Positions 1 to 64,000 of a stretch of DNA of 64,000 nucleotides are shown here, one piece after another. Origin of the DNA: Obrimoposthia wandeli (lineage: Eukaryota); the NCBI GenBank assembly GCA_977020255.1, contig CDROCS010003093.1:62001-126000 (forward strand). The letters run 5' to 3'. The translations under genes were made by a program, and so were the position numbers. How positions within the stretch are numbered: the first letter of the stretch is position 1; each line of letters starts with the position of its first letter. Under the pieces are notes generated by a model. It saw nothing but the letters and a program-made list of their open reading frames with translations, had not been told where the DNA came from and searched no databases.

Positions 1-29
1 TGACCTGCTTGTAAGATTCCTATTTTCAT
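1..29 (-). CDS. 5' fragment of a probable type 1 glutamine amidotransferase (runs off window start)
   Basis: Reverse strand from 29 reads ATG AAA ATA GGA ATC TTA CAA GCA GGT CA = MKIGILQAG(H), a typical GATase-1 N-terminus. AGGA lies about 5 nt upstream, and it is co-oriented just downstream of the 49..1020 gene. Confidence 0.55.
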
Positions 30-48
30 ATTGATCCTGTTTTTTATT

Positions 49-1020
49 TTAATAGCCCTGGCCCAAATCTACCGTTTTAGGCAAGGTGCCTTGTTCGCGA
101 TATCCGCTAATGTTTTTTGCTGCCACTAAAGAAGCCGTGTGTATGTTAGTAGCCGCTGAAATGTGCGGCAATATAGAGATACCAGGACAATCCCACAATG
201 GGCTGTCTTTGGCCAATGGCTCTTGCTCAAACACATCTAATACCGCATGTTCTAAGTGCTCGGTCTTTAAATAGTGTTGTAAATCGACATGATTAACCAC
301 CGGTCCACGGCCAAAGTTTATTAAACACGCCCCTTTTGGTAAAGACTTAAAGGCACTCGCATTTAATAACCCTCTCGTTTCACCTGTTAAAGGTAATAGA
401 CAGATTAGAATATCAGTAATGCTTAGTATTTGAGGCAGCTGCTCGAACCCATGAAAACTCTGCACTGCTGTAACTGATTTAGTACTGCGACTCCAACTAT
501 TCACTTGGTAGCCCTGTCTTACTAGCGCTTGCATAGCACATACACCTAACTCTCCTGCACCAAACACTGATACTCGAACATCTTTAGCGGGTAGACAATC
601 AAGTGGCTGCCACAGCTTTTGTTGCTGCTGTTGCATATACTGCGGTATTTTTCGGTGTAAATACAACGTCCATGCTAACACTGCTTCTGCCATCGTTTGT
701 GCTAGTTGAGGATCAATTAAACGCACTAATTCTACAGGCGCTTTGTGTGCTCGTGCTCGTTTGGTATTGAGTAATTTAAAGCCATCAACCAGTTTTTCAA
801 CACCTGCCCACAAACTTTGCACCCAGCGCAAATTTGTATACTGCTCAATAAGATTAGGGTCTGGGTCTGCAACTATCGCAATTTCAACCTGCTCAACTTG
901 GCTTTGAGTCAATTGATGCGCTAATAAAATAGTCTCATTAGGGAGTAATAACTGTAGTCGTTCGAGCCATTGTTGCTGTTCTTTTTCATTAAGCCTGTGG
1001 ATAAAAACAATGGGTTGCAT
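49..1020 (-). CDS. ghrA: Glyoxylate/hydroxypyruvate reductase A-like D-2-hydroxyacid dehydrogenase
   Basis: VQSLWAGVE, Rossmann-like VFGAGELG, LINFGRG, LDVFEQEPL and ILPHISA motifs. Confidence 0.85.
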   Translation of the reverse strand: MQPIVFIHRLNEKEQQQWLERLQLLLPNETILLAHQLTQSQVEQVEIAIVADPDPNLIEQYTNLRWVQSLWAGVEKLVDGFKLLNTKRARAHKAPVELVRLIDPQLAQTMAEAVLAWTLYLHRKIPQYMQQQQQKLWQPLDCLPAKDVRVSVFGAGELGVCAMQALVRQGYQVNSWSRSTKSVTAVQSFHGFEQLPQILSITDILICLLPLTGETRGLLNASAFKSLPKGACLINFGRGPVVNHVDLQHYLKTEHLEHAVLDVFEQEPLAKDSPLWDCPGISILPHISAATNIHTASLVAAKNISGYREQGTLPKTVDLGQGY

Positions 1021-1022
1021 GC

Positions 1023-1430
1023 TTAAAACACCTTATCTAAATGAGGAAAACCTTTAAACTCTATCGGATTACCAAAAGGGTCAAGAAAAAACATCGTATG
1101 CTGCTCCCCCTCTTTGCCAGCAAAGCGTACACAAGGTTTTATAATAAAATCTACTTTTTGCTCGGTTAGTTTTGCAGCAAGTACAGACCAATCCTCTAAG
1201 GCTAGCACGGCACCAAAGTGCGGCATAGGCACTTCAATATTATCGACCAGCCCGGTATTGTGTACACTAAATGGCTCACCTAAATGAAGAGATAACTGGT
1301 GCCCAAAAAAATCATAATCAACCCATGTTTGTGCCCTACGCCCCTGTTTACAACCTAGTACATTACTATAAAACTCGCAAGCAAGCTCTAAATCCAAAAC
1401 ATTAAACGCTAAATGAAAAATTGATTTCAT
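1023..1430 (-). CDS. VOC/glyoxalase (extradiol dioxygenase-like) family protein
   Basis: FHLAFNV, WVDYDFFGHQLSLH, VPMPHFG and TMFFLDPFGNPIEFK motifs. The track ORF starts at 1454, but MKSIFHL at 1430 is the more likely start. Confidence 0.85.
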   Translation of the reverse strand: MKSIFHLAFNVLDLELACEFYSNVLGCKQGRRAQTWVDYDFFGHQLSLHLGEPFSVHNTGLVDNIEVPMPHFGAVLALEDWSVLAAKLTEQKVDFIIKPCVRFAGKEGEQHTMFFLDPFGNPIEFKGFPHLDKVF

Positions 1431-1460
1431 ATTTACCTCTCTCTTCTTATCCATCTGATT

Positions 1461-1628
1461 TAGCCCGGATATTGCATGTAATGCCGTGATGATAGCGCCG
1501 CTAGTTGTTTTTACAGACTTTTTTTCGATTGAGCGCCGTACGGGTGCGCCCGGTTGATGGAGAAAGAAAAGTCTGTAAAAACAAGGAGCAAGCTAGGGCA
1601 CGAGCAATTGGGTACAATATTCGGGTTA
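1461..1628. mobile_element. 168-bp palindromic MITE-like element
   Basis: Terminal IRs TAGCCCGGATATTG (1461-1474) and CAATATTCGGGTTA (1615-1628) pair 12/14. There is an internal perfect 18-bp IR at 1505-1522/1567-1584, and TA at both ends. Confidence 0.6.
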
Positions 1629-1696
1629 GGACAAATTAGCAATAAATCGACATAAGAGATACTATATTATGATTTACACAACCATAAGAGAAAGCT

Positions 1697-2602
1697 ATGG
1701 ATACTCGTTTTTTAGCAAGCTTAATCTGCGTCATAGAGACAGGATCTATAGCAGGTGCTGCTCGAGTACAAAATTTAACCGCAGCAGCGATCAGCCAAAG
1801 AATTAAATCTCTCGAAAACGCACTTCACTGTACCTTACTATCACGCACAGGTCATAGCGCTAAACCCACTGAAGCTTGCTTGAAAATTTTACCTAGACTA
1901 AGAAATATTAACGCTCAAATTGAGTTTATTGAGCACGATTTAGTGACGAGTGGTTTATCTGGTGAACTTAGATTAGGGGTTATTTCAACGCTTCTTAGTA
2001 GCGTTTTGCCGCGCTGCATTAAACACTTAAAAGATCAGGCCCCTAATATTTTACTGCAAGTTATTCCGGGATCGTCACAGCAGTTATATCAGCAATTAGT
2101 AGAGCAAAGAATTGATGTCGCTATTATCGTAAATCCGCGATTTAGCGTGCCTAAAGTATTAGACCAAAAACTGTTATTTTCTGAGCCTTTAACTTTAATA
2201 CAGCTCAATACTAAAATGAATATACAACAGGCACTTCATCACTTTCCTTATATTCAATACGATCACTTATCTTGGGGCGGAGCGCTCGCTAGTCGCTATT
2301 TAAAAGATCACCAATATCCAGTAAGCACTCTCTGTGAAATTGATGCATTAGAATCTATAGCACTGATGGTGCAACAGGGAATGGGCGTGTCTTTAGTGCC
2401 TGATTGGGAAAGTTTGAGTAGCATTGCACCGCTCTTACAAAAAAACATCATCGAAATACCCGCATATAATCGAAATATTGCATTATTAAGCCATAAGCAG
2501 TCGGGCAAGGAGAAAATTATCAAAGCATTTGATCAAGCCCTTAATTTAGCCCTTCCCAATCCAGATTCAAGTGTTGTTTGTGAGGATTTAGGCTGCGCCT
2601 AA
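1697..2602 (+). CDS. LysR-family transcriptional regulator
   Basis: N-terminal HTH (GSIAGAARVQNLTAAAISQRIKSLE) plus substrate-binding domain; divergent from the VOC/ghrA operon. Confidence 0.92.
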   Translation: MDTRFLASLICVIETGSIAGAARVQNLTAAAISQRIKSLENALHCTLLSRTGHSAKPTEACLKILPRLRNINAQIEFIEHDLVTSGLSGELRLGVISTLLSSVLPRCIKHLKDQAPNILLQVIPGSSQQLYQQLVEQRIDVAIIVNPRFSVPKVLDQKLLFSEPLTLIQLNTKMNIQQALHHFPYIQYDHLSWGGALASRYLKDHQYPVSTLCEIDALESIALMVQQGMGVSLVPDWESLSSIAPLLQKNIIEIPAYNRNIALLSHKQSGKEKIIKAFDQALNLALPNPDSSVVCEDLGCA

Positions 2603-2977
2603 TTCATCTCTAGCGTGAATCAAAGCCGTAAGTATCACACCAGATGATTTAGGCTGCGCCTAATTCATCTCTAGCATGAATCAAAACCGGAAGCATCACA
2701 CCAGATGATTTAGGCTGCGCCTAATTCATCTCTAACGTGAATCAAAACCGTAAGCATCACACCAGATGATTTAGGCTGCGCCTAATTCATCTCTAACGTG
2801 AATCAAAGCCGTAAGCATCACACCAGATGATTTAGGCTGCGCCTAATTCATCTCTAACGTGAATCAAAGCCGTAAGCATCACACCAGATGATTTAGGCTT
2901 CGCCTAATTCATCTCTAACGTGAATCAAAACCGTAAGCATCACACTAGATGATTTAGGCTGCGCCTAATTCATCTCT
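2582..2977. repeat. Tandem array A: 7 copies of a palindromic hairpin, 61-bp period
   Basis: Core (A)GATGATTTAGGCTGCGCCTAATTCATC(T) starts at 2582, 2643, 2704, 2765, 2826, 2887 and 2948. Linkers are near-identical (ctaacgtgaatcaaaRccgtaagcatcacacc). Confidence 0.97.
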
Positions 2978-3940
2978 ATTATGTGGTAATTCAAATCCTA
3001 GATCTGCGCCTACCGGTATTATCCCGGTGGGGTTAATCGTGCCATGAGATGCATAATAGTGCTCTTTTATATGTGCAATATCTACCGTCTCAGCAATACC
3101 CTTTACTTGGAATAACTCTCTAAGATAGTTAGATAGCGCGGGATAATCTGCAATGCGCTTTTTGTCACATTTAAAATGCCCAACATACACGGCATCAAAG
3201 CGTACCAGTGTGGTAAATAACCGCCAATCAGCTTCTGTTATTTGCCCTGCTACTAAATAGCGCTGTTGTGTTAAGCACGTTTCAAGCGAATCTAATACAC
3301 TAAATAACTGAGCTACAGCATCATCATAAGCGCATTGCGTTGTGGCGAAACCTGCTTTGTATACGCCATTGTTAATATTGTGGTAAACCTCTTCATTAAT
3401 CATGTCTATTTCACTGCGCAAACTCTCAGGATAATAATCACCAGCTACAGCACCTACGTTATCAAAAGCGCTGTTTAACATGCGAATAATATCAGCAGAT
3501 TCATTACTGACGATGGTATTGAGCTGTTTATCCCACAATATAGGGACCGTTACACGCCCCGAATAATCACTTTGAGCCTTCACATAAAGCTGATGCACGA
3601 AATCCGCTTGGTTTACATCATCTGCAATAACACCAGAGCCTGGATTAAAGCTCCAACCATCATCTTGCATCAAAGCATTTACCACAGATATCGATATCAT
3701 ATCCTCTAAACCTTTGAGCGCTCTAAATATCATAGTTCGGTGCGCCCAAGGACAAGCCAGAGAAATATATAAATGGTAACGTCCGCTCTGGGCTTTAAAC
3801 CCAGAATTACCTGTGGGCCCAGCACTACCCTCAGCAGTTATCCAATTGCGAAACTGGGATTGTTTGCGAACAAATTTGCCTTGTGTTGCCTTTGTATCAT
3901 ACCAATGCGTATGCCATTGGCCTTCAATTAATAAACCCAT
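2954..3940 (-). CDS. yqjG: Glutathionyl-hydroquinone reductase (GST omega/Xi class)
   Basis: RYHLYISLACPWAHR, GRVTVPILWD, NESADIIRM, NNGVYKAGFA and RFDAVYVGHFKC motifs. Confidence 0.93.
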   Translation of the reverse strand: MGLLIEGQWHTHWYDTKATQGKFVRKQSQFRNWITAEGSAGPTGNSGFKAQSGRYHLYISLACPWAHRTMIFRALKGLEDMISISVVNALMQDDGWSFNPGSGVIADDVNQADFVHQLYVKAQSDYSGRVTVPILWDKQLNTIVSNESADIIRMLNSAFDNVGAVAGDYYPESLRSEIDMINEEVYHNINNGVYKAGFATTQCAYDDAVAQLFSVLDSLETCLTQQRYLVAGQITEADWRLFTTLVRFDAVYVGHFKCDKKRIADYPALSNYLRELFQVKGIAETVDIAHIKEHYYASHGTINPTGIIPVGADLGFELPHNRDELGAA

Positions 3941-3962
3941 CTACACTCTCCTATACTTAAGT

Positions 3963-4805
3963 TTAATTAAACTTTCCCTGCTGATAATCTCGTACTGCTT
4001 GATTAATTTCAGCTTGGGTATTCATTACAAAAGGGCCGTAACGAGCCACACTTTCACCCAAAGGTTTCCCAGCGATTAACAAAAATCGACTGTTAACAAC
4101 TGAGCTAAGCTGTATTTCATCACCTGCACTAAAATGGGCTAACTGTTGTGCCCCAACAGTTGTATTCGATACAGTGAGTTCTCCTTCTAGCACGTAAATA
4201 AAGGCATTATAAGTGGGATCTATTACTTGTTTGAATGCTGATTTTTCCTGTAAATGTACATCCATATAAGTAGGGTCGGTATACTGGTTTTCCACCGGCC
4301 CTTGTGTACCTAGATCTGTAACACCGGCAATCACTTTAATGACTCCACCGTCTTCTCGCCGCTCTATTGCCACCTCATCAGCGGCGAACTCTTGATAAGC
4401 CGGCGCTGTCATTTTTGCACTACTCGGTAAGTTCACCCACAGTTGAAAGCCTTTTAATAAACCCTGTTCTTGCTCAGGCATTTCAGAGTGCAATATCCCT
4501 TTACCTGCTGTCATCCATTGCACCGCTCCTTCACCAATCACTCCCTCATTACCTTGGCTGTCTTTGTGGCGCATTTTGCCATTTAAAATATAGGTCACTG
4601 TTTCAAACCCTCGATGAGGGTGCTCAGGAAAACCTGCTATATAATCATTCGGGTCATCACTTTCAAAGCAATCAAGCAGTAAAAAAGGATCTAACATATC
4701 CAATTTAGGCTGCCCAATAATGCGCGTTAAATTTACCCCTGCTCCATCTCTGGTTGCTCTACCCGTAATAAGCTGTTGAACCTCACGAACTGTATTGGTG
4801 TGCAT
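3963..4805 (-). CDS. Pirin family protein
   Basis: DPFLLLD, FPEHPHRGFETVTY, VQWMTAGKGILHSEMP and GPFVMNT motifs. Likely start is ATG 4805 (MHTNTVRE) with GGGGAAG upstream; the track's extension to 4886 runs through a repeat element. Confidence 0.92.
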   Translation of the reverse strand: MHTNTVREVQQLITGRATRDGAGVNLTRIIGQPKLDMLDPFLLLDCFESDDPNDYIAGFPEHPHRGFETVTYILNGKMRHKDSQGNEGVIGEGAVQWMTAGKGILHSEMPEQEQGLLKGFQLWVNLPSSAKMTAPAYQEFAADEVAIERREDGGVIKVIAGVTDLGTQGPVENQYTDPTYMDVHLQEKSAFKQVIDPTYNAFIYVLEGELTVSNTTVGAQQLAHFSAGDEIQLSSVVNSRFLLIAGKPLGESVARYGPFVMNTQAEINQAVRDYQQGKFN

Positions 4806-4842
4806 AATGTCTTCCCCAAAGTATATTTTTAACCCTCTACTA

Positions 4843-4914
4843 TTAAAGATCCCAGGGGCAAGCCCTCTCGCTTCGCTCAACTTCATTTCGTGAAGCGGGG
4901 AATTTACCCTTGAT
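4843..4914. repeat. Repeat family C copy (REP-like) in the pirin/LysR divergent promoter region
   Basis: Its reverse complement matches 30737-30861, including an exact 19-bp ATCAAGGGTAAATTCCCCG. Its left end TTAAAGATCCCAGGGGCAAGCCCTC recurs at 61741. Internal hairpin CTTCA-tttcg-TGAAG. Confidence 0.8.
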
Positions 4915-5011
4915 TATCAATACAGTTTAATTGTTGATTACTAATTAACAAACAGCCACAATTAGAAATGATAATTGCTTAAATCAGAACAATAATGATT
5001 GGATGTATTGA

Positions 5012-5935
5012 ATGGGACAACTTGAAGATATGGCAATGTTTGTACGCATTGTCGACTCAGGAGGCATAGGTAAAGCAGCAGAGCAGCTTAACTTAGCTAA
5101 ATCTGCTGTGAGTCGGCGCTTAGTTTCGCTAGAAAAGCGTTTAAATACAAAATTACTGATTCGCACCACGCGCAAATCAAACCTCACTGATGCCGGCAGA
5201 AGCTACTATCAAAGGGCCATTAGTATTATTGATGACGTGGCTCAATTAAACACTAGCACCAGTAATACCAACACAGTCTTAGATGGGACGTTGCGCCTAG
5301 CTTTACCGCTTTCCTTCGGTTTGATGCATTTAAGCCCCTTATTGGACCTATTTAAACGTCAACATCCGCAACTGCGCTTAGATATCGATTTTTCGGATAG
5401 GCAAATAGATTTGGTAGAAGAGGGTTATGAGCTAGCCATTCGCATAGGCGAGCTTAAAGATTCTAGCATGCAAGCTAAAAAACTCGGGCCTGTACATCAC
5501 ACACTTTGCGCCAGCCCAAGCTATTTGGCAGAGCATGGTGAACCCTCTAGTATTGAAGAGCTTAAAACGCATAAGCTGTTACGTTACACCAATAACGAAA
5601 AACAAGGCTGGACGATCATTGATGGCGAGCAAAAAAAACATGTGCTAGATGTGACAGCACAGGTCTGTGCGAATAACGGAGGCTTTTTAGAAAAAATGGC
5701 GATAGCTGGGCACGGTATTGTCTACATACCTTGTTTTATCGTGTATCAATCAATAGCAGATAATTTATTAACCCCAGTATTACAAGATCATCGATTCATT
5801 GAATATAATATGTACGCTGTATACCCACAAAATCGCTTTTTATCACAGCGCGCTAGGCTATTCATTAACCTACTAACAGAACACTTTAGTCAAACTTCTG
5901 ATTGGAGTCTAAGTCGTTTGCATTCCGGTTCATAG
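5012..5935 (+). CDS. LysR-family regulator (DmlR/CrgA-like)
   Basis: HTH AAEQLNLAKSAVSRRLVSLEKRL, then GTLRLALPLSFG and DLVEEGYELAIRIG. Divergent from pirin, like the yhaJ/yhaK/yqjG neighbourhood of enterobacteria. Confidence 0.92.
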   Translation: MGQLEDMAMFVRIVDSGGIGKAAEQLNLAKSAVSRRLVSLEKRLNTKLLIRTTRKSNLTDAGRSYYQRAISIIDDVAQLNTSTSNTNTVLDGTLRLALPLSFGLMHLSPLLDLFKRQHPQLRLDIDFSDRQIDLVEEGYELAIRIGELKDSSMQAKKLGPVHHTLCASPSYLAEHGEPSSIEELKTHKLLRYTNNEKQGWTIIDGEQKKHVLDVTAQVCANNGGFLEKMAIAGHGIVYIPCFIVYQSIADNLLTPVLQDHRFIEYNMYAVYPQNRFLSQRARLFINLLTEHFSQTSDWSLSRLHSGS

Positions 5936-5958
5936 AACCTGTGTATAAAGCGCCCAAG

Positions 5959-6651
5959 TTACCATTGTTTTAAATAATACTCCGCTTTCCAGGTCAGTAC
6001 TTTAAACACGTCAAACAGACCCGTTTGTGATAAATAAAAGCTCAAATTGATCGCAAAGCTAAAAATTAACACTTGCCCTTGTTCAGTAAAAAACCAACTC
6101 AAAGCAGCCATATTGAGCAGTGCAACACTAAACAACACTACACTAAAACCAAACTTTTTAGTTTTGTGCCGCAACCATACTCTCGCGATAAAAGCGCCGG
6201 GCCAACCACAAAGTAAAGCGGTTAATTGCAACGTGAATTCGCTCACCCGCCACTCGCCTTTTCGCGCGGCTCTTTTATCTTTTGCATACAATATAAGCGT
6301 CAAGATGCTCATAAAGCTATACACAAGCGCCACGAGCATTGGCTGCATCAGTAAATAGACACAATAATAGATAGCGAATAAAAAAAGTAACCCACAAACC
6401 AAGGGCCATTTGGCCACAGGTCGCTTGGTTTTTTTGATAGCACCTTCTAAAATAGAAATAGATTTAGCGCGTGGCTTGCCTCTTTCCTCTTCACTAATAA
6501 TAAATTCAATACTTTGATGTAAGGCAAACGTATATCCAGCGCTTTGACACTCACTTTGATGGACAAATATTTGCACTCCACTTGCTTTAACCTGTGCGAA
6601 TCCATAGCCTTTTTGCTCATCCCAAGAAACTATTTTACCTTTGGTATACAT
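5959..6651 (-). CDS. Cold-shock domain + DUF1294 membrane protein
   Basis: N-terminal KGKIVSWDEQKGYGF...IFVH (CSD) and C-terminal LYAKDKRAARKGEWRVSE...CGWPGA...LRHKTKK (DUF1294). Confidence 0.88.
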   Translation of the reverse strand: MYTKGKIVSWDEQKGYGFAQVKASGVQIFVHQSECQSAGYTFALHQSIEFIISEEERGKPRAKSISILEGAIKKTKRPVAKWPLVCGLLFLFAIYYCVYLLMQPMLVALVYSFMSILTLILYAKDKRAARKGEWRVSEFTLQLTALLCGWPGAFIARVWLRHKTKKFGFSVVLFSVALLNMAALSWFFTEQGQVLIFSFAINLSFYLSQTGLFDVFKVLTWKAEYYLKQW

Positions 6652-6673
6652 CTATTACTTCACTACTTTAGAG

Positions 6674-7612
6674 TCAGTCATTTTTAGCTCTCGCCTTTAG
6701 CTCTTGAGGCAATAAACTGGCATATATCATTTCGTTGATTGGAGTCGCCACACCTACTTGTTTGGCTAATCTAATCACAGCTCCTGTTTGACTCTCTAAC
6801 TCTGAAGGCTTGCCGGATAACACATCGCGCTGCATAGACGTATCACTGTCCTCAGCAGAATTAAGTATCTGCTGCCATACCAAATCTTTGACGTTTTCAG
6901 GTAACACTACCTTGTGAGCAATGGCGACCGCTATTATCTCATCTATTGCACAACGTAATAACTGGCATGTTTGTTGATTGGCACGCACTTCCCCAAATTT
7001 AGCCCTGGTAACGCTACCGACACCGCTGGTACTGGCTATAAAAATAAATTTTCGCCATACTGCACTGTTTATATTATCTACCAGTTTAGTGTTAAAGCCA
7101 TCTGTGCGCTCTAGCTGCGCTAACACTTGTTGTGCTCTATTACTTAATTGGTTGTCTTGTTCACCAAATTGTAACCAAGGTTGTGAGCCAATATGATCAA
7201 TTTTACCTGGGCCAACCCTCTTTGCAAAAATTCCGCACAAGCCATTTAATACCTTAGTTGCACTGTATTGATTAGAGAGCACATTGACAGCATCGATACC
7301 ATTAAGCAGCGGCAGTATCAACGTGTTTTCACCCACTAAAGGCTGCATCGCTTGGGCTGCAGCCTCTACTTGCCAACCTTTAACGCAGACAATAACCAGA
7401 TCACAGACACCAATGTGTGCTGCATTATCACTTGCTTGGACAGGCTTTATTACAAAACTTCCGTTTATGCTATTTACTTGTAAACCTTGCGTTAACATCG
7501 CTTGCAAGTGCTCGCCTCTGGCAATAAAACTCACATCTAACCCAGCTTGCGCTAAGCGACCACCAAAATATGCACCCACTGCGCCTGCACCATATACTGC
7601 TATTTTCATCAA
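6674..7612 (-). CDS. panE: 2-dehydropantoate 2-reductase (ketopantoate reductase family)
   Basis: GAGAVG, LLNG, WRKF and TSMQRDVLSGKPSELE motifs. Confidence 0.88.
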   Translation of the reverse strand: MMKIAVYGAGAVGAYFGGRLAQAGLDVSFIARGEHLQAMLTQGLQVNSINGSFVIKPVQASDNAAHIGVCDLVIVCVKGWQVEAAAQAMQPLVGENTLILPLLNGIDAVNVLSNQYSATKVLNGLCGIFAKRVGPGKIDHIGSQPWLQFGEQDNQLSNRAQQVLAQLERTDGFNTKLVDNINSAVWRKFIFIASTSGVGSVTRAKFGEVRANQQTCQLLRCAIDEIIAVAIAHKVVLPENVKDLVWQQILNSAEDSDTSMQRDVLSGKPSELESQTGAVIRLAKQVGVATPINEMIYASLLPQELKARAKND

Positions 7613-7754
7613 CTTACCCGAAATATCCGATTATTAATTTACTATTGCGACCTATAAACAAACGCTAGTCGATTATTTGTATCAACCAATATTGGTCTTA
7701 TTTTGTCACACTGATCTACTTGCGTCACCTTGAAAAGCAGAGGATTATATAGCG

Positions 7755-7771
7755 AGTGCCCATCCAGAAAC
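7755..7771. repeat. Solo terminal-inverted-repeat remnant of MITE family B
   Basis: AGTGCCCATCCAGAAAC is the exact 17-nt reverse complement of the right end of the 52319-52481 element. Confidence 0.6.
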
Positions 7772-7802
7772 ACCAGCCAATATTAAGACAAGGATCTAAG
7801 CA

Positions 7803-8516
7803 TTGAATATTTACCACCGTATACTTTTAGTTGAAGATGATCACCAGCTGGCACAGCTTGTAAGTGATTACCTCACCAAAAACGGCTTTAGCGTGCACAC
7901 ACAAAGCAATGGGATCAGTGCCGTTGAGTATATAAAACAGCACAACCCAGAACTGGTTATCTTAGATATTATGCTGCCGGGCATCAATGGCATGGATGTG
8001 TGTCGCCAAGCTCGGGCTTTTTATCGCGGCCCTATCCTCATGTTGACGGCTTTAGATGAAGATATGGATCAAATGCTCGGGCTAGAAATTGGTGCCGATG
8101 ATTATGTTATTAAACCGGTAAAACCTAGGCTACTACTGACGCGCATACGCACGTTATTACGCAGAGTTAACCCTGATCTTAAACCAGATACTGCAGATAA
8201 AGAGCATACAAATACGTTAGCAATACAGCTTACTGATAGAACCGTTGTCTGTGAAAACCAATCCGTAAGTTTAACTACCGCCGAGTTTGACTTACTGGTG
8301 ATGCTTGCAAAAAATGCAGGTGAAATTGTTAATCGAGAGCAGATTGTTCAAGATCTACGCGGTTTTGAGTACGACGGTTTAGACAGATCCGTTGATAGGC
8401 GCATCTCTCGTTTACGTAGAAAACTACACGATGACAGCCAAGACCCTAAGCTAATCAAGACCATACGAGGCAAAGGCTATATGCTCTGCATCAACTACCC
8501 GTGTCTAGAAAATTAA
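7803..8516 (+). CDS. OmpR-family response regulator (RstA-like)
   Basis: Receiver domain (VEDD, LDIMLPG, GADDYVIKP) plus winged helix (DRSVDRRISRLRRKL, KTIRGKGY); TTG start. Confidence 0.92.
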   Translation: MNIYHRILLVEDDHQLAQLVSDYLTKNGFSVHTQSNGISAVEYIKQHNPELVILDIMLPGINGMDVCRQARAFYRGPILMLTALDEDMDQMLGLEIGADDYVIKPVKPRLLLTRIRTLLRRVNPDLKPDTADKEHTNTLAIQLTDRTVVCENQSVSLTTAEFDLLVMLAKNAGEIVNREQIVQDLRGFEYDGLDRSVDRRISRLRRKLHDDSQDPKLIKTIRGKGYMLCINYPCLEN

Positions 8517-8555
8517 CTATCTTACGACCTTAATACTCAGATCCAGCATTGCTGG

Positions 8556-10181
8556 GTGCCATACATTTCAAAAGGTAAATATACAGAGATGTTTTTGAAA
8601 GCATTTTTTAGATTGTTGTTGGCAGTCATCATTCCTCTTTTTATTATTGTATTTCCGATCGATAACCCGATCATATCAAGCCTTAGTATGAGTTTGTGGC
8701 AAGATCGAATTGACGATACTTATAAAGGAACATTTAGCTTAATAGAACAGCGGCTAGCAAAAACGCCAGAGAGCCAATGGTCACAAGCGTTTGAACCCAT
8801 CAGTCACTTATTTCCCTACCCATTATATCTAAAGCCCCGCTCTGAATTCAAAGAACAATCTATACTTTTTAAGTGTTTAAAGGACAGTAAAAATTATTGC
8901 GCACAAGAAGAAGATGATCTAGCCATTGTCTTTAAATCGATAGCTGGCACAAATTGGGTAATAGAGATGTATCTTGATTACCACGAAGAGGATGATATTC
9001 GACTCGGCGCCATAGGAACAGCCAGTCTAATTGCTGAGCATTTTACAAATAGCGATCCACAACAATGGCCAAAGATACTAGCAGGCATTCAAAAGGATTT
9101 TGGCTTTGATATCAAAATCATAAACCCACAAACATTAAATCTTACGCATATTGAGCGCAAACGCTTACAAGCCACTCACTATTTATCCATCTCTGATGAA
9201 GATGATAATATATCAATTTACCACCAGCTACCAAATAATCAGCCTTTGCTATTATTGGGGCCAATACCCTTACTCAATCCAAATTTAACCATTGTTATCG
9301 CTATATTTGGTACGCTATTAATCTCAATATCGCTAGGGTTAATGCTCTTTGTATATCTATTATCCAAAGATATTAAAAAACTCACTCGCGTTGCCACTCA
9401 TTTTGGTAACGGCCATTTATCACACCGATCAAAAGTAAGTAAGAGTGCCGTATTAGGCCCTTTAGCGCGCTCTTTTGACTCCATGGCTGATCGTATTCAA
9501 AGCACTATAACCAGCCAAAGAGATTTAACGAATGCTATTGCCCACGATTTACGAACACCTTTATCACGTTTGAGTTTCGCACTAGAAATGATCGATACTG
9601 AAGACGTTAGCGCATCTGATAAACAACGTTATTGCCAGTCCATGTCGGGATCAATTGATACATTAGACCACTTGATAAAGCAGATGTTAGTACTGGCACG
9701 TTACACTCGAGCAGCCGATATTAATCATTTTAGTCAGTGCAATATATCTCAACTATTACAAACTGAGGTTGAGCTTTACCGGCGCGACTACCCCGCTATA
9801 AACATTGAGCTTGAAATTGACCCAGTTTTATCAAAGATCTTAAGTTTAATAGATAAGCGTGCTGTCTCACGTGCATTAACCAATTTAGTTAACAATGCCT
9901 CACGCTATACAAAAACCACCATTATTATTCGCTTATCATCTACCAGCAATTTAATGTGTATCAGCATTGATGATGACGGCCCGGGAATCCCGATAGAGCA
10001 TAGGCTAAGTGTTTTTAAGCCTTTTACTCAGTTAAATAACGATACCCGAGATAAAGATACTGAACACGGACTAGGGTTGGCAATAGTTGAGCAAATAGCG
10101 CAATGGCACAAAGGCCACGTATCCATTAGTGATGCTAAAATTGGCGGTGCCAGTATTACCTTCTCCTGGCCAAAAAAATAG
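8556..10181 (+). CDS. Membrane sensor histidine kinase (RstB-like)
   Basis: Two TM segments, HAMP, H-box AHDLRTPLSRL, N-box NLVNNA, G1 DDDGPGI and G2 GLGLAIV. ATG 8589 is a possible alternative start. Confidence 0.92.
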   Translation: MPYISKGKYTEMFLKAFFRLLLAVIIPLFIIVFPIDNPIISSLSMSLWQDRIDDTYKGTFSLIEQRLAKTPESQWSQAFEPISHLFPYPLYLKPRSEFKEQSILFKCLKDSKNYCAQEEDDLAIVFKSIAGTNWVIEMYLDYHEEDDIRLGAIGTASLIAEHFTNSDPQQWPKILAGIQKDFGFDIKIINPQTLNLTHIERKRLQATHYLSISDEDDNISIYHQLPNNQPLLLLGPIPLLNPNLTIVIAIFGTLLISISLGLMLFVYLLSKDIKKLTRVATHFGNGHLSHRSKVSKSAVLGPLARSFDSMADRIQSTITSQRDLTNAIAHDLRTPLSRLSFALEMIDTEDVSASDKQRYCQSMSGSIDTLDHLIKQMLVLARYTRAADINHFSQCNISQLLQTEVELYRRDYPAINIELEIDPVLSKILSLIDKRAVSRALTNLVNNASRYTKTTIIIRLSSTSNLMCISIDDDGPGIPIEHRLSVFKPFTQLNNDTRDKDTEHGLGLAIVEQIAQWHKGHVSISDAKIGGASITFSWPKK

Positions 10182-10437
10182 CCAGCTTCATACTTGCTGT
10201 ACTTTCATTGCTCTGGTTTACAATAGTTGGATGAGGCTAAAATACTTAATATGAAAAGATGCTTGATAGATTTACAATCAATTATAGCTAAGCGTGTATT
10301 TGTTGAGGTAGAATATTTCTTATTAAGATGATTCAGTCGTATCCTAATCATCAAAGCCACTCCCCTAGCCTGCATTTTTCATAACATGTTAATATTTGCA
10401 CAAGGGGCCTTTATCCTACCATTGATGGCGATGCACT

Positions 10438-11493
10438 ATGTCCAACTTGTTTACGCAACTACTCAACGAACGCCCTTATTTAATAACTGATGGCGCACTC
10501 GGCACTAACCTCTTCTTAATGGGTTTACAAACAGGTGACGCGCCTGAATTGTGGAATATAGATTATCCAGAAAAAATAGCGGACTTAGCACAGCGCTTTA
10601 TCGATGCAGGTTCAGATATTCTATTAACTAACAGCTTTGGTGGCACTCGCTATCGACTTAAACTGCATAATGCCCAAGAGCGTGTCGCAGAGTTGAATAT
10701 TGCAGCGGCTAGTATTTTAAAGCAATTAGCCCAAGCCTCAGAACGTGACGTTGTTGTAGCAGGTTCTATGGGCCCCACGGGTGAAATTTTAGAACCGGCA
10801 GGCACTTTGACCTACGAGCAAGCATTTGTAGCGTTTAAAGAACAAGCCGAGGCACTAAAAGAAGGGGGAGTTGATGTATTGTGGATTGAGACGATATCTG
10901 ACTCCAGCGAAGCTAAAGCGGCCTGTGAAGCTGCGGCAACAACCGGCTTGCCTGTCGTGTACACCATGAGCATAGACACTAACGGGCGTACAATGATGGG
11001 TGTCACCCCTTCTGAGTTAATTGCTTTAAACAGTGAACTAACACACAGCGCTAGCGCTTGTGGCACTAACTGTGGCATAGGTGCATCGGAAGTAGTCGCT
11101 GCCATCATGAACATGAAAATTGCGGCACAACAGCAGCACATTGAACCAGTATTAGTGGCGAAAGCTAACTGTGGTATTCCTGAATATGTCGAGGGCAAAA
11201 TAGTCTATTCAGGCACCCCTGAATTAATGGCTGATTACGCAAGGCTTGTTTACGATGCCGGTGCTAATATCATAGGTGGATGCTGTGGTACAACGCCTGA
11301 GCACATCGCCGTTATGCGAGAAGCACTGGCAACTCATCAACGAGCAAGTACTCCTGATATGCAAGCGATCGAAAAAATATTAGGCCCTGTAACAACAGGT
11401 GCTAAAGCGCAACTCGGTGGCGATTTAAGTGTCTCTGGAGGCTCTTTAAGTGGCGGTGCTCGTGAAAGACGCACCCGCCGTTCACGAAAGTAG
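10438..11493 (+). CDS. bmt: Betaine-homocysteine S-methyltransferase / stand-alone Hcy-binding domain (Bmt type)
   Basis: DGALGT, AGSDILLTNSFGG, AGSMGPTG, and Zn ligands GTNCG and GGCCGTTPEHI. It has no pterin or cobalamin domains. Confidence 0.8.
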   Translation: MSNLFTQLLNERPYLITDGALGTNLFLMGLQTGDAPELWNIDYPEKIADLAQRFIDAGSDILLTNSFGGTRYRLKLHNAQERVAELNIAAASILKQLAQASERDVVVAGSMGPTGEILEPAGTLTYEQAFVAFKEQAEALKEGGVDVLWIETISDSSEAKAACEAAATTGLPVVYTMSIDTNGRTMMGVTPSELIALNSELTHSASACGTNCGIGASEVVAAIMNMKIAAQQQHIEPVLVAKANCGIPEYVEGKIVYSGTPELMADYARLVYDAGANIIGGCCGTTPEHIAVMREALATHQRASTPDMQAIEKILGPVTTGAKAQLGGDLSVSGGSLSGGARERRTRRSRK

Positions 11494-11503
11494 TACACGC
11501 ATT

Positions 11504-11848
11504 ATGATCTTGCGATATACCCTATATTTCAGCCTATCTTTTAGCATCGTATTGCTAGCTGGCTGTGATACGGTATATCAACCATTAGGTTGGGATGGTG
11601 GTTATGAAGATAAACCGCTATCCACCAACCGGCACTGGATAAAATACCAAGGTAACTCTACAACGCCTCACGAATGGGTTTTACAAAGTTGGCATAAAAG
11701 GGCAAAGCAGCTGTGTGCAAATGGTTACCAGACAATCGCAGTTAAAAGTATTAAAGCTAGCGCCAAACACTCCAAAATCATAGACTTACCTCTGCAGCGA
11801 CAAAACCCCATTGTAGAAGGTCTCATTCTCTGCCAAGGCATTAAATGA
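11504..11848 (+). CDS. Small outer-membrane lipoprotein (CC0125/CC1285-like)
   Basis: Signal peptide with lipobox LAGC, followed by YQPLGWDGGY..YQGNSTT..RAKQLC. Start placed at ATG 11504 rather than the track's 11450. Confidence 0.65.
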   Translation: MILRYTLYFSLSFSIVLLAGCDTVYQPLGWDGGYEDKPLSTNRHWIKYQGNSTTPHEWVLQSWHKRAKQLCANGYQTIAVKSIKASAKHSKIIDLPLQRQNPIVEGLILCQGIK

Positions 11849-12133
11849 GCCGTTTGTCAGCGGCTATTAATACTTAACTGCTTATCCCTACACTTACTTC
11901 AGTATCTCTTCAACACTTGATTCAGCGCTTGAGTTATCACTTAAGTTAACACACTAAATTCTGCTCATTTGCATCTAATACTCAATGACTCTACGTATAT
12001 GCAATTAAGAGCATACATCTTTTGATATCCATCTAAATCAATATTGCCGCTAGATTTGGTTCAAGAATAAAGAATCTCATATAAAGTTTTGCTATTATCC
12101 ACTCACACTTCATTGTTATTCGGTTGGTTTTTT

Positions 12134-14341
12134 ATGTCTAAATTTATAAGTGCCTTTTTTATATTTACTCTTTTGGCATTAAGCACATCTAATCTTTACG
12201 CCAATCATACGGATGCCTTTAAACAAGAGCGCCAGCAAAGCGAAGATAATTACAGCTATAAAAACTCAGAAATGGCTCGATTTGTCATTTTAAAACAAGC
12301 GAAAGATCGCAAGAACGAACTTATCAAAAGCCTTAATGACTGGCATACCCAACAAGATAGAATTATCCATAACATGACCAACGACAGAGGTTGGGATGGT
12401 GTTTTATCGCTACTTGCCACTTTCGCATTAATGATAATCAGTGCATTGCTGATTGAAAAAACAGTCAGTTTCAAACTCAATAACATTTGTAACCGCCTCT
12501 GGGAGCAGAAAAAAGATACTTGGGGAGATAACCTCAAACTATTATTAGTTAGAGGCGCCTTTCAATTTTTGGGATTAGGTATTTTCACCGTTGTCGCAGG
12601 GGCTATTGCCACTTACTTCTTTGACGAAGAAGACCCCTTTAGAGTCCTCAGCTTATTTTCACTCATCTTAGTGGTAAAGATTCGCGCTTTATCTATTATA
12701 TTAAGGCTGATCCTAGCCCCTTACGCCAAAGGCCAACGGTTATTGATAATGCGCTGCCATTCAGCTAGGCGCCTATATTTTTCAATTTTACTGTTCCTCT
12801 CCCTCTATCTGACTATTACAACTATCTGGAGAGTACTGGGCATATTTACTCTCGAACCTATCATGTTTGCCTTAATAGTCCCTTTGAGCGGTTTGTTACT
12901 AAATGTCAGTTCAATTGCATTTGTCTGGTATAACCATAAAGTGATCACCCGTATGTTTACCACATCTGACGTACGCAGCTCGAGTTTTACTCAGCTTTTT
13001 AGCCAAGTTTGGCCCACCTTAATTACATTCTGGTTATTAGTAATATGGACTATTTGGGCTGCGAACGAGTTTTTAGGTAATTACGCACAAGCGGAACAAT
13101 TGGCACCTGCTTGGTGGCTCACGTTTAGTTTTCCTATTTTAGATCGAGTCATCTTTGTTATTTTATCGCAGCTTAAAAGAATATCTTGGTTAAAAAGCCA
13201 CTCTTATGAACAGCGCTGTGACATTTTTATCCAACGTGTTCTGATTGCTATACGGATCATTTTATTCGTGATTATCGTCTATTTAGTTGACAGTAGTTTT
13301 GGTTACAATGCTTGGGAAATGTTGGCAACCAAATTTGGTGGCTTCTTAAAAAGCTCCGTTGATGTGTTAATTGTCATTATTTTTGCCTATGCCGTTTGGG
13401 AAATCATACAGTCAGCTATTGAGCGACACCTACCCTATGATGTGGTCTGTGCAGATAACGATGACGGCTTAGCCTCACTTGAAGGTGACGGCGGTGGCGC
13501 CGGGGCTTCACGCTCAGAAACCTTACTACCATTAGTGCGCTCTTTCTTATTAGTCTTCTTACTACTTGGCGTTTCTCTCACAATATTGAACATCATAGGT
13601 GTTGAAATAGCACCATTGTTAGCCGGTGCCGGTATTATTGGTATAGCCGTAGGCTTTGGGGCTCAAAAATTAGTACAAGATGTCCTTTCAGGTATCTTTT
13701 TCCTACTAGATGATGCGTTTCGCCGCGGCGAATACATAGAAGCTGCAGATTTAAGAGGGACTGTTGAGCGCATTTCAATTCGTTCCATCCGCTTACGCCA
13801 TCATTTAGGTGCAGTGCAAACTATCCCCTTTAGCGAAATAGCGACCGTAAGAAATTTATCGCGCGACTGGATAACAATGAAGCTCGAGTTTAGGCTAGAT
13901 TATAAAACTGACGTCGAAAAGGTGCGCAAACTGATAAAAAAAGTGGGTCAAAAGATGCTCGAACATCCCGAATACGGACAGCACTTTTTACTACCTTTAA
14001 AATCACAAGGTGTTATCAGAGTCGAAGAGTCGGCACTTATCTTTAGAATGAAATTCACCTGTATCCCCGGTGAGCAATGGGTGATTAGGCGTGAGGCATT
14101 TCGTCTAGTCAAAGACTCTCTTAAAGATAACGGTATTGAATTCGCCCATCGTTCAGTACATGTTTTAATGCAAGAAGCTGGCGCTAAAGAGACTTCTTTG
14201 GTAGAGACTCCTTTAAAAGAAAACTTCAAAGAAATGCTTGAACAAGACAGCGTACTACAAGCTAAAATAGCAGGTGGTGCGGCGTCAGATATTAACACCA
14301 GCATTAAGAAACATGACAAAATGGATCCTGATTTTGATTAA
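12134..14341 (+). CDS. Large MscS-family mechanosensitive channel with extended N-terminal membrane region
   Basis: APLLAGAGIIGIAVGFGAQKLVQDVLSG, GTVERISIRSIRLR and IPFSEI motifs; many TM helices upstream. ATG 12134 is preferred over TTG 12089. Confidence 0.9.
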   Translation: MSKFISAFFIFTLLALSTSNLYANHTDAFKQERQQSEDNYSYKNSEMARFVILKQAKDRKNELIKSLNDWHTQQDRIIHNMTNDRGWDGVLSLLATFALMIISALLIEKTVSFKLNNICNRLWEQKKDTWGDNLKLLLVRGAFQFLGLGIFTVVAGAIATYFFDEEDPFRVLSLFSLILVVKIRALSIILRLILAPYAKGQRLLIMRCHSARRLYFSILLFLSLYLTITTIWRVLGIFTLEPIMFALIVPLSGLLLNVSSIAFVWYNHKVITRMFTTSDVRSSSFTQLFSQVWPTLITFWLLVIWTIWAANEFLGNYAQAEQLAPAWWLTFSFPILDRVIFVILSQLKRISWLKSHSYEQRCDIFIQRVLIAIRIILFVIIVYLVDSSFGYNAWEMLATKFGGFLKSSVDVLIVIIFAYAVWEIIQSAIERHLPYDVVCADNDDGLASLEGDGGGAGASRSETLLPLVRSFLLVFLLLGVSLTILNIIGVEIAPLLAGAGIIGIAVGFGAQKLVQDVLSGIFFLLDDAFRRGEYIEAADLRGTVERISIRSIRLRHHLGAVQTIPFSEIATVRNLSRDWITMKLEFRLDYKTDVEKVRKLIKKVGQKMLEHPEYGQHFLLPLKSQGVIRVEESALIFRMKFTCIPGEQWVIRREAFRLVKDSLKDNGIEFAHRSVHVLMQEAGAKETSLVETPLKENFKEMLEQDSVLQAKIAGGAASDINTSIKKHDKMDPDFD

Positions 14342-14380
14342 GCGCTCTCAGTTCTTGGATATCAGTATTTTGTCTTATCA

Positions 14381-14412
14381 TTGATAATGCTTTAGCTAAA
14401 AAGCATTATCAA
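14381..14412. terminator. Perfect 13-bp inverted repeat (terminator or operator) between mscS and the first GT
   Basis: TTGATAATGCTTT-agctaa-AAAGCATTATCAA. Confidence 0.45.
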
Positions 14413-14608
14413 AACTAAAAAATAAGTAGTGCATCCTTTATTTAGTCGTGTTTACTGTTATTAACTGAAGCTGTCTTAAGACACTCATACTAAGAGAGAA
14501 AGACTAAGATTTGCAGCATGATGCTTTTAAAGCATCTCGATCTATCTTAGCGAGTATATTTTTGGTAACCTTGGCTCAAATTATAATAATCCCATTAAGA
14601 GAGAATGC

Positions 14609-15787
14609 GTGCGTAGTAAATTAAATAATAGCCGTTTGCTTATTTATAGCCACGATTCTTTTGGCTTAGGCCACCTTCGCCGCTGTCGAACCATTGCTCA
14701 CGAACTAGTGGATCGATATAAAGGCTTGTCTGTACTCATCATGACCGGCTCACCTATTATTGGTCGGTTTGATTTTAAAGCACGTGTGGATTTCATTCGT
14801 ATTCCCGGTGTCATTAAATTACATAATGGTGAATACACATCGCTTGGTTTACACATAGATTTATCTGAAACACTCGCCCTGCGCGAATCTATTATTTTAA
14901 ATACCTCCAAAATGTTCCAACCCGATATCTTTTTAGTAGATAAAGAACCCGGTGGGCTACAAGGTGAGGTAATTAGCACGCTAGAACACTTTAAAGAAAC
15001 CAGTACTCGCTGCATTCTCGGTTTACGAGATATTATGGACTCACCTGAATTACTAAAAAAGGAATGGCAGCAAAAAAACGCACTGCCTTTATTAGAAAAT
15101 TACTACGATGAGTTATGGGTATACGGGCCGCAAGAAATGGGCGATCCACTAACCGGCTTACCTGTACAACAACAAGTGAAAGACAAAACACTCTATACAG
15201 GCTATCTACCTAGACAACTGCCTGAGCAAACAGACACTGAAACAATCAACTTCCCTGACAGACCCTATATTCTAGTCACACCCGGTGGTGGTGGCGATGG
15301 CATTGAAATGATTGATTGGGTGCTACGCGCCTATGAAAACAGTGCTGATTTAATGCCCGCGCTGTTTGTTTTAGGTCCATTTATGCCTGCGACTGAACGC
15401 AATTTATTTTTACAGCGCGCCGAACCACTTGCGCACGTCACTGCCATTACTTTTAGCAACCATTTAGAGCACCTAATGGAACAAGCAGAAGCGGTGGTTG
15501 CAATGGGTGGTTATAACACTTTTTGTGAAATACTCTCTTTTGATAAAGCAGCACTTATCCTGCCCCGCAGTAAGCCTCGTCAAGAACAACTAATTCGAGC
15601 GAGAAATGCAGCAAATATTGGCTTGTTATCGATGCTAGATTTAACCTCTGAGCGTTTAGTTCAAGATATGATCGATGCGATTGAAAAACTACGAACGCAA
15701 GACAAGCCTAGCGTACAACCGGTTAAGAAACTGCTGAACGGCCTAGATTTTGTAGCCGATAGATTCGGTGAATTAGTTGATCACTGA
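14609..15787 (+). CDS. Predicted GT-B glycosyltransferase (COG4671 / GT28-C-like)
   Basis: IYSHDSFGLGHLRR, VTPGGGGDG, MGGYNTFCEILS and LPRSKPRQEQLIRA motifs. Confidence 0.85.
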   Translation: MRSKLNNSRLLIYSHDSFGLGHLRRCRTIAHELVDRYKGLSVLIMTGSPIIGRFDFKARVDFIRIPGVIKLHNGEYTSLGLHIDLSETLALRESIILNTSKMFQPDIFLVDKEPGGLQGEVISTLEHFKETSTRCILGLRDIMDSPELLKKEWQQKNALPLLENYYDELWVYGPQEMGDPLTGLPVQQQVKDKTLYTGYLPRQLPEQTDTETINFPDRPYILVTPGGGGDGIEMIDWVLRAYENSADLMPALFVLGPFMPATERNLFLQRAEPLAHVTAITFSNHLEHLMEQAEAVVAMGGYNTFCEILSFDKAALILPRSKPRQEQLIRARNAANIGLLSMLDLTSERLVQDMIDAIEKLRTQDKPSVQPVKKLLNGLDFVADRFGELVDH

Positions 15788-16156
15788 GTTTTAGAATCAT
15801 CTTTTAGCTTAAAAACATACGCTTGGTAATTTAGACTTTACCTCAATTATCTCTATACATACGAGAGACCGCTTTACCCGCATATAGCAACTATAATCTG
15901 TAAGCGAATCCACACGACTAACCGCCACGTATATTAAGATATATCCTATCCACTCTAAACCCTTGCGCTCTTGTTTTAATAATCAATGATGTGTAGCAAT
16001 TTTAGGTTTGCATCAATTTTGTTATGAAAATTTGAGCCTTTATTGGGTCTGATATTTACCAAGCCCATTAATTGCTAAGTAGTTAACTTTTTCCTGATCG
16101 TCACATTTTTTTACTGTAATATAATCTTTTTTATTAGGCTCTCTAGATTTAAATTT

Positions 16157-17350
16157 ATGTCTACTACACCCCATACTAAAACACCTCGTATCCTGTTCTA
16201 TGTCCAATATTTACTCGGTATAGGGCACGTACAGCGCTCCTCTTTAATTGTGCAGGCTCTTTGCGAGCAAGGTGCTGATGTTCACGTGATTTTTGGTGGC
16301 ATGCCGATACCAAGTATGTCTTTTAATAAGGCTGTGATGCATCAACTGACGCCAATAAAAAGTGCAGATGCGGGTTTTAGTGGATTAGTAAAAGCAGATG
16401 GATCTGAATTTAGCTTAGACGATAAACAACAAAGAACCGAGCAGTTACTTACGCTGTGTGATCAACTAAAACCTGATCTAATAGTGACTGAAACCTACCC
16501 TTTTGGTCGTCGCCAAATGCGTTTTGAACTACTCCCTTTGCTCAATTGGGTTAAAACTCAAGCTAAACCACCGGTTTTAGTCGCATCCATACGCGATATA
16601 CTACAAAGGCGCAGCCCGAAACGTGAACAAGAGTGTTTGGAGATTATCAATGATAATTATCAGTACGTTTTAGTACATGGCGACAAAACCTTCTTTCCAC
16701 TTGAAAAGAGCTTTCCACCCGCCAGCCAAATCAGCGACAAATTAAGTTATTCTGGCTATGTTTGTCCAAAAATGGCAGCGATAGAACCATCACCGTTGTT
16801 AGCCACAAAAGATAAAATCGTTGTCTCTATTGGTGGGGGTAGTGTCGGTAAAGAAATCCTTAGTGCCGCATTAGCGCTTTATCAATCTGGTTTTGCTAGT
16901 CACTTACAATGGCTGTTAATCACAGGCCCTAATATGGCCCCTGCCGATAAACAGTTTTTTAAAGCGCACAGTCAAAAAAACTTAGAGATTTGCGAGCTAG
17001 CGGGTGACTTTTTAACTGAACTAAGTAATGCTTACGTGTCTATATCTATGGCGGGCTATAACACCGTAATGGACTTGTTATTAACCCAAGTACCTGCTGT
17101 CGTTATCCCTTTTGAGGGCACAGGTGAGACAGAGCAAATGGCACGTAGCCAAGTACTCGCTGCGGGTAAAGTATTAACAATTGTAACCAATTGCGATTTA
17201 AACATAGTATCGTTAAAAGAGGCTATTATCCTAGCCACTAACCAGCAACGTGAATCCATTGTTATCAATAATAAAGGCGCACAAAACAGCGCTGAATTAT
17301 TAATAGATTGGTCTATCAATAGCGCAAATAAAGAGGAAGTTGATGTCTAG
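16157..17350 (+). CDS. Second predicted COG4671 / GT28-C-like glycosyltransferase
   Basis: FYVQYLLGIGH, ETYPFGRRQMRFEL, VSIGGGSVG, SMAGYNTVMD and GETEQ motifs. Confidence 0.85.
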   Translation: MSTTPHTKTPRILFYVQYLLGIGHVQRSSLIVQALCEQGADVHVIFGGMPIPSMSFNKAVMHQLTPIKSADAGFSGLVKADGSEFSLDDKQQRTEQLLTLCDQLKPDLIVTETYPFGRRQMRFELLPLLNWVKTQAKPPVLVASIRDILQRRSPKREQECLEIINDNYQYVLVHGDKTFFPLEKSFPPASQISDKLSYSGYVCPKMAAIEPSPLLATKDKIVVSIGGGSVGKEILSAALALYQSGFASHLQWLLITGPNMAPADKQFFKAHSQKNLEICELAGDFLTELSNAYVSISMAGYNTVMDLLLTQVPAVVIPFEGTGETEQMARSQVLAAGKVLTIVTNCDLNIVSLKEAIILATNQQRESIVINNKGAQNSAELLIDWSINSANKEEVDV

Positions 17351-18110
17351 TTGGTCTTTACTAAAAGAAGAAATACAGCAATGGCAGCAGCCTATTCAAT
17401 TATGGTGGCGCGACGATGATGCGATAGCAGACTCACAAGCGCTACAATCTATGCTAGCACTTGCCCAAAAATTTCGTATTGCGGTGCACTTAGCAGTTAT
17501 CCCCAGCCAACTACAAAGCAGTTTAAGTGTATTGCAAACACTCGATAACAAGCCGTTTAGCTTTGTCTTGCAGCACGGGGTAGAACATAAAAGTTACGCG
17601 CTTGCCAACCAGCGTAAAATAGAACTTGGCGGTTCACAAAACACCAAACATTTACAACACGCGCTCGCCACAGGCAGACAACAGTTACAATCAGCCTTTG
17701 CCGATCAATACTTAGATATTTTAGTTCCTCCATGGAATCGCATTGCCGATGATGTCGCTGCAACTCTGCCGGCAATTGGCTATAAAAAGCTTTCGGTTTT
17801 AGGTGGTCCTAAACTAATCGAAGATGGATTCGCACTTAATGTGCATATTGATATTATCAATTGGAAAAACCGCCGCTTTGCTGGTGAAGCGTTAGTATTA
17901 GAAAAAATAGTCACTCACTTGCGCACTAAGCGCTTAAATCTATTGGCTAATAGCGGTGACTTACTGGCTAATAGCCGGCCTTGCGGTATCATGACCCACC
18001 ACTTAGATCATGACATTGAATGCTGGCAGTTTTTAGAGCAATTTTTTGCGTTTTGCCAAGGTTTTTCTAACATTGAATGGCGCAGTGGCAACGATTTATA
18101 TTCTTTATGA
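17343..18110 (+). CDS. Polysaccharide deacetylase-like (NodB-fold) protein
   Basis: LWWRDDDA, LAVIP, LQHGVEH, LVPPWNRI and GIMTHHL motifs; overlaps the upstream GT stop (translational coupling). Confidence 0.75.
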   Translation: MSSWSLLKEEIQQWQQPIQLWWRDDDAIADSQALQSMLALAQKFRIAVHLAVIPSQLQSSLSVLQTLDNKPFSFVLQHGVEHKSYALANQRKIELGGSQNTKHLQHALATGRQQLQSAFADQYLDILVPPWNRIADDVAATLPAIGYKKLSVLGGPKLIEDGFALNVHIDIINWKNRRFAGEALVLEKIVTHLRTKRLNLLANSGDLLANSRPCGIMTHHLDHDIECWQFLEQFFAFCQGFSNIEWRSGNDLYSL

Positions 18111-18153
18111 CATATTTAGCACGATACAAGCACATAACAACTGAAGGCTTATT

Positions 18154-19386
18154 TTGAAGAAAATTGCATTAGTATTAAAAGGTTACCCTCGTCTTTCTGA
18201 AACATTTATCGCACAGGAAATTCGAGCATTAGAACTGCGTGGCTTTGACATTACACTGGTATCACTTCGTCACCCAACAGATACCAGTACTCACCCTATC
18301 CATCAACAGATTAATGCGCGTGTAATATACCTGCCTGAATACTTACATAAAGAGCCGTTGCGCGTATTAAAAGCATTTTTTAAACTGGTTACCGTTTTTT
18401 CTCTTACTTCTGTGTTTAAACAGTTTTTCGCTGATTTTAAGCGCGACAAGAGCCGTGGCAGAGTACGCCGCTTTGGTCAAAGTTTAGTTTTAGCCGCTGA
18501 AATGCCGGTCGGCGTAAAGCAAATGTACGCACATTTTTTACACACGCCTGCCTCAGTAACGCGTTACGCCGCCTTAATTAACAACTTACCTTGGTCGTGC
18601 TCTGCCCATGCAAAAGACATTTGGACCTCTCAAGAGTGGGATTTAGCTGAAAAGCTACAAGAGCTACAGTGGCTGGCTACCTGTACCGCTGCAAATCATC
18701 AATACTTACAGTCTCTCGCATCACAACCTAACAAAGTGCATTTGGTTTATCACGGTTTAGACTTCAAGCGCTTTGATACGATTGAGCGCGCACCACGTGA
18801 TAGCTTTGACGGTTCGAGCGAGCAAAAATGCGTAAAAATTATTAGTGTGGGTAGAGCCGTCCCTAAAAAGGGCTATGACGATTTATTAACAGCATTAGCA
18901 AAACTACCTAAACATTTACACTGGCACTTTACCCATATTGGGGGTGGTCAGATATTAGAAAGTTTGCAACAACAGGCCATTGAGCTAAACATAGCATCAA
19001 ATATCGAGTGGCTTGGGGCGCAACCTCAATTACAAGTACTGCAAGCTTATCGCGAAAGTGATTTATTTGTATTAGCCAGTAAAATTGTCGCAGATGGCGA
19101 CCGTGATGGCATGCCGAATGTTTTAATGGAAGCACAAAGCCAATCTGTTTGCTGCTTAGCAACCAACATTTCTGGCATCCCTGAATTAATTGACACTCAA
19201 GTCAATGGCGTATTAGTGGACTCTAATGCCCCAGATGCACTGGCAGCTGCTTTAGAAGAACTTATTTGTAACCCTAGTAAGCGAGAAGCACTGGGTCGTG
19301 AAGGGCAAAAACAACTACACCAACGCTTTGATGTAAAAATTGGGATCGACCAATTAGAAAAACTTTTTTGCTCCAACGATGCCTAA
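18154..19386 (+). CDS. GT4 glycosyltransferase (WcaL/AmsK-like)
   Basis: KGYPRLSETFIAQEI, VGRAVPKKG and DGDRDGMPNVLMEA motifs. Confidence 0.9.
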   Translation: MKKIALVLKGYPRLSETFIAQEIRALELRGFDITLVSLRHPTDTSTHPIHQQINARVIYLPEYLHKEPLRVLKAFFKLVTVFSLTSVFKQFFADFKRDKSRGRVRRFGQSLVLAAEMPVGVKQMYAHFLHTPASVTRYAALINNLPWSCSAHAKDIWTSQEWDLAEKLQELQWLATCTAANHQYLQSLASQPNKVHLVYHGLDFKRFDTIERAPRDSFDGSSEQKCVKIISVGRAVPKKGYDDLLTALAKLPKHLHWHFTHIGGGQILESLQQQAIELNIASNIEWLGAQPQLQVLQAYRESDLFVLASKIVADGDRDGMPNVLMEAQSQSVCCLATNISGIPELIDTQVNGVLVDSNAPDALAAALEELICNPSKREALGREGQKQLHQRFDVKIGIDQLEKLFCSNDA

Positions 19387-20575
19387 CTTGCAACAAAACA
19401 AGCGAACGCTTAATGCTATACCAAAGCAATGTATAGCATTTTATGCCCCCCTTAAATCCCCGCTACACCCAACGCCTTCAGGCGATAGAAAAATTGCCCA
19501 ACTAATTAGTAAAGCGTTAGTTAATGCCGGTTTTGAAGTAGTGCTTGCCAGCCAGTTACGCAGTTTTGATAAAAAAGGCGACCCACATCGCCAACAGCGT
19601 CTAATAAGGATAGCCAAAAAAGAAGCCGCTAGAATTCTAAAGCGTTGGGCACAGCATAACGTTAAACCTACCGCCTGGTTTAGTTATCATTTGTATTACA
19701 AAGCACCGGATTTAATCGGCCCTATTATATGTAAACAGCTAGATATCCCTTATATTCTTGCAGAAGCCTCTTGGGCTGAAAAACGAGCATCCGGTGCTTG
19801 GTCTGCGTACCATCACCTTGTAGATAATGCACTGCAACTAGCAAGCAAGGTTATTTGTATCAACCCTATTGATCGTATTGCACTGGCTCACTATTATCGT
19901 AACGCACAAACATCTCCAATTGTCTCAATCAACGCCTTTATCGATAATGACACTTTAAACAAAGCACCCGCTCAATCCATCATGCAATCACGCGATACAG
20001 TGGCCAAACTCTATAATCTTGACCCTAAACAGCCCTGGCTGATATGCATAGCAATGATGCGTAAAGGTGATAAACATCAATCCTTTGAGCAACTAAGCCA
20101 TGTTATCCACAAGCTAACTCAACCTTGCCAGCTGTTAATTATTGGTGACGGACAAATGAGGCCACAAGTAGCAGCCTTTTTTAATGAACAAAACAATGTC
20201 AAATTTGCGGGTGCTCTTAATAACCAACAGATAACAAATTTACTTATGCACTTTGAAATACTCGTGTGGCCAGCAGTAAACGAAGCATTAGGAATGGCCT
20301 TTTTAGAAGCCCAACAAGCAGGCCTTGCTATTGTGACTGCCAACCATGGTGGAGTTAGCTCTCTCGTTAGCCACCAGCACAGTGGGTTTGTTTGCACAGC
20401 GAATGATACAAGCGACATGTCTAACCAAATTGATACACTTTTAAACGATGCAAACCTGCTAAATGATATGCAAGTGTTTGCAAAGAAATATGTACAGCAA
20501 AATCACAGTCTTGCTAAAACCTCCCAACAATTACAGCAGCTTATTTTAGACACTACCAATACATCAACCCTCTAA
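19379..20575 (+). CDS. GT4 glycosyltransferase
   Basis: FYAPLKSPLHPTPSGDR, AMMRKGDK and WPAVNEALGMAFLEAQ motifs. Confidence 0.88.
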   Translation: MPNLQQNKRTLNAIPKQCIAFYAPLKSPLHPTPSGDRKIAQLISKALVNAGFEVVLASQLRSFDKKGDPHRQQRLIRIAKKEAARILKRWAQHNVKPTAWFSYHLYYKAPDLIGPIICKQLDIPYILAEASWAEKRASGAWSAYHHLVDNALQLASKVICINPIDRIALAHYYRNAQTSPIVSINAFIDNDTLNKAPAQSIMQSRDTVAKLYNLDPKQPWLICIAMMRKGDKHQSFEQLSHVIHKLTQPCQLLIIGDGQMRPQVAAFFNEQNNVKFAGALNNQQITNLLMHFEILVWPAVNEALGMAFLEAQQAGLAIVTANHGGVSSLVSHQHSGFVCTANDTSDMSNQIDTLLNDANLLNDMQVFAKKYVQQNHSLAKTSQQLQQLILDTTNTSTL

Positions 20576-20598
20576 ACGTTTGTAAAAAGAGATTTTTT

Positions 20599-21183
20599 AT
20601 GATTAATTTATACTTTATTCGTCACGGAAAAACCCAGTGGAATCATGAAAAGAAGCTCCAAGGACGTACAAATATCCCGCTAAATGCAGAAGGTCAGGCG
20701 CAAATCAGTGCTTATCAGCTTCCCGAAATTTTTCATCAATTTCAATGGTTTTGCAGCCCCCTAATCAGAGCAAGAGAAACTGCTGACCTGTTAAAGGTCA
20801 ATGCAGCAACACAAGACCAGTTAATAGAAATGAACTGGGGCACTTGGGAGGGCAAACAACTTAAAACACTACAGGCAGCTGATCCTATTGGTTTTGCACA
20901 ACAAGAAGCCAAGGGCATCGATTTAATGCCACCAGAGGGCGAATCGCCTCGCTTAGTAGGCGAGCGCCTCACCAACTGGGTTGAGCAATTAGCGTCGCTT
21001 GATACTGAGTTACATATAGGCTGTGTTAGTCACAAAGGGGTGATCAGAGCAGTTTACGCACTTGCTGCACAATGGGATATGACCAATAAAGCAGCGCATA
21101 AAATCGATTATCATTGCGCTCAGCACTTTTGTTATGAAGACGGTCAGTGGTCTATCGGTGAGCTAAATATTCTCCTTAATTAA
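20599..21183 (+). CDS. Histidine phosphatase (phosphoglycerate mutase-like) family protein
   Basis: RHGKTQWN, SPLIRA..TA, EMNWGTWEG and SHKGVIRA motifs. Confidence 0.9.
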   Translation: MINLYFIRHGKTQWNHEKKLQGRTNIPLNAEGQAQISAYQLPEIFHQFQWFCSPLIRARETADLLKVNAATQDQLIEMNWGTWEGKQLKTLQAADPIGFAQQEAKGIDLMPPEGESPRLVGERLTNWVEQLASLDTELHIGCVSHKGVIRAVYALAAQWDMTNKAAHKIDYHCAQHFCYEDGQWSIGELNILLN

Positions 21184-21252
21184 TAGGGCTAAAATAAAAT
21201 TAGCCTCTGCTGAACAAGAGGTTACAAGAACCATAATAGATGTAAGCACAAG

Positions 21253-21658
21253 CTATATTGAATTTTCTTGTAACTGCATCTCTAAGTTTTTCAAATCGCC
21301 CAGCACCCACACATCACTGATCAGCTCTGTTTCGAAAGAAAGCCGGGGCTGGCAGAATCAAAAGACGTTTACCGTCGCTTGACCCCACCAGGCCATTTTG
21401 ATGGACACCAGTAAATAGCATTTTTGCAAACACTTTATTCTCTTCGGTTACTAGTTCCTGAATATGGCACTTATACTCCCCAAGGGCTAAATGCACCATA
21501 TCAACATACTCAGAAAAGCCAGCATGGCCTTTTTTCTCTTGCCCTAATGAGCCCCTAAAAGTAAATGACTCTTCGAGTATTTGCGGTATCTCTTTTTTGC
21601 TTTGTGCATCCCAAAGCAGAGTATAAAATTTTCCTACCATTTGTTTATGTGTAATCAT
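21253..21658 (-). pseudogene. SnoaL-like ester cyclase family gene with apparent frameshift
   Basis: The track ORF ends RADQ* at 21314. The +1 frame continues LSFETELISDVWVLGDLKNLEMQLQENSI* to TAG at 21255-21253, a family-typical C-terminus. Confidence 0.7.
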
Positions 21659-21727
21659 TTTAACCTCTTATTTACTTTAATTGGCGCATGAGTTAAATTT
21701 TAGATAGGTTTAATTTCGGAGTTTTAC

Positions 21728-22558
21728 ATGCAAGTAATTATCCAAAGCCGCTATTTATACTTCAGTAAAAGTGTACTTACAACTTACATAATATCTATAG
21801 CCATCGCTACTTGTTTACTTTTAACTACCTCGCTACACAGCGCTGCTAACGATATAACGCCACCGCCATTAACAATACTTTCAGGCGAATGGACGCCTTA
21901 CGTTGGGGAATTTATAGAACATAATGGTTTTGTGGCTAAAATAGTCTCCGACTCGTTTAAAGCCATTAATCAGCCCATCGCTTTTAAATGGCTGCCTTGG
22001 TCACGGGGAGAGGGCTTAATAAAAAGAGGTAAATATTTTGCCTCCTTCCCTTACGCTAAAACAGACCTCCGCCGCCAGAATTATTTTTTTAGTGACCCGC
22101 TATTTTTTACGAAAACAGAGTTTTTCTACTACAAAGCGCACAATTTAAAAGTTAAATTCAAACATTTAAACGATATAAAACACTTACGCATTGGAGGTAT
22201 TAGAGGATACGGTTATGTTAAGCGCTTCAAAAAAGCACAGATGAATCTATTTTTAGTCAATAACTCCAAACAACTAATAGATATGCTTGAGCGAGATAGA
22301 ATTGATCTCATTGCTATAAACCGTAGCGCTGGCTGGGATCTTATTCATCGATTACATGCAGATAATGCCCATCAATTTGACACATTAGATACACCTGTCA
22401 ATGATACACATGGTGTACACCTACTCATCTCTAAAGACTACCCTCAAGCTGTTAAGTTGCAAACGCTATTCAACCAAGGATTGGCTATTATTAAAGAAAA
22501 AGGCACATACGATAAAATATTGAAGGAACTACTTCCTAAAGGCTTTATGAACGAATAA
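21728..22558 (+). CDS. Orphan extracellular solute-binding protein (family 3)
   Basis: Signal-like N-terminus, SGEWTPY, WLPWSRG, IGGIRGYGY and LFNQGLAIIKEKGTYDKI motifs. Confidence 0.82.
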   Translation: MQVIIQSRYLYFSKSVLTTYIISIAIATCLLLTTSLHSAANDITPPPLTILSGEWTPYVGEFIEHNGFVAKIVSDSFKAINQPIAFKWLPWSRGEGLIKRGKYFASFPYAKTDLRRQNYFFSDPLFFTKTEFFYYKAHNLKVKFKHLNDIKHLRIGGIRGYGYVKRFKKAQMNLFLVNNSKQLIDMLERDRIDLIAINRSAGWDLIHRLHADNAHQFDTLDTPVNDTHGVHLLISKDYPQAVKLQTLFNQGLAIIKEKGTYDKILKELLPKGFMNE

Positions 22559-22600
22559 CTCTTTAGTGCCTAGAACGCTGTTTGCAGTAGCTAACGATAG

Positions 22601-23071
22601 TTATATAGGCAAACTCAAGCTCACCTTAGTACGCTCCATCACCACTGAGGTTTTATAGCGACGTACATTACTATCATTGTAAAATACTTTTTGGGTAAAA
22701 CGCTCAAAGTCTTCCATATCGGTAGCACTCACTATAATCACAAAATCAGCCTCCCCAGTAACGTAATAGCATTGCTGTACTTGTGGCTCTTTTTTTATTC
22801 GTGCTTTAAATTGTGCTAAATGGTTAATATGATCACGCTCTAACTCAACCGATATAATAAAGCTCATTAGCTGCCCTACAGCTTTAGGGGCTATAACCGC
22901 AACTTCTGCACTAATCACATGGTTCTCCCTTAGTCGCTTCAAGCGTCTTTGCACTATTTCCAACCAAGATGAAGCGAAACACAATAATTTAACCCCAATA
23001 AACTCGATTGATTGGCGCAAATCAGACTGTAAAATTCTGAGTATATGTAGATCTTGGTTATCTAATTGCAT
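22601..23071 (-). CDS. Lrp/AsnC-family regulator with aberrant HTH
   Basis: VQRRLKRL and C-terminal QCYYVTGEADF..V..YKT motifs; the HTH has about 4 extra residues. Divergent from the PLP enzyme. Confidence 0.82.
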   Translation of the reverse strand: MQLDNQDLHILRILQSDLRQSIEFIGVKLLCFASSWLEIVQRRLKRLRENHVISAEVAVIAPKAVGQLMSFIISVELERDHINHLAQFKARIKKEPQVQQCYYVTGEADFVIIVSATDMEDFERFTQKVFYNDSNVRRYKTSVVMERTKVSLSLPI

Positions 23072-23276
23072 AATTCCCTTTCATCACTTGATAAGGCGAT
23101 TAACGTCTAAATAATAGTAGCACCGACAGCCATATGAGATAAATACATCAAAACCTAACCCTTAGTGATGCATATCTATCACGATAATAACAAAACAGAC
23201 CTAATACAACTAGAGTGATTTGTTATAGTTATTAGTAATCACAATCTATTTTCTCTACTCTTTTTTTAGGATATTT

Positions 23277-24464
23277 ATGACAATGAAAAAGCTTGGCGCA
23301 GCAACACTTAGCATTTGGGGCGGTGAAACCGAACACGAATTATATGAACGCTCAACCCAAGTACCTGTGGTTCATAGTGTTTCTTTTGGCTATAAAGACA
23401 TAGATACATGGCACAACGTTGCTCTTGAAAAAGAACCGGGTCACATTTACTCACGTAACACCAACCCTACTGTGCGTGCATTTGAAGATAAAGTTAAAGC
23501 ACTTGAAGACAGTGAAGCGGCAACCAGTTTCTCTTGTGGTATGGCAGCTATCAGCAACACCTTTGGCGCATTACTTCGCCCAGGCGATAGAATCGTATCG
23601 ATTAAAGACAGCTATGGTGGCACTAACAAACTATTTACTGAATTTTTACCGCCGCTAGGAATCCAAGTTACGCTATGTAATACCTCAGATCACGAGGAAA
23701 TTGAAGCAGAAGTAGCCAAAGGCTGTACTATGCTTTATTTGGAAACACCCACTAACCCTACCGTTAAAATACTTGATATTGTACGTTTATCAAAAGCCGC
23801 TAAAGCAGTCGGTGCACTAGTGGTTGTCGATAATACTTTTGCAACACCGATCAATACTCAGCCACTATCGCTTGGGGCCGATATTGTTATACACAGTGCA
23901 TCTAAATTTTTAGGCGGTCACGCTGATGCTTTAGGTGGGGTCGCTTGTGGTAGCGCTGTGCTAATTAAAAAGCTATATCACTATCGTGAAATAAACGGCG
24001 CGACACTCGCACCTATGGACGCCTATAGCTTATTGAGAGGTATGAAGACTTTAAGCTTACGTGTAGAGAGACAAAACCAAAGCGCGCTAACAATTGCCCG
24101 CTGGTTATCTGAACACCCAGCGGTAGAGCAAGTAAATTATCCAGGCCTTGAAACACATTTACATCATGATATTGCCAAAGCGCAAATGCATGGTTTTGGT
24201 GGCATGTTAAGTTTCAGTGTTAAAGGTGGTTTAGATGCGATTAAAGTATTTTTACCGCAAATGAAATATGCACATATGGCTGCAAACCTAGGCTGTGTTG
24301 AAACGGTTGTTGGTCCTCCGGTTGTAACCAGCCATGTTGAGTGTACCGCTGAGGAACGTGCCGCTGCCGGTATACCTGAAGGCCTTGTTCGCTATTCAAC
24401 TGGGATCGAAGATGTTAATGATTTAATTGCAGATTTAGAGCAGGCACTCGCGCACATTAGTTGA
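23277..24464 (+). CDS. Cystathionine gamma-synthase/lyase family PLP enzyme
   Basis: YSRNTNPT, SCGMAAIS, ETPTNP, VDNTFATP and HSASKFLGGH (PLP lysine) motifs. Confidence 0.92.
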   Translation: MTMKKLGAATLSIWGGETEHELYERSTQVPVVHSVSFGYKDIDTWHNVALEKEPGHIYSRNTNPTVRAFEDKVKALEDSEAATSFSCGMAAISNTFGALLRPGDRIVSIKDSYGGTNKLFTEFLPPLGIQVTLCNTSDHEEIEAEVAKGCTMLYLETPTNPTVKILDIVRLSKAAKAVGALVVVDNTFATPINTQPLSLGADIVIHSASKFLGGHADALGGVACGSAVLIKKLYHYREINGATLAPMDAYSLLRGMKTLSLRVERQNQSALTIARWLSEHPAVEQVNYPGLETHLHHDIAKAQMHGFGGMLSFSVKGGLDAIKVFLPQMKYAHMAANLGCVETVVGPPVVTSHVECTAEERAAAGIPEGLVRYSTGIEDVNDLIADLEQALAHIS

Positions 24465-24486
24465 TCATATTTCGGCACACACAGTG

Positions 24487-25107
24487 TTAACCTGTGCGTG
24501 CAACTAACAGTCCAAGGCCAGCGCTGCCCATTAAAGTAGCGCCACCTCGGTTAAATAACTGTCTCATTTTAGGCTTTGCAAACCACTGGCGTAAATACAC
24601 GCCAAGACACCCATAAATGGCGATAGCCGCCCACTCCAATAGTAAAAAAAGCGCACCTAGTATCACAAACTGTATCGCTATATTGTGCGAAGTATCTACA
24701 AACTGCGGCAAAAATGCTGTAAAAATTAAAATAGCTTTTGGGTTACCAATGGCCATTAAAAACTCTTGTTTTGCCAGTATAAACACCCCCAGTCTAGCGC
24801 CCTGTTGTTCTATCTCCTCTATTGGATCAGCAGACCATAATTGATAAGCCAGCCAAAACAAATAACCAGCACCTAGCAACTTAATCACTAAAAACAAGCT
24901 TTGAGATGCATATAAAATACTCGCAAGTCCAAAGCCTGCCAACCCAATCATAATTAGGAAAGCAAACAAACGTCCTCCGCCTGCTAAGCAGGCATTTTTC
25001 AGTCCATAATGCTTGGCGTTATTCATAGCCATTAAATTATTAGGCCCTGGCGCCATGTTTAATGCAAAACACGCCGGCACAAAAAGTATGAGCGAAAACC
25101 AGTTCAT
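24487..25107 (-). CDS. LysE/RhtB family exporter
   Basis: APGPNN, GAGYLFWLA and GNPKAILIF motifs. Confidence 0.9.
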   Translation of the reverse strand: MNWFSLILFVPACFALNMAPGPNNLMAMNNAKHYGLKNACLAGGGRLFAFLIMIGLAGFGLASILYASQSLFLVIKLLGAGYLFWLAYQLWSADPIEEIEQQGARLGVFILAKQEFLMAIGNPKAILIFTAFLPQFVDTSHNIAIQFVILGALFLLLEWAAIAIYGCLGVYLRQWFAKPKMRQLFNRGGATLMGSAGLGLLVARTG

Positions 25108-25321
25108 TGTATTTATCCGTATTTTTATTTTATATCTCTTTGCTGTTAGTCAAAGAGATAATTAGCTATTTAACCCAGCGTAAATATATGCCAATTTCAT
25201 TAAAGAAATCTACTGTTATCTATCTTAGCGGTGTACTCTCTGCGCTTAGCTAAAATGCGTACCCTTAACATTCACCTTCTGTTTAAAATAAGAAAAGCAC
25301 CTATCTCTATCTGAGGCAATA

Positions 25322-26227
25322 ATGACTTATACCGCCGTCTTACTTATTTTATTTTCGACACTATTACATGCTACTTGGAATATGTTTAGTCGAAAATTTC
25401 AGGTCTCTAGTAGCTCGTTTTGTATTGGGGGCCTTTGTGTCAGCTTATTTTTATTGCCTTTCTATATATTCTTTAACCATTTATTACCTAATGTCGATTT
25501 GCAAAGCCTATCAATTATTCTTTTTAGCAGTGTATTTCAAGCCATCTATTTCTATGGCGTGGTTAATGCTTATAGGCATGGTAATTTATCTATCGCTTAT
25601 CCTTTACTCCGCTCTATTCCTATTTTAATGGTCATGGCATACGTTTTTACATTTGGGGATACTAAAGCGCTCTCATTAGAAGTGGTTGGTAGCGGACTAT
25701 TGATTATCCTGGGCTGCATTTTCCTTCCTATGCAGCACTTAAAGGATTTAAAAATCGCTAACTATGCTAATAAAATGATCGTTTTTGTCTTTTTAGCAGC
25801 ATTGGGTACTGCTGGATATTCGATACTCGATAGTATCGGCATGAAGATGCTAAGCGCCCTTTCGCCTAATGCTAATATGTTTGCCGTCTCTTTTTGTTAT
25901 ATCTATTTGCAAGTACTATTTACTAGCATAATTCTTGGTTTTGTTTCACTAGCCAGTGTTAAAAACAGAGCGGAGTTTGTATTCGTTTTAAAGCAACAAA
26001 AACTATTATCTTTCACTATTAATGCTATGACGATGCTTTCGTACGCACCGATCTTAGTAGCGATGACTTTGGTTACTAATGTCACGTACGTGGTCGCTTT
26101 TCGACAAGCGAGCATACCCATTGCTTTTATTTTAGGCTTAGTATTTTTGCGCGAGATGAGCTATCCCATTCGCTGGATAGCAATATTGCTGATTGTGACA
26201 GGGCTTATCGTCAACGCTTTGTATTAA
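25322..26227 (+). CDS. EamA/DMT family transporter
   Basis: About 10 TM segments; LLHATWN, GNLSIAYPL and YVVAFRQASI motifs. Confidence 0.85.
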   Translation: MTYTAVLLILFSTLLHATWNMFSRKFQVSSSSFCIGGLCVSLFLLPFYIFFNHLLPNVDLQSLSIILFSSVFQAIYFYGVVNAYRHGNLSIAYPLLRSIPILMVMAYVFTFGDTKALSLEVVGSGLLIILGCIFLPMQHLKDLKIANYANKMIVFVFLAALGTAGYSILDSIGMKMLSALSPNANMFAVSFCYIYLQVLFTSIILGFVSLASVKNRAEFVFVLKQQKLLSFTINAMTMLSYAPILVAMTLVTNVTYVVAFRQASIPIAFILGLVFLREMSYPIRWIAILLIVTGLIVNALY

Positions 26228-26288
26228 AGCAGGTATCTAATTGAATTTTTAGAGGTCAATTTATAAAATTGAAACTTAAAAAGCTAAT

Positions 26289-26349
26289 TAGTGTTCGTCC
26301 AGAAACGGGGCTGTTGCGAGGCTGTTCCAATGTGTCGAGATGGGCACTA
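26289..26349. mobile_element. MITE family B, 61-bp short form
   Basis: TAGTGTTCGTCCAGAAACGGGGCTGTTGCGAGGC...GAGATGGGCACTA is TA-bounded and matches the reverse complement of the right part of 52319-52481. Confidence 0.8.
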
Positions 26350-26412
26350 ATTACACATAGTAATCACTTTAATCAACTACAATCGCACTATAAGGTTTTG
26401 CTATAACCTTTA

Positions 26413-27162
26413 CTACACGCCTCTCTCGTCATTCCATACTCGTACATGTGCTCGATCAGAGTAAATATAGCCATGCTCTACGCATTTCGATATTACCGCT
26501 TGATCATTTGCAGCTAGCTCGGGCAACGTCGCTCCCATTGGCATCAAATACACATCAATATTAAGAAGCTGCTCAGTGAGTTCTTTAATCTCGATGATAC
26601 TGCGCGACGCACTTTCTTTATCAAGCACGAACTTTAAATACGCATCATCTGATTTTTCAATAATATTATTTATAGCGCTAATATTAATTCTTTTCTGATA
26701 TGCCTCACCTGAATTAGCTAATTTAACACTCATTGAGAACAGTATCTTACGTTGATAGTCTTGGTTAAAAGTAATGCTCAACGTCGCATTTGTCTCAATC
26801 GTAATTAAATGTCCGTGCTCTATAAGCTGCTCTAGTACCCATTGGAATTCAGGTCTCTTCCAAAAAAGTAACGGTTCTCCACCTGTAATTACGATATCGT
26901 GGAGTATCCCTGCCGATAACTCCTTTACTGTGTTTATAACGGCTTGGCCACTCAACCTTTTCCATTGTGCTTTAAAACACGGATCAACTGCATAGTATGT
27001 ATCGCAACCGTGTTTCTTTTCGCCAGATTGATCAAGATACTCAACCTTAAAACCTGCACAGCTTAAGTTGCAGCGGGCAAAGCGAATAAAAATTGAAGGT
27101 CGACCCACCCGTTTACCTTCTCCTTGTACGGTCGGTCCAAAAATCTCACTTACTTCAAGCAT
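26413..27162 (-). CDS. queE: 7-carboxy-7-deazaguanine synthase (radical SAM)
   Basis: EIFGPTVQGEG, SIFIRFARCN, VITGGEPL, IETN and RAHVRVW motifs; adjacent to queD. Confidence 0.88.
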   Translation of the reverse strand: MLEVSEIFGPTVQGEGKRVGRPSIFIRFARCNLSCAGFKVEYLDQSGEKKHGCDTYYAVDPCFKAQWKRLSGQAVINTVKELSAGILHDIVITGGEPLLFWKRPEFQWVLEQLIEHGHLITIETNATLSITFNQDYQRKILFSMSVKLANSGEAYQKRINISAINNIIEKSDDAYLKFVLDKESASRSIIEIKELTEQLLNIDVYLMPMGATLPELAANDQAVISKCVEHGYIYSDRAHVRVWNDERGV

Positions 27163-27691
27163 AAACAGTACTTTTACTTTTTGGAGTTTCTAGAAACTCT
27201 ATATGCGATACCTTGACGTCTAATTTTTGCATTTTGGTTTGCACGATTTTTAGCAGCCAAGCTGAAAGGTTTTCACTGGTTGGTACGAAGTTAACAATCA
27301 CAAAGCCCTCATACATCTCTTTTACACAGCTTTGTAATTCGCCAATTGATGTAAGATCAGGCGTCAAGTAACCTTCATCGGCTGCAATTAAATTCTTTTT
27401 ATCACTAAAGTGCGGCAACAATGTCGTAAATAGTGGATCGTTCAAATCGATAATGAATTTATGATCCAGCGTGTTATCTAAGAATCGTTTGAACCAATTT
27501 AAATGTTTAAAGTCAGTGACCATACCGCCTTTTAACTGTGTCGATTCTAGATGCACTATGACTTTCCCTTGATGCCCGTGCAGATGTCTACATGCAAGGC
27601 AGTCATCTAAGGCAAACTCGATATCCAATGTTTGAGACCAAACACGATGGCCGTAGCAAAAATCAAACTCTTTTGATATATCCCATTTCAT
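27155..27691 (-). CDS. queD: 6-carboxytetrahydropterin synthase
   Basis: KEFDFCYGHR, CRHLHGH, MVTDF, LDHKF, PTSENL and ETPKS motifs; 8-bp overlap with queE. Confidence 0.9.
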   Translation of the reverse strand: MKWDISKEFDFCYGHRVWSQTLDIEFALDDCLACRHLHGHQGKVIVHLESTQLKGGMVTDFKHLNWFKRFLDNTLDHKFIIDLNDPLFTTLLPHFSDKKNLIAADEGYLTPDLTSIGELQSCVKEMYEGFVIVNFVPTSENLSAWLLKIVQTKMQKLDVKVSHIEFLETPKSKSTVYA

Positions 27692-27752
27692 AGGTGAACC
27701 TGCGAATTAAAATTTCTCATTTATTAACCTAATTGGTTTGCTTGGATTTAAC

Positions 27753-27813
27753 TAGTGTTCGTTTGGAAACCGGGCCTTTGCGAGGCAGGCTCAATGGTTC
27801 GAGATGGGCGCTA
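27753..27813. mobile_element. MITE family B, 61-bp short form (direct repeat of 26289-26349)
   Basis: TAGTGTTCGTTTGGAAACCGGGCCTTTGCGAGGC...GAGATGGGCGCTA; about 48/61 identical to 26289-26349 by manual alignment. Confidence 0.78.
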
Positions 27814-28297
27814 ATTATAAGTGCGCATCAAAACTAAAACTCACTACGATAACATCATGCTATTTGCATAAAACCGCCGGCCAAACCCTGTTGTTTATTG
27901 GAGATTCACTTAGTGGAGCGGGCTATTTAATAGAGATGACGACACCGCAATCTCATAGCAAAAGCGCGCAATAATATTATCCTGCTAACACAGTTGCAAG
28001 ATATTAAAAAACCTTTTGCAATCCAACTATGAATATCCGAGTTTTTATACGGATCTGCGCGTTTACTGTTAATTATTCTTCGCGCTAAGCTACTGGAGAC
28101 TTACGCTTGAAAACTTACACTACATCTACTGTTTATCTATTGATGATCACTATTTATATCAACTGTTTATCCACAGTTCGCACTCTTTTTATCCCCGCTA
28201 ATTTAGTTATAAATCAAAGCTTCCTATATTAGGGGTTGGTTAATAATACAGAGTGCGTTACTCTTCTCTGCTCATTTTATAACCGTTTATTACTAAC

Positions 28298-29209
28298 ATG
28301 CCACACAATACACTTGTACACAATTTATCAGAGTTTTTAAGCAACAATGATTCTCTGTTACAACAATTGATAGATACTCTACCTATCCCTATTTTTTATA
28401 AAAATCGGCAGGGAGTGTATTTAGGCTGTAATAAATATTTTGAAGAGTTCATCAAAATACCGCGTACAGCTTTTGTCGGGAAAAGCGTTTTCCAGCTATA
28501 TGATTTCGAACAAGCCACATTATTCAATAATGCTGATATGGCTCTGTTCGACTCGCCCGGTGTGCAAATTTATGAATCTAAAATTACATCAGATGACAAA
28601 AAAGAGCATTTTGTGAAATTTCACAAAACCACATTTCTTAACGCTGATGACAGTATCGGTGGATTGATTGGTGTCGTTTTTGATATTACTGAACAAAAAA
28701 AGCTGGAGTACTCTCTACAAAAATTGGCTAATTACGATCAGTTAACGGGACTGTACAACCGCTGGGAAGGTGAGAACCAGGCACAGATTTTAATGAGCAT
28801 CAAAAAGCGTACTGATGTCAATTTTTGCCTACTCATTCTTGATATTGACAACTTCAAGCAGATAAACGATCAATATGGCCATACTATTGGAGATCACGCG
28901 CTTTGCCATATAGCGGATTTATTAGTGACGTCTTCAAGAGCCTCCGACATCATATTCCGTTATGGAGGAGAAGAGTTTGTTATTTTACTGCCCGCTACAG
29001 AATTGGCAATCGGTATAAAAATAGCTGAAAGATACCGAGCCTGCATTGAAAACTCACCCTTACATATTGGCAATAGAAACGATCACACAGTAACGGCTAG
29101 TTTAGGCGTTGCTGTCTCATGCGGAGAAACATTAGACGATCTTTTTCAAAAAGCAGACCAAGCTCTCTATCGCGCTAAAGATAATGGGCGCAACCAAGTA
29201 ATACATTAA
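28298..29209 (+). CDS. PAS-GGDEF diguanylate cyclase
   Basis: PAS (PIPIFYKN..GVYLGCN), YDQLTGLYNR, LDIDNFKQINDQYGH, I-site RASD and active site GGEEF. Confidence 0.93.
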   Translation: MPHNTLVHNLSEFLSNNDSLLQQLIDTLPIPIFYKNRQGVYLGCNKYFEEFIKIPRTAFVGKSVFQLYDFEQATLFNNADMALFDSPGVQIYESKITSDDKKEHFVKFHKTTFLNADDSIGGLIGVVFDITEQKKLEYSLQKLANYDQLTGLYNRWEGENQAQILMSIKKRTDVNFCLLILDIDNFKQINDQYGHTIGDHALCHIADLLVTSSRASDIIFRYGGEEFVILLPATELAIGIKIAERYRACIENSPLHIGNRNDHTVTASLGVAVSCGETLDDLFQKADQALYRAKDNGRNQVIH

Positions 29210-29364
29210 TAGAGGTTGATGCCCAACTGCTGATTCTAGATTTACAGCATCTATCGAACATAAGATAAATGTAACCTGCGACAACAAACACTGATGCATA
29301 TCAAACTTACCAATCAATATTAGCGCTAGTATAGTTCAACTTTTACATTATTGAGGATTGATCA

Positions 29365-29481
29365 ATGAGTTCATGCTGCGGGGCCTGTGGTGGCCAAGAC
29401 GTAAAACCTGAAAAGCAAAACGATACGACTAAAGATACTGAGCAGGATGCTGCAACAAAAGCGAGTAGCGACCAAAAATAA
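29365..29481 (+). CDS. Unannotated 38-aa small protein with N-terminal CCGAC motif
   Basis: MSSCCGACGGQDVKPEKQNDTTKDTEQDAATKASSDQK*, with GAGGA 7 nt before the ATG. Too short for the ORF track. Confidence 0.65.
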   Translation: MSSCCGACGGQDVKPEKQNDTTKDTEQDAATKASSDQK

Positions 29482-29641
29482 CGGTAGAGATAATCTCAAA
29501 AAAGCCAGAGAAGCTTATTTTTTATTCAACGATAAGGAGCAAACTTCTCTTTTATTCAACGCATATGTAAATTCGAACTGCATTTAAGGTCAGTAACGCT
29601 CGCATTTCTTTGACTCATTAACAACGCTAATTTTTACCTGA

Positions 29642-30646
29642 CTATCCTTTCTTATAATACTCTTTATACCACTGCACAAAATTACTCATCCCCTGCTCAA
29701 TGCTGGTTTTCGGCTTAAAGCCAGTTAATGCGAAAAGTTTATCAATGTCTGCATACGTTCTTGGCACATCCCCTGCTTGCATGCCTAGCATTATTTTTTC
29801 AGCATTTTTACCTACCGCTTTCTCAATGGCTGCAATAAAATCGGCTAATTGAACAGGCTCGTTGTTACCTATGTTTAATATTCTAAATGGCGCACGCGCT
29901 GTAGCAGGAGATGATAGCGTGTCTTCTTTGTTTGCCTGAGGTGCTTTATCTTGAATGCGTAACACCCCCTCAACAATATCGTCGATATAGGTAAAGTCAC
30001 GCAGCATTTTTCCCTGATTAAAAACCTTGATTGGGCGATCATTCACTATCGCATCTGTAAACAGAAAAGGCGCCATATCAGGCCGCCCTAGTGGTCCATA
30101 TACTGTAAAAAATCGTAGTCCTGTAATAGGAATGTTGTATAAGTGTGAGTAACTGTGCGCCATTAGCTCATTAGATTTTTTTGTAGCAGCATACAAAGAT
30201 ACCGGATGATCAACCGCATCATCTTCATTAAAAGGAATCTTTTCATTCATACCATAAACTGAGCTAGAAGATGCAAATACTAAATGTTGTATTTTATTAT
30301 GTCGACACCCTTCCAGTATATTTCCCATACCGACTAAATTCGAGTCTATGTACGCCGCTGGATTTTCCAAGGAGTATCTTACTCCTGCTTGCGCTGCCAA
30401 ATGAATAACTCGATCAAAACCATGATCTGCAAATAGCTGGCTCATCTCTGCTCGATGAGAAATATCTAATCTGACAAAGCTGAATGATTTAAAGGGAGTA
30501 AGTAGTGCGAGCCTATCGCGTTTTAATTGCACATCGTAATAATCATTTAAATTATCAATACCCACAACCTCGTGGCCTACCTTACACAGTTGCTTAGCTA
30601 TTGCGCTACCAATAAAACCTGCGATCCCAGTCACCAAATATTTCAT
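29642..30646 (-). CDS. UDP-glucuronate 4-epimerase-like NAD-dependent epimerase
   Basis: VTGIAGFIG, HLAAQAGVRYS, ASSSSVYG, YAATKK, RFFTVYGP and RPDMA motifs. Confidence 0.92.
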   Translation of the reverse strand: MKYLVTGIAGFIGSAIAKQLCKVGHEVVGIDNLNDYYDVQLKRDRLALLTPFKSFSFVRLDISHRAEMSQLFADHGFDRVIHLAAQAGVRYSLENPAAYIDSNLVGMGNILEGCRHNKIQHLVFASSSSVYGMNEKIPFNEDDAVDHPVSLYAATKKSNELMAHSYSHLYNIPITGLRFFTVYGPLGRPDMAPFLFTDAIVNDRPIKVFNQGKMLRDFTYIDDIVEGVLRIQDKAPQANKEDTLSSPATARAPFRILNIGNNEPVQLADFIAAIEKAVGKNAEKIMLGMQAGDVPRTYADIDKLFALTGFKPKTSIEQGMSNFVQWYKEYYKKG

Positions 30647-30712
30647 ATTTTTCCTAACTCATTTTTAATGAACATGTACTAAACCTATAATATTGACATA
30701 CAATTTAATTGA

Positions 30713-30861
30713 GATGAATGAGGCGTAGCCTAAATCATCAAGGGTAAATTCCCCGTATCTGAAGGCGTAAACTTATTAGTATAAAAAGCCACTAGAATAC
30801 CCCCTTTCACGAGGTGAAGTCGAGCGAAGCAAAGTGAGAGCGCTTGCCCTGGTGATCTTTA
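30713..30861. repeat. Composite repeat: inverted solo array hairpin fused to a family C element
   Basis: GATGAATGAGGCGTAGCCTAAATCATC (30713-30739) is the reverse complement of the array core (TAC-loop form) with 1 mismatch. It overlaps a family C copy that carries an insert of about 48 bp relative to 4843-4914. Confidence 0.8.
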
Positions 30862-31209
30862 TTTCATTGTAACAATACTTTAAACACCTGCGTGTATCAT
30901 TTTTACTTTTGCATACAGAAGATAGAAGCAGTCATTCGTTTAAAAACGAACAAGCTCACACCGATAGAATGTCTTAAATATGCTTTGCTAAACACATACA
31001 CTCCTGTCATTATTCTACAAAGCAAACGAACATCAACATTTGTTCGCTCTAAGGTAATAATGTCTATACTTGTTTAGTTTCTGCTTGTATAACTCGTATT
31101 TAGCTAGGTTCCTTATACGTTTAACTATTATTTTAGAATCATAAAAAAACAATAATACGGCTTTCCTGCCTATAGTGCTGGAACTTTTGATGAAAGATAT
31201 TGACCTTCG

Positions 31210-33055
31210 ATGACGCCATTGGTGAAATAAAAAGAACCTCGCGGTCGAATTTCAAGTAAATGAATCCCAAATACGCGTAGTTAAAAATGTAAGCTTTTGC
31301 GTTCCCAAGGGAAAAACAGTAGCGATTGTTGGCGAATCAGGCTCGGGGAAATCGGTTACGGCGCAAGCCATTTTGGGCATATTGCCAAGCAATGGAAGTG
31401 TTGTTGACGGGCAAATTAATTATTCTAGAAACAACCAAATTATAGATATCGCGCAATTACAGCCACGCTGTAAAGCCATGCAAAGTTTGCGTGGCGACGA
31501 AATTAGCATAATTTTCCAAGAACCTATGGTTTCGCTCTCCCCTGTACATACTTTATTAGACCAAATAGGTGAAGCGCTCATATTACACCGCGATGTCAAT
31601 AAGCAACAAGTACGCGAAAAAGTCACTGAAATGCTCACCAAAACAGGTTTTCCTGATCCAGAGCGAGCACTTACCCAATACCCTTTCGAGTTATCAGGAG
31701 GCTTGCGTCAACGCGCTATGATTTCAATGGCGTTAATTTGCCAACCAGCACTATTAATTGCAGACGAGCCTACCACCGCATTAGATGTCACGATTCAAGC
31801 GCAAATTTTACAGCTAATCAAGTCGCTACAAGCTGAATTTGGTATGTCAGTATTACTCATTACTCATGATTTAGGTGTTGTCGCTAATATGGCTGATGAC
31901 GTGGTGGTTATGTTTAGAGGCGAAGTGGTTGAATGCGGCTCTATAAAGCAATTGTTTAACAACCCTCAGCACCCTTATTTAAAAGCGCTGTTTGCCGCCG
32001 TACCTCGCTTTGATATGCAAGCAGACGAGCGCCTTGTTTCTTTGCGCCCAGTCACACTTGATAGAGATAAACTCTCTAAAAAGCATATTCCTTGGACACA
32101 AGAGCAGCAACAGGCAGGACCACACCTAAGTATTCGAAAACTGTTTAGGGAATACACAACCCGCCACGGCAACTGGCAAAAACAAAGTAAAACGACGCAA
32201 GCGGTTGCCGATTTTTGTCTAGATATTAAAGTCGGAGAATCTTTTGGTCTCGTTGGTGAAAGCGGCTGTGGTAAGACAACGTTAGGCAAGCTACTGATGC
32301 AAGCATTGGTGCCAACAAGTGGCAAAATTATATACAATGACAGAGGCAATTTGGTCAATTTGTGTGAGCAAAATGATGCGCAAATGCGCAGCTTTAGGCC
32401 AAAAATGCAATTTGTATTCCAAGATCCTTTTAGCTCCTTAAGCCCAAGAATGACTATTCTTGATATATTACGAGAGCCTTTTATTATTCATAACATTGGC
32501 GATGACTGTTTTCAAACCCAGCGCGCACGCGAGCTCATGACAATGGTCGGTTTAGATGACCGCCTATTAAGCCGTTATCCTCATAGTTTTTCTGGTGGCC
32601 AGCGCCAGCGTATTAGTATTGCAAGAGCGCTCGCCCTAGAGCCTGATTTACTTATTCTTGATGAACCAGTTTCGGCTCTAGATGTGTCTGTTCAGGCGCA
32701 AATTCTCAATCTACTCAAAGATCTGCAACAACAGCTAGGCCTGACCTATATTTTTATTAGTCATAACTTAGCGGTAGTCGATTATATCGCTGATCGCATT
32801 GGCGTTATGTGCCAAGGTCAGTTGGTCGAAATAACCACGCGTGATAATTTATTTAAAAACTCTCAGCATCCGTATACTCACGCCCTACTCGCCGCTATCC
32901 CCTTCGCTGACCTAGACAACTTATTAGACACAACACAATTAGATAGATCCCATATGGTTCCTCACTGCTGGCCTGAACCTTACCGATTAGAAAAAGGTAA
33001 TTTAGGCGTCCTAAAAGAAATTGGTGAGCAGCATTTTGTGAGGGAGAGTCATTAA
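31210..33055 (+). CDS. Dual-domain oligopeptide/dipeptide-type ABC ATPase with apparent 5' frameshift
   Basis: The frame of track ORF 31373 is open back to 31226 and contains NLAVEF...GESGSGKS (Walker A) but no start codon. ATG 31210 (MTPLVK*) is one base out of frame. The second ATPase domain (GESGCGKT, FSGGQRQR) is intact. Confidence 0.8.
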
Positions 33056-34971
33056 TGAATAACCTTAAGTCTTATATTATAAGTTTGATAAGTGCTATTG
33101 GCATCCTTATTTACCCAAATGCTGCTTTAGCACAAAGCATTACTTCGATTAACGAAATACCTTATTTTGCAGAGCAAGTAGCGCAAGGAAAGTTGCCACC
33201 TGTGGCGCAGCGTCTACCACTTAACCCGGCGACCCCATCTTTTGCTGACAAACAACTAGGCGAATATGGCGGCCAAATTAGAATGTTAATGGGCAAAGCC
33301 AAAGACATTCGTATGATGGTCGTCTACGGCTACTCTCGCCTAGTAGGCTACGATAAGGATTTAAATCTTGCTCCAGATATACTTGAAAAGGTGGATATAG
33401 AAGACGGTCGTATTTTCACTTTACACATAAGGCCTGGACATCGCTGGTCTGATGGCGTTGAATTTAGCGCTGAAGACTTTAGGTTTTTTTGGCAAGACAA
33501 AGCAACTCACCCTGTTTTATCGCCTTACGGCCCTCCTCCAGCGATGCAACGCACTAAAGAAATACCGCGCTTTGAAGTGATTGATAAATATACTGTTCGC
33601 TATACTTGGAAAGTACCAAATCCTTATTTTTTACCCGCCTTAGCAGGACCTAGCCCTTTATTTATTTATATGCCTGCACATTATATGAAGCAATTTCATG
33701 CAGATCATGTGGACGCACAAACATTAGCTACCAAAGTAAAACAAGCTAAAAAGCGCAATTGGCGCGGCTTGTTTGTTAGCCAAGGGCGTCAATACAAGTT
33801 AACTAACCCTCAGCTGCCCACCTTACAACCTTGGGTAAATACCACTAAATCGCCTTCAGAGCGCTTTGTATTCAAGCGCAATCCTTATTTTCACCGAGTT
33901 GACCCAAGTGGTAAGCAACTCCCCTATGTTGATGAAGTGGTAATCAACATCTCTTCTAGTGGTTTAGTGCCGGCAAAAACTGGCTCTGGAGAATCAGACT
34001 TACAAGCGCGTTACTTGCGCCTAGACAACTTCACTTTCCTTAAAGCGGGAGAGAAAAATAACAATTTCAAAGTAAACCTATGGAGCACTGGACGCGGCGC
34101 ACATATCGCTCTTTACCCCAACATGACGGCAAAAGAGCCTAAATGGAGGAAATTACTGCAAAACGCAGATTTTAGACGCGCACTATCGCTTGGGGTGAAT
34201 AGAGAAGAGATAAATCATGTCATCTATTTTGGCCTAGCAACAGAGATGACTAACACTGTGCTACCGCAAAGCCCTTTGTATAAAAAGGAAAACGCTCGCT
34301 CTTACGCCCAATACGATCTAAGCTCAGCTAATAAGCTACTTGATACTATTGGTTTGCACAAAAAAAACGCCAGTGGCATTCGTTTATTTGAGGACGGATC
34401 ACCCGTAGAAATACTCGTCCAAACCGCTGGAGAAAGCACAGAAGAAACAGATGTATTAGCACTGGTTAAAGACAGTTGGCGCAAAATTGGCATCACTATG
34501 TACATTAAGCCTATCCAGCGTGAAGTATTGCGTGATCGGGTATTCGCAGGTGATGCGATCATGACAACTTGGTTTGGCTTACCCAATGGATTACCAGTAC
34601 CTCAAATGAGCCCTGAACAACTAGCCCCTACCCGCCAAGATCAATTTCAATGGTCCCAGTGGGGACGCTATCATGAAACCCATGAAGGTGAAGCACCTAG
34701 CCTTCCAAAAGTTCAAGAGCTGGTAAAGTTAAACGATGCTTGGTCAAAGGCGACTACAGATGTAGAAAAGCGCTTGATATGGGAGCGCATGTTAGACATT
34801 CACGCATCAGAAATTTATACCATCGGCTTGGTCAGTGGCGTATTGCAACCTGTTGTTGTGAATAAAGCTTTACGAAATGTACCTGAAAAAGCCTTTTACA
34901 ATTGGGACCCCGGTGCATTTTTTGGAATCTATAATATGCCTAGCTTTTGGTACCAAAGGGAGGAAAAATAA
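33055..34971 (+). CDS. ABC transporter substrate-binding protein, family 5
   Basis: Signal peptide, GKLPPVAQRLP, YGGQIR, HRWSDG..FSAED and DFRRALSLGVNREEI motifs. Confidence 0.92.
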   Translation: MNNLKSYIISLISAIGILIYPNAALAQSITSINEIPYFAEQVAQGKLPPVAQRLPLNPATPSFADKQLGEYGGQIRMLMGKAKDIRMMVVYGYSRLVGYDKDLNLAPDILEKVDIEDGRIFTLHIRPGHRWSDGVEFSAEDFRFFWQDKATHPVLSPYGPPPAMQRTKEIPRFEVIDKYTVRYTWKVPNPYFLPALAGPSPLFIYMPAHYMKQFHADHVDAQTLATKVKQAKKRNWRGLFVSQGRQYKLTNPQLPTLQPWVNTTKSPSERFVFKRNPYFHRVDPSGKQLPYVDEVVINISSSGLVPAKTGSGESDLQARYLRLDNFTFLKAGEKNNNFKVNLWSTGRGAHIALYPNMTAKEPKWRKLLQNADFRRALSLGVNREEINHVIYFGLATEMTNTVLPQSPLYKKENARSYAQYDLSSANKLLDTIGLHKKNASGIRLFEDGSPVEILVQTAGESTEETDVLALVKDSWRKIGITMYIKPIQREVLRDRVFAGDAIMTTWFGLPNGLPVPQMSPEQLAPTRQDQFQWSQWGRYHETHEGEAPSLPKVQELVKLNDAWSKATTDVEKRLIWERMLDIHASEIYTIGLVSGVLQPVVVNKALRNVPEKAFYNWDPGAFFGIYNMPSFWYQREEK

Positions 34972-35969
34972 TGCCGATGTACATATTTAAACGTACCTTG
35001 ACCATGATTCCAACTTTAATCATTATCAGTATTTTAGTTTTTATCATCATTCAATTGCCACCTGGAGATTATTTAGAAAGCCATATAGCTGAGCTACAGA
35101 GCCAAGGCGAGAGTGTTGATCCGCAAAAAATAGAATTTTTACGCCACGAATACGGCTTGGATAAATCTATTTGGGAGCAATATTTTGTCTGGGTTAGCGG
35201 CTTTGTTCAAGGAGATTTAGGCTTCTCATTTGAATACAACTTACCGGTAGCTGAAGTAGTTGGCGATAAAATGTGGCTAACCATACTTGTCTCTTTCTTT
35301 ACTATTATTGTCACTTGGCTCATTGCTTTTCCTATAGGGATGTATTCTGCAACCCATCCCTATAGCTGGGGAGATTACGGACTTACTTTCCTAGGCTTTC
35401 TTGGGCTTGCTACCCCTAACTTTTTATTGGCACTCGTAATGCTGTACTTAGCAAACCAATACTTTGGCACCTCAATTGGTGGCTTAATGGATAGCAAGTA
35501 TATAAACCAGCCTTGGAGCTGGGAAAAGTTTAAATCAGTTCTCGAGCACTTGTGGATTCCGGTAGTCGTTATTGGAACCTCCGGCACAGCAGGTATGATA
35601 CGTAGACTGCGTGCTAATTTACTCGATGAATTACGTAAACCTTACGTAGTAACCGCCAGAGCGAAAGGCTTAGGTGAGTTTAAACTGCTAACCAAGTATC
35701 CATTGCGCCTTTCTTTAAACTTTTTTATATCAGATATAGGCAGTTTATTACCGACCGTTATATCTGGCGCCGAAGTAGTCGCTGTGGTTTTATCCCTGCC
35801 AACCACTGGTCCAATTTTGCTATCAGCCCTGCAGAGCCAAGATATGTATTTAGCAGGCTCGTTTTTAATGTTTTTAGCTATCTTAACAGTCGTTGGGGTA
35901 CTTGTTTCTGACATTGCGCTAGCCATGCTAGATCCGCGAATAAGGCTGCAAGGGGGGATGAAAAAATGA
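34971..35969 (+). CDS. ABC transporter permease (DppB/OppB-like)
   Basis: QLPPGDY, GDLGFSF and EAA-like YVVTARAKGL motifs. Start is ATG 34971, which overlaps the SBP stop (TAATG). Confidence 0.92.
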   Translation: MPMYIFKRTLTMIPTLIIISILVFIIIQLPPGDYLESHIAELQSQGESVDPQKIEFLRHEYGLDKSIWEQYFVWVSGFVQGDLGFSFEYNLPVAEVVGDKMWLTILVSFFTIIVTWLIAFPIGMYSATHPYSWGDYGLTFLGFLGLATPNFLLALVMLYLANQYFGTSIGGLMDSKYINQPWSWEKFKSVLEHLWIPVVVIGTSGTAGMIRRLRANLLDELRKPYVVTARAKGLGEFKLLTKYPLRLSLNFFISDIGSLLPTVISGAEVVAVVLSLPTTGPILLSALQSQDMYLAGSFLMFLAILTVVGVLVSDIALAMLDPRIRLQGGMKK

Positions 35970-37111
35970 ATAAGCATTGGGTCAGCGACGAACCTTTTAA
36001 CCCTTACGCGACCGATGAGCTAACCCCTGCTCAAGAGAAGTACTTTCTCGCATCGCAATGGACGCTCATTTGGTGGAAATTTAAAAAGCATAAATTAGCG
36101 GTATTCTCTGGGGTACTACTGTTTGTGATTTATTTTATTTCCATGTTCGCAGAATTCTTTGCCCCTTATGCGCTTGAAACTAGGCATACGCAAAAAATTT
36201 ACTCACCGCCACAACAAGTACATTTTTTTGAAGACGGCAAACTCACGCGCCCATTTGTGTACGATTGGTATTACAAATTAAATTTAGAAAAACTAATTCG
36301 AGATTACGACGAAGACCAAAACCGAAAATATGAACTGCAATTTTTCTGTAAAGGTGACAGTTACGAGTTGTGGGGAATGCTTGAATCATCGACTCATTTG
36401 GTTTGTGTCGACAGCCCCGGTACTTTGTTCTTATTAGGTACTGATCGCCTCGGGCACGACATGCTATCTCGCATTATCTATGGCGCGCGTATATCTTTAA
36501 CGATTGGTTTGCTCGGTATAATTTTAAGTTTTTCCTTAGGTATTACGCTAGGAGGCCTAGCAGGATTTTATGGCGGCTGGATAGACAGTAGTGTACAAAG
36601 AGTGACTGAAATCATTCGCTCTTTTCCTGAATTACCGTTGTGGATGGCTCTTTCAGCACTGCTTCCACTAAGCTGGAGCCCCTTGTGGATTTTCTTTGGC
36701 ATTACCCTTATTTTAGCCATGATGGACTGGACAGGCCTCGCTAGGGCCGTAAGAGCTAAAATACTCTCACTACGTGAAGAGGATTACACTTCCGCTGCTC
36801 TTTTAATGGGTGCGACCCCTGCTCGAGTGATTAAAAAGCACATGTTACCGAGCTTTTTCAGTCACTTGATTGCCTCAGCTTCGCTCTCAATACCTGCGAT
36901 GATCTTAGGTGAAACTGCCCTATCATTCTTAGGTTTAGGCTTGCGCCCGCCTATTACCAGCTGGGGCGTACTGTTAAATGAAGCGCAAAATATCAATAAC
37001 GTGGCAGTATACCCTTGGTTGATGCTACCGGTTGTGCCGGTAATACTTGTGATTCTCGCCTTTAACTTTTTAGGTGATGGCTTACGTGATGCTGCAGACC
37101 CTTACACTTAA
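35966..37111 (+). CDS. ABC transporter permease (DppC/OppC-like)
   Basis: LGTDRLGHDMLSRIIYGARISL, SLREEDYTSAA and GDGLRDAADPY motifs. Confidence 0.92.
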   Translation: MNKHWVSDEPFNPYATDELTPAQEKYFLASQWTLIWWKFKKHKLAVFSGVLLFVIYFISMFAEFFAPYALETRHTQKIYSPPQQVHFFEDGKLTRPFVYDWYYKLNLEKLIRDYDEDQNRKYELQFFCKGDSYELWGMLESSTHLVCVDSPGTLFLLGTDRLGHDMLSRIIYGARISLTIGLLGIILSFSLGITLGGLAGFYGGWIDSSVQRVTEIIRSFPELPLWMALSALLPLSWSPLWIFFGITLILAMMDWTGLARAVRAKILSLREEDYTSAALLMGATPARVIKKHMLPSFFSHLIASASLSIPAMILGETALSFLGLGLRPPITSWGVLLNEAQNINNVAVYPWLMLPVVPVILVILAFNFLGDGLRDAADPYT

Positions 37112-37132
37112 ATCATAATGCTAGGAGCCAAC

Positions 37133-37762
37133 ATGAGCTTTGATACATGGCTAGTTTTTATATTTACGTTATATGCAGTGTCTATAACCCCGGGGCCTAG
37201 CATGGTTTTAGCCTTAACTCACGGCATGCAATACGGGGCTAAAGCAACGATCGCTACCGCATCTGGTAATACACTTGCCTCGTGTATACAGGCATTAATT
37301 TCCATTGCAGGGCTGGGGATAATTATAGCGACATCGGGCACAGTATTTATGCTAATTAAATACTTAGGAGCGCTCTACCTGGTTTATCTAGGTGTCATGT
37401 TATGGCGTAGCCCCGCTTGGGAGATTCAAAAAAACTCCAGTACACAGGTTAAACAAAAAGCACCGCTACGAAAAATGTTCAACCAAGGTTTTGTGATCGC
37501 TATCGGCAACCCTAAAGCCATTGTGTTTTTTACAGCACTGTTCCCGCAATTCCTTAGTGAACAAAGTTCTAGCCTATCTCATTATGTACTAATGATGTCA
37601 TTAACTTGCAGCTGTGCATTTATTTGCGCCATGCTTTATGCCGTTAGCGGAAATCAGATTGCTAAACTATTTAAAACCACCAACATCAGTCGTTTTATCA
37701 ATAAAATCACAGGTGGTTTTTTTGTAACTGGTGGCTTAGGTATTATGTTATCTGCTAGGTAG
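37133..37762 (+). CDS. LysE/RhtB family exporter
   Basis: TPGPSM, GALYLVYLG and GNPKAIVFF motifs. Its stop TAG is the first three bases of the MITE at 37760. Confidence 0.88.
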   Translation: MSFDTWLVFIFTLYAVSITPGPSMVLALTHGMQYGAKATIATASGNTLASCIQALISIAGLGIIIATSGTVFMLIKYLGALYLVYLGVMLWRSPAWEIQKNSSTQVKQKAPLRKMFNQGFVIAIGNPKAIVFFTALFPQFLSEQSSSLSHYVLMMSLTCSCAFICAMLYAVSGNQIAKLFKTTNISRFINKITGGFFVTGGLGIMLSAR

Positions 37763-37842
37763 TGCTCGTCCAAAAAAGCGGCCCTTGTGAGGCTGGACCA
37801 GTGGAGCAACCGCAGTAGGCAACTGTTTCTGGATGAACACAA
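37760..37842. mobile_element. MITE family B, internally deleted ~83-bp form
   Basis: The left arm resembles the 61-bp form. The right arm CCGCAGTAGGCAACTGTTTCTGGATG is the reverse complement of the left arm of 52319-52481. Confidence 0.78.
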
Positions 37843-38481
37843 GACAACTTGATTGATCGTTTTGGATCAAATACTAACTAACCTGTTTTGAAACAATTAT
37901 TTAAATTACCTACATAATTTTTCACCTTACAATACAGTACAAGCCAGGCATAAAGAAACCAGCTTAAACTTAACTGCAAGTACCATCAAATCTAGCATCA
38001 AACACAAAATGGACTTGCATTTGAGCTTTAAAAAAGTTTCAATGCGAGTCATATTTTGTAAATTATTTTATACTTAAAACACTTTTTAAGTATAAATGTA
38101 AGTTCTATCCGAACTAACGGGGCTCTCGTAAAGAGTAGTAAGTGCAGATAATAAAGCAAAAATGTGAATACAACCCAATCTATATATTCCTGTTTATGAG
38201 TTATAGAAATGAGTTTGTTGGACCAATTTTCACGCCCATTATCAAATGCGCATAATTTTACGACACCCTTGTAAAGGGATATTAATATTAGTTTAAATTT
38301 ACTAGAACAGCTCGCTTCACAATGGATGACAAGCCTAAGCAGGCTTGCCTTGAGAATTTATGCAACTCTAGTGTTTTGTAATATCCATAATAATAAAGGC
38401 ACACGCTCTGCTTTTACATAGTACGTCCCCATAAGGGATGTAAAAGCAACACGAGGGCGTAGCCACTAAGGAGATTATTTC

Positions 38482-39279
38482 TTGATCAAAGTCGATGCTA
38501 TTTCCAAGCATTTTGGCGGTGTTCGAGCCATCGATAATGTGAGCTTTGAAATCAAAAAGGGCTCTATTACCGGTTTAATTGGCCCTAACGGCGCTGGCAA
38601 AACCACGATGTTCAATACTATTGCCGGCCTGCACAAGCCAACTCACGGTCGTATCTTACTCGATGGAGAAGATATGAGCGGCTTGAATCCTCACCAGCTT
38701 TTCAGCAAAGGTCTATTGAGGACCTTCCAACTAGCACATGAATTTTCGACCATGACTGTGATTGAAAATTTAATGATGGTTCCACCTAATCAATTGGGTG
38801 AGAGCTTAGCTAATACCTGGTTTCGCCGCGCAGCAATTAGAGCGCAAGAGCGTGAGATTCGTCAAAAAGCTGATGAAGTTATAGAGTTCCTAAAAATCAG
38901 CCACGTCGCGCATGAACTAGCGGGCAATCTCTCAGGTGGCCAAAAGAAACTACTAGAGCTGGGCCGTACCATGATGGTAGATGCCAAGATAGTATTACTT
39001 GATGAGGTGGGCGCAGGCGTTAACCGTACTTTGCTTGGAGAAATCGGCGATGCCATTATTAAGCTCAATAAAGAGCGTAATTACACTTTTTGCATGATCG
39101 AGCACGACATGGATTTTATCTCCAGATTGTGTGACCCCGTTATTGTAATGGCTGATGGTAAATTACTTGCTCAAGGTACTGCTGAGGAAGTGACCAATAA
39201 CGAAACAGTGATTGAAGCGTATTTAGGCACAGGGCTTAAAAACAAAGAGCTAAACACTGCCAACGGAGGTAAGTCATGA
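38482..39279 (+). CDS. livG: Branched-chain amino acid-type ABC ATPase (LivG-like)
   Basis: GPNGAGKT, LSGGQKKLLE and LLDEVGAG motifs. Confidence 0.88.
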   Translation: MIKVDAISKHFGGVRAIDNVSFEIKKGSITGLIGPNGAGKTTMFNTIAGLHKPTHGRILLDGEDMSGLNPHQLFSKGLLRTFQLAHEFSTMTVIENLMMVPPNQLGESLANTWFRRAAIRAQEREIRQKADEVIEFLKISHVAHELAGNLSGGQKKLLELGRTMMVDAKIVLLDEVGAGVNRTLLGEIGDAIIKLNKERNYTFCMIEHDMDFISRLCDPVIVMADGKLLAQGTAEEVTNNETVIEAYLGTGLKNKELNTANGGKS

Positions 39280-39980
39280 GCTTCTTAGTCGGTAAAAACC
39301 TCTCAGGTGGTTATGGCGGCCCAGATATCCTTAAAGGCTGTAATATAGAAGTAGACAAAGGAGAAGTCGCGGTAATCGTTGGCCCAAATGGCGCCGGTAA
39401 ATCGACTGCAATGAAAGCTTTTCTGGGTATGTTACAAATGACCGGTGGCAGCATTACACTGGGAGATCAAGATATTATTTCAATGACCCCTCAGCAACGC
39501 GTTATCGCTGGTATCGGCTTTGTGCCACAAACTGATAACGTTTTCACAGGGATGACAGTTGAAGAAAACCTAGAGATGGGCGGCTTTATTCGCAACGATG
39601 ATATCTCAGACACAATTGAAGAAATTTACCAGTTATTCCCTATCTTAAAGCAAAAACGTTTACAGGCGGCCGGTGAACTCTCGGGTGGCCAGCGTCAACA
39701 AGTAGCAGTCGGTAGGGCAATGATGACTCGACCTTCTGTACTGATGCTCGATGAGCCTACTGCGGGTGTATCTCCTATTGTGATGGATGAACTATTCGAT
39801 CGTATTTTAGAGGTAAAAGCAAAAGGTGTGGCTGTTTTAATGGTTGAGCAAAATGCACGCCAAGCACTAGAGATTGCCGATAAAGGCTATGTACTAGTGA
39901 TGGGTGAAAACCGTTTCACCGGTACCGGTCATGAGCTACTAGCTGATGATGACGTTCGCAAATCATTTTTAGGGGGTTAA
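39276..39980 (+). CDS. livF: Branched-chain amino acid-type ABC ATPase (LivF-like)
   Basis: GPNGAGKS, LSGGQRQQ, LDEPTAG and VEQNA motifs. Confidence 0.88.
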   Translation: MSFLVGKNLSGGYGGPDILKGCNIEVDKGEVAVIVGPNGAGKSTAMKAFLGMLQMTGGSITLGDQDIISMTPQQRVIAGIGFVPQTDNVFTGMTVEENLEMGGFIRNDDISDTIEEIYQLFPILKQKRLQAAGELSGGQRQQVAVGRAMMTRPSVLMLDEPTAGVSPIVMDELFDRILEVKAKGVAVLMVEQNARQALEIADKGYVLVMGENRFTGTGHELLADDDVRKSFLGG

Positions 39981-39983
39981 ACA

Positions 39984-41006
39984 GTGCCAGAATTAATCGA
40001 TGTTTTAAATGCCCTTGTGTTGATGAGCAATTACGTTTTAATACCGGCATTAACGTACGGATCTCAATTAGCTTTAGGTGCACTGGGTGTGACTTTAGTC
40101 TTTGGTATCTTACGCTTTTCTAACTTTGCTCACGGCGATACCATGGCCTTTGGAGCAATGGTCACCATTTTAATAACTTGGTGGTTTCAATCAATCGGCA
40201 TCTCCTTTGGCCCTCTACCTACTGCATTGTTAGCCTTGCCATTTGGCATAGTTGCTACCGCTATCTTTGTGTTAGTAACAGATAAAGTAATCTACAAGCA
40301 CTATAGAGGTATTGGCGCAAAACCTATTACCTTTGTAATGGTCTCTGTCGGTGTGATGTTTATCATGAACGGTTTAGTTCGTTTCATTATAGGCCCATCA
40401 GATCAGCGATTTGCCGATGGCGAGCGTTTCATCTTTAAAGCACGTGAATTTAAAGACTGGAGTGGCTTAGCTGAAGGTTTGGCGCTACGCACCTCACAAG
40501 TCATCACTATCGTTATTGCTGTTATTTTGGTTGCCGCACTGTTTTGGTTTTTACAGAAAACGAAAACAGGTAAGGCAATGCGCGCCTTTTCTGATAACGA
40601 AAACTTAGCGCTATTATCAGGTATTGACCCTGATAAGATCGTACGTATCACTTGGATACTCGCCGCTTTGCTTGCCACTGTAGCAGGTGTTTTATATGGA
40701 TTAGATAAGAGCTTCAAACCTTTTGTTTATTTCCAATTATTACTCCCTATTTTCGCCGCAGCGATTGTTGGAGGTTTGGGTAAGCCTATCGGTGCTATCG
40801 CCGGCGGATTTATTGTGGCATTTTCTGAAGTTGCAATAACCTATGTTTATAAAAAATTCTTAATTTACTTACTCCCCCAAAGCATGGAGCCAGACAGCTT
40901 AGTACAGTTGTTAGCTACTGAGTACAAGTTTGCAGTATCGTTTGTTATTTTGGTATTAGTGCTGCTCGTTAAACCCACCGGCTTATTTAAGGGGAAAGTG
41001 GTATGA
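39984..41006 (+). CDS. livH: Branched-chain amino acid-type ABC permease (LivH-like)
   Basis: ALGVTLVFGILRFSNFAHG, TGKAMRA and AIVGGLG motifs. Confidence 0.86.
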   Translation: MPELIDVLNALVLMSNYVLIPALTYGSQLALGALGVTLVFGILRFSNFAHGDTMAFGAMVTILITWWFQSIGISFGPLPTALLALPFGIVATAIFVLVTDKVIYKHYRGIGAKPITFVMVSVGVMFIMNGLVRFIIGPSDQRFADGERFIFKAREFKDWSGLAEGLALRTSQVITIVIAVILVAALFWFLQKTKTGKAMRAFSDNENLALLSGIDPDKIVRITWILAALLATVAGVLYGLDKSFKPFVYFQLLLPIFAAAIVGGLGKPIGAIAGGFIVAFSEVAITYVYKKFLIYLLPQSMEPDSLVQLLATEYKFAVSFVILVLVLLVKPTGLFKGKVV

Positions 41007-42382
41007 ATATGCTAAACAATCCTACTTTACGTCCTTATCTCGCATTCGGGATTATGGCGGCGTTACTAATTTTTGTCGGCACCACACAATCTTGGGGTGT
41101 TTCACTTACCATCATCAATATGTGCATCATCTCAGCCATAATGACACTGGGTGTGAATATTCAATGGGGTTATGCCGGCTTATTCAATGTCGGTATCATG
41201 GGCTTTTGTGCGCTAGGTGGAGCAGCTGCCGTTTTAGTCTCAAAGGCACCTGTAAATGAAGCATGGAGCGCAGGTGGCGCAGGTATTGGCTTAGCCGCAC
41301 TGAGTTTAATAGGTGGTTGTTCTCTGGTTTTTGTCTTGCATAAAATTTGGGGAAAACGTCCATTTCGCAACACAATTACCTTTATAGCAGCGCTAGGCGT
41401 TTACTTTCTTGCTCGTCATTTCTACGACCCTGCCAGCGCAGCAATTGAAGCAATAGATCCTGCGAAATCTGGATATTTAGGCGGCTTAGGGCTACCTATT
41501 ATCTTCTCTTGGCTCGTAGGTGGTCTTTTTGCTGCAGGCGCTGCCTGGCTTATAGGTAAAGTAACCTTAGGTTTACGTACTGATTATCTAGCAATTGCCA
41601 CTTTAGGTATCGCTGAAATTATTGTCGCGTTGTTAAAAAACGAAGACTGGCTTACCCGTGGTGCAAAAAATGTAACAGGCTTACCACGCCCTGTTCCCTA
41701 TGAGCTAGAATTACAGCAAAACAGCTGGTTTATTGATTTAGTCAGCAGCTTCAATTCTGATGTACTTGCTAATTTAGCCACTGATGAGCGAGCAGCTATG
41801 CTGAAAACTCTCGTCATGGACGCCTCAGGTATTTTTGTTAAGCTCTGTTATGCCGCGCTGTTCTTAACGGTGTTAATACTGTTATTTGCACTGTGTCAGC
41901 TTGCTTTAAACTCTCCTTGGGGGCGTATGGTACGTGCAATACGCGACAACGAAACTGCTGCAGCTGCGATGGGTAAAGACATTAAGGCACGCCATTTACA
42001 AATATTTGTTTTAGGCTCTGCTGTCGTCGGTATTGCAGGAGCGATGATGACAACCTTAGATGGCCAGTTCACTCCAGGCACTTATAACCCATTACGCTAT
42101 ACATTCCTGATATGGGTAATGGTTATCGTCGGTGGCTCTGGTAATAATTTAGGCTCGATTCTCGGTGGATTCTTAGTTTGGTTCATCTGGATTGAAGCTG
42201 AGCCACTAGGTACTTGGCTAATGGATGTTGTGACGGCTGGATTAGACCCTGCAAGCGCACTCAAAGCACATCTGTTAGGTAGTGCACAATACATGCGATT
42301 AATGGTGATGGGCGCGGTCTTGATTCTCGTCATGCGCTACACCCCTGGCGGCATACTTCCTGAAAAATCAGGCGCAAAATAA
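41003..42382 (+). CDS. livM: Branched-chain amino acid-type ABC permease (LivM-like)
   Basis: GVNIQWGYAGLFNVG, LRTDYLAIATLG and SPWGRMVRAIRDNE motifs. Confidence 0.86.
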   Translation: MNMLNNPTLRPYLAFGIMAALLIFVGTTQSWGVSLTIINMCIISAIMTLGVNIQWGYAGLFNVGIMGFCALGGAAAVLVSKAPVNEAWSAGGAGIGLAALSLIGGCSLVFVLHKIWGKRPFRNTITFIAALGVYFLARHFYDPASAAIEAIDPAKSGYLGGLGLPIIFSWLVGGLFAAGAAWLIGKVTLGLRTDYLAIATLGIAEIIVALLKNEDWLTRGAKNVTGLPRPVPYELELQQNSWFIDLVSSFNSDVLANLATDERAAMLKTLVMDASGIFVKLCYAALFLTVLILLFALCQLALNSPWGRMVRAIRDNETAAAAMGKDIKARHLQIFVLGSAVVGIAGAMMTTLDGQFTPGTYNPLRYTFLIWVMVIVGGSGNNLGSILGGFLVWFIWIEAEPLGTWLMDVVTAGLDPASALKAHLLGSAQYMRLMVMGAVLILVMRYTPGGILPEKSGAK

Positions 42383-42620
42383 GTACTACTTTACGAGGGA
42401 TGGATTAGCTAAAGTCTAATTCATCAATGAGTTTTCTATCGGGATATTTATTTGCAAAAATAAGTAAAACTTAATACGCATTTATCCAATAAGGTACTAT
42501 TTTTTAATGGCAGTCTATGTAAAACTCCATGACTGTATAAATAATAAAAATTAATAGCTGGCTGTTTATTCAAGGTTAATCATAACAGCCACTACATTAT
42601 GTAAAATTTGGAGATTACTA

Positions 42621-43814
42621 ATGAAAAAGCATCTTTTAGCTGCAGCTCTATCAGCCGCATTAGCTACTACTAGCTTCGCTAATGCAGCAGACACTATTAA
42701 AGTGGGCGTTATTTTAGGTTTCACAGGTCCCATTGAATCACTTACACCAGATATGGGTGCATCAGCTGAGCTCGCTTTTAAAGAAGCATCTGATTCTGGC
42801 ATGTTACTCGGTGGCAAAACCATAGAGTCTATTCGTGCTGACTCTACGTGTGTCGACGCGTCTGCTGCAACTGCTGCCGCTGAACGTCTTATAACATCTG
42901 ATAAAGTCGTAGCTATTATGGGCGCAGATTGCTCTGGTGTAACCACTGCGATCGCTAACTCTGTTGCTATACCAAATGGTGTGGTAATGGTTTCGCCATC
43001 TGCAACAACCCCTGCACTGACGACTATTGAAGATAAAGGTTTCTTCTTTCGTACAGCACCCTCTGATGCACGCCAAGGCCAAGTACTTGCCGATGCTGTC
43101 TTTGAAGGCGGCATCAAGAACATCGCTGTAACCTACACTAACAACGATTACGGTAAAGGCTTATCTGATTCTTTCGTTGGTGCTTTTAAAGCACTCGGTG
43201 GGAAAGTATCAATTATTGCAGCACATGAAGATGGCAAAGCGGATTACTCTGCTGAAGTAGCAGCACTAGCAGCTTCTGGCGCAGATAAGCTAGCGGTTCT
43301 TGGCTACTTAGATCAAGGCGGCAAAGGGATTATCCAAGCATCAATTGATACTGGTGCCTTTGAAACATTCGCACTAGGTGATGGCATGATTGGCCAGTCA
43401 CTTGTTGATGCGTTTGGCAAAGACATGGTTGATTCAATTGGTACATCTCCAGGCGGTGCTAGTGATGCAGGTGCTAAATTCGTCGCTATGGCAAAAGCGA
43501 ACAAGATTGGCGGTGAAGGCCCATATGATGGAACTTCTTACGATGCCGGTGCTTTAATCGCACTTGCAATTCAAGCAGGTAACTCTGCTGATCGTGCTTC
43601 TATCCAAGCGAACATGAATAAAGTTGCCAATGCACCAGGCACTAAAATTTACCCAGGCGAGCTAAAGAAAGCACTTGAAATTCTAGCCAGCGGTGGCGAG
43701 ATTGACTATGTTGGTGCAACTAACATTGAGTTTAGTGATGTAGGTGAAGTTTACGGTACTTACAAGCAGCTTGAAATCAAAGACAACAAGTTCTCTATCG
43801 TTAAAATTCGTTAA
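42621..43814 (+). CDS. Periplasmic substrate-binding protein (LivK/Peripla_BP_6 type)
   Basis: Signal peptide, GVILGFTGP, MGADCSGVT, SPSATTPAL, FFRTAPSD and NNDYGKG motifs. Confidence 0.9.
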   Translation: MKKHLLAAALSAALATTSFANAADTIKVGVILGFTGPIESLTPDMGASAELAFKEASDSGMLLGGKTIESIRADSTCVDASAATAAAERLITSDKVVAIMGADCSGVTTAIANSVAIPNGVVMVSPSATTPALTTIEDKGFFFRTAPSDARQGQVLADAVFEGGIKNIAVTYTNNDYGKGLSDSFVGAFKALGGKVSIIAAHEDGKADYSAEVAALAASGADKLAVLGYLDQGGKGIIQASIDTGAFETFALGDGMIGQSLVDAFGKDMVDSIGTSPGGASDAGAKFVAMAKANKIGGEGPYDGTSYDAGALIALAIQAGNSADRASIQANMNKVANAPGTKIYPGELKKALEILASGGEIDYVGATNIEFSDVGEVYGTYKQLEIKDNKFSIVKIR

Positions 43815-43893
43815 TAGAACTCAGTATCTAATATTTTTAGGTGCGATTATCTGCTAAATAACACTCTACTAAGAATGTTGTGATGCATACCTT

Positions 43894-43923
43894 AAAAGCC
43901 AGTATATTTATACTGGCTTTTTT
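43894..43923 (+). terminator. Rho-independent terminator after the liv-type operon
   Basis: AAAAGCCAGTAT-attt-ATACTGGCTTTTTT. Confidence 0.8.
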
Positions 43924-44022
43924 GTTTACAACAATAATAGTGTGATAACACAGTGGCACTACTTTTAAGTAATATATTGCGCACTGCGCTACTCAATCAC
44001 CATCACCTTGTGAGAATATATT

Positions 44023-44898
44023 TTGAATGATTTACACAATTCAAAAGCCGCCCTATATATGATGCTTTCCATGGCTCTGTTCACTCTGGGCGATGCCATA
44101 ATTAAGTTCCTCAGTAAGGACTTACCTATAGGCCAAATCGTTTTTTTACGAGGGCTAATTGTTTGTGTCTTATTTTTATTGTTATTACGCTATCAAAAAC
44201 AACCGTTTTTCCCGAGCGCCTGCTGGAACAGATGGAATTTGTTACGCTCGGTTTTAGAGCTACTGGTCGCTTGCTGCTATTTAGTAGGTTTAACTCTTTT
44301 ACCTTTGGCAACCGCACTCATTTTAGTGTTTTCAGCGCCCATTATGCTTACTATACTGGCCTCGCTAATGCTCAAAGAAAAAGTCGGTTGGCGTCGCTGG
44401 GGGGCAGTCATCACCGGTTTTATAGGCGTTGTGTTAGTCGCAGACTTACAACAAGTTTCATTAAGCTCATGGGCAATTGCCCTGCCGCTATTAGCTGCGT
44501 TTTTGACCGCATTACGCGATATATTTATGCGTAATGTCCCTTCCGTTTTAACATCAACTCAAGTTTCCTTTACTATTGCTTGGGTAGTCACTCTGGGTGG
44601 ATTAGCGACGTTCCCGCTGGGATGGAGTTCTGTTACTACCGCTCATGTGAGCTTGCTTTCAATCGGTGCGGTATTTATTTTATCTGCTTACTTAAGCTAC
44701 GTCATTGCCACGCGTATGGGCGAACTATCATTTATCTCACCTTTTAAATACACCTCAATACCCTTGGCTATGACAATCGGCTACTTAGTGTGGGGAGATA
44801 TTCCCAGCACAACATCCTACATTGGCACCGCAGTAATCGTGGCATCAAGCATGTTTATATTAATTAGAGCAGCAAAGAAAAAAACAGTAGTGGATTAG
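44023..44898 (+). CDS. DMT/EamA family transporter
   Basis: About 10 TM segments; LKEKVGWRRWGAVITGFIGV and SPFKY motifs. Confidence 0.88.
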   Translation: MNDLHNSKAALYMMLSMALFTLGDAIIKFLSKDLPIGQIVFLRGLIVCVLFLLLLRYQKQPFFPSACWNRWNLLRSVLELLVACCYLVGLTLLPLATALILVFSAPIMLTILASLMLKEKVGWRRWGAVITGFIGVVLVADLQQVSLSSWAIALPLLAAFLTALRDIFMRNVPSVLTSTQVSFTIAWVVTLGGLATFPLGWSSVTTAHVSLLSIGAVFILSAYLSYVIATRMGELSFISPFKYTSIPLAMTIGYLVWGDIPSTTSYIGTAVIVASSMFILIRAAKKKTVVD

Positions 44899-45041
44899 CG
44901 CAGCTTAAAACGTTTGAATAAAGCAGTTAGAAAACAAGGAATTTTAGAGTGAATAACAATTTATAATCGACAGTGAGATATGCGAAGCTTTCTAAAAGGA
45001 GACATATTCAGAAAGTTGAGACTGGATGTTCTTTAGTAAAA

Positions 45042-45076
45042 CAGCCTCTAAATTCATAATTTAAATCTAGAGGCTG
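45042..45076. terminator. Inverted repeat between convergent DMT and fba genes
   Basis: CAGCCTCTA (45042-45050) and TAGAGGCTG (45068-45076). Confidence 0.5.
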
Positions 45077-45087
45077 GAACGGTTAGG

Positions 45088-46137
45088 TTAATAAGTACCG
45101 TTTTCGTAGCCTGTAGCCATATCTTCTAAGCTGATCGCTTTAATTTTGCTCGCTTGTCCGGCTGCACCAAATGCTTCGTAACGTGCCATACTAATATCAC
45201 GCATTGCTGTGATAGAGACAGCCAAGAATTTACGCGGATCAAATTCAGCAGGGTTTTGTGCAAGAAAACGTCTAATAGAACCGGTAGATGCCAAACGTAA
45301 ATCTGTATCGATGTTTACTTTACGCACACCGTGCTTAATACCTTCAACTATTTGCTCAACAGGTACACCATACGTTTCAGGTATCTGGCCACCAAATTCG
45401 TTGATAATTGCCAACCACTCTTGAGGCACTGATGAAGAACCATGCATGACAAGATGTGTATTAGGTATAGAGCTATGAATACGCTTAATCAAGTCGATTG
45501 ACAGAATATCACCTGTTGGTGGACGGCTAAACTTGTACGCACCGTGTGATGTACCACAAGCAATTGCTAGTGCATCAACTTTAGTTTTAGCGACAAAATC
45601 TGCAGCTTCATCTGGGTCTGTTAGCATTTGATCCATCGATAATTTGCCTTCTGCACCAACGCCATCCTCTTCACCCGCTTCACCTGTTTCTAAAGATCCG
45701 AGACAACCTAGTTCTCCTTCGACAGAAACACCACACGCATGTGCCATTTCAACAGTGCGACGGGTAACATCTACATTGTATTCGTAAGATGCTGGGGTCT
45801 TACCATTTTCTTGTAGTGATCCGTCCATCATCACTGATGAGAAACCCATAGCAATAGAGCGCTGGCATATAGCAGGAGAGGTACCATGATCTTGATGCAT
45901 ACATACTGGTATATGCGGAAATTCAGCAATCGCGGCTAAAATCATATGTCTTAGGAAGTTGGATCCTGCATATTTTCTAGCGCCAGCTGATGCTTGTACT
46001 ATAACAGGAGAATCCGTTTTATCGGCAGCCTCCATGATGGCACGCATTTGCTCTAAATTGTTGACGTTAAAAGCGGGAATACCATAGTTATTCTCTGCTG
46101 CGTGATCTAGCAGTTGGCGCATTGAAATTAAAGCCAT
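45088..46137 (-). CDS. fba: Class II fructose-bisphosphate aldolase (type B / 'Calvin-cycle' subtype)
   Basis: [39 protein letters not shown] and VMHGSSSVP motifs. Confidence 0.95.
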
Positions 46138-46352
46138 ATCTCTTCACCTGTCATTTTGGTTCTTTGTTTTGCTGTTATATTAACCAGCATCGATTTTGAT
46201 GCGGCATTCTACCAGAGCTAGCCCTCAAGTTCTAAAATTTTAGAGATATCTTGTGAATAAAACCGTTCTAAGGCAGCTTTATTATTTTTATCAATTTTAA
46301 AGATACTCATCTATTTCATATGATTTAAGGCAATCCTACAAACTAGCTACCT

Positions 46353-47738
46353 TCAGGGCTTATAATCCTTTTTATCCAAACCATATTTTTTCATTTTATC
46401 GTACAAGGTTTTACGTGGTAGCTCTAAGCTTGTCTGTGTGTCGCGAATAGAGCCACCACACTTTCCTAGTTCGGTATGTATTAAAAGCTTTTCAAACTGT
46501 CCTACTTGCTCTGCTAAGTTCAAACCTGGACTATCTTGGGTGATCAGTTTGTTATCAAAATCAAACGTGCAGTTTTCTCCTAGCAATACATTACGCTCTG
46601 CTATATTTCGCAGTTCTCGAATATTACCCGGCCAATCATGCGTCATTAGAGCAGCCATACGCTCTCTAGATAGCTCTTCTACGTCGCGGCCATATTGGGT
46701 TGAAGCTATAATTGAAAAGTGCTGAAACAACAAAGGGATATCGTCTTTTCTTTGTCTTAATGGCGGAATAGTTACTTTAACCACATTTAGCCGGTAGTAA
46801 AGGTCTTCTCTAAACTCGCCTTTTTCAGCTAATGCTTTTAAATCTACTTTTGTGGCTGCAACAATTCGGATATCCAAATTAATGGATTCGTTTGAGCCTA
46901 ACCGCTCAATGCTCCGATCTTCTATTACTCTCAGTAACTTTACTTGTAACGCCAATGGCATGCTCTCTATTTCATCAAGAAATACAGTGCCTGCATTAGC
47001 GTACTCGAACTTACCTATTCTGCGGGCTTTGGCATCGGTAAATGCACCCTTCTCATGACCAAACAACTCGCTTTCAATTAAGTTCTCAGGCACAGCACCA
47101 CAGTTTATCGCCACAAATTTATGATCGCGTCGCTGGCTATGCTCATGTATATAACGCGCTAATAAATCCTTACCGGTACCGGTCTCGGCCTCTATTAAAA
47201 TATCAGTTGGAGCATCTGCAACACTTTTAACGATTCTTCTAAGCTGTATGATTTCAGCTGTATTACCAATAATTCTTGGCCCTAGCGCACTTTGGCTTTC
47301 TAGTTCGTCACGCAAACGTTGGTTTTCTAAGGATAATGAGCGTTTCTCACTGGCTCTTCGTATCACCTCGACCAACCTATCTGGTGCAAACGGTTTTTCT
47401 AAAAAGTCGTAAGCGCCTTGCTGTATCGCACTAACAGCCATAGAAATATCACCGTGACCTGTCATCAAGATCATCGGAATATCACTGTCTATCACATTCA
47501 CTTGTTCCATTAGCATCATGCCATTCATGCCAGGCATACTGATATCCGAAACGATTACACCGTCCCACATGGGCGTTAATAGCGATAAAGCCTCTTGAGC
47601 GTTACTGCTGGTTATTACCTCAAAACCGGCTAATTCAATACTTTGTGCAATCGACATCCTGATCGCTTGTTCATCATCAACCAGTAATACTTTATTGCAC
47701 ATTTGCTTACCTCTATTTATTGGTGTTGAGTGTTGCAT
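46353..47738 (-). CDS. dctD: Sigma-54-dependent response regulator
   Basis: Receiver domain, AETGTGKD, ESELFGHEKGAFTDA, WPGNIREL and C-terminal Fis-like HTH. Confidence 0.85.
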   Translation of the reverse strand: MQHSTPINRGKQMCNKVLLVDDEQAIRMSIAQSIELAGFEVITSSNAQEALSLLTPMWDGVIVSDISMPGMNGMMLMEQVNVIDSDIPMILMTGHGDISMAVSAIQQGAYDFLEKPFAPDRLVEVIRRASEKRSLSLENQRLRDELESQSALGPRIIGNTAEIIQLRRIVKSVADAPTDILIEAETGTGKDLLARYIHEHSQRRDHKFVAINCGAVPENLIESELFGHEKGAFTDAKARRIGKFEYANAGTVFLDEIESMPLALQVKLLRVIEDRSIERLGSNESINLDIRIVAATKVDLKALAEKGEFREDLYYRLNVVKVTIPPLRQRKDDIPLLFQHFSIIASTQYGRDVEELSRERMAALMTHDWPGNIRELRNIAERNVLLGENCTFDFDNKLITQDSPGLNLAEQVGQFEKLLIHTELGKCGGSIRDTQTSLELPRKTLYDKMKKYGLDKKDYKP

Positions 47739-47743
47739 TGAGC

Positions 47744-49960
47744 TTAGCCTTTTTGCAGTAAGACAGAAAATTGTGCGCCGCTGGTGTGAGGCTCTTGCTG
47801 TTGTGAGTAGTTTTGAGCAGATAACTCCCCACCTAAATCTTCAATAATGCGTTGAGAAATAGACAGACCTAGCCCTAACCCCTGCCCTTCTGTTTTGGTT
47901 GTAAAGAAAGGCTCAAAAACCTTTGATAAATGCGCCTCACTGATACCTAAACCATTGTCCCTTACCCGTATTTTAATTAACCCAGTGCCTTGTAGTAATT
48001 GGTCAATAATCACACTGGGTTGCTCGAGTATATTTGAGTTATGCTCGGCAGCATGCATAGCGTTTGCTATAAGATTGACCATAACTTGCTCTAAGCGTAG
48101 TAAATCACCGCAAACTAATAAATCAACTTCAGGCTCATGCCAAGTAACGCAAACTTTTGATTTTTCTAACTTAGGATACAAAATAGCTAACACACCACTG
48201 CGCAGAGCCATGACAGAAACTGATTGTTGTAAGCCACTGCTTTTTCTTGAAAACTCTTTTAGGGGGTGCAATATTTTTGCCATGCGCTCCGTCAATAATG
48301 ATATTTCAGCAAAGTTCTGATCAACTCTGTCTTCTTTTTGTAGTGCTAGGTATTTTCGACCATTATCTGCATAGCCTCTAATTGCCATTAAAGGCTGATT
48401 CAACTCATGATTTATCCCCGTCGACATCTGGCCTATAACGGCAAGTTTAGCAGCTTGTACTAGCTCGTTTTGGGTTTGGCTGTGCTGCTCTATTTCTTCG
48501 GTTAATCGCTCATTCGCTTGGGTGAGCTCAATAGTGCGCTTTTCGACTCGACTCTCCAATAACCGCTTAGATTGATCTAGTTGTGCTTCGTATTGTTTTC
48601 GCTCAGTAATATCTTGTACTGTAATCAAAAAATGCAGGGCGCCTTGTTGATGCATTTTGCCCACCACAAATTCTATCGGTAGCTTATTATCATTACGACA
48701 TAGAAATCGCCCCTCTATTAATACTTCTGATGTATTAAAGCGTTGCTCATCTATTTGTTGTAAGTACAGTTTTTCATCAACATCTTGCAATAAAGGATAA
48801 AAAGGCATCCCCTGCAAATCATCTTGAGTATACATAAACATTTCTTGGGCAGTCACGTTCATTGATTCAATACAGCCTGTCGTATCTAACGTAATAAGCC
48901 CTGCTCTGGTGTTATTAATAATGGCCTTAACTCGGGCCTCACTATTTTCTAAAGACTGTAACTCTCTGAGCTCAAACAAGGATTTCTGTTTTGCGATTCT
49001 GCGTCTTGCCCAAATCACCATTCCCAGTAATACCAGTGCCACATAGACGGTACCAACATACAGCATGTTAGCAAGGACTTGTCGCTGCACTGTTTCTAAG
49101 TTAGCTAGTATGGATACGTTTAAATCGCTATTACCCACCACACTTTGTTGTATCAAATACCTGTGCTCTTTTTTGGCGAATTTAGGCTCTAATACCGTAA
49201 TGATCTGGCTATTTTGCTGGCTCAACTGCCGTTTAGTGATGTTCAGTGCGACCAGCTTTTGGCCTATATAACGTTTACTTGCAGCTATTCTCTCTAAATC
49301 TTTCTTTTGTAATGATTTAAGCGTTCTAAACTTCCAATCATCACGCGTCGATATAAAAATCACCCCATCTTCATCACTCACGATTAATTCTATATCTTGC
49401 TCACTCCAATCTTGCTCTATCTCGTTTAAGTCGATTTTAACCACAATCACACCAATAATCACACCTCGATGGCGCACTGGATACGAGTAATAAAAACCTC
49501 TTTTTTTAGAGGTGGTACCTAGTGCAAAGTATTGTCCTAACTCTCCACCCATTGCCTTAATAAAATACGGCCTGAAGTTAAAATTGCGACCTATAAAAGT
49601 GGTGGGGCTTTGCCAACTGCTTGCTGCAACGGTGACACCGTCACTATTCATTAAATAGGTATCACGCGTACCTAACACATTATTCACTTGCTCTAAACGC
49701 AGATTGGCACGAATAAAGTCATTAGAGTTTGCTTGGCTACGCAATGCACGCACTAAATCAGGGTGAGTGGAGAGTAATTGCGGGATATCCCTAAAACGAG
49801 CCAATTTTTGGCGCATCGTTAAGATATAGCGGTTTAAATCCGCATGGGTGCGCTGCTGCAATTTTGCAATGGCATTTTGCTGTGAATATTCAGAGATTAA
49901 GCTGAGCACTAATACCAAGCCTAGCAATAATATGACGCTAATAAATGAGCGCTTGAACAC
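47744..49960 (-). CDS. dctB: DctB-like sensor kinase (Cache, PAS, HisKA, HATPase)
   Basis: FIGRNFNFRPYF, LGTTSKKRGFYYSYPV, GINHELNQPL and GLGLGLSIS motifs. Confidence 0.85.
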   Translation of the reverse strand: MFKRSFISVILLLGLVLVLSLISEYSQQNAIAKLQQRTHADLNRYILTMRQKLARFRDIPQLLSTHPDLVRALRSQANSNDFIRANLRLEQVNNVLGTRDTYLMNSDGVTVAASSWQSPTTFIGRNFNFRPYFIKAMGGELGQYFALGTTSKKRGFYYSYPVRHRGVIIGVIVVKIDLNEIEQDWSEQDIELIVSDEDGVIFISTRDDWKFRTLKSLQKKDLERIAASKRYIGQKLVALNITKRQLSQQNSQIITVLEPKFAKKEHRYLIQQSVVGNSDLNVSILANLETVQRQVLANMLYVGTVYVALVLLGMVIWARRRIAKQKSLFELRELQSLENSEARVKAIINNTRAGLITLDTTGCIESMNVTAQEMFMYTQDDLQGMPFYPLLQDVDEKLYLQQIDEQRFNTSEVLIEGRFLCRNDNKLPIEFVVGKMHQQGALHFLITVQDITERKQYEAQLDQSKRLLESRVEKRTIELTQANERLTEEIEQHSQTQNELVQAAKLAVIGQMSTGINHELNQPLMAIRGYADNGRKYLALQKEDRVDQNFAEISLLTERMAKILHPLKEFSRKSSGLQQSVSVMALRSGVLAILYPKLEKSKVCVTWHEPEVDLLVCGDLLRLEQVMVNLIANAMHAAEHNSNILEQPSVIIDQLLQGTGLIKIRVRDNGLGISEAHLSKVFEPFFTTKTEGQGLGLGLSISQRIIEDLGGELSAQNYSQQQEPHTSGAQFSVLLQKG

Positions 49961-50163
49961 AATAAGGGTACTCGCTTAATTGTTGGATTTAAAAAATTTA
50001 AAAAACACTTCATTTTGAAGCGGCTAAAATAAGCTACTATTCAACGCAAAGTATTAGAACAATACTGGCATGCTTAGTTATACTAGCGATTTTGAGCACC
50101 TATAGTAACGTATTTTTAAGCAGCAGTGCTCAACGTTAACCTCACAAGGTAAAAATTACTGCT

Positions 50164-52311
50164 ATGATTATCGCTAATCAAATTGCCAAAGAACTCCAAA
50201 TAACCAAGCAACAAGTAGCAGCAACTATTACTCTACTAGATCAAGGCGATACCGTCCCTTTTATTGCACGTTATCGTAAAGAGGCGACTGACGCGCTAGA
50301 TGATATCCAGCTGCGAACACTTGCCCAAAGGCTAGATTATTTAAGGCAGCTAGAACTGCGCAAAAAAAGCATCTTATTAAGCATAGACCAGCAAGGCTTG
50401 TTAACGGAGCAATTAAAAGCAGCCGTCATAAATAGCCTAAACAAAATTGAAATAGAAGATTTATACCTACCATTTAAGCCAAAAAGAAATTCAAAAGCGA
50501 GCACTGCTAAAAACGCCGGGCTACAACTGCTCGCCGATCAACTGTTGAGTGAAGAAAGCCTCAATCCGCACTTTATCGCCAAGTCTTTCATCAATCCACA
50601 ACGCGGTATCGATAGCATTGAACAAGCACTCGATGGTGCAGAGCATATCATTTTAGAACACTTAGCTGAAAACGCCTCTTTAGTTGGTCAACTTAGACAG
50701 TGGCTTACGCGCAATGCCATAGTGACAGTGAAAGTAAAAAGAGGGAAACACGATCCACAAAGCAAGTTTCGAGATTACTTTGATTTCAAGCAGGCATTAC
50801 CGCAGATACCTTCTCACCGGTCTCTGGCAATTTTTCGTGGTATCAAAGAAGGCCTTTTAAAGTTAACTATTGATGCGCCAGAACACGCTACATCACAACC
50901 AACAACTATGATTGAGCGCCAACTTATTAACATAGGGCTCAGGCGTACCCAAGACTATTTTCTTAAAGAACTCGCTAAACGAGCTTGGCTTTTAAAGCTG
51001 CAACCTCAGCTCGAAAGTGATTTGAGCAAAGTGTTAAAGGACAATGCCGACCAAGACTCTATTCAAGTATTTGCTACTAATTTAAAAGACTTGTTAATGG
51101 CAGCCCCAGCTGGCGAAAAAGTCACTATGGGCTTAGACCCAGGGTTAAGAAGCGGGGTTAAAGTTGCCGTTGTTAGCTCTACAGGAAGCTTATTAGATCA
51201 AGCGGTTATATATCCTCATGCCCCTCAGAACAAGTGGGATGATGCCTTATCTAAATTAAAATTTTTAGTCGATAAACATCGTATTTCACTGGTGAGTATT
51301 GGTAACGGGACCGCCTCACGAGAAACTGAATTACTGGCAAAAGAGCTGCAAGAAAATTGCCAACAAGCCTTTACATCAGTAGTTACTAGTGAGGCAGGCG
51401 CGTCTGTATACTCCGCCTCTGAGTTAGCAAGTAATGAATTTCCCGATGTTGATGTCAGCATTCGCGGTGCGATTTCAATCGCTAGGCGTTTACAAGACCC
51501 ATTAGCAGAACTCGTAAAAATCGATCCTAAAGCAATTGGTGTTGGCCAGTATCAGCATGATGTTAATCAAAAGGCGCTTAATTTAAAATTATCTGCAGTA
51601 GTTGAAGATTGCGTGAACAGTATCGGGGTTAATCTAAACAGCGCCTCTGTGCCACTACTCACACAAGTTGCAGGCATTAACCAAACTATTGCCGAAAATA
51701 TAGTTAAGACACGAGAAGAAAAAGGTGAATTCAAAAGCCGTAACGAGCTGTTGAAAGTCCCAAGACTCGGCGCTAAATCCTTTCAACAATGTGCAGGATT
51801 TTTACGATTAAGTCACTCTAAACAGCCTTTAGATAACAGTGCGGTGCACCCAGAAAGCTACCCACTTGTTGTTAAAATGGCAGCACAAGCTAATGTTACC
51901 TGTGATCAGTTAATTGGTAATACCTTGCTTTTATCGCAACTAAATACCGAGCTATTGTGCGATGAAAAATTTGGGCGCTACACGGTCAATGACACAATTG
52001 TTGAGCTTGGAAAACCTGGACGAGACCCAAGACCTGAGTTTAAAACGGTAACATTTGATGACACTGTAAATTCAGTGAAAGATTTACAGCCACAGATGAA
52101 ATTAGCAGGGGTTATTACCAATGTTACAAACTTTGGTGCATTTGTCGATATCGGCGTTCACCAAGATGGCTTAGTCCATATATCCCAACTTAGCGATCAC
52201 TTTGTAAAAGATCCACATCAAGTCGTTAAAACAGGGCAAATAGTCAATGTTTCGGTGATGGAAATAGACATTGCACGTCAACGAATTTCGTTAAGTATGA
52301 AGTCACAATAA
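50164..52311 (+). CDS. tex: Tex RNA-binding transcriptional accessory protein
   Basis: TVPFIARYRKE, GLDPGLRSG, IGNGTASRET, SEAGASVYSAS and C-terminal S1 domain. Confidence 0.95.
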   Translation: MIIANQIAKELQITKQQVAATITLLDQGDTVPFIARYRKEATDALDDIQLRTLAQRLDYLRQLELRKKSILLSIDQQGLLTEQLKAAVINSLNKIEIEDLYLPFKPKRNSKASTAKNAGLQLLADQLLSEESLNPHFIAKSFINPQRGIDSIEQALDGAEHIILEHLAENASLVGQLRQWLTRNAIVTVKVKRGKHDPQSKFRDYFDFKQALPQIPSHRSLAIFRGIKEGLLKLTIDAPEHATSQPTTMIERQLINIGLRRTQDYFLKELAKRAWLLKLQPQLESDLSKVLKDNADQDSIQVFATNLKDLLMAAPAGEKVTMGLDPGLRSGVKVAVVSSTGSLLDQAVIYPHAPQNKWDDALSKLKFLVDKHRISLVSIGNGTASRETELLAKELQENCQQAFTSVVTSEAGASVYSASELASNEFPDVDVSIRGAISIARRLQDPLAELVKIDPKAIGVGQYQHDVNQKALNLKLSAVVEDCVNSIGVNLNSASVPLLTQVAGINQTIAENIVKTREEKGEFKSRNELLKVPRLGAKSFQQCAGFLRLSHSKQPLDNSAVHPESYPLVVKMAAQANVTCDQLIGNTLLLSQLNTELLCDEKFGRYTVNDTIVELGKPGRDPRPEFKTVTFDDTVNSVKDLQPQMKLAGVITNVTNFGAFVDIGVHQDGLVHISQLSDHFVKDPHQVVKTGQIVNVSVMEIDIARQRISLSMKSQ

Positions 52312-52318
52312 GACTAAC

Positions 52319-52481
52319 TAGTGCTCATCCAGAAACAGTTGCCTACTGCGGCTGTCCCACTGGATTGATCTGATCGTTACTAGATGTAGTTGTTTGGAAT
52401 AACCAAACGCCCACATCTAGTAACACCCATCTCGACCCATTGGATCAGCCTCGCAACGGCCCCGTTTCTGGATGGGCACTA
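52319..52481. mobile_element. MITE family B, full 163-bp form
   Basis: TA-GTGCTCATCCAGAAAC ... GTTTCTGGATGGGCAC-TA terminal IRs, with a central hairpin GTTACTAGATGT/ACATCTAGTAAC (52376-52424). Confidence 0.85.
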
Positions 52482-52559
52482 ACTAATGACTTAGCTAATC
52501 TCATTATTGAAATGTTGCGCCTAGCAGACGTTTAACGTTTAACGTACGCGGTTAAATCA

Positions 52560-53669
52560 TTAATCTTGTAATGAGAATTGATAATCGCTCAGTGCACCGT
52601 TCACTTGAGACTCACTGCTTAGTTTTATCATCAAGCGTAAATCGTTTGCGGAATCAGCGTGAGATAGCGCAGAGTCATAACTAATTTCGCCTTGTAAATA
52701 CAATTGATACAATGATTGATCGAACGTTTGCATCCCTAGGTTGTTAGATTTTTTCATCACATCTTTAATTTCACTAAAGCGCCCTTTACTGATCAGCTCC
52801 CCGACTAACGGGGTATTGGTCAGTATTTCGGTTGCAACTCTGCGCCCATCGCCATTTTTGGCAGGTATTAACTGTTGCGCCACTATCGCTTTTAAATTAA
52901 CCGATAGTTCTAAGCGTAACTTCTCGTGGTACTCTGCTGGGAACATATTAATGATACGGTTTAACGCTTGATCTGCATTGTTTGCATGTAGCGTAGCAAG
53001 ACACAGTTGTCCCGTTTCGGCGAAGGTTAAACCAAAGCGCATGACTTCTAGGTTTCTAATCTCACCCATCAGAATCACATCGGGGGATTGTCTTAAACTA
53101 TTATGCAGAGCGTTCTCGAATGACTCAGTGTCTATGTTAACTTCACGTTGAGTAATAATACTTCTCTTATGCTCGTGAATGTACTCAATAGGGTCTTCAA
53201 TGGTAATGATATGACCTGCACTGTTTGCGTTTCGATGATCGATGAGCGATGCAAGCGATGTCGTTTTACCTGTTCCTGTCGCACCGACAAACAAAATAAG
53301 CCCGCGCTTAGATAATGCTAAATCTTTTAGTACATGCGGCAATTGTAATTCTTGCATACTAGGTATTTCGGTGTGAATACGCCGAACTACCATAGCAGGA
53401 GTTCCTCTTTGATAGTAAGCGCTCACTCTGTATCTGCCAGTTTCAGTTCCAATTGCGAAGTTACACTCTTGTGTTTCCACATACTCGGCCTTTTGCCGTG
53501 CATTCATAGAGCTAAATACCAACGCGCTTATTTCATCTATGCTTAAGATATCATCTGTCAGCGGAATTAACTGCCCACTCACTCTAATACTCGCTTTAGC
53601 ACCCACCACTAAAAACAAGTCTGATGCTTTTCTACGTATAATTTCTTCTAATAACTGAGAGAGATCCAC
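52560..53669 (-). CDS. pilU: Type IV pilus retraction ATPase PilU
   Basis: GATGTGKT, TIEDPIE, LRQSPDVILMGE and ATLHANNA motifs; GTG start. Confidence 0.93.
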   Translation of the reverse strand: MDLSQLLEEIIRRKASDLFLVVGAKASIRVSGQLIPLTDDILSIDEISALVFSSMNARQKAEYVETQECNFAIGTETGRYRVSAYYQRGTPAMVVRRIHTEIPSMQELQLPHVLKDLALSKRGLILFVGATGTGKTTSLASLIDHRNANSAGHIITIEDPIEYIHEHKRSIITQREVNIDTESFENALHNSLRQSPDVILMGEIRNLEVMRFGLTFAETGQLCLATLHANNADQALNRIINMFPAEYHEKLRLELSVNLKAIVAQQLIPAKNGDGRRVATEILTNTPLVGELISKGRFSEIKDVMKKSNNLGMQTFDQSLYQLYLQGEISYDSALSHADSANDLRLMIKLSSESQVNGALSDYQFSLQD

Positions 53670-53903
53670 AAACTACCCTTAATTTAATGAAACAACCTTA
53701 ATTTATCATTTTATGAATTAAGGTTTTATTAAATGTATCCTACAGCACCTTTTCATAAGTAATCCAATAGAATCGGACTAATTATGAAAGGGTACGTATA
53801 AATCGAATAGTATTGCAGACGATAAAGAAGCTTTGATACAGCTATTATTACACCTGTATCAAAGATTTTTTGTATAACTTAAAGCTCTAAGGGGGTGGCT
53901 CTT

Positions 53904-54365
53904 GGATGATTTAGGCTACGCCTAATTCATCCTTAATGGGCACGAAATTCTACAGGGATTCTTTTGGATGATTTAGGCTGCGCCTAATTCATCCTTAATG
54001 GGCACGAAATTCTACAGGGATTCTTTTGGATGATTTAGGCTACGCCTATTTCATCCTTAATGGGCTCGAAATTCTGCAGGGATTCTTTTGGATGATTTAG
54101 GCTACGACTAATTCATCCTTAATGGGCTCGAAATTCTGCAGGGATTCTTTTGGATGATTTAGGCTACGCCTATTTCATCCTTAATGGGCTCGATATTCTG
54201 CAGGGATTCTTTTGGATGATTTAGGCTACGACTAATTCATCCCTATGGGCTCAAAATTCTGCTGGGATTCTTTTGGATGATTTAGGCTGCGCCTAATTCA
54301 TCCTTAATGGGCTCGAAATTCTGCAGGGATTCTTTTGGATGATTTAGGCTGCGCCTAATTCATCC
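53904..54365. repeat. Tandem array B: 8 copies of the same hairpin as array A, 62-bp period
   Basis: GGATGATTTAGGCTRCGCCTAATTCATCC at 53904, 53966, 54028, 54090, 54152, 54214, 54275 and 54337. The linker ttaatgggctcgaaattctgcagggattcttt is unrelated to the array A linker. Confidence 0.97.
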
Positions 54366-54372
54366 CTATTAA

Positions 54373-55407
54373 TCAAAACGCGGTAGGAACTTTTGCCTTT
54401 TCTCGCGCAGTTTCACGCGTAATAGAACCTTCTCGCACCAATTTTGATAAAGATTGGTCCATGGTTGTCATCCCCACAGAAGATCCAGTTTGTATCGCAG
54501 AAAATATTTGTGCCACTTTGGCTTCACGAATTAAGTTACGAATTGCAGGTGTTCCCACTAATATTTCATGTACAGCGACACGACCACCGCCTACCTTTTT
54601 AAGTAGGTTTTGAGAAATAATACCTTCCAGTGATTCTGATAACATAGCGCGTACCATATCTTTTTCACCTCCTGGGAACACATCGATGATTCTATCCATT
54701 GTTTTAGAGGCGGAGGTTGTATGTAGCGTACCAAAGACCAAATGACCGGTTTCGGCAGCTGATATTGCTAAGCGTATGGTCTCTAAATCACGCATTTCAC
54801 CTACTAATATAACATCGGGATCTTCACGTAAAGCTGAGCGTAGTGCTGCACTGAAGCTTCTAGAGTCTCGTGATATTTCGCGCTGATTGATTAGGCTTTT
54901 TTTACTTTCATGTACAAATTCTATTGGATCTTCTAAAGTTAAAATATGATCGGCACGCGTTTCATTTATATAATTAACCATTGCAGCTAAGGTTGTACTT
55001 TTACCCGAACCTGTAGGCCCCGTAACGAGCACCAACCCGCGAGGTTTATTGGCCAAACTTTCAAAGATGGCTCCCATCCCCAAATCTGCCATGCTCAATA
55101 TTTCGCTCGGTATTGTACGAAATACTGCAGCTGCGCCACGGTTTTGGTTAAATGCGTTAACACGAAATCGAGCTAAGTTAGGTACTTCAAATGAGAAATC
55201 GGCTTCCCAATTGTCCTCATAATCCTTTCGTACTCTATCGCTCATTATATCGTAGATAAGTGTTTGCACATCTTTATCTTCTAATGGGTCCATTTTAATT
55301 CGGCGAATTTCACCATCCACTCGAATCATTGGCGGAAGGCCAGCAGTTATATGTAGATCTGAGGCTTTCTGCTGAACCGAAAAGGAAAGTAGCTCTGTAA
55401 TATCCAT
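54373..55407 (-). CDS. pilT: Type IV pilus retraction ATPase PilT
   Basis: GPTGSGKS, ALREDPD, GTLHT and AIRNLIRE motifs. Confidence 0.96.
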   Translation of the reverse strand: MDITELLSFSVQQKASDLHITAGLPPMIRVDGEIRRIKMDPLEDKDVQTLIYDIMSDRVRKDYEDNWEADFSFEVPNLARFRVNAFNQNRGAAAVFRTIPSEILSMADLGMGAIFESLANKPRGLVLVTGPTGSGKSTTLAAMVNYINETRADHILTLEDPIEFVHESKKSLINQREISRDSRSFSAALRSALREDPDVILVGEMRDLETIRLAISAAETGHLVFGTLHTTSASKTMDRIIDVFPGGEKDMVRAMLSESLEGIISQNLLKKVGGGRVAVHEILVGTPAIRNLIREAKVAQIFSAIQTGSSVGMTTMDQSLSKLVREGSITRETAREKAKVPTAF

Positions 55408-55653
55408 ATTTAAATTCTCGTGTATGGCCCTAAAACAGTCTGTAATGTTTAGGGTGATATTTGTTAATATTAATAATCATCTAGTTACAATGATAAGTCA
55501 AAGTTCTTTTCACTGTAACCCAGTGCTTTTTCGTAGTAAAATTGTACCTCTTATCTCACTGATGTACTGTATAAAAACTGGTGAGAATGATGCTCGCTAA
55601 CTGCTTGTCAGCTGCTTGGCCTTTAATAATTAAGTGTAGACTTTTAATTCGAT

Positions 55654-56346
55654 ATGAAAATAATAGCAAACAATTACAAAAAGGTAAGTGATGAAATAAC
55701 GCAGTATTGCATCAAAGCAAATCGTGAGGCGCAATCTGTCCAATTACTTGCTGTGAGCAAAACTCGCCCCGCCTCTCAACTTGAAACACTTTACCAAGCT
55801 GGGCAAATCCATTTCGGTGAGAACTATTTACAAGAAGCGTTGGACAAACAGCAACTTCTAAAAGAACTGCCACTTATTTGGCACTTCATTGGGCCTATTC
55901 AATCAAACAAAACCCGTGCTATTAGTGAAAATTTCAGCTGGGTACACAGCGTTGATCGTTTAAAAATAGCCAAACGACTCGCTGAACAACGCCCAAGTAA
56001 TTTACCTGCTCTTAATATTTGCATTCAAGTAAACATTTCAAATGAACAGAATAAAGCAGGCTGTTTAGCAAGCGAGACACTCAACCTTATTCAACAGGTT
56101 TCACTATTGCCACAATTAAAAGTGCGTGGCCTAATGGCCATCCCTAAAGCAACGACTAACATTGAAGAACAGCAACAAGCTTTTAAAAACCTTGCTGGAT
56201 TACTTGGTGAATGCAAAGTGCAATTTCCTGAATTAGACACGCTCTCTATGGGTATGTCAGCAGATATTGGGCCTGCTATTTATCAAGGGGCCACCATTGT
56301 GAGGGTAGGCACCGCTCTGTTTGGTCCGCGCGATTACACAAAGTAG
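55654..56346 (+). CDS. yggS: PLP homeostasis protein YggS
   Basis: LLAVSK, FGENYLQE, WHFIGPIQSNK, SMGMS and RVGTALFG motifs. Confidence 0.95.
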   Translation: MKIIANNYKKVSDEITQYCIKANREAQSVQLLAVSKTRPASQLETLYQAGQIHFGENYLQEALDKQQLLKELPLIWHFIGPIQSNKTRAISENFSWVHSVDRLKIAKRLAEQRPSNLPALNICIQVNISNEQNKAGCLASETLNLIQQVSLLPQLKVRGLMAIPKATTNIEEQQQAFKNLAGLLGECKVQFPELDTLSMGMSADIGPAIYQGATIVRVGTALFGPRDYTK

Positions 56347-56406
56347 CGGCCTTGCAACCCTCTATCTTTAGAACGAAAATATCACCCATACCAATTACTG
56401 GAGTAA

Positions 56407-57246
56407 ATGATGCCGACCAGCATTGAACAGCAATACCCAACAATCGCTTTCATTGGTGCAGGCAATATGTCACGCGCCATTTTCACTGGTATGATTAATA
56501 ATGGCTATCCGGCTAATAAAATTTTCGCAACAGGACGTGATAAAAACAAATTAATGGATTTAAAAGCGCTAGGGGTTAATATCGGTACTGATAACGCTCA
56601 AGCAGTGATTGAATCTTGTGTTGTAGTCCTTGGTGTAAAACCTCAGCTCATGCAAGGTGTAACAACAGCTCTTGCTAGTACCGTTCAACAACACAATCCC
56701 TTAATCATTTCTGTCGCAGCGGGTATTACCACTCAAAGTTTGAACAACTGGTTAGGTAGCAAGCTTGCAATTGTACGCTGCATGCCTAACACGCCAGCTT
56801 TAGTGCAACTGGGGGCCAGTGGTTTATATGCTAATGAGTTTGTGAGTACAGAGCAAAAAGATATTGCACAACACGTTATGGCCAATACAGGTTTAGCTGT
56901 TTGGGTTGAAACACAAGCTCAGCTTGATATAGTCACGGCACTATCAGGCTCCGGCCCTGCTTACTTTTTTATGTTAATGGAATCTATGATAGATGCTGCG
57001 GTCTCACAAGGACTTCCACTAGAAATAGCCCAACAACTAGCACTGCAAACGGCTTCTGGGGCAGCTGCTATTGCCCAACAAAGTGACACGACTCCTGCTC
57101 ACCTTAGAAAACAAGTAACATCACCTAAGGGCACAACTGAGCAAGCAATACTAAGTTTTGAAAAAGCAGGATTTTCGCAGATAATTAAAGAAGGTATGCA
57201 AGCGAATATTGATCGCTCTAAACAACTGGCAAAAGAGTTGGCATAA
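56407..57246 (+). CDS. proC: Pyrroline-5-carboxylate reductase
   Basis: FIGAGNM, RCMPNTP, SGSGPAY and VTSPKGTT motifs. Confidence 0.95.
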   Translation: MMPTSIEQQYPTIAFIGAGNMSRAIFTGMINNGYPANKIFATGRDKNKLMDLKALGVNIGTDNAQAVIESCVVVLGVKPQLMQGVTTALASTVQQHNPLIISVAAGITTQSLNNWLGSKLAIVRCMPNTPALVQLGASGLYANEFVSTEQKDIAQHVMANTGLAVWVETQAQLDIVTALSGSGPAYFFMLMESMIDAAVSQGLPLEIAQQLALQTASGAAAIAQQSDTTPAHLRKQVTSPKGTTEQAILSFEKAGFSQIIKEGMQANIDRSKQLAKELA

Positions 57247-57379
57247 AAAACTTTATATATAGAGGGCAACAAAAACTAAACCGGACAGCAATGATGCGAA
57301 ATGATAAAATTCAACTTTTGAGTATATTCAAAATCTATACTTAAAAAATTATAGCTAACAACTTATTGGACAATAACTT

Positions 57380-57922
57380 ATGGATTCAAATCCTCTTATT
57401 TTGATTTTACGTACCTTAGGTGAACTCTATATTTTCATCTTACTATTACGGGTCATTTTACAAATAACCAAAGCTGATTATTACAACCCTATTTCACAAG
57501 GTGTAGTTAAAATCACCCAGCCTGTAGTTAGCCCTGTACAAAAAGTAATACCTAAGTTATTAGGTATTGATTTATCACCTATTGCTTTTAGCATTATCTT
57601 AAAGTCGATTGTTTTATATGCTATTTATGCATTAAGCAGCCAGCTTATCCCGCTACTTTCTCTCGGCATCTATGCTTTAGTAGGGGTACTTAATACCTTT
57701 TTGGATATTATTTTTTATGCTGTTATGGGCTCTGTTATCTTAAGCTGGATTGCTCCAGACAGCCCGCATCCAGCGCCGCAATTAATCATGCAAGTGACGC
57801 AACCTATTTATCGTTTTATAGGCAAAGCAATTCCTCCAATGGGAGGTTTTGACTTATCCCCTATTGTCATTTTTATTGCGATTCAGCTGATTCAATCTCA
57901 GTTACGTCCTTTTCTAATTTAA
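57380..57922 (+). CDS. yggT: YggT family membrane protein
   Basis: Duplicated YGGT repeats (YYNPISQ, GIDLSP, PPMGGFDLSP); conserved operon context. Confidence 0.9.
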   Translation: MDSNPLILILRTLGELYIFILLLRVILQITKADYYNPISQGVVKITQPVVSPVQKVIPKLLGIDLSPIAFSIILKSIVLYAIYALSSQLIPLLSLGIYALVGVLNTFLDIIFYAVMGSVILSWIAPDSPHPAPQLIMQVTQPIYRFIGKAIPPMGGFDLSPIVIFIAIQLIQSQLRPFLI

Positions 57923-57938
57923 AGGTATAGGTTTTTCC

Positions 57939-58409
57939 ATGCGTAATTATTTAACACAACACGCTTTTGCAAACCTAAAGTGGGTGGCATTTACTCTGCT
58001 AATGTCACTGTTTAGTGTGGTTGCAAGTGCCGATCAAAAAATAGAAACAGGCGAATTTATTGTTCATTATAATGCTTTTAACAGCACTGTAATTGATAGT
58101 GATGCCGCTAAAAAAAACCAGCTGATACGCAGCAAATATACAGCGATGCTCAATATTGCGGTTTTAAAAAAAGAGAGTGACGGCTCTACCCGCGCTGTAA
58201 AAAGCTTTAATGCCGGTAGTGTTGAAAACTTGGTCGGACAGCAACAACCATTGGTTTTTACAACGATTGATGAAGGCAAGGCAATATACTATATCGCAAG
58301 TTTTCGGTTTGCTGACCAAGAGCTAATGAATTTTGACATTAGCGTACAACCCAATCCTAATAAAGATCCTATCAAAATCAAACTGTCGCAAAAATTTTAT
58401 GTTGAATAG
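57939..58409 (+). CDS. DUF4426 periplasmic protein
   Basis: Signal peptide, VHYNAFNST, LNIAV and EGKAIYYIA motifs; conserved position before rdgB. Confidence 0.85.
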   Translation: MRNYLTQHAFANLKWVAFTLLMSLFSVVASADQKIETGEFIVHYNAFNSTVIDSDAAKKNQLIRSKYTAMLNIAVLKKESDGSTRAVKSFNAGSVENLVGQQQPLVFTTIDEGKAIYYIASFRFADQELMNFDISVQPNPNKDPIKIKLSQKFYVE

Positions 58410-58431
58410 CATCTAAAATCGAGTCAAACAC

Positions 58432-59043
58432 ATGATAGATAAAATTGTCCTAGCCAGCTCGAACCAAGGTAAGTTAAAAGAATTCGGTGAAATATTTGCT
58501 CCGATGAACATTGAACTTATCAGCCAACAAACCTTGAATGTCAGTGATGCTGACGAAACTGGCCTAACATTTGTTGAAAATGCTATTTTGAAAGCCCGCC
58601 ACGCTTGCCAATCAACAGGTTTACCTGCTTTAGCCGATGATTCTGGCCTCGAAGTTGATGCATTACTGGGCGCTCCAGGTATATATTCATCTCGTTATTC
58701 AGGACACGGAGATAGCGCTAATAACGCAAAACTACTCAGCGAGCTAAACGGTGTTCCCGCAAACGAGCGCTCTGCAAGATTCCGCTGTGCTTTGGTATTC
58801 ATGCGACACGCAACAGATCCGACACCATTAATTTGCCAAGGCGCTCTAGAGGGTAGTATTTTAGATGCACCACTCGGGGATTTTGGTTTTGGTTACGACC
58901 CTTTGTTCTTAGTTGAGCCTAGATTATTGAATAACCAAAAGATGTCAGCAGCTCAATTAGCCCCTGCAATAAAACACAGTATTAGCCATCGAGGTTTAGC
59001 GGTTAAAGATTTCATGACTAAAATTCAAGATTACTTACGCTAA
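58432..59043 (+). CDS. rdgB: dITP/XTP pyrophosphatase
   Basis: ASSNQGKLKE, ENAILKA, ADDSGL, GFGYDP and SHRG motifs. Confidence 0.95.
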   Translation: MIDKIVLASSNQGKLKEFGEIFAPMNIELISQQTLNVSDADETGLTFVENAILKARHACQSTGLPALADDSGLEVDALLGAPGIYSSRYSGHGDSANNAKLLSELNGVPANERSARFRCALVFMRHATDPTPLICQGALEGSILDAPLGDFGFGYDPLFLVEPRLLNNQKMSAAQLAPAIKHSISHRGLAVKDFMTKIQDYLR

Positions 59044-59191
59044 TATTAAGCACACTTCTTTACAGGATTAATTATCAAAACATACTCACTGACTATGCTT
59101 GCTTTAATTAGGCTAGTATTTTCAATTAGATAAGCAACCCTAACTAATTTACATTCATCGTCTATCCCACATCAATTCATAGGTTACTATA

Positions 59192-60355
59192 ATGAACAGT
59201 TTAAAACCTGTGATAACACTCCCCCCTCTAGCGCTTTATATACACATCCCATGGTGTGTACGTAAGTGCCCCTATTGCGACTTTAATTCACACGCTGTAC
59301 GAGGAGAAATTCCTGAAGAGGCTTATGTAAATTCCTTATTAGCTGATTTAAATTTAGAAAAAATAGCAGTGCAAGGCAGAGAAATAAGTAGTGTGTTTAT
59401 TGGTGGTGGTACCCCTAGCTTGTTTAGCGCCAATGCGATTGAAAAGCTACTTTTAGGTGTTCAAAAGATAACGCCTTTTGCAAAATCTGTAGAAATAACT
59501 ATGGAGGCAAACCCTGGTACTTTCGAGCGTGAAAAATTTGCAGGGTTTAAAGCTGCCGGAGTGAGCCGACTGTCAATTGGAGTGCAGAGTTTCAACGATA
59601 ATCACTTAGCTCAACTTGGCAGAATACACTCAGCTAAAGAGGCGTTTAAAGCAATAGAAGCTGCCACAAGTATTGGCTTTGAGCATATTAATATAGATTT
59701 AATGCACGGCTTGGAAAAACAACAACCGGTACAAGCTTTTCACGATTTGCAGACAGCTATTTCGCTAGGCACCGATCACTTATCCTGGTACCAACTCACA
59801 ATTGAGCCTAACACTGAGTTTCACGCTCGCCCTCCTGTGCTTCCCGATATAGAAATACTGTGGGATATACAGCAAGAGGGGCAAGAGATGATTAAGGCAG
59901 CAGGCTTTAATCAATATGAAATATCTGCGTATGCAAAACCTAATTGCAAAGCACAACATAATATCAATTATTGGCAATTTGGTGATTACATCGGTATAGG
60001 TGCAGGAGCTCACGGTAAGTTAAGTTTCTTGGACAAATCAACCGGCACTTTAGAGATAATGCGCCGCTGGAAACATCGCTCACCTAAAGCTTATCTAAAT
60101 AACATAGACCCTGTCGGTGGAACTCACATTGTTACTAGTGACGAACTGCCCTTTGAGTTCATGATGAATGCTTTAAGACTAACAGAGGGTGCTCCCAAGG
60201 CTTATTATACCCAACGCACTGGTTTATCATTAGATAGCATCAGTGACGAATTAATCGCAGCTCAAGAAAAAGGCCTACTTAAGCGAGGAGATTTTTTAGC
60301 ACCCACAGAAAAAGGCTCCCTCTTCCTAAATGACTTACTAGAGTATTTTATCTAA
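59192..60355 (+). CDS. hemW: Radical SAM heme chaperone
   Basis: LYIHIPWCVRKCPYCDFNS, GGGTPS and HNINYWQFGDYIGIGAGAHG motifs. Confidence 0.95.
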   Translation: MNSLKPVITLPPLALYIHIPWCVRKCPYCDFNSHAVRGEIPEEAYVNSLLADLNLEKIAVQGREISSVFIGGGTPSLFSANAIEKLLLGVQKITPFAKSVEITMEANPGTFEREKFAGFKAAGVSRLSIGVQSFNDNHLAQLGRIHSAKEAFKAIEAATSIGFEHINIDLMHGLEKQQPVQAFHDLQTAISLGTDHLSWYQLTIEPNTEFHARPPVLPDIEILWDIQQEGQEMIKAAGFNQYEISAYAKPNCKAQHNINYWQFGDYIGIGAGAHGKLSFLDKSTGTLEIMRRWKHRSPKAYLNNIDPVGGTHIVTSDELPFEFMMNALRLTEGAPKAYYTQRTGLSLDSISDELIAAQEKGLLKRGDFLAPTEKGSLFLNDLLEYFI

Positions 60356-60428
60356 GAGCTTGTCAAACTGGTCGCTAACCCCCTAGCGACAACCAGCCCT
60401 CTTGCACGATATGATAGTATATTGGCTT

Positions 60429-61733
60429 TTATTTATCTATTGAACGAGCCTCCTCTGGCGTGTTTTCTAAAACAGCTTCTGACTCGGCTTGTACTGCACG
60501 ATATATTTCACCAGAGGTATAGTACGACCCAGGTCTTGGTACAAATTGTTTTTTCCTACGTGGCCGATAGCCACGCAAGCCACCAATTTGTACAATACTT
60601 ATCACACCTAAAACAGCCGCTCCAGTGCCTAATACATCGAACAAACCAACTGGACCAAGATGAGTAACCGCTGCAGCACTGACCATAGGCCCTATGACCG
60701 CACCAATACTATAAGCGACTAACAGCGCTCCTGCTGTTTGCATTCTAGCGCCATTACCCGCCCAATCATTAGCATGCGCAGACGCGAGAGAATATAGGGT
60801 AAATGCTAAACTTCCATAACAAAAGCTTCCTATAAACAGCATCACAACTGTAGATGCAGACGTCACTTGCCAGCGCATGAAAAGGCAACTAATAACCACA
60901 AGTACTGATATTAATGTAATGACTTTTCGCCGATCTACTTTATCAGAGAGCTTACCCACCGGGCTTTGTAGTACTAATCCTCCGCATATTCCTAATGCCA
61001 TGAACAAAACAATATCTTGATTTGACAAGCCTATTTTTAAAGCAAAAAGAGGTCCTATCGAGTTAAAAGAAGCGGCTAGGAACCCGGAGCATAATGCACA
61101 ATAAAACCCTACTGGTGTTCTTTTTAAGGTCGGCATAATTTTAATTGGCTGAGGAGGCTCTGGAACAGGCTCTTGCGTACGGGTTAATGCAACGGGAATT
61201 AAACACAATGAAAAGCAGATAGAAGACATCACAAATAACTGATAACCACCCACATCATGTAACAAAAGCAATAATTGAGCCGCACCCGCGCCTAAATAGT
61301 TAATAACCATATATATACCGAGCAAGCTACCGCGATGCTCATTATCTACTGATGTGTTCAACCAACTTTCGGTAACCATGATCATTCCAGCCATCGCAAA
61401 ACCGGTAACTACTCTAAAAAAGAACCACGCGCTCGCATCTACCCATAACATATGTATTAGAGGGATAATTGAAATAATAGAAGCGAGCACACTAAAGGTA
61501 CGTATATATCCCACTCTACTTACCAAAGTTGAGCTATAGCGAGCACCTAAAAATACGCCTATATAGTATCCACTCATAATTAAACCAGTGGTTGAGGTAG
61601 AAAAGCCTTCCAAAGAGCTTCGCAAACTGAGTAGTGTCATAAATAAACCACTACCTAAAAGCAAACAGCCGTAGCTAAGTAATAAGGCGCTCACTTTTCT
61701 TATTAATTGGTTCACAACAAAACTTCCCCTCAC
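60429..61733 (-). CDS. MFS transporter (YcaD-like)
   Basis: About 12 TM segments; RVGYIRTF, ESWLN and GKLSDKVDRR motifs. The true start may be a nearby GTG. Confidence 0.88.
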   Translation of the reverse strand: MRGSFVVNQLIRKVSALLLSYGCLLLGSGLFMTLLSLRSSLEGFSTSTTGLIMSGYYIGVFLGARYSSTLVSRVGYIRTFSVLASIISIIPLIHMLWVDASAWFFFRVVTGFAMAGMIMVTESWLNTSVDNEHRGSLLGIYMVINYLGAGAAQLLLLLHDVGGYQLFVMSSICFSLCLIPVALTRTQEPVPEPPQPIKIMPTLKRTPVGFYCALCSGFLAASFNSIGPLFALKIGLSNQDIVLFMALGICGGLVLQSPVGKLSDKVDRRKVITLISVLVVISCLFMRWQVTSASTVVMLFIGSFCYGSLAFTLYSLASAHANDWAGNGARMQTAGALLVAYSIGAVIGPMVSAAAVTHLGPVGLFDVLGTGAAVLGVISIVQIGGLRGYRPRRKKQFVPRPGSYYTSGEIYRAVQAESEAVLENTPEEARSIDK

Positions 61734-61740
61734 GCCTAAA

Positions 61741-61768
61741 TTAAAGATCCCCGGGATAAGCCCTCCCG
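61741..61768. repeat. Truncated family C repeat in the MFS/LysR divergent promoter
   Basis: TTAAAGATCCCCGGGATAAGCCCTCCCG versus TTAAAGATCCCAGGGGCAAGCCCTCTCG at 4843. Confidence 0.6.
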
Positions 61769-61924
61769 ATTAATTTAAGCTAATCTATTTGATTTTTATT
61801 GATTATATTTAAACAGCTAATAACTTTAAGTATCACTAAGGATAGCTATATAATTGTTATTTGAACCTAATTTCACTCGCTTTGATAGCTCCTTATAAAT
61901 GTTAACCCAGCATAGGTTTTAGTT

Positions 61925-62836
61925 ATGCCAGAAAAGTATGAGCAAAAAACAAAGGATACTTTGCCGCCACTGAATGCACTGGTAGCATTTACGCAAGCAG
62001 CGCGTCACGGTAGCTTCACAAGAGCGGCTAAAAGCTTGGGAGTTGCACAGCCATCAGTTACGCGTCATATTTCGCATTTAGAGCGATGGCTAGGCGTAAC
62101 ATTATTTGATAGAGGAGTTAATTCTGTGCAATTAACTGCTGCGGGTAGGGTACTAGCTGACAGTGCAGATAAGGCATTTGACGACTTACGTGACACAGTA
62201 GAACAGCTTCGTCAAACAGGCTATAAATCGGTTGTTTTAGGTTGCTCAATTAGTGTGACTCATCTGTGGCTATTACCTCGACTAGCAAGTTTGAATGAAT
62301 TAGATCCAAAATTAGATTTGAGTTTATTTACCGCAGAGCACTATAAAGACTACTCTCGAAATAACGTAGATTTATCTATTCGCTTTGGGATATACCCTGA
62401 TGCTATTTGTATTATTCCAGAATATTGTGTTCCACTTGCCAGTCCTGCCTTTGCTCAGCGTTACGGACTAAACCAACACAGTCATGCTAATCAACTTAAA
62501 GCCGACTGGCTTTTAAATTACAATGAAGGAAACTATGATTGGCTTACGTGGGATAAATGGTTTGCTCTGCAAAATATAGAAGATCCAAGCAGTGGCTTAG
62601 CCAGTCATTACCTTAACTATCCACTTTTGATTGAGCGCGCTCGAGCAGGTGATGGTATTGTCCTTGGCACAAAAGGATTAGTTCAACATCTTATTGATAG
62701 CGGCGCACTCACTATTGTGGGCCCACAGGTGGAGCGCAAAGATTATGGGTATTATTTGCTAAACCATCACAAACAAATCTCAAACACCAGTATTGATACT
62801 GTGATTCACTGGCTTTCTCCCAAAAAAAAACTCTAA
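61925..62836 (+). CDS. LysR-family regulator (GcvA-like)
   Basis: LPPLNALVAF..AARHGSFTRAA HTH, WLLPRL and VDLSIRFG motifs. Confidence 0.92.
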   Translation: MPEKYEQKTKDTLPPLNALVAFTQAARHGSFTRAAKSLGVAQPSVTRHISHLERWLGVTLFDRGVNSVQLTAAGRVLADSADKAFDDLRDTVEQLRQTGYKSVVLGCSISVTHLWLLPRLASLNELDPKLDLSLFTAEHYKDYSRNNVDLSIRFGIYPDAICIIPEYCVPLASPAFAQRYGLNQHSHANQLKADWLLNYNEGNYDWLTWDKWFALQNIEDPSSGLASHYLNYPLLIERARAGDGIVLGTKGLVQHLIDSGALTIVGPQVERKDYGYYLLNHHKQISNTSIDTVIHWLSPKKKL

Positions 62837-62910
62837 TATGACACAGGTATAACCTTTATATAGCGAGTTTTTTTAATAAATTTACGCATCAAGTGCTGGC
62901 GAGAGAGCCT

Positions 62911-62944
62911 TGGTGAGCTAGGCTACGTTTAATTCTCCCCTATT
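62911..62944. repeat. Degenerate solo copy of the array hairpin
   Basis: TGGTGAGCTAGGCTACGTTTAATTCTCCCCTATT resembles TGGATGATTTAGGCTACGCCTAATTCATCCCTATT and ends in the same CTATT as both arrays. Confidence 0.45.
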
Positions 62945-63306
62945 AAAAACTAATTATGAATCAATACAATTGACATGCTGTTAATAAATAAGACTCATTA
63001 CTTGATACTCGAAATGCGAGATAGCGATACCTATAAACTATGCTATATTTATAAGTAATTATATGACTATTGTTATGTGAATATAAACAGAGGCATTGAA
63101 AGCTACTGATACTGACCTGCTTTATTTGAGCCTCAAATTTACATTTATAGAAAAATCATAAAAAGAAGCCAAAACACGCCATTATTACCACATTATTCAG
63201 ATACTGTTCACTGATTTGCGATATATTGAGACACTACCGATAATTAATTTTTTCGCTAATAATCAATCTATATCTTAACCTTTAATCACCTCTTCAGGAG
63301 TGCTCT

Positions 63307-63960
63307 ATGAAAGCATTTTATTTTAAAATCTCTTTTATTTCTGCGCTCATTATGTCCAGTAGTTTTGTAAATGCACTCACTGTCCAAGTAAACGATCATA
63401 AAGGTAAACCTCTTGCTGATGTAATTATTTATGCAGAGCCACTTATAGAGCAAGAATTTAGTACGACGCTTAAAAAAATTGTCATATCTCAAGAGAATAA
63501 ATCTTTTGTTCCTTATATCAGTGTTGCTCAGACAGGTAATCCGCTATTATTTCGTAACCAAGATGATATAACCCATCATATATACTCTGCCAGTAGTTCT
63601 CAGAAATTCGCATTTTTAATACGCCCTGGTCAAGAAATAGAGCAGTCCGCTATAAAAAAGTCTAATGAGATTGTAATGGGCTGTAACGTGCATGATTGGA
63701 TGAGTGGCTATTTATTAGTTTTAAACACACCTTATTTCAGCAAAACCAACAATAATGGCCAGGGAAATCTAGATATTAAAAATACAGGTCGGTACATAAT
63801 TGTTGCTTGGCACCCGCAATTTAAAGAAAAAAACAGCAGAATAAGCCAAGAAATTGATATTAATAAAACTCAAAATCTAACCTTAAGCTTAACTAAGAAA
63901 ATGGGTAAAATTCCGGAGCAAAAGAGTGATGATGGTTTTGATTTCCTCTCTGATTATTAG
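63307..63960 (+). CDS. Secreted cupredoxin-fold 'methylamine utilization protein'-like protein
   Basis: Signal peptide, QENKSFVPY, NQDDITHHIYS, GCNVHDWMSGY and WHP motifs. Confidence 0.75.
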   Translation: MKAFYFKISFISALIMSSSFVNALTVQVNDHKGKPLADVIIYAEPLIEQEFSTTLKKIVISQENKSFVPYISVAQTGNPLLFRNQDDITHHIYSASSSQKFAFLIRPGQEIEQSAIKKSNEIVMGCNVHDWMSGYLLVLNTPYFSKTNNNGQGNLDIKNTGRYIIVAWHPQFKEKNSRISQEIDINKTQNLTLSLTKKMGKIPEQKSDDGFDFLSDY

Positions 63961-63969
63961 GATAATTGA

Positions 63970-64000
63970 ATGAAAAGTTTACAGAATAAAATATTTTTAT
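63970..64000 (+). CDS. 5' fragment of a CDS running off the window end (possibly a membrane-anchored signalling protein)
   Basis: ATG AAA AGT TTA CAG AAT AAA ATA TTT TTA = MKSLQNKIFL, starting 9 nt after the upstream stop. Confidence 0.45.
   Translation, partial: MKSLQNKIFL

What the first reader, a model, noticed from the sequence alone, without database searches (positions are those of the whole stretch)
2582..54365. Two distant tandem arrays share one hairpin repeat but carry different, locus-specific linkers
Seen: array A (2582-2977, 7 copies, 61 bp) and array B (53904-54365, 8 copies, 62 bp) use the same core GATGATTTAGGCTRCGCCTAATTCATC. Their 32-33-bp linkers are unrelated between arrays but nearly identical within each. 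The closing base pair co-varies (A...T in array A, G...C in array B), so the stem is preserved. Solo copies lie at 30713 (inverted) and 62911 (degenerate). On the minus strand the terminal copies read ATAG-(A/G)GATG-hairpin. Established: REPs mobilised by HUH/Y1 RAYT (TnpA-REP) enzymes are hairpins with a 5' GTAG-like foot. Inference: a REP-like hairpin picks up about 32 bp of local DNA and amplifies hairpin plus flank as a unit, giving CRISPR-like geometry without spacer diversity. No cognate enzyme is present in this window.
Basis: partly seen in the sequence, partly recalled or inferred. Interest (0 to 1): 0.7.

Follow-up and report, generated by a model that had tools for sequence, protein, structure and literature searches.

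The report
Tandem arrays of a REP-like hairpin
Two gene-end stretches of a marine bacterium are local pile-ups of one short DNA hairpin plus a spacer; the hairpin belongs to a small, so far undescribed family of scattered repeats, so this is a new example of a known kind of bacterial repeat, not a new system.

Summary
Array A (2582-2974, 7 hairpins, 61 bp) and array B (53905-54364, 8 hairpins, 61/62 bp) share one 27-nt hairpin. Their 34-35-nt linkers are 94-96% alike within an array and occur nowhere else in the 1.35-Gb mixed assembly.

The hairpin is not a free-standing element. It is the conserved 3' end of a mosaic, REP/BIME-like intergenic repeat. Solo copies have 15 conserved nt before it and 9 after it, and many extend to about 115 or 165 nt with further small variable hairpins. 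The family has about 154 copies in this assembly. It was found in only 3 of 151 sampled species of the Nitrincolaceae/Oceanospirillaceae-type family.

The arrays behave as minisatellites:
- Array B contains a duplicated two-unit block.
- A 41-bp array at one metagenome locus has 10 versus at least 18 copies in different samples.
- A 100-bp array is a single copy in a 94-97% identical relative.
- The pilT-pilU spacer of relatives has no hairpin.

No RAYT, TnpB, DUF559 or cas gene is linked to the hairpin. Where the A and B linker cores came from is unresolved. The first 6-8 nt of every linker are the family's own tail.

The scan met this family before on another contig (s1-217578). Verdict: new member of a known kind, modest interest.

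The parts
2582..2974 (+). Array A: 7 copies of the 27-nt hairpin with 6 linkers of 34 nt (period 61). It fills the whole gap between two convergent genes.
   Evidence: the linker core is unique in the assembly
1697..2602 (+). LysR-family regulator gene. Its stop codon TAA (2600-2602) lies in the 3' arm of the first hairpin of array A.
2954..3940 (-). GST-like gene. Its last six codons and its stop (2954-2956) are encoded by the last hairpin of array A. Orthologues (56-65% identical) end differently.
53873..54372 (+). Array B: a pre-hairpin module (53873-53904), 8 hairpins (53905-54364) with 7 linkers of 35/34 nt, and the tail CCTATTAA (54365-54372) that abuts the pilT stop codon.
   Evidence: the linker core is unique in the assembly
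54373..55407 (-). pilT. Its stop TGA (54373-54375) directly abuts the array's tail.
52560..53669 (-). pilU-type ATPase gene downstream of array B on the minus strand. Array B lies in the pilT-pilU spacer.
30704..30861 (-). Solo full long-form element of about 160 nt. It has four small hairpin modules, with the 27-nt hairpin at 30713-30739.
   Evidence: 138 bits
62871..62947 (+). Degenerate solo: proximal module, decayed hairpin and tail CCTATTAAA.
4844..4915 (+). Hairpin-less copy. It has the 5' modules and the pre-hairpin motif, and ends at ..ACCCTTGAT without the 27-mer.
   Evidence: 51 bits
61742..61770 (+). Isolated 5' module (first small hairpin) of the family.
10323..10357 (-). Decayed solo hairpin with recognisable pre-hairpin motif and tail.
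15818..15856 (+). Decayed solo hairpin followed by TCTATA (weak match).
42394..42429 (-). Decayed or variant hairpin (weak match).

Best explanation
The 27-nt hairpin is the conserved 3'-terminal module of a mosaic, REP/BIME-like intergenic repeat family. The family is restricted to a narrow clade of marine Nitrincolaceae-type gammaproteobacteria.

Arrays A and B are minisatellite-like local amplifications of one hairpin plus one 34-35-nt spacer. Once two hairpin copies lie in direct orientation about 60 bp apart, replication slippage or unequal recombination between the identical 27-nt copies adds and removes whole units. Such recombination between close, short direct repeats is established as RecA-independent. 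This keeps the units of one array alike and leaves each locus with its own spacer. No new spacers are acquired.

The hairpin carries stop codons in all six frames and sits at gene 3' ends. It often lies exactly 4 nt past a convergent gene's stop, and in array A both neighbouring genes terminate inside it. It therefore tolerates, and probably targets, TAATAG-like sequences at gene ends.

In RNA it is expected to act as other REPs do, as a 3' stabiliser and partial non-intrinsic terminator. Array B would then lower pilU expression relative to pilT.

Shown here: family structure, copy distribution, array polymorphism, lineage-specific presence, and lack of a linked enzyme. Inferred: the slippage mechanism, the target preference and the RNA-level effect.
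For: Family and anatomy:
- There are 154 hits in the assembly against 0 for the reversed control.
- The same 27-mer occurs in three Oceanospirillaceae/Nitrincolaceae MAGs, and in only 3 of 151 sampled species of that family.
- 96 solo copies share GGGAATTWWACCCTT before the hairpin and TCTATTAAA after it.
- Long forms of about 115 and 165 nt contain further small hairpins that are about 80% paired, with some compensatory changes.
- Modules also occur without the hairpin, so the family is a mosaic.
- All 78 adjacent hairpin pairs are in direct orientation and none is inverted.

Array dynamics:
- In array B, hairpins 3-6 alternate between A21T and C17A together with their linkers. This marks a duplicated 124-bp double unit.
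- Terminal units are the most divergent.
- A 41-bp array with identical flanks has 10 copies in one metagenome contig and at least 18 in another. The two carry different mixes of a T-A or G-C stem pair and its recombinants.
- The 100-bp array is 5 copies here and 1 copy in a relative whose flanks are 94-97% identical.
- The pilT-pilU spacer is 703 bp here. In relative G003 it is 308 bp and has no hairpin.

Gene ends:
- All 83 clusters are intergenic or at gene ends. In 12 of them the convergent gene's stop lies exactly 4 nt from the hairpin.
- TGA, TAG and TAA close all three frames on both strands of the hairpin.
- The GST-like gene's orthologue has ..AACAGAGAT at the position where the window has ..AATAGAGAT followed by the hairpin.

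Precedent:
- Tandem REP/REPIN clusters 'including the flanking sequences' are described in Pseudomonas (PMC3116915).
- The REP325 cluster in the yjdM-yjdN spacer acts as a partial terminator and mRNA stabiliser (bioRxiv 10.64898/2026.03.23.713779).
Against: - Slippage was not observed directly. The only run that holds the locus is probably the source sample, and its short contigs break at the array.
- Nine arrays of the window's organism (eight fetched, plus an unfetched 52-bp array on C4052) cluster at periods of 52-62 bp. Simple slippage from random starting doublets does not predict this.
- The origin of the first hairpin-spacer-hairpin doublet, and of the A and B linker cores, is unresolved.
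- The near-invariant T.T mismatch (178 of 186 copies) and the conserved flanks suggest sequence-specific recognition by a protein that was not found.
- There are no expression data.
Confidence: 0.7

Rival explanations
1. A RAYT-type (HUH/Y1) or other strand-specific enzyme mobilises the hairpin, picks up about 32 bp of adjacent DNA and reinserts hairpin plus flank repeatedly, which builds the arrays.
For: - An ATAG(A/G) foot lies 5' of the hairpin on the minus strand. The T.T mismatch is invariant and the orientation of tandem copies is fixed.
- A native site resembles the tail at the array A junction.
- Pure 41-bp and 35-36-bp head-to-tail arrays contain no extra DNA.
- The array periods cluster at 52-62 bp.
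- One unexamined lead remains: inverted copies bracket about 950 bp on contig C4455.
Against: - 35 Y1-transposase matches exist in the assembly. None lies on the window's contig, and the intact ones examined are flanked by other inverted repeats. Only a decayed one lies 320 bp from a copy.
- In relatives with 62, 28 and 7 copies, the Y1 genes are likewise unlinked.
- No TnpB was found and no DUF559 in the richest genome.
- There are no inverted doublets of REPIN type.
- The two-unit duplication inside array B fits recombination, not one-by-one insertion.
Confidence: 0.12
2. The arrays are selected devices rather than near-neutral minisatellites. They would be phased binding sites for a DNA- or RNA-binding protein, or a graded RNA barrier that sets the pilT:pilU ratio. 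Selection would hold the period of about 61-62 bp (about six helical turns).
For: - The array periods cluster at 52-62 bp.
- The hairpin is far better conserved than the modules around it.
- Compensatory stem changes occur.
- Array B sits inside an operon-like gene pair with no predicted promoter or intrinsic terminator nearby.
- REP clusters have such effects in E. coli.
Against: - 4 of the 8 hairpins in array B carry stem-breaking changes.
- Copy number varies freely between samples and relatives.
- Relatives manage without any hairpin in the same spacer.
- Linker cores share no motif: between-array similarity has z = 1.8.
- Hairpin conservation is partly an effect of searching with the hairpin itself.
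Confidence: 0.12
3. A degenerate or orphan CRISPR array.
For: The repeat is 27 nt and palindromic, and the 'spacers' are 34-35 nt.
Against: - Spacers are identical within an array.
- The same repeat occurs about 100 times as solo copies with conserved flanks.
- The flanking genes encode LysR, GST-like, pirin, PilT and PilU proteins and YggS- and ProC-like proteins. None is a cas gene.
Confidence: 0.01
4. An assembly artefact, that is, collapsed or inflated repeats.
For: Short-read contigs of the one holding run break at the array.
Against: - Units differ by ordered point changes.
- Both array edges join in frame to conserved genes.
- Comparable arrays occur in independent MAG and metagenome assemblies.
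Confidence: 0.02

Closest known systems
REP / REPIN / BIME elements of Enterobacteria and Pseudomonas, including tandem REPIN clusters that repeat the flanking sequence (Bertels & Rainey 2011, PMC3116915; Nunvar 2010, PMC2817692)
   Same: - A short imperfect palindrome, with tens to hundreds of extragenic copies.
- Lineage-specific sequence, and a conserved short foot beside the stem.
- Mosaic association with other small motifs.
- Tandem clusters in which hairpin and adjacent sequence repeat as one unit.
- Location between convergent genes and inside operons.
   Different: - The foot is ATAG(A), not GT[AG]G.
- Copies are solo or in direct tandem, never in the inverted doublets that define REPINs and BIME-1/2.
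- The element is A+T-rich with built-in stop codons.
- No RAYT is flanked by it.
SMAG elements of Stenotrophomonas maltophilia (Rocco 2010, as reviewed in PMC3184786)
   Same: A small stem-loop with a tetranucleotide foot. It occurs as monomers and multimers downstream of genes, and its copy number affects upstream mRNA stability.
   Different: SMAGs are G+C-rich, have a GTAG foot and are tied to RAYT-type transposases. No long mosaic form is described for them.
BOX elements of Streptococcus pneumoniae (modular boxA-boxB(n)-boxC)
   Same: A modular, MITE-like intergenic element in which one internal module varies in tandem copy number.
   Different: The sequence and host are unrelated. BOX has defined terminal modules on both sides of the amplified module. 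Here the amplified module is the terminal hairpin.
CRISPR arrays
   Same: Only the geometry: a 27-nt palindromic repeat alternating with a spacer of about 34 nt.
   Different: The spacers are identical, there are no cas genes, there is no leader, and the repeat is dispersed as solo copies.
E. coli REP325 cluster in the yjdM-yjdN spacer (bioRxiv 10.64898/2026.03.23.713779)
   Same: Several hairpin units sit between two co-oriented genes, as array B does between pilT and pilU. It is the best functional analogy: partial Rho-dependent termination plus stabilisation of the upstream mRNA.
   Different: The function is shown there and only inferred here. The units there alternate in orientation.

Membership tests
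REP/RAYT (REPIN) system | Short imperfect palindrome in high copy number, extragenic | tested here: met
   An 11-bp stem with a T.T mismatch. There are 154 hits in the assembly and 62 in relative G001. All 83 clusters are intergenic or at gene ends.
REP/RAYT (REPIN) system | Conserved GT[AG]G tetranucleotide at the 5' foot | tested here: not met
   The foot on the minus strand is ATAG(A/G). The plus-strand tail TCTAT is present in 80-95% of 96 solo copies. This is similar in kind but not the defining motif.
REP/RAYT (REPIN) system | A cognate RAYT (Y1 transposase) gene flanked by the same REPs | tested here: not met
   PF01797 matches in the assembly and in three relatives are not next to the hairpin, and they carry other flanking inverted repeats. 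The genomes are incomplete, so absence is not proven.
REP/RAYT (REPIN) system | Inverted REP doublets as the replicating unit | tested here: not met
   0 of 78 neighbouring pairs within 300 nt are inverted.
BIME (bacterial interspersed mosaic element) | REPs combined with other conserved motifs in mosaic arrangements | tested here: met
   Modules a, b, c and the hairpin occur in several combinations and also separately.
BIME (bacterial interspersed mosaic element) | Regularly spaced REPs in alternating orientation | tested here: not met
   All tandem copies are direct.
MITE | Terminal inverted repeats and a target-site duplication | tested here: inconclusive
   There is only a 9-nt imperfect match between the two ends (AATARAGAT). 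One empty site against an occupied site shows the whole long form present or absent, but the flanks are too diverged to read a duplication.
CRISPR | Unique spacers between repeats, plus cas genes | tested here: not met
   Spacers within an array are 94-96% identical. Neighbouring genes are housekeeping genes.
Intrinsic terminator | G+C-rich hairpin followed by a T run | tested here: not met
   No terminator-like site is found in or beside either array.
IS200/IS605-derived element (PATE, TnpB-associated) | TnpA/TnpB genes in the genome with ends that carry the same hairpin | tested here: not met
   There is no PF07282 match in three relatives, and the Y1 genes are unlinked.
Known RNA family (Rfam) | Match at or above the gathering score | tested here: not met
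   The long-form solo gives only chance-level matches of about 17 bits, E of 4 and 9.

The most novel reading that the evidence does not exclude
The hairpin, with its invariant T.T mismatch, fixed orientation and ATAG foot, is the substrate of a strand-specific inserting enzyme that is not yet identified and is not a RAYT. That enzyme would target TAATAG-type stop-codon clusters at gene ends. The pure head-to-tail arrays (35, 36 and 41 bp) and the clustering of other arrays near 60 bp would then be footprints of repeated insertion at a target that each insertion regenerates, with slippage acting only afterwards.
Probability: 0.12. Interest if true: 0.65.

Novelty: new member of a known kind. 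Interest (0 to 1): 0.3.

Why it matters
It adds an apparently undescribed, clade-restricted repeat family to the REP/BIME class; the papers searched hold no relevant use of its sequence. It shows that such hairpins can form large direct-repeat minisatellites that vary between natural marine populations.

Two features deserve a specialist's glance:
- The hairpin is a six-frame stop cassette that neighbouring genes actually use as their stop.
- It lacks any linked RAYT.

In practice, the arrays are ready-made markers of variable unit number for strain typing in this clade. Array B offers a natural test of how many hairpins it takes to uncouple two genes of an operon.

Tried and rejected
- RAYT link. 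PF01797 was searched in the assembly and in relatives G001-G003, and the loci were scanned for the hairpin and for inverted repeats. No association was found. Only a decayed copy on C1143 lies 320 bp from a hairpin.
- DUF559 endonuclease, a lead from note s1-200840. It is absent from G001, which has 62 hairpins.
- TnpB (PF07282). It is absent from all three relatives.
- Inverted copies that bracket a gene on C5945. The gene encodes a flavin reductase, so it is not a mobility gene.
- Rfam. Nothing was found.
- Viral contigs. No exact copy was found.
- Linker = the element's own upstream module. A profile test gave z = 0.8 for A and 0.9 for B, both not significant. It gave 2.6-4.6 for five other roughly 60-bp arrays and 7-15 for the 72-100-bp arrays.
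- Linker = a copy of the local flank. This is not significant for A, including against the orthologue's native 3' end, and borderline for B.
- My by-eye alignments suggested both of these linker origins. The shuffle tests did not bear them out.
- Reads. One holding run exists, with contigs only, and they break at the array. This gave no RNA information and no unit count.
- attC-like reading of TTAGGC...GCCTAA. The order of the two half-sites is the reverse of that in an integron attC site (sequence inspection plus my own knowledge).
- The 'Colwellia' occurrence. That contig is 99.4% identical to a contig of the DT_75 MAG, so it is probably mis-binned.


Full report
**What the window is.**
The window is dense with bacterial genes and has about 41% G+C. 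It is part of contig C3093 in a 1.35-Gb mixed assembly that holds an animal genome and many bacteria. PilT is 92-96% identical in protein to that of three Oceanospirillaceae/Nitrincolaceae MAGs. The host is therefore a marine gammaproteobacterium of that group.

- Tandem Repeats Finder reports 2585-2978 (period 61, 96% matches) and 53902-54365 (period 62, 94%).
- The 27-mer GATGATTTAGGCTRCGCCTAATTCATC, with up to 3 mismatches, hits 7 times in array A, 8 times in array B and once inverted at 30713. Shuffles give none.
- It folds into an 11-bp stem with one T.T mismatch and a 3-nt loop.
- The linkers are 34 nt in A and 35 nt in B.
- Their cores occur nowhere else in the assembly at up to 3 mismatches in 28.

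**The hairpin is the end of a larger element.**
- Extracting every copy with flanks shows conserved sequence outside the 27-mer. In 96 solo copies the 15 nt before it read GGGAATTWWACCCTT and the 9 nt after it read TCTATTAAA.
- Many copies continue upstream to about 115 or 165 nt through two or three further small hairpins. The sequences of these vary, but they stay about 80% paired, with some compensatory changes (alignment A1).
- The window's solo copy is such a long form (30704-30861, minus strand).
- The upstream modules also occur without the hairpin. Examples are window 4844-4915 and 61742-61770. Relative G001 has 28 copies of the 5' module against 62 hairpins.
- This mosaic make-up is what the term BIME was coined for.
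- Rfam does not know the element. The papers searched hold no relevant use of the sequence.

**Distribution.**
- The assembly holds 154 hits, against 0 for the reversed control. They come from at least two related bacteria.
- One bacterium mostly has A or G in the loop. The window belongs to it.
- The other has C in the loop. Its contigs are 89-97% identical to MAG G003.
- Of 151 sampled species of the family, only G001, G002 and G003 carry the hairpin, with 62, 7 and 28 copies.
- A 'Colwellia' hit is a contig 99.4% identical to a G001 contig and is probably mis-binned.
- No viral contig has the hairpin.

**Gene context.**
- All 83 clusters lie between genes or at gene ends.
- On the tail side, a convergent gene's stop lies exactly 4 nt from the hairpin in 12 loci. 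That stop is the TTA of TCTATTAAA, read as TAA. Fourteen stops fall in that frame (12 at that TAA, 2 at the adjacent TAG) against four in the other two frames.
- The hairpin alone carries TGA, TAG and TAA, one per frame, on each strand.
- In array A both convergent genes end inside the terminal hairpins. The LysR gene stops at 2600-2602. The GST-like gene stops at 2954-2956 and ends ...HNRDELGAA.
- The GST-like orthologue in G003 ends ...HNRDHCCPV. Its DNA reads ..CATAACAGAGAT, then CATTGC. The window reads ..CATAATAGAGAT, then the hairpin.
- So the tail-like motif was already in the native gene. I take this, together with the frame bias, as a sign that the hairpin lands beside TAATAG-like sequences. 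That rests on one junction and is an inference.
- Array B starts 8 nt after the pilT stop and fills most of the 703-bp pilT-pilU spacer. In G003 the same spacer is 308 bp and has no hairpin. In the Colwellia-labelled MAG G004 it is 75 bp.
- No sigma-70-like promoter or intrinsic terminator is predicted in or beside either array.

**How the arrays behave.**
- Fifteen tandem clusters were seen, with periods of 35, 36, 41, 52, 55, 59, 59, 60, 61, 62, 62, 72, 89, 94 and 100 bp.
- All 78 neighbouring pairs are direct repeats.
- Inside array B, hairpins 3-6 alternate between two different stem-breaking changes. The linkers follow the same two-unit pattern. So a 124-bp block was duplicated.
- At one metagenome locus a pure 41-bp array (six pre-hairpin bases, the hairpin, the 8-nt tail) has 10 copies in one contig and at least 18 in another. 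The flanks are identical. The mixes of a T-A pair, its compensatory G-C form and the two recombinant mismatched forms differ.
- The 100-bp array on contig C2422 has five units here and one in G003, with flanks 94-97% identical.
- These are the marks of slippage or unequal exchange between close direct repeats. They are not the marks of ordered acquisition.

**What the linkers are.**
- Across the eight arrays with 28-35-nt linkers, the first 7 nt are alike (z = 3.1). They are the family's own tail. The cores are barely more alike than shuffles (z = 1.8).
- A profile of the solo upstream module scores the linkers of the 72-100-bp arrays far above shuffles (z = 7-15). Five of the roughly 60-bp arrays score moderately (z = 2.6-4.6). 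A, B and one other do not (z below 1).
- The 100-bp unit clearly contains copies of both flanks. This agrees with scan note s1-217578.
- For A, no flank gives a significant match, and neither does the orthologue's native 3' end. For B, 17 of 25 collinear positions match the last bases of pilT, p about 0.05-0.12.
- My estimate for A and B: a decayed copy of the family's own variable module, about 45%; local DNA caught between two hairpin copies or within a first duplication, about 40%; something else, about 15%.

**Stem evolution.**
- Among 186 distinct copies (51 sequence types) I count 44 one-sided breaks, 14 wobble changes and 8 compensatory types at four different pairs. The T.T mismatch is kept in 178 of 186 copies.
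- Compensation is more than chance would give, so the stem matters. Most variation, however, is decay.
- The set was collected with the hairpin as probe, so its conservation is partly built in. Decayed copies do exist in the window.

**The search for an enzyme.**
- Y1-transposase (RAYT-like) genes exist in the assembly and in the relatives. None is on the window's contig. The intact ones carry other flanking inverted repeats. Only a pseudogene on C1143 is near a copy.
- DUF559 and TnpB are absent from the copy-rich relatives.
- A gene bracketed by inverted copies on C5945 encodes a flavin reductase.
- A second such bracket, on C4455, could not be read.
- Genes around both arrays are housekeeping genes.

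**Reads.**
One public run holds the locus. It is probably the source sample, and its short contigs end at the array. It gives neither unit counts nor expression.

**Unexplained.**
- Nine arrays of the window's organism cluster at 52-62 bp.
- The T.T mismatch is nearly invariant.
- At the orthologous locus of the 100-bp array, two close relatives carry different upstream modules.

**Verdict.**
This is a real, well-formed feature of a known kind: REP/BIME-like hairpin repeats with minisatellite-type tandem amplification. Precedents are the tandem REPIN clusters that include flanking sequence (PMC3116915) and the REP325 cluster. The family itself appears undescribed. The scan has already met it on another contig.

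Noticed in passing
window 52313-52487: A 174-bp intergenic repeat right after the Tex-like gene, with roughly 23-nt inverted ends (TAACTAGTGCTCATCCAGAAACA ... TGTTTCTGGATGGGCACTAACTA). Short 69-nt relatives lie at 26285-26353 and 27749-27817, and an end fragment at 7750-7772. Copies 75-97% identical lie on other contigs and in a MAG. It is probably a separate MITE family.
   Followed up: partly
window 1458-1629: Another interspersed repeat of about 170 bp, between a glyoxalase-like gene and the LysR gene. It is 97% identical to a copy on contig C6364 and 85-90% identical to copies in MAG loci. It contains a long internal inverted repeat.
   Followed up: no
L008:1553-1720 versus L076:2261-2760: At one orthologous locus (flanks 94-97% identical), one relative has a single long-form copy. 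The other has five 100-bp units with a different small hairpin upstream of the 27-mer. The upstream module can therefore be replaced quickly.
   Followed up: partly
L093:1380-2217 and L095:1413-2320 (relative G001, contig C66): Two Y1-transposase-like genes, each flanked by its own 25-26-nt inverted repeats (for example ATCAATGGGGTCAGAGTAAATTGAT). This looks like a separate REP/RAYT-type system in the same genome.
   Followed up: partly
L005 versus L013: The only 'Colwellia' MAG contig with the hairpin (JALJPA010000328.1) is 99.4% identical over 3.5 kb to a contig of the Nitrincolaceae MAG DT_75. This is probably a binning error in the public record.
   Followed up: partly
assembly contig C4455:20463-21634 (not in the window): One plus-strand and two minus-strand hairpin copies bracket about 950 bp, tail to tail. 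This is the only inverted bracket left unexamined, because no more sequence could be fetched.
   Followed up: no
assembly contig C4052:67263-67445 (not in the window): Four hairpin copies with a T6G change at a 52-bp period. This is another array of the 52-62-bp class. It was not fetched.
   Followed up: no
window 53905-54364: 4 of the 8 hairpins of array B carry a stem-breaking change in an alternating pattern (A21T, C17A, A21T, C17A).
   Followed up: yes
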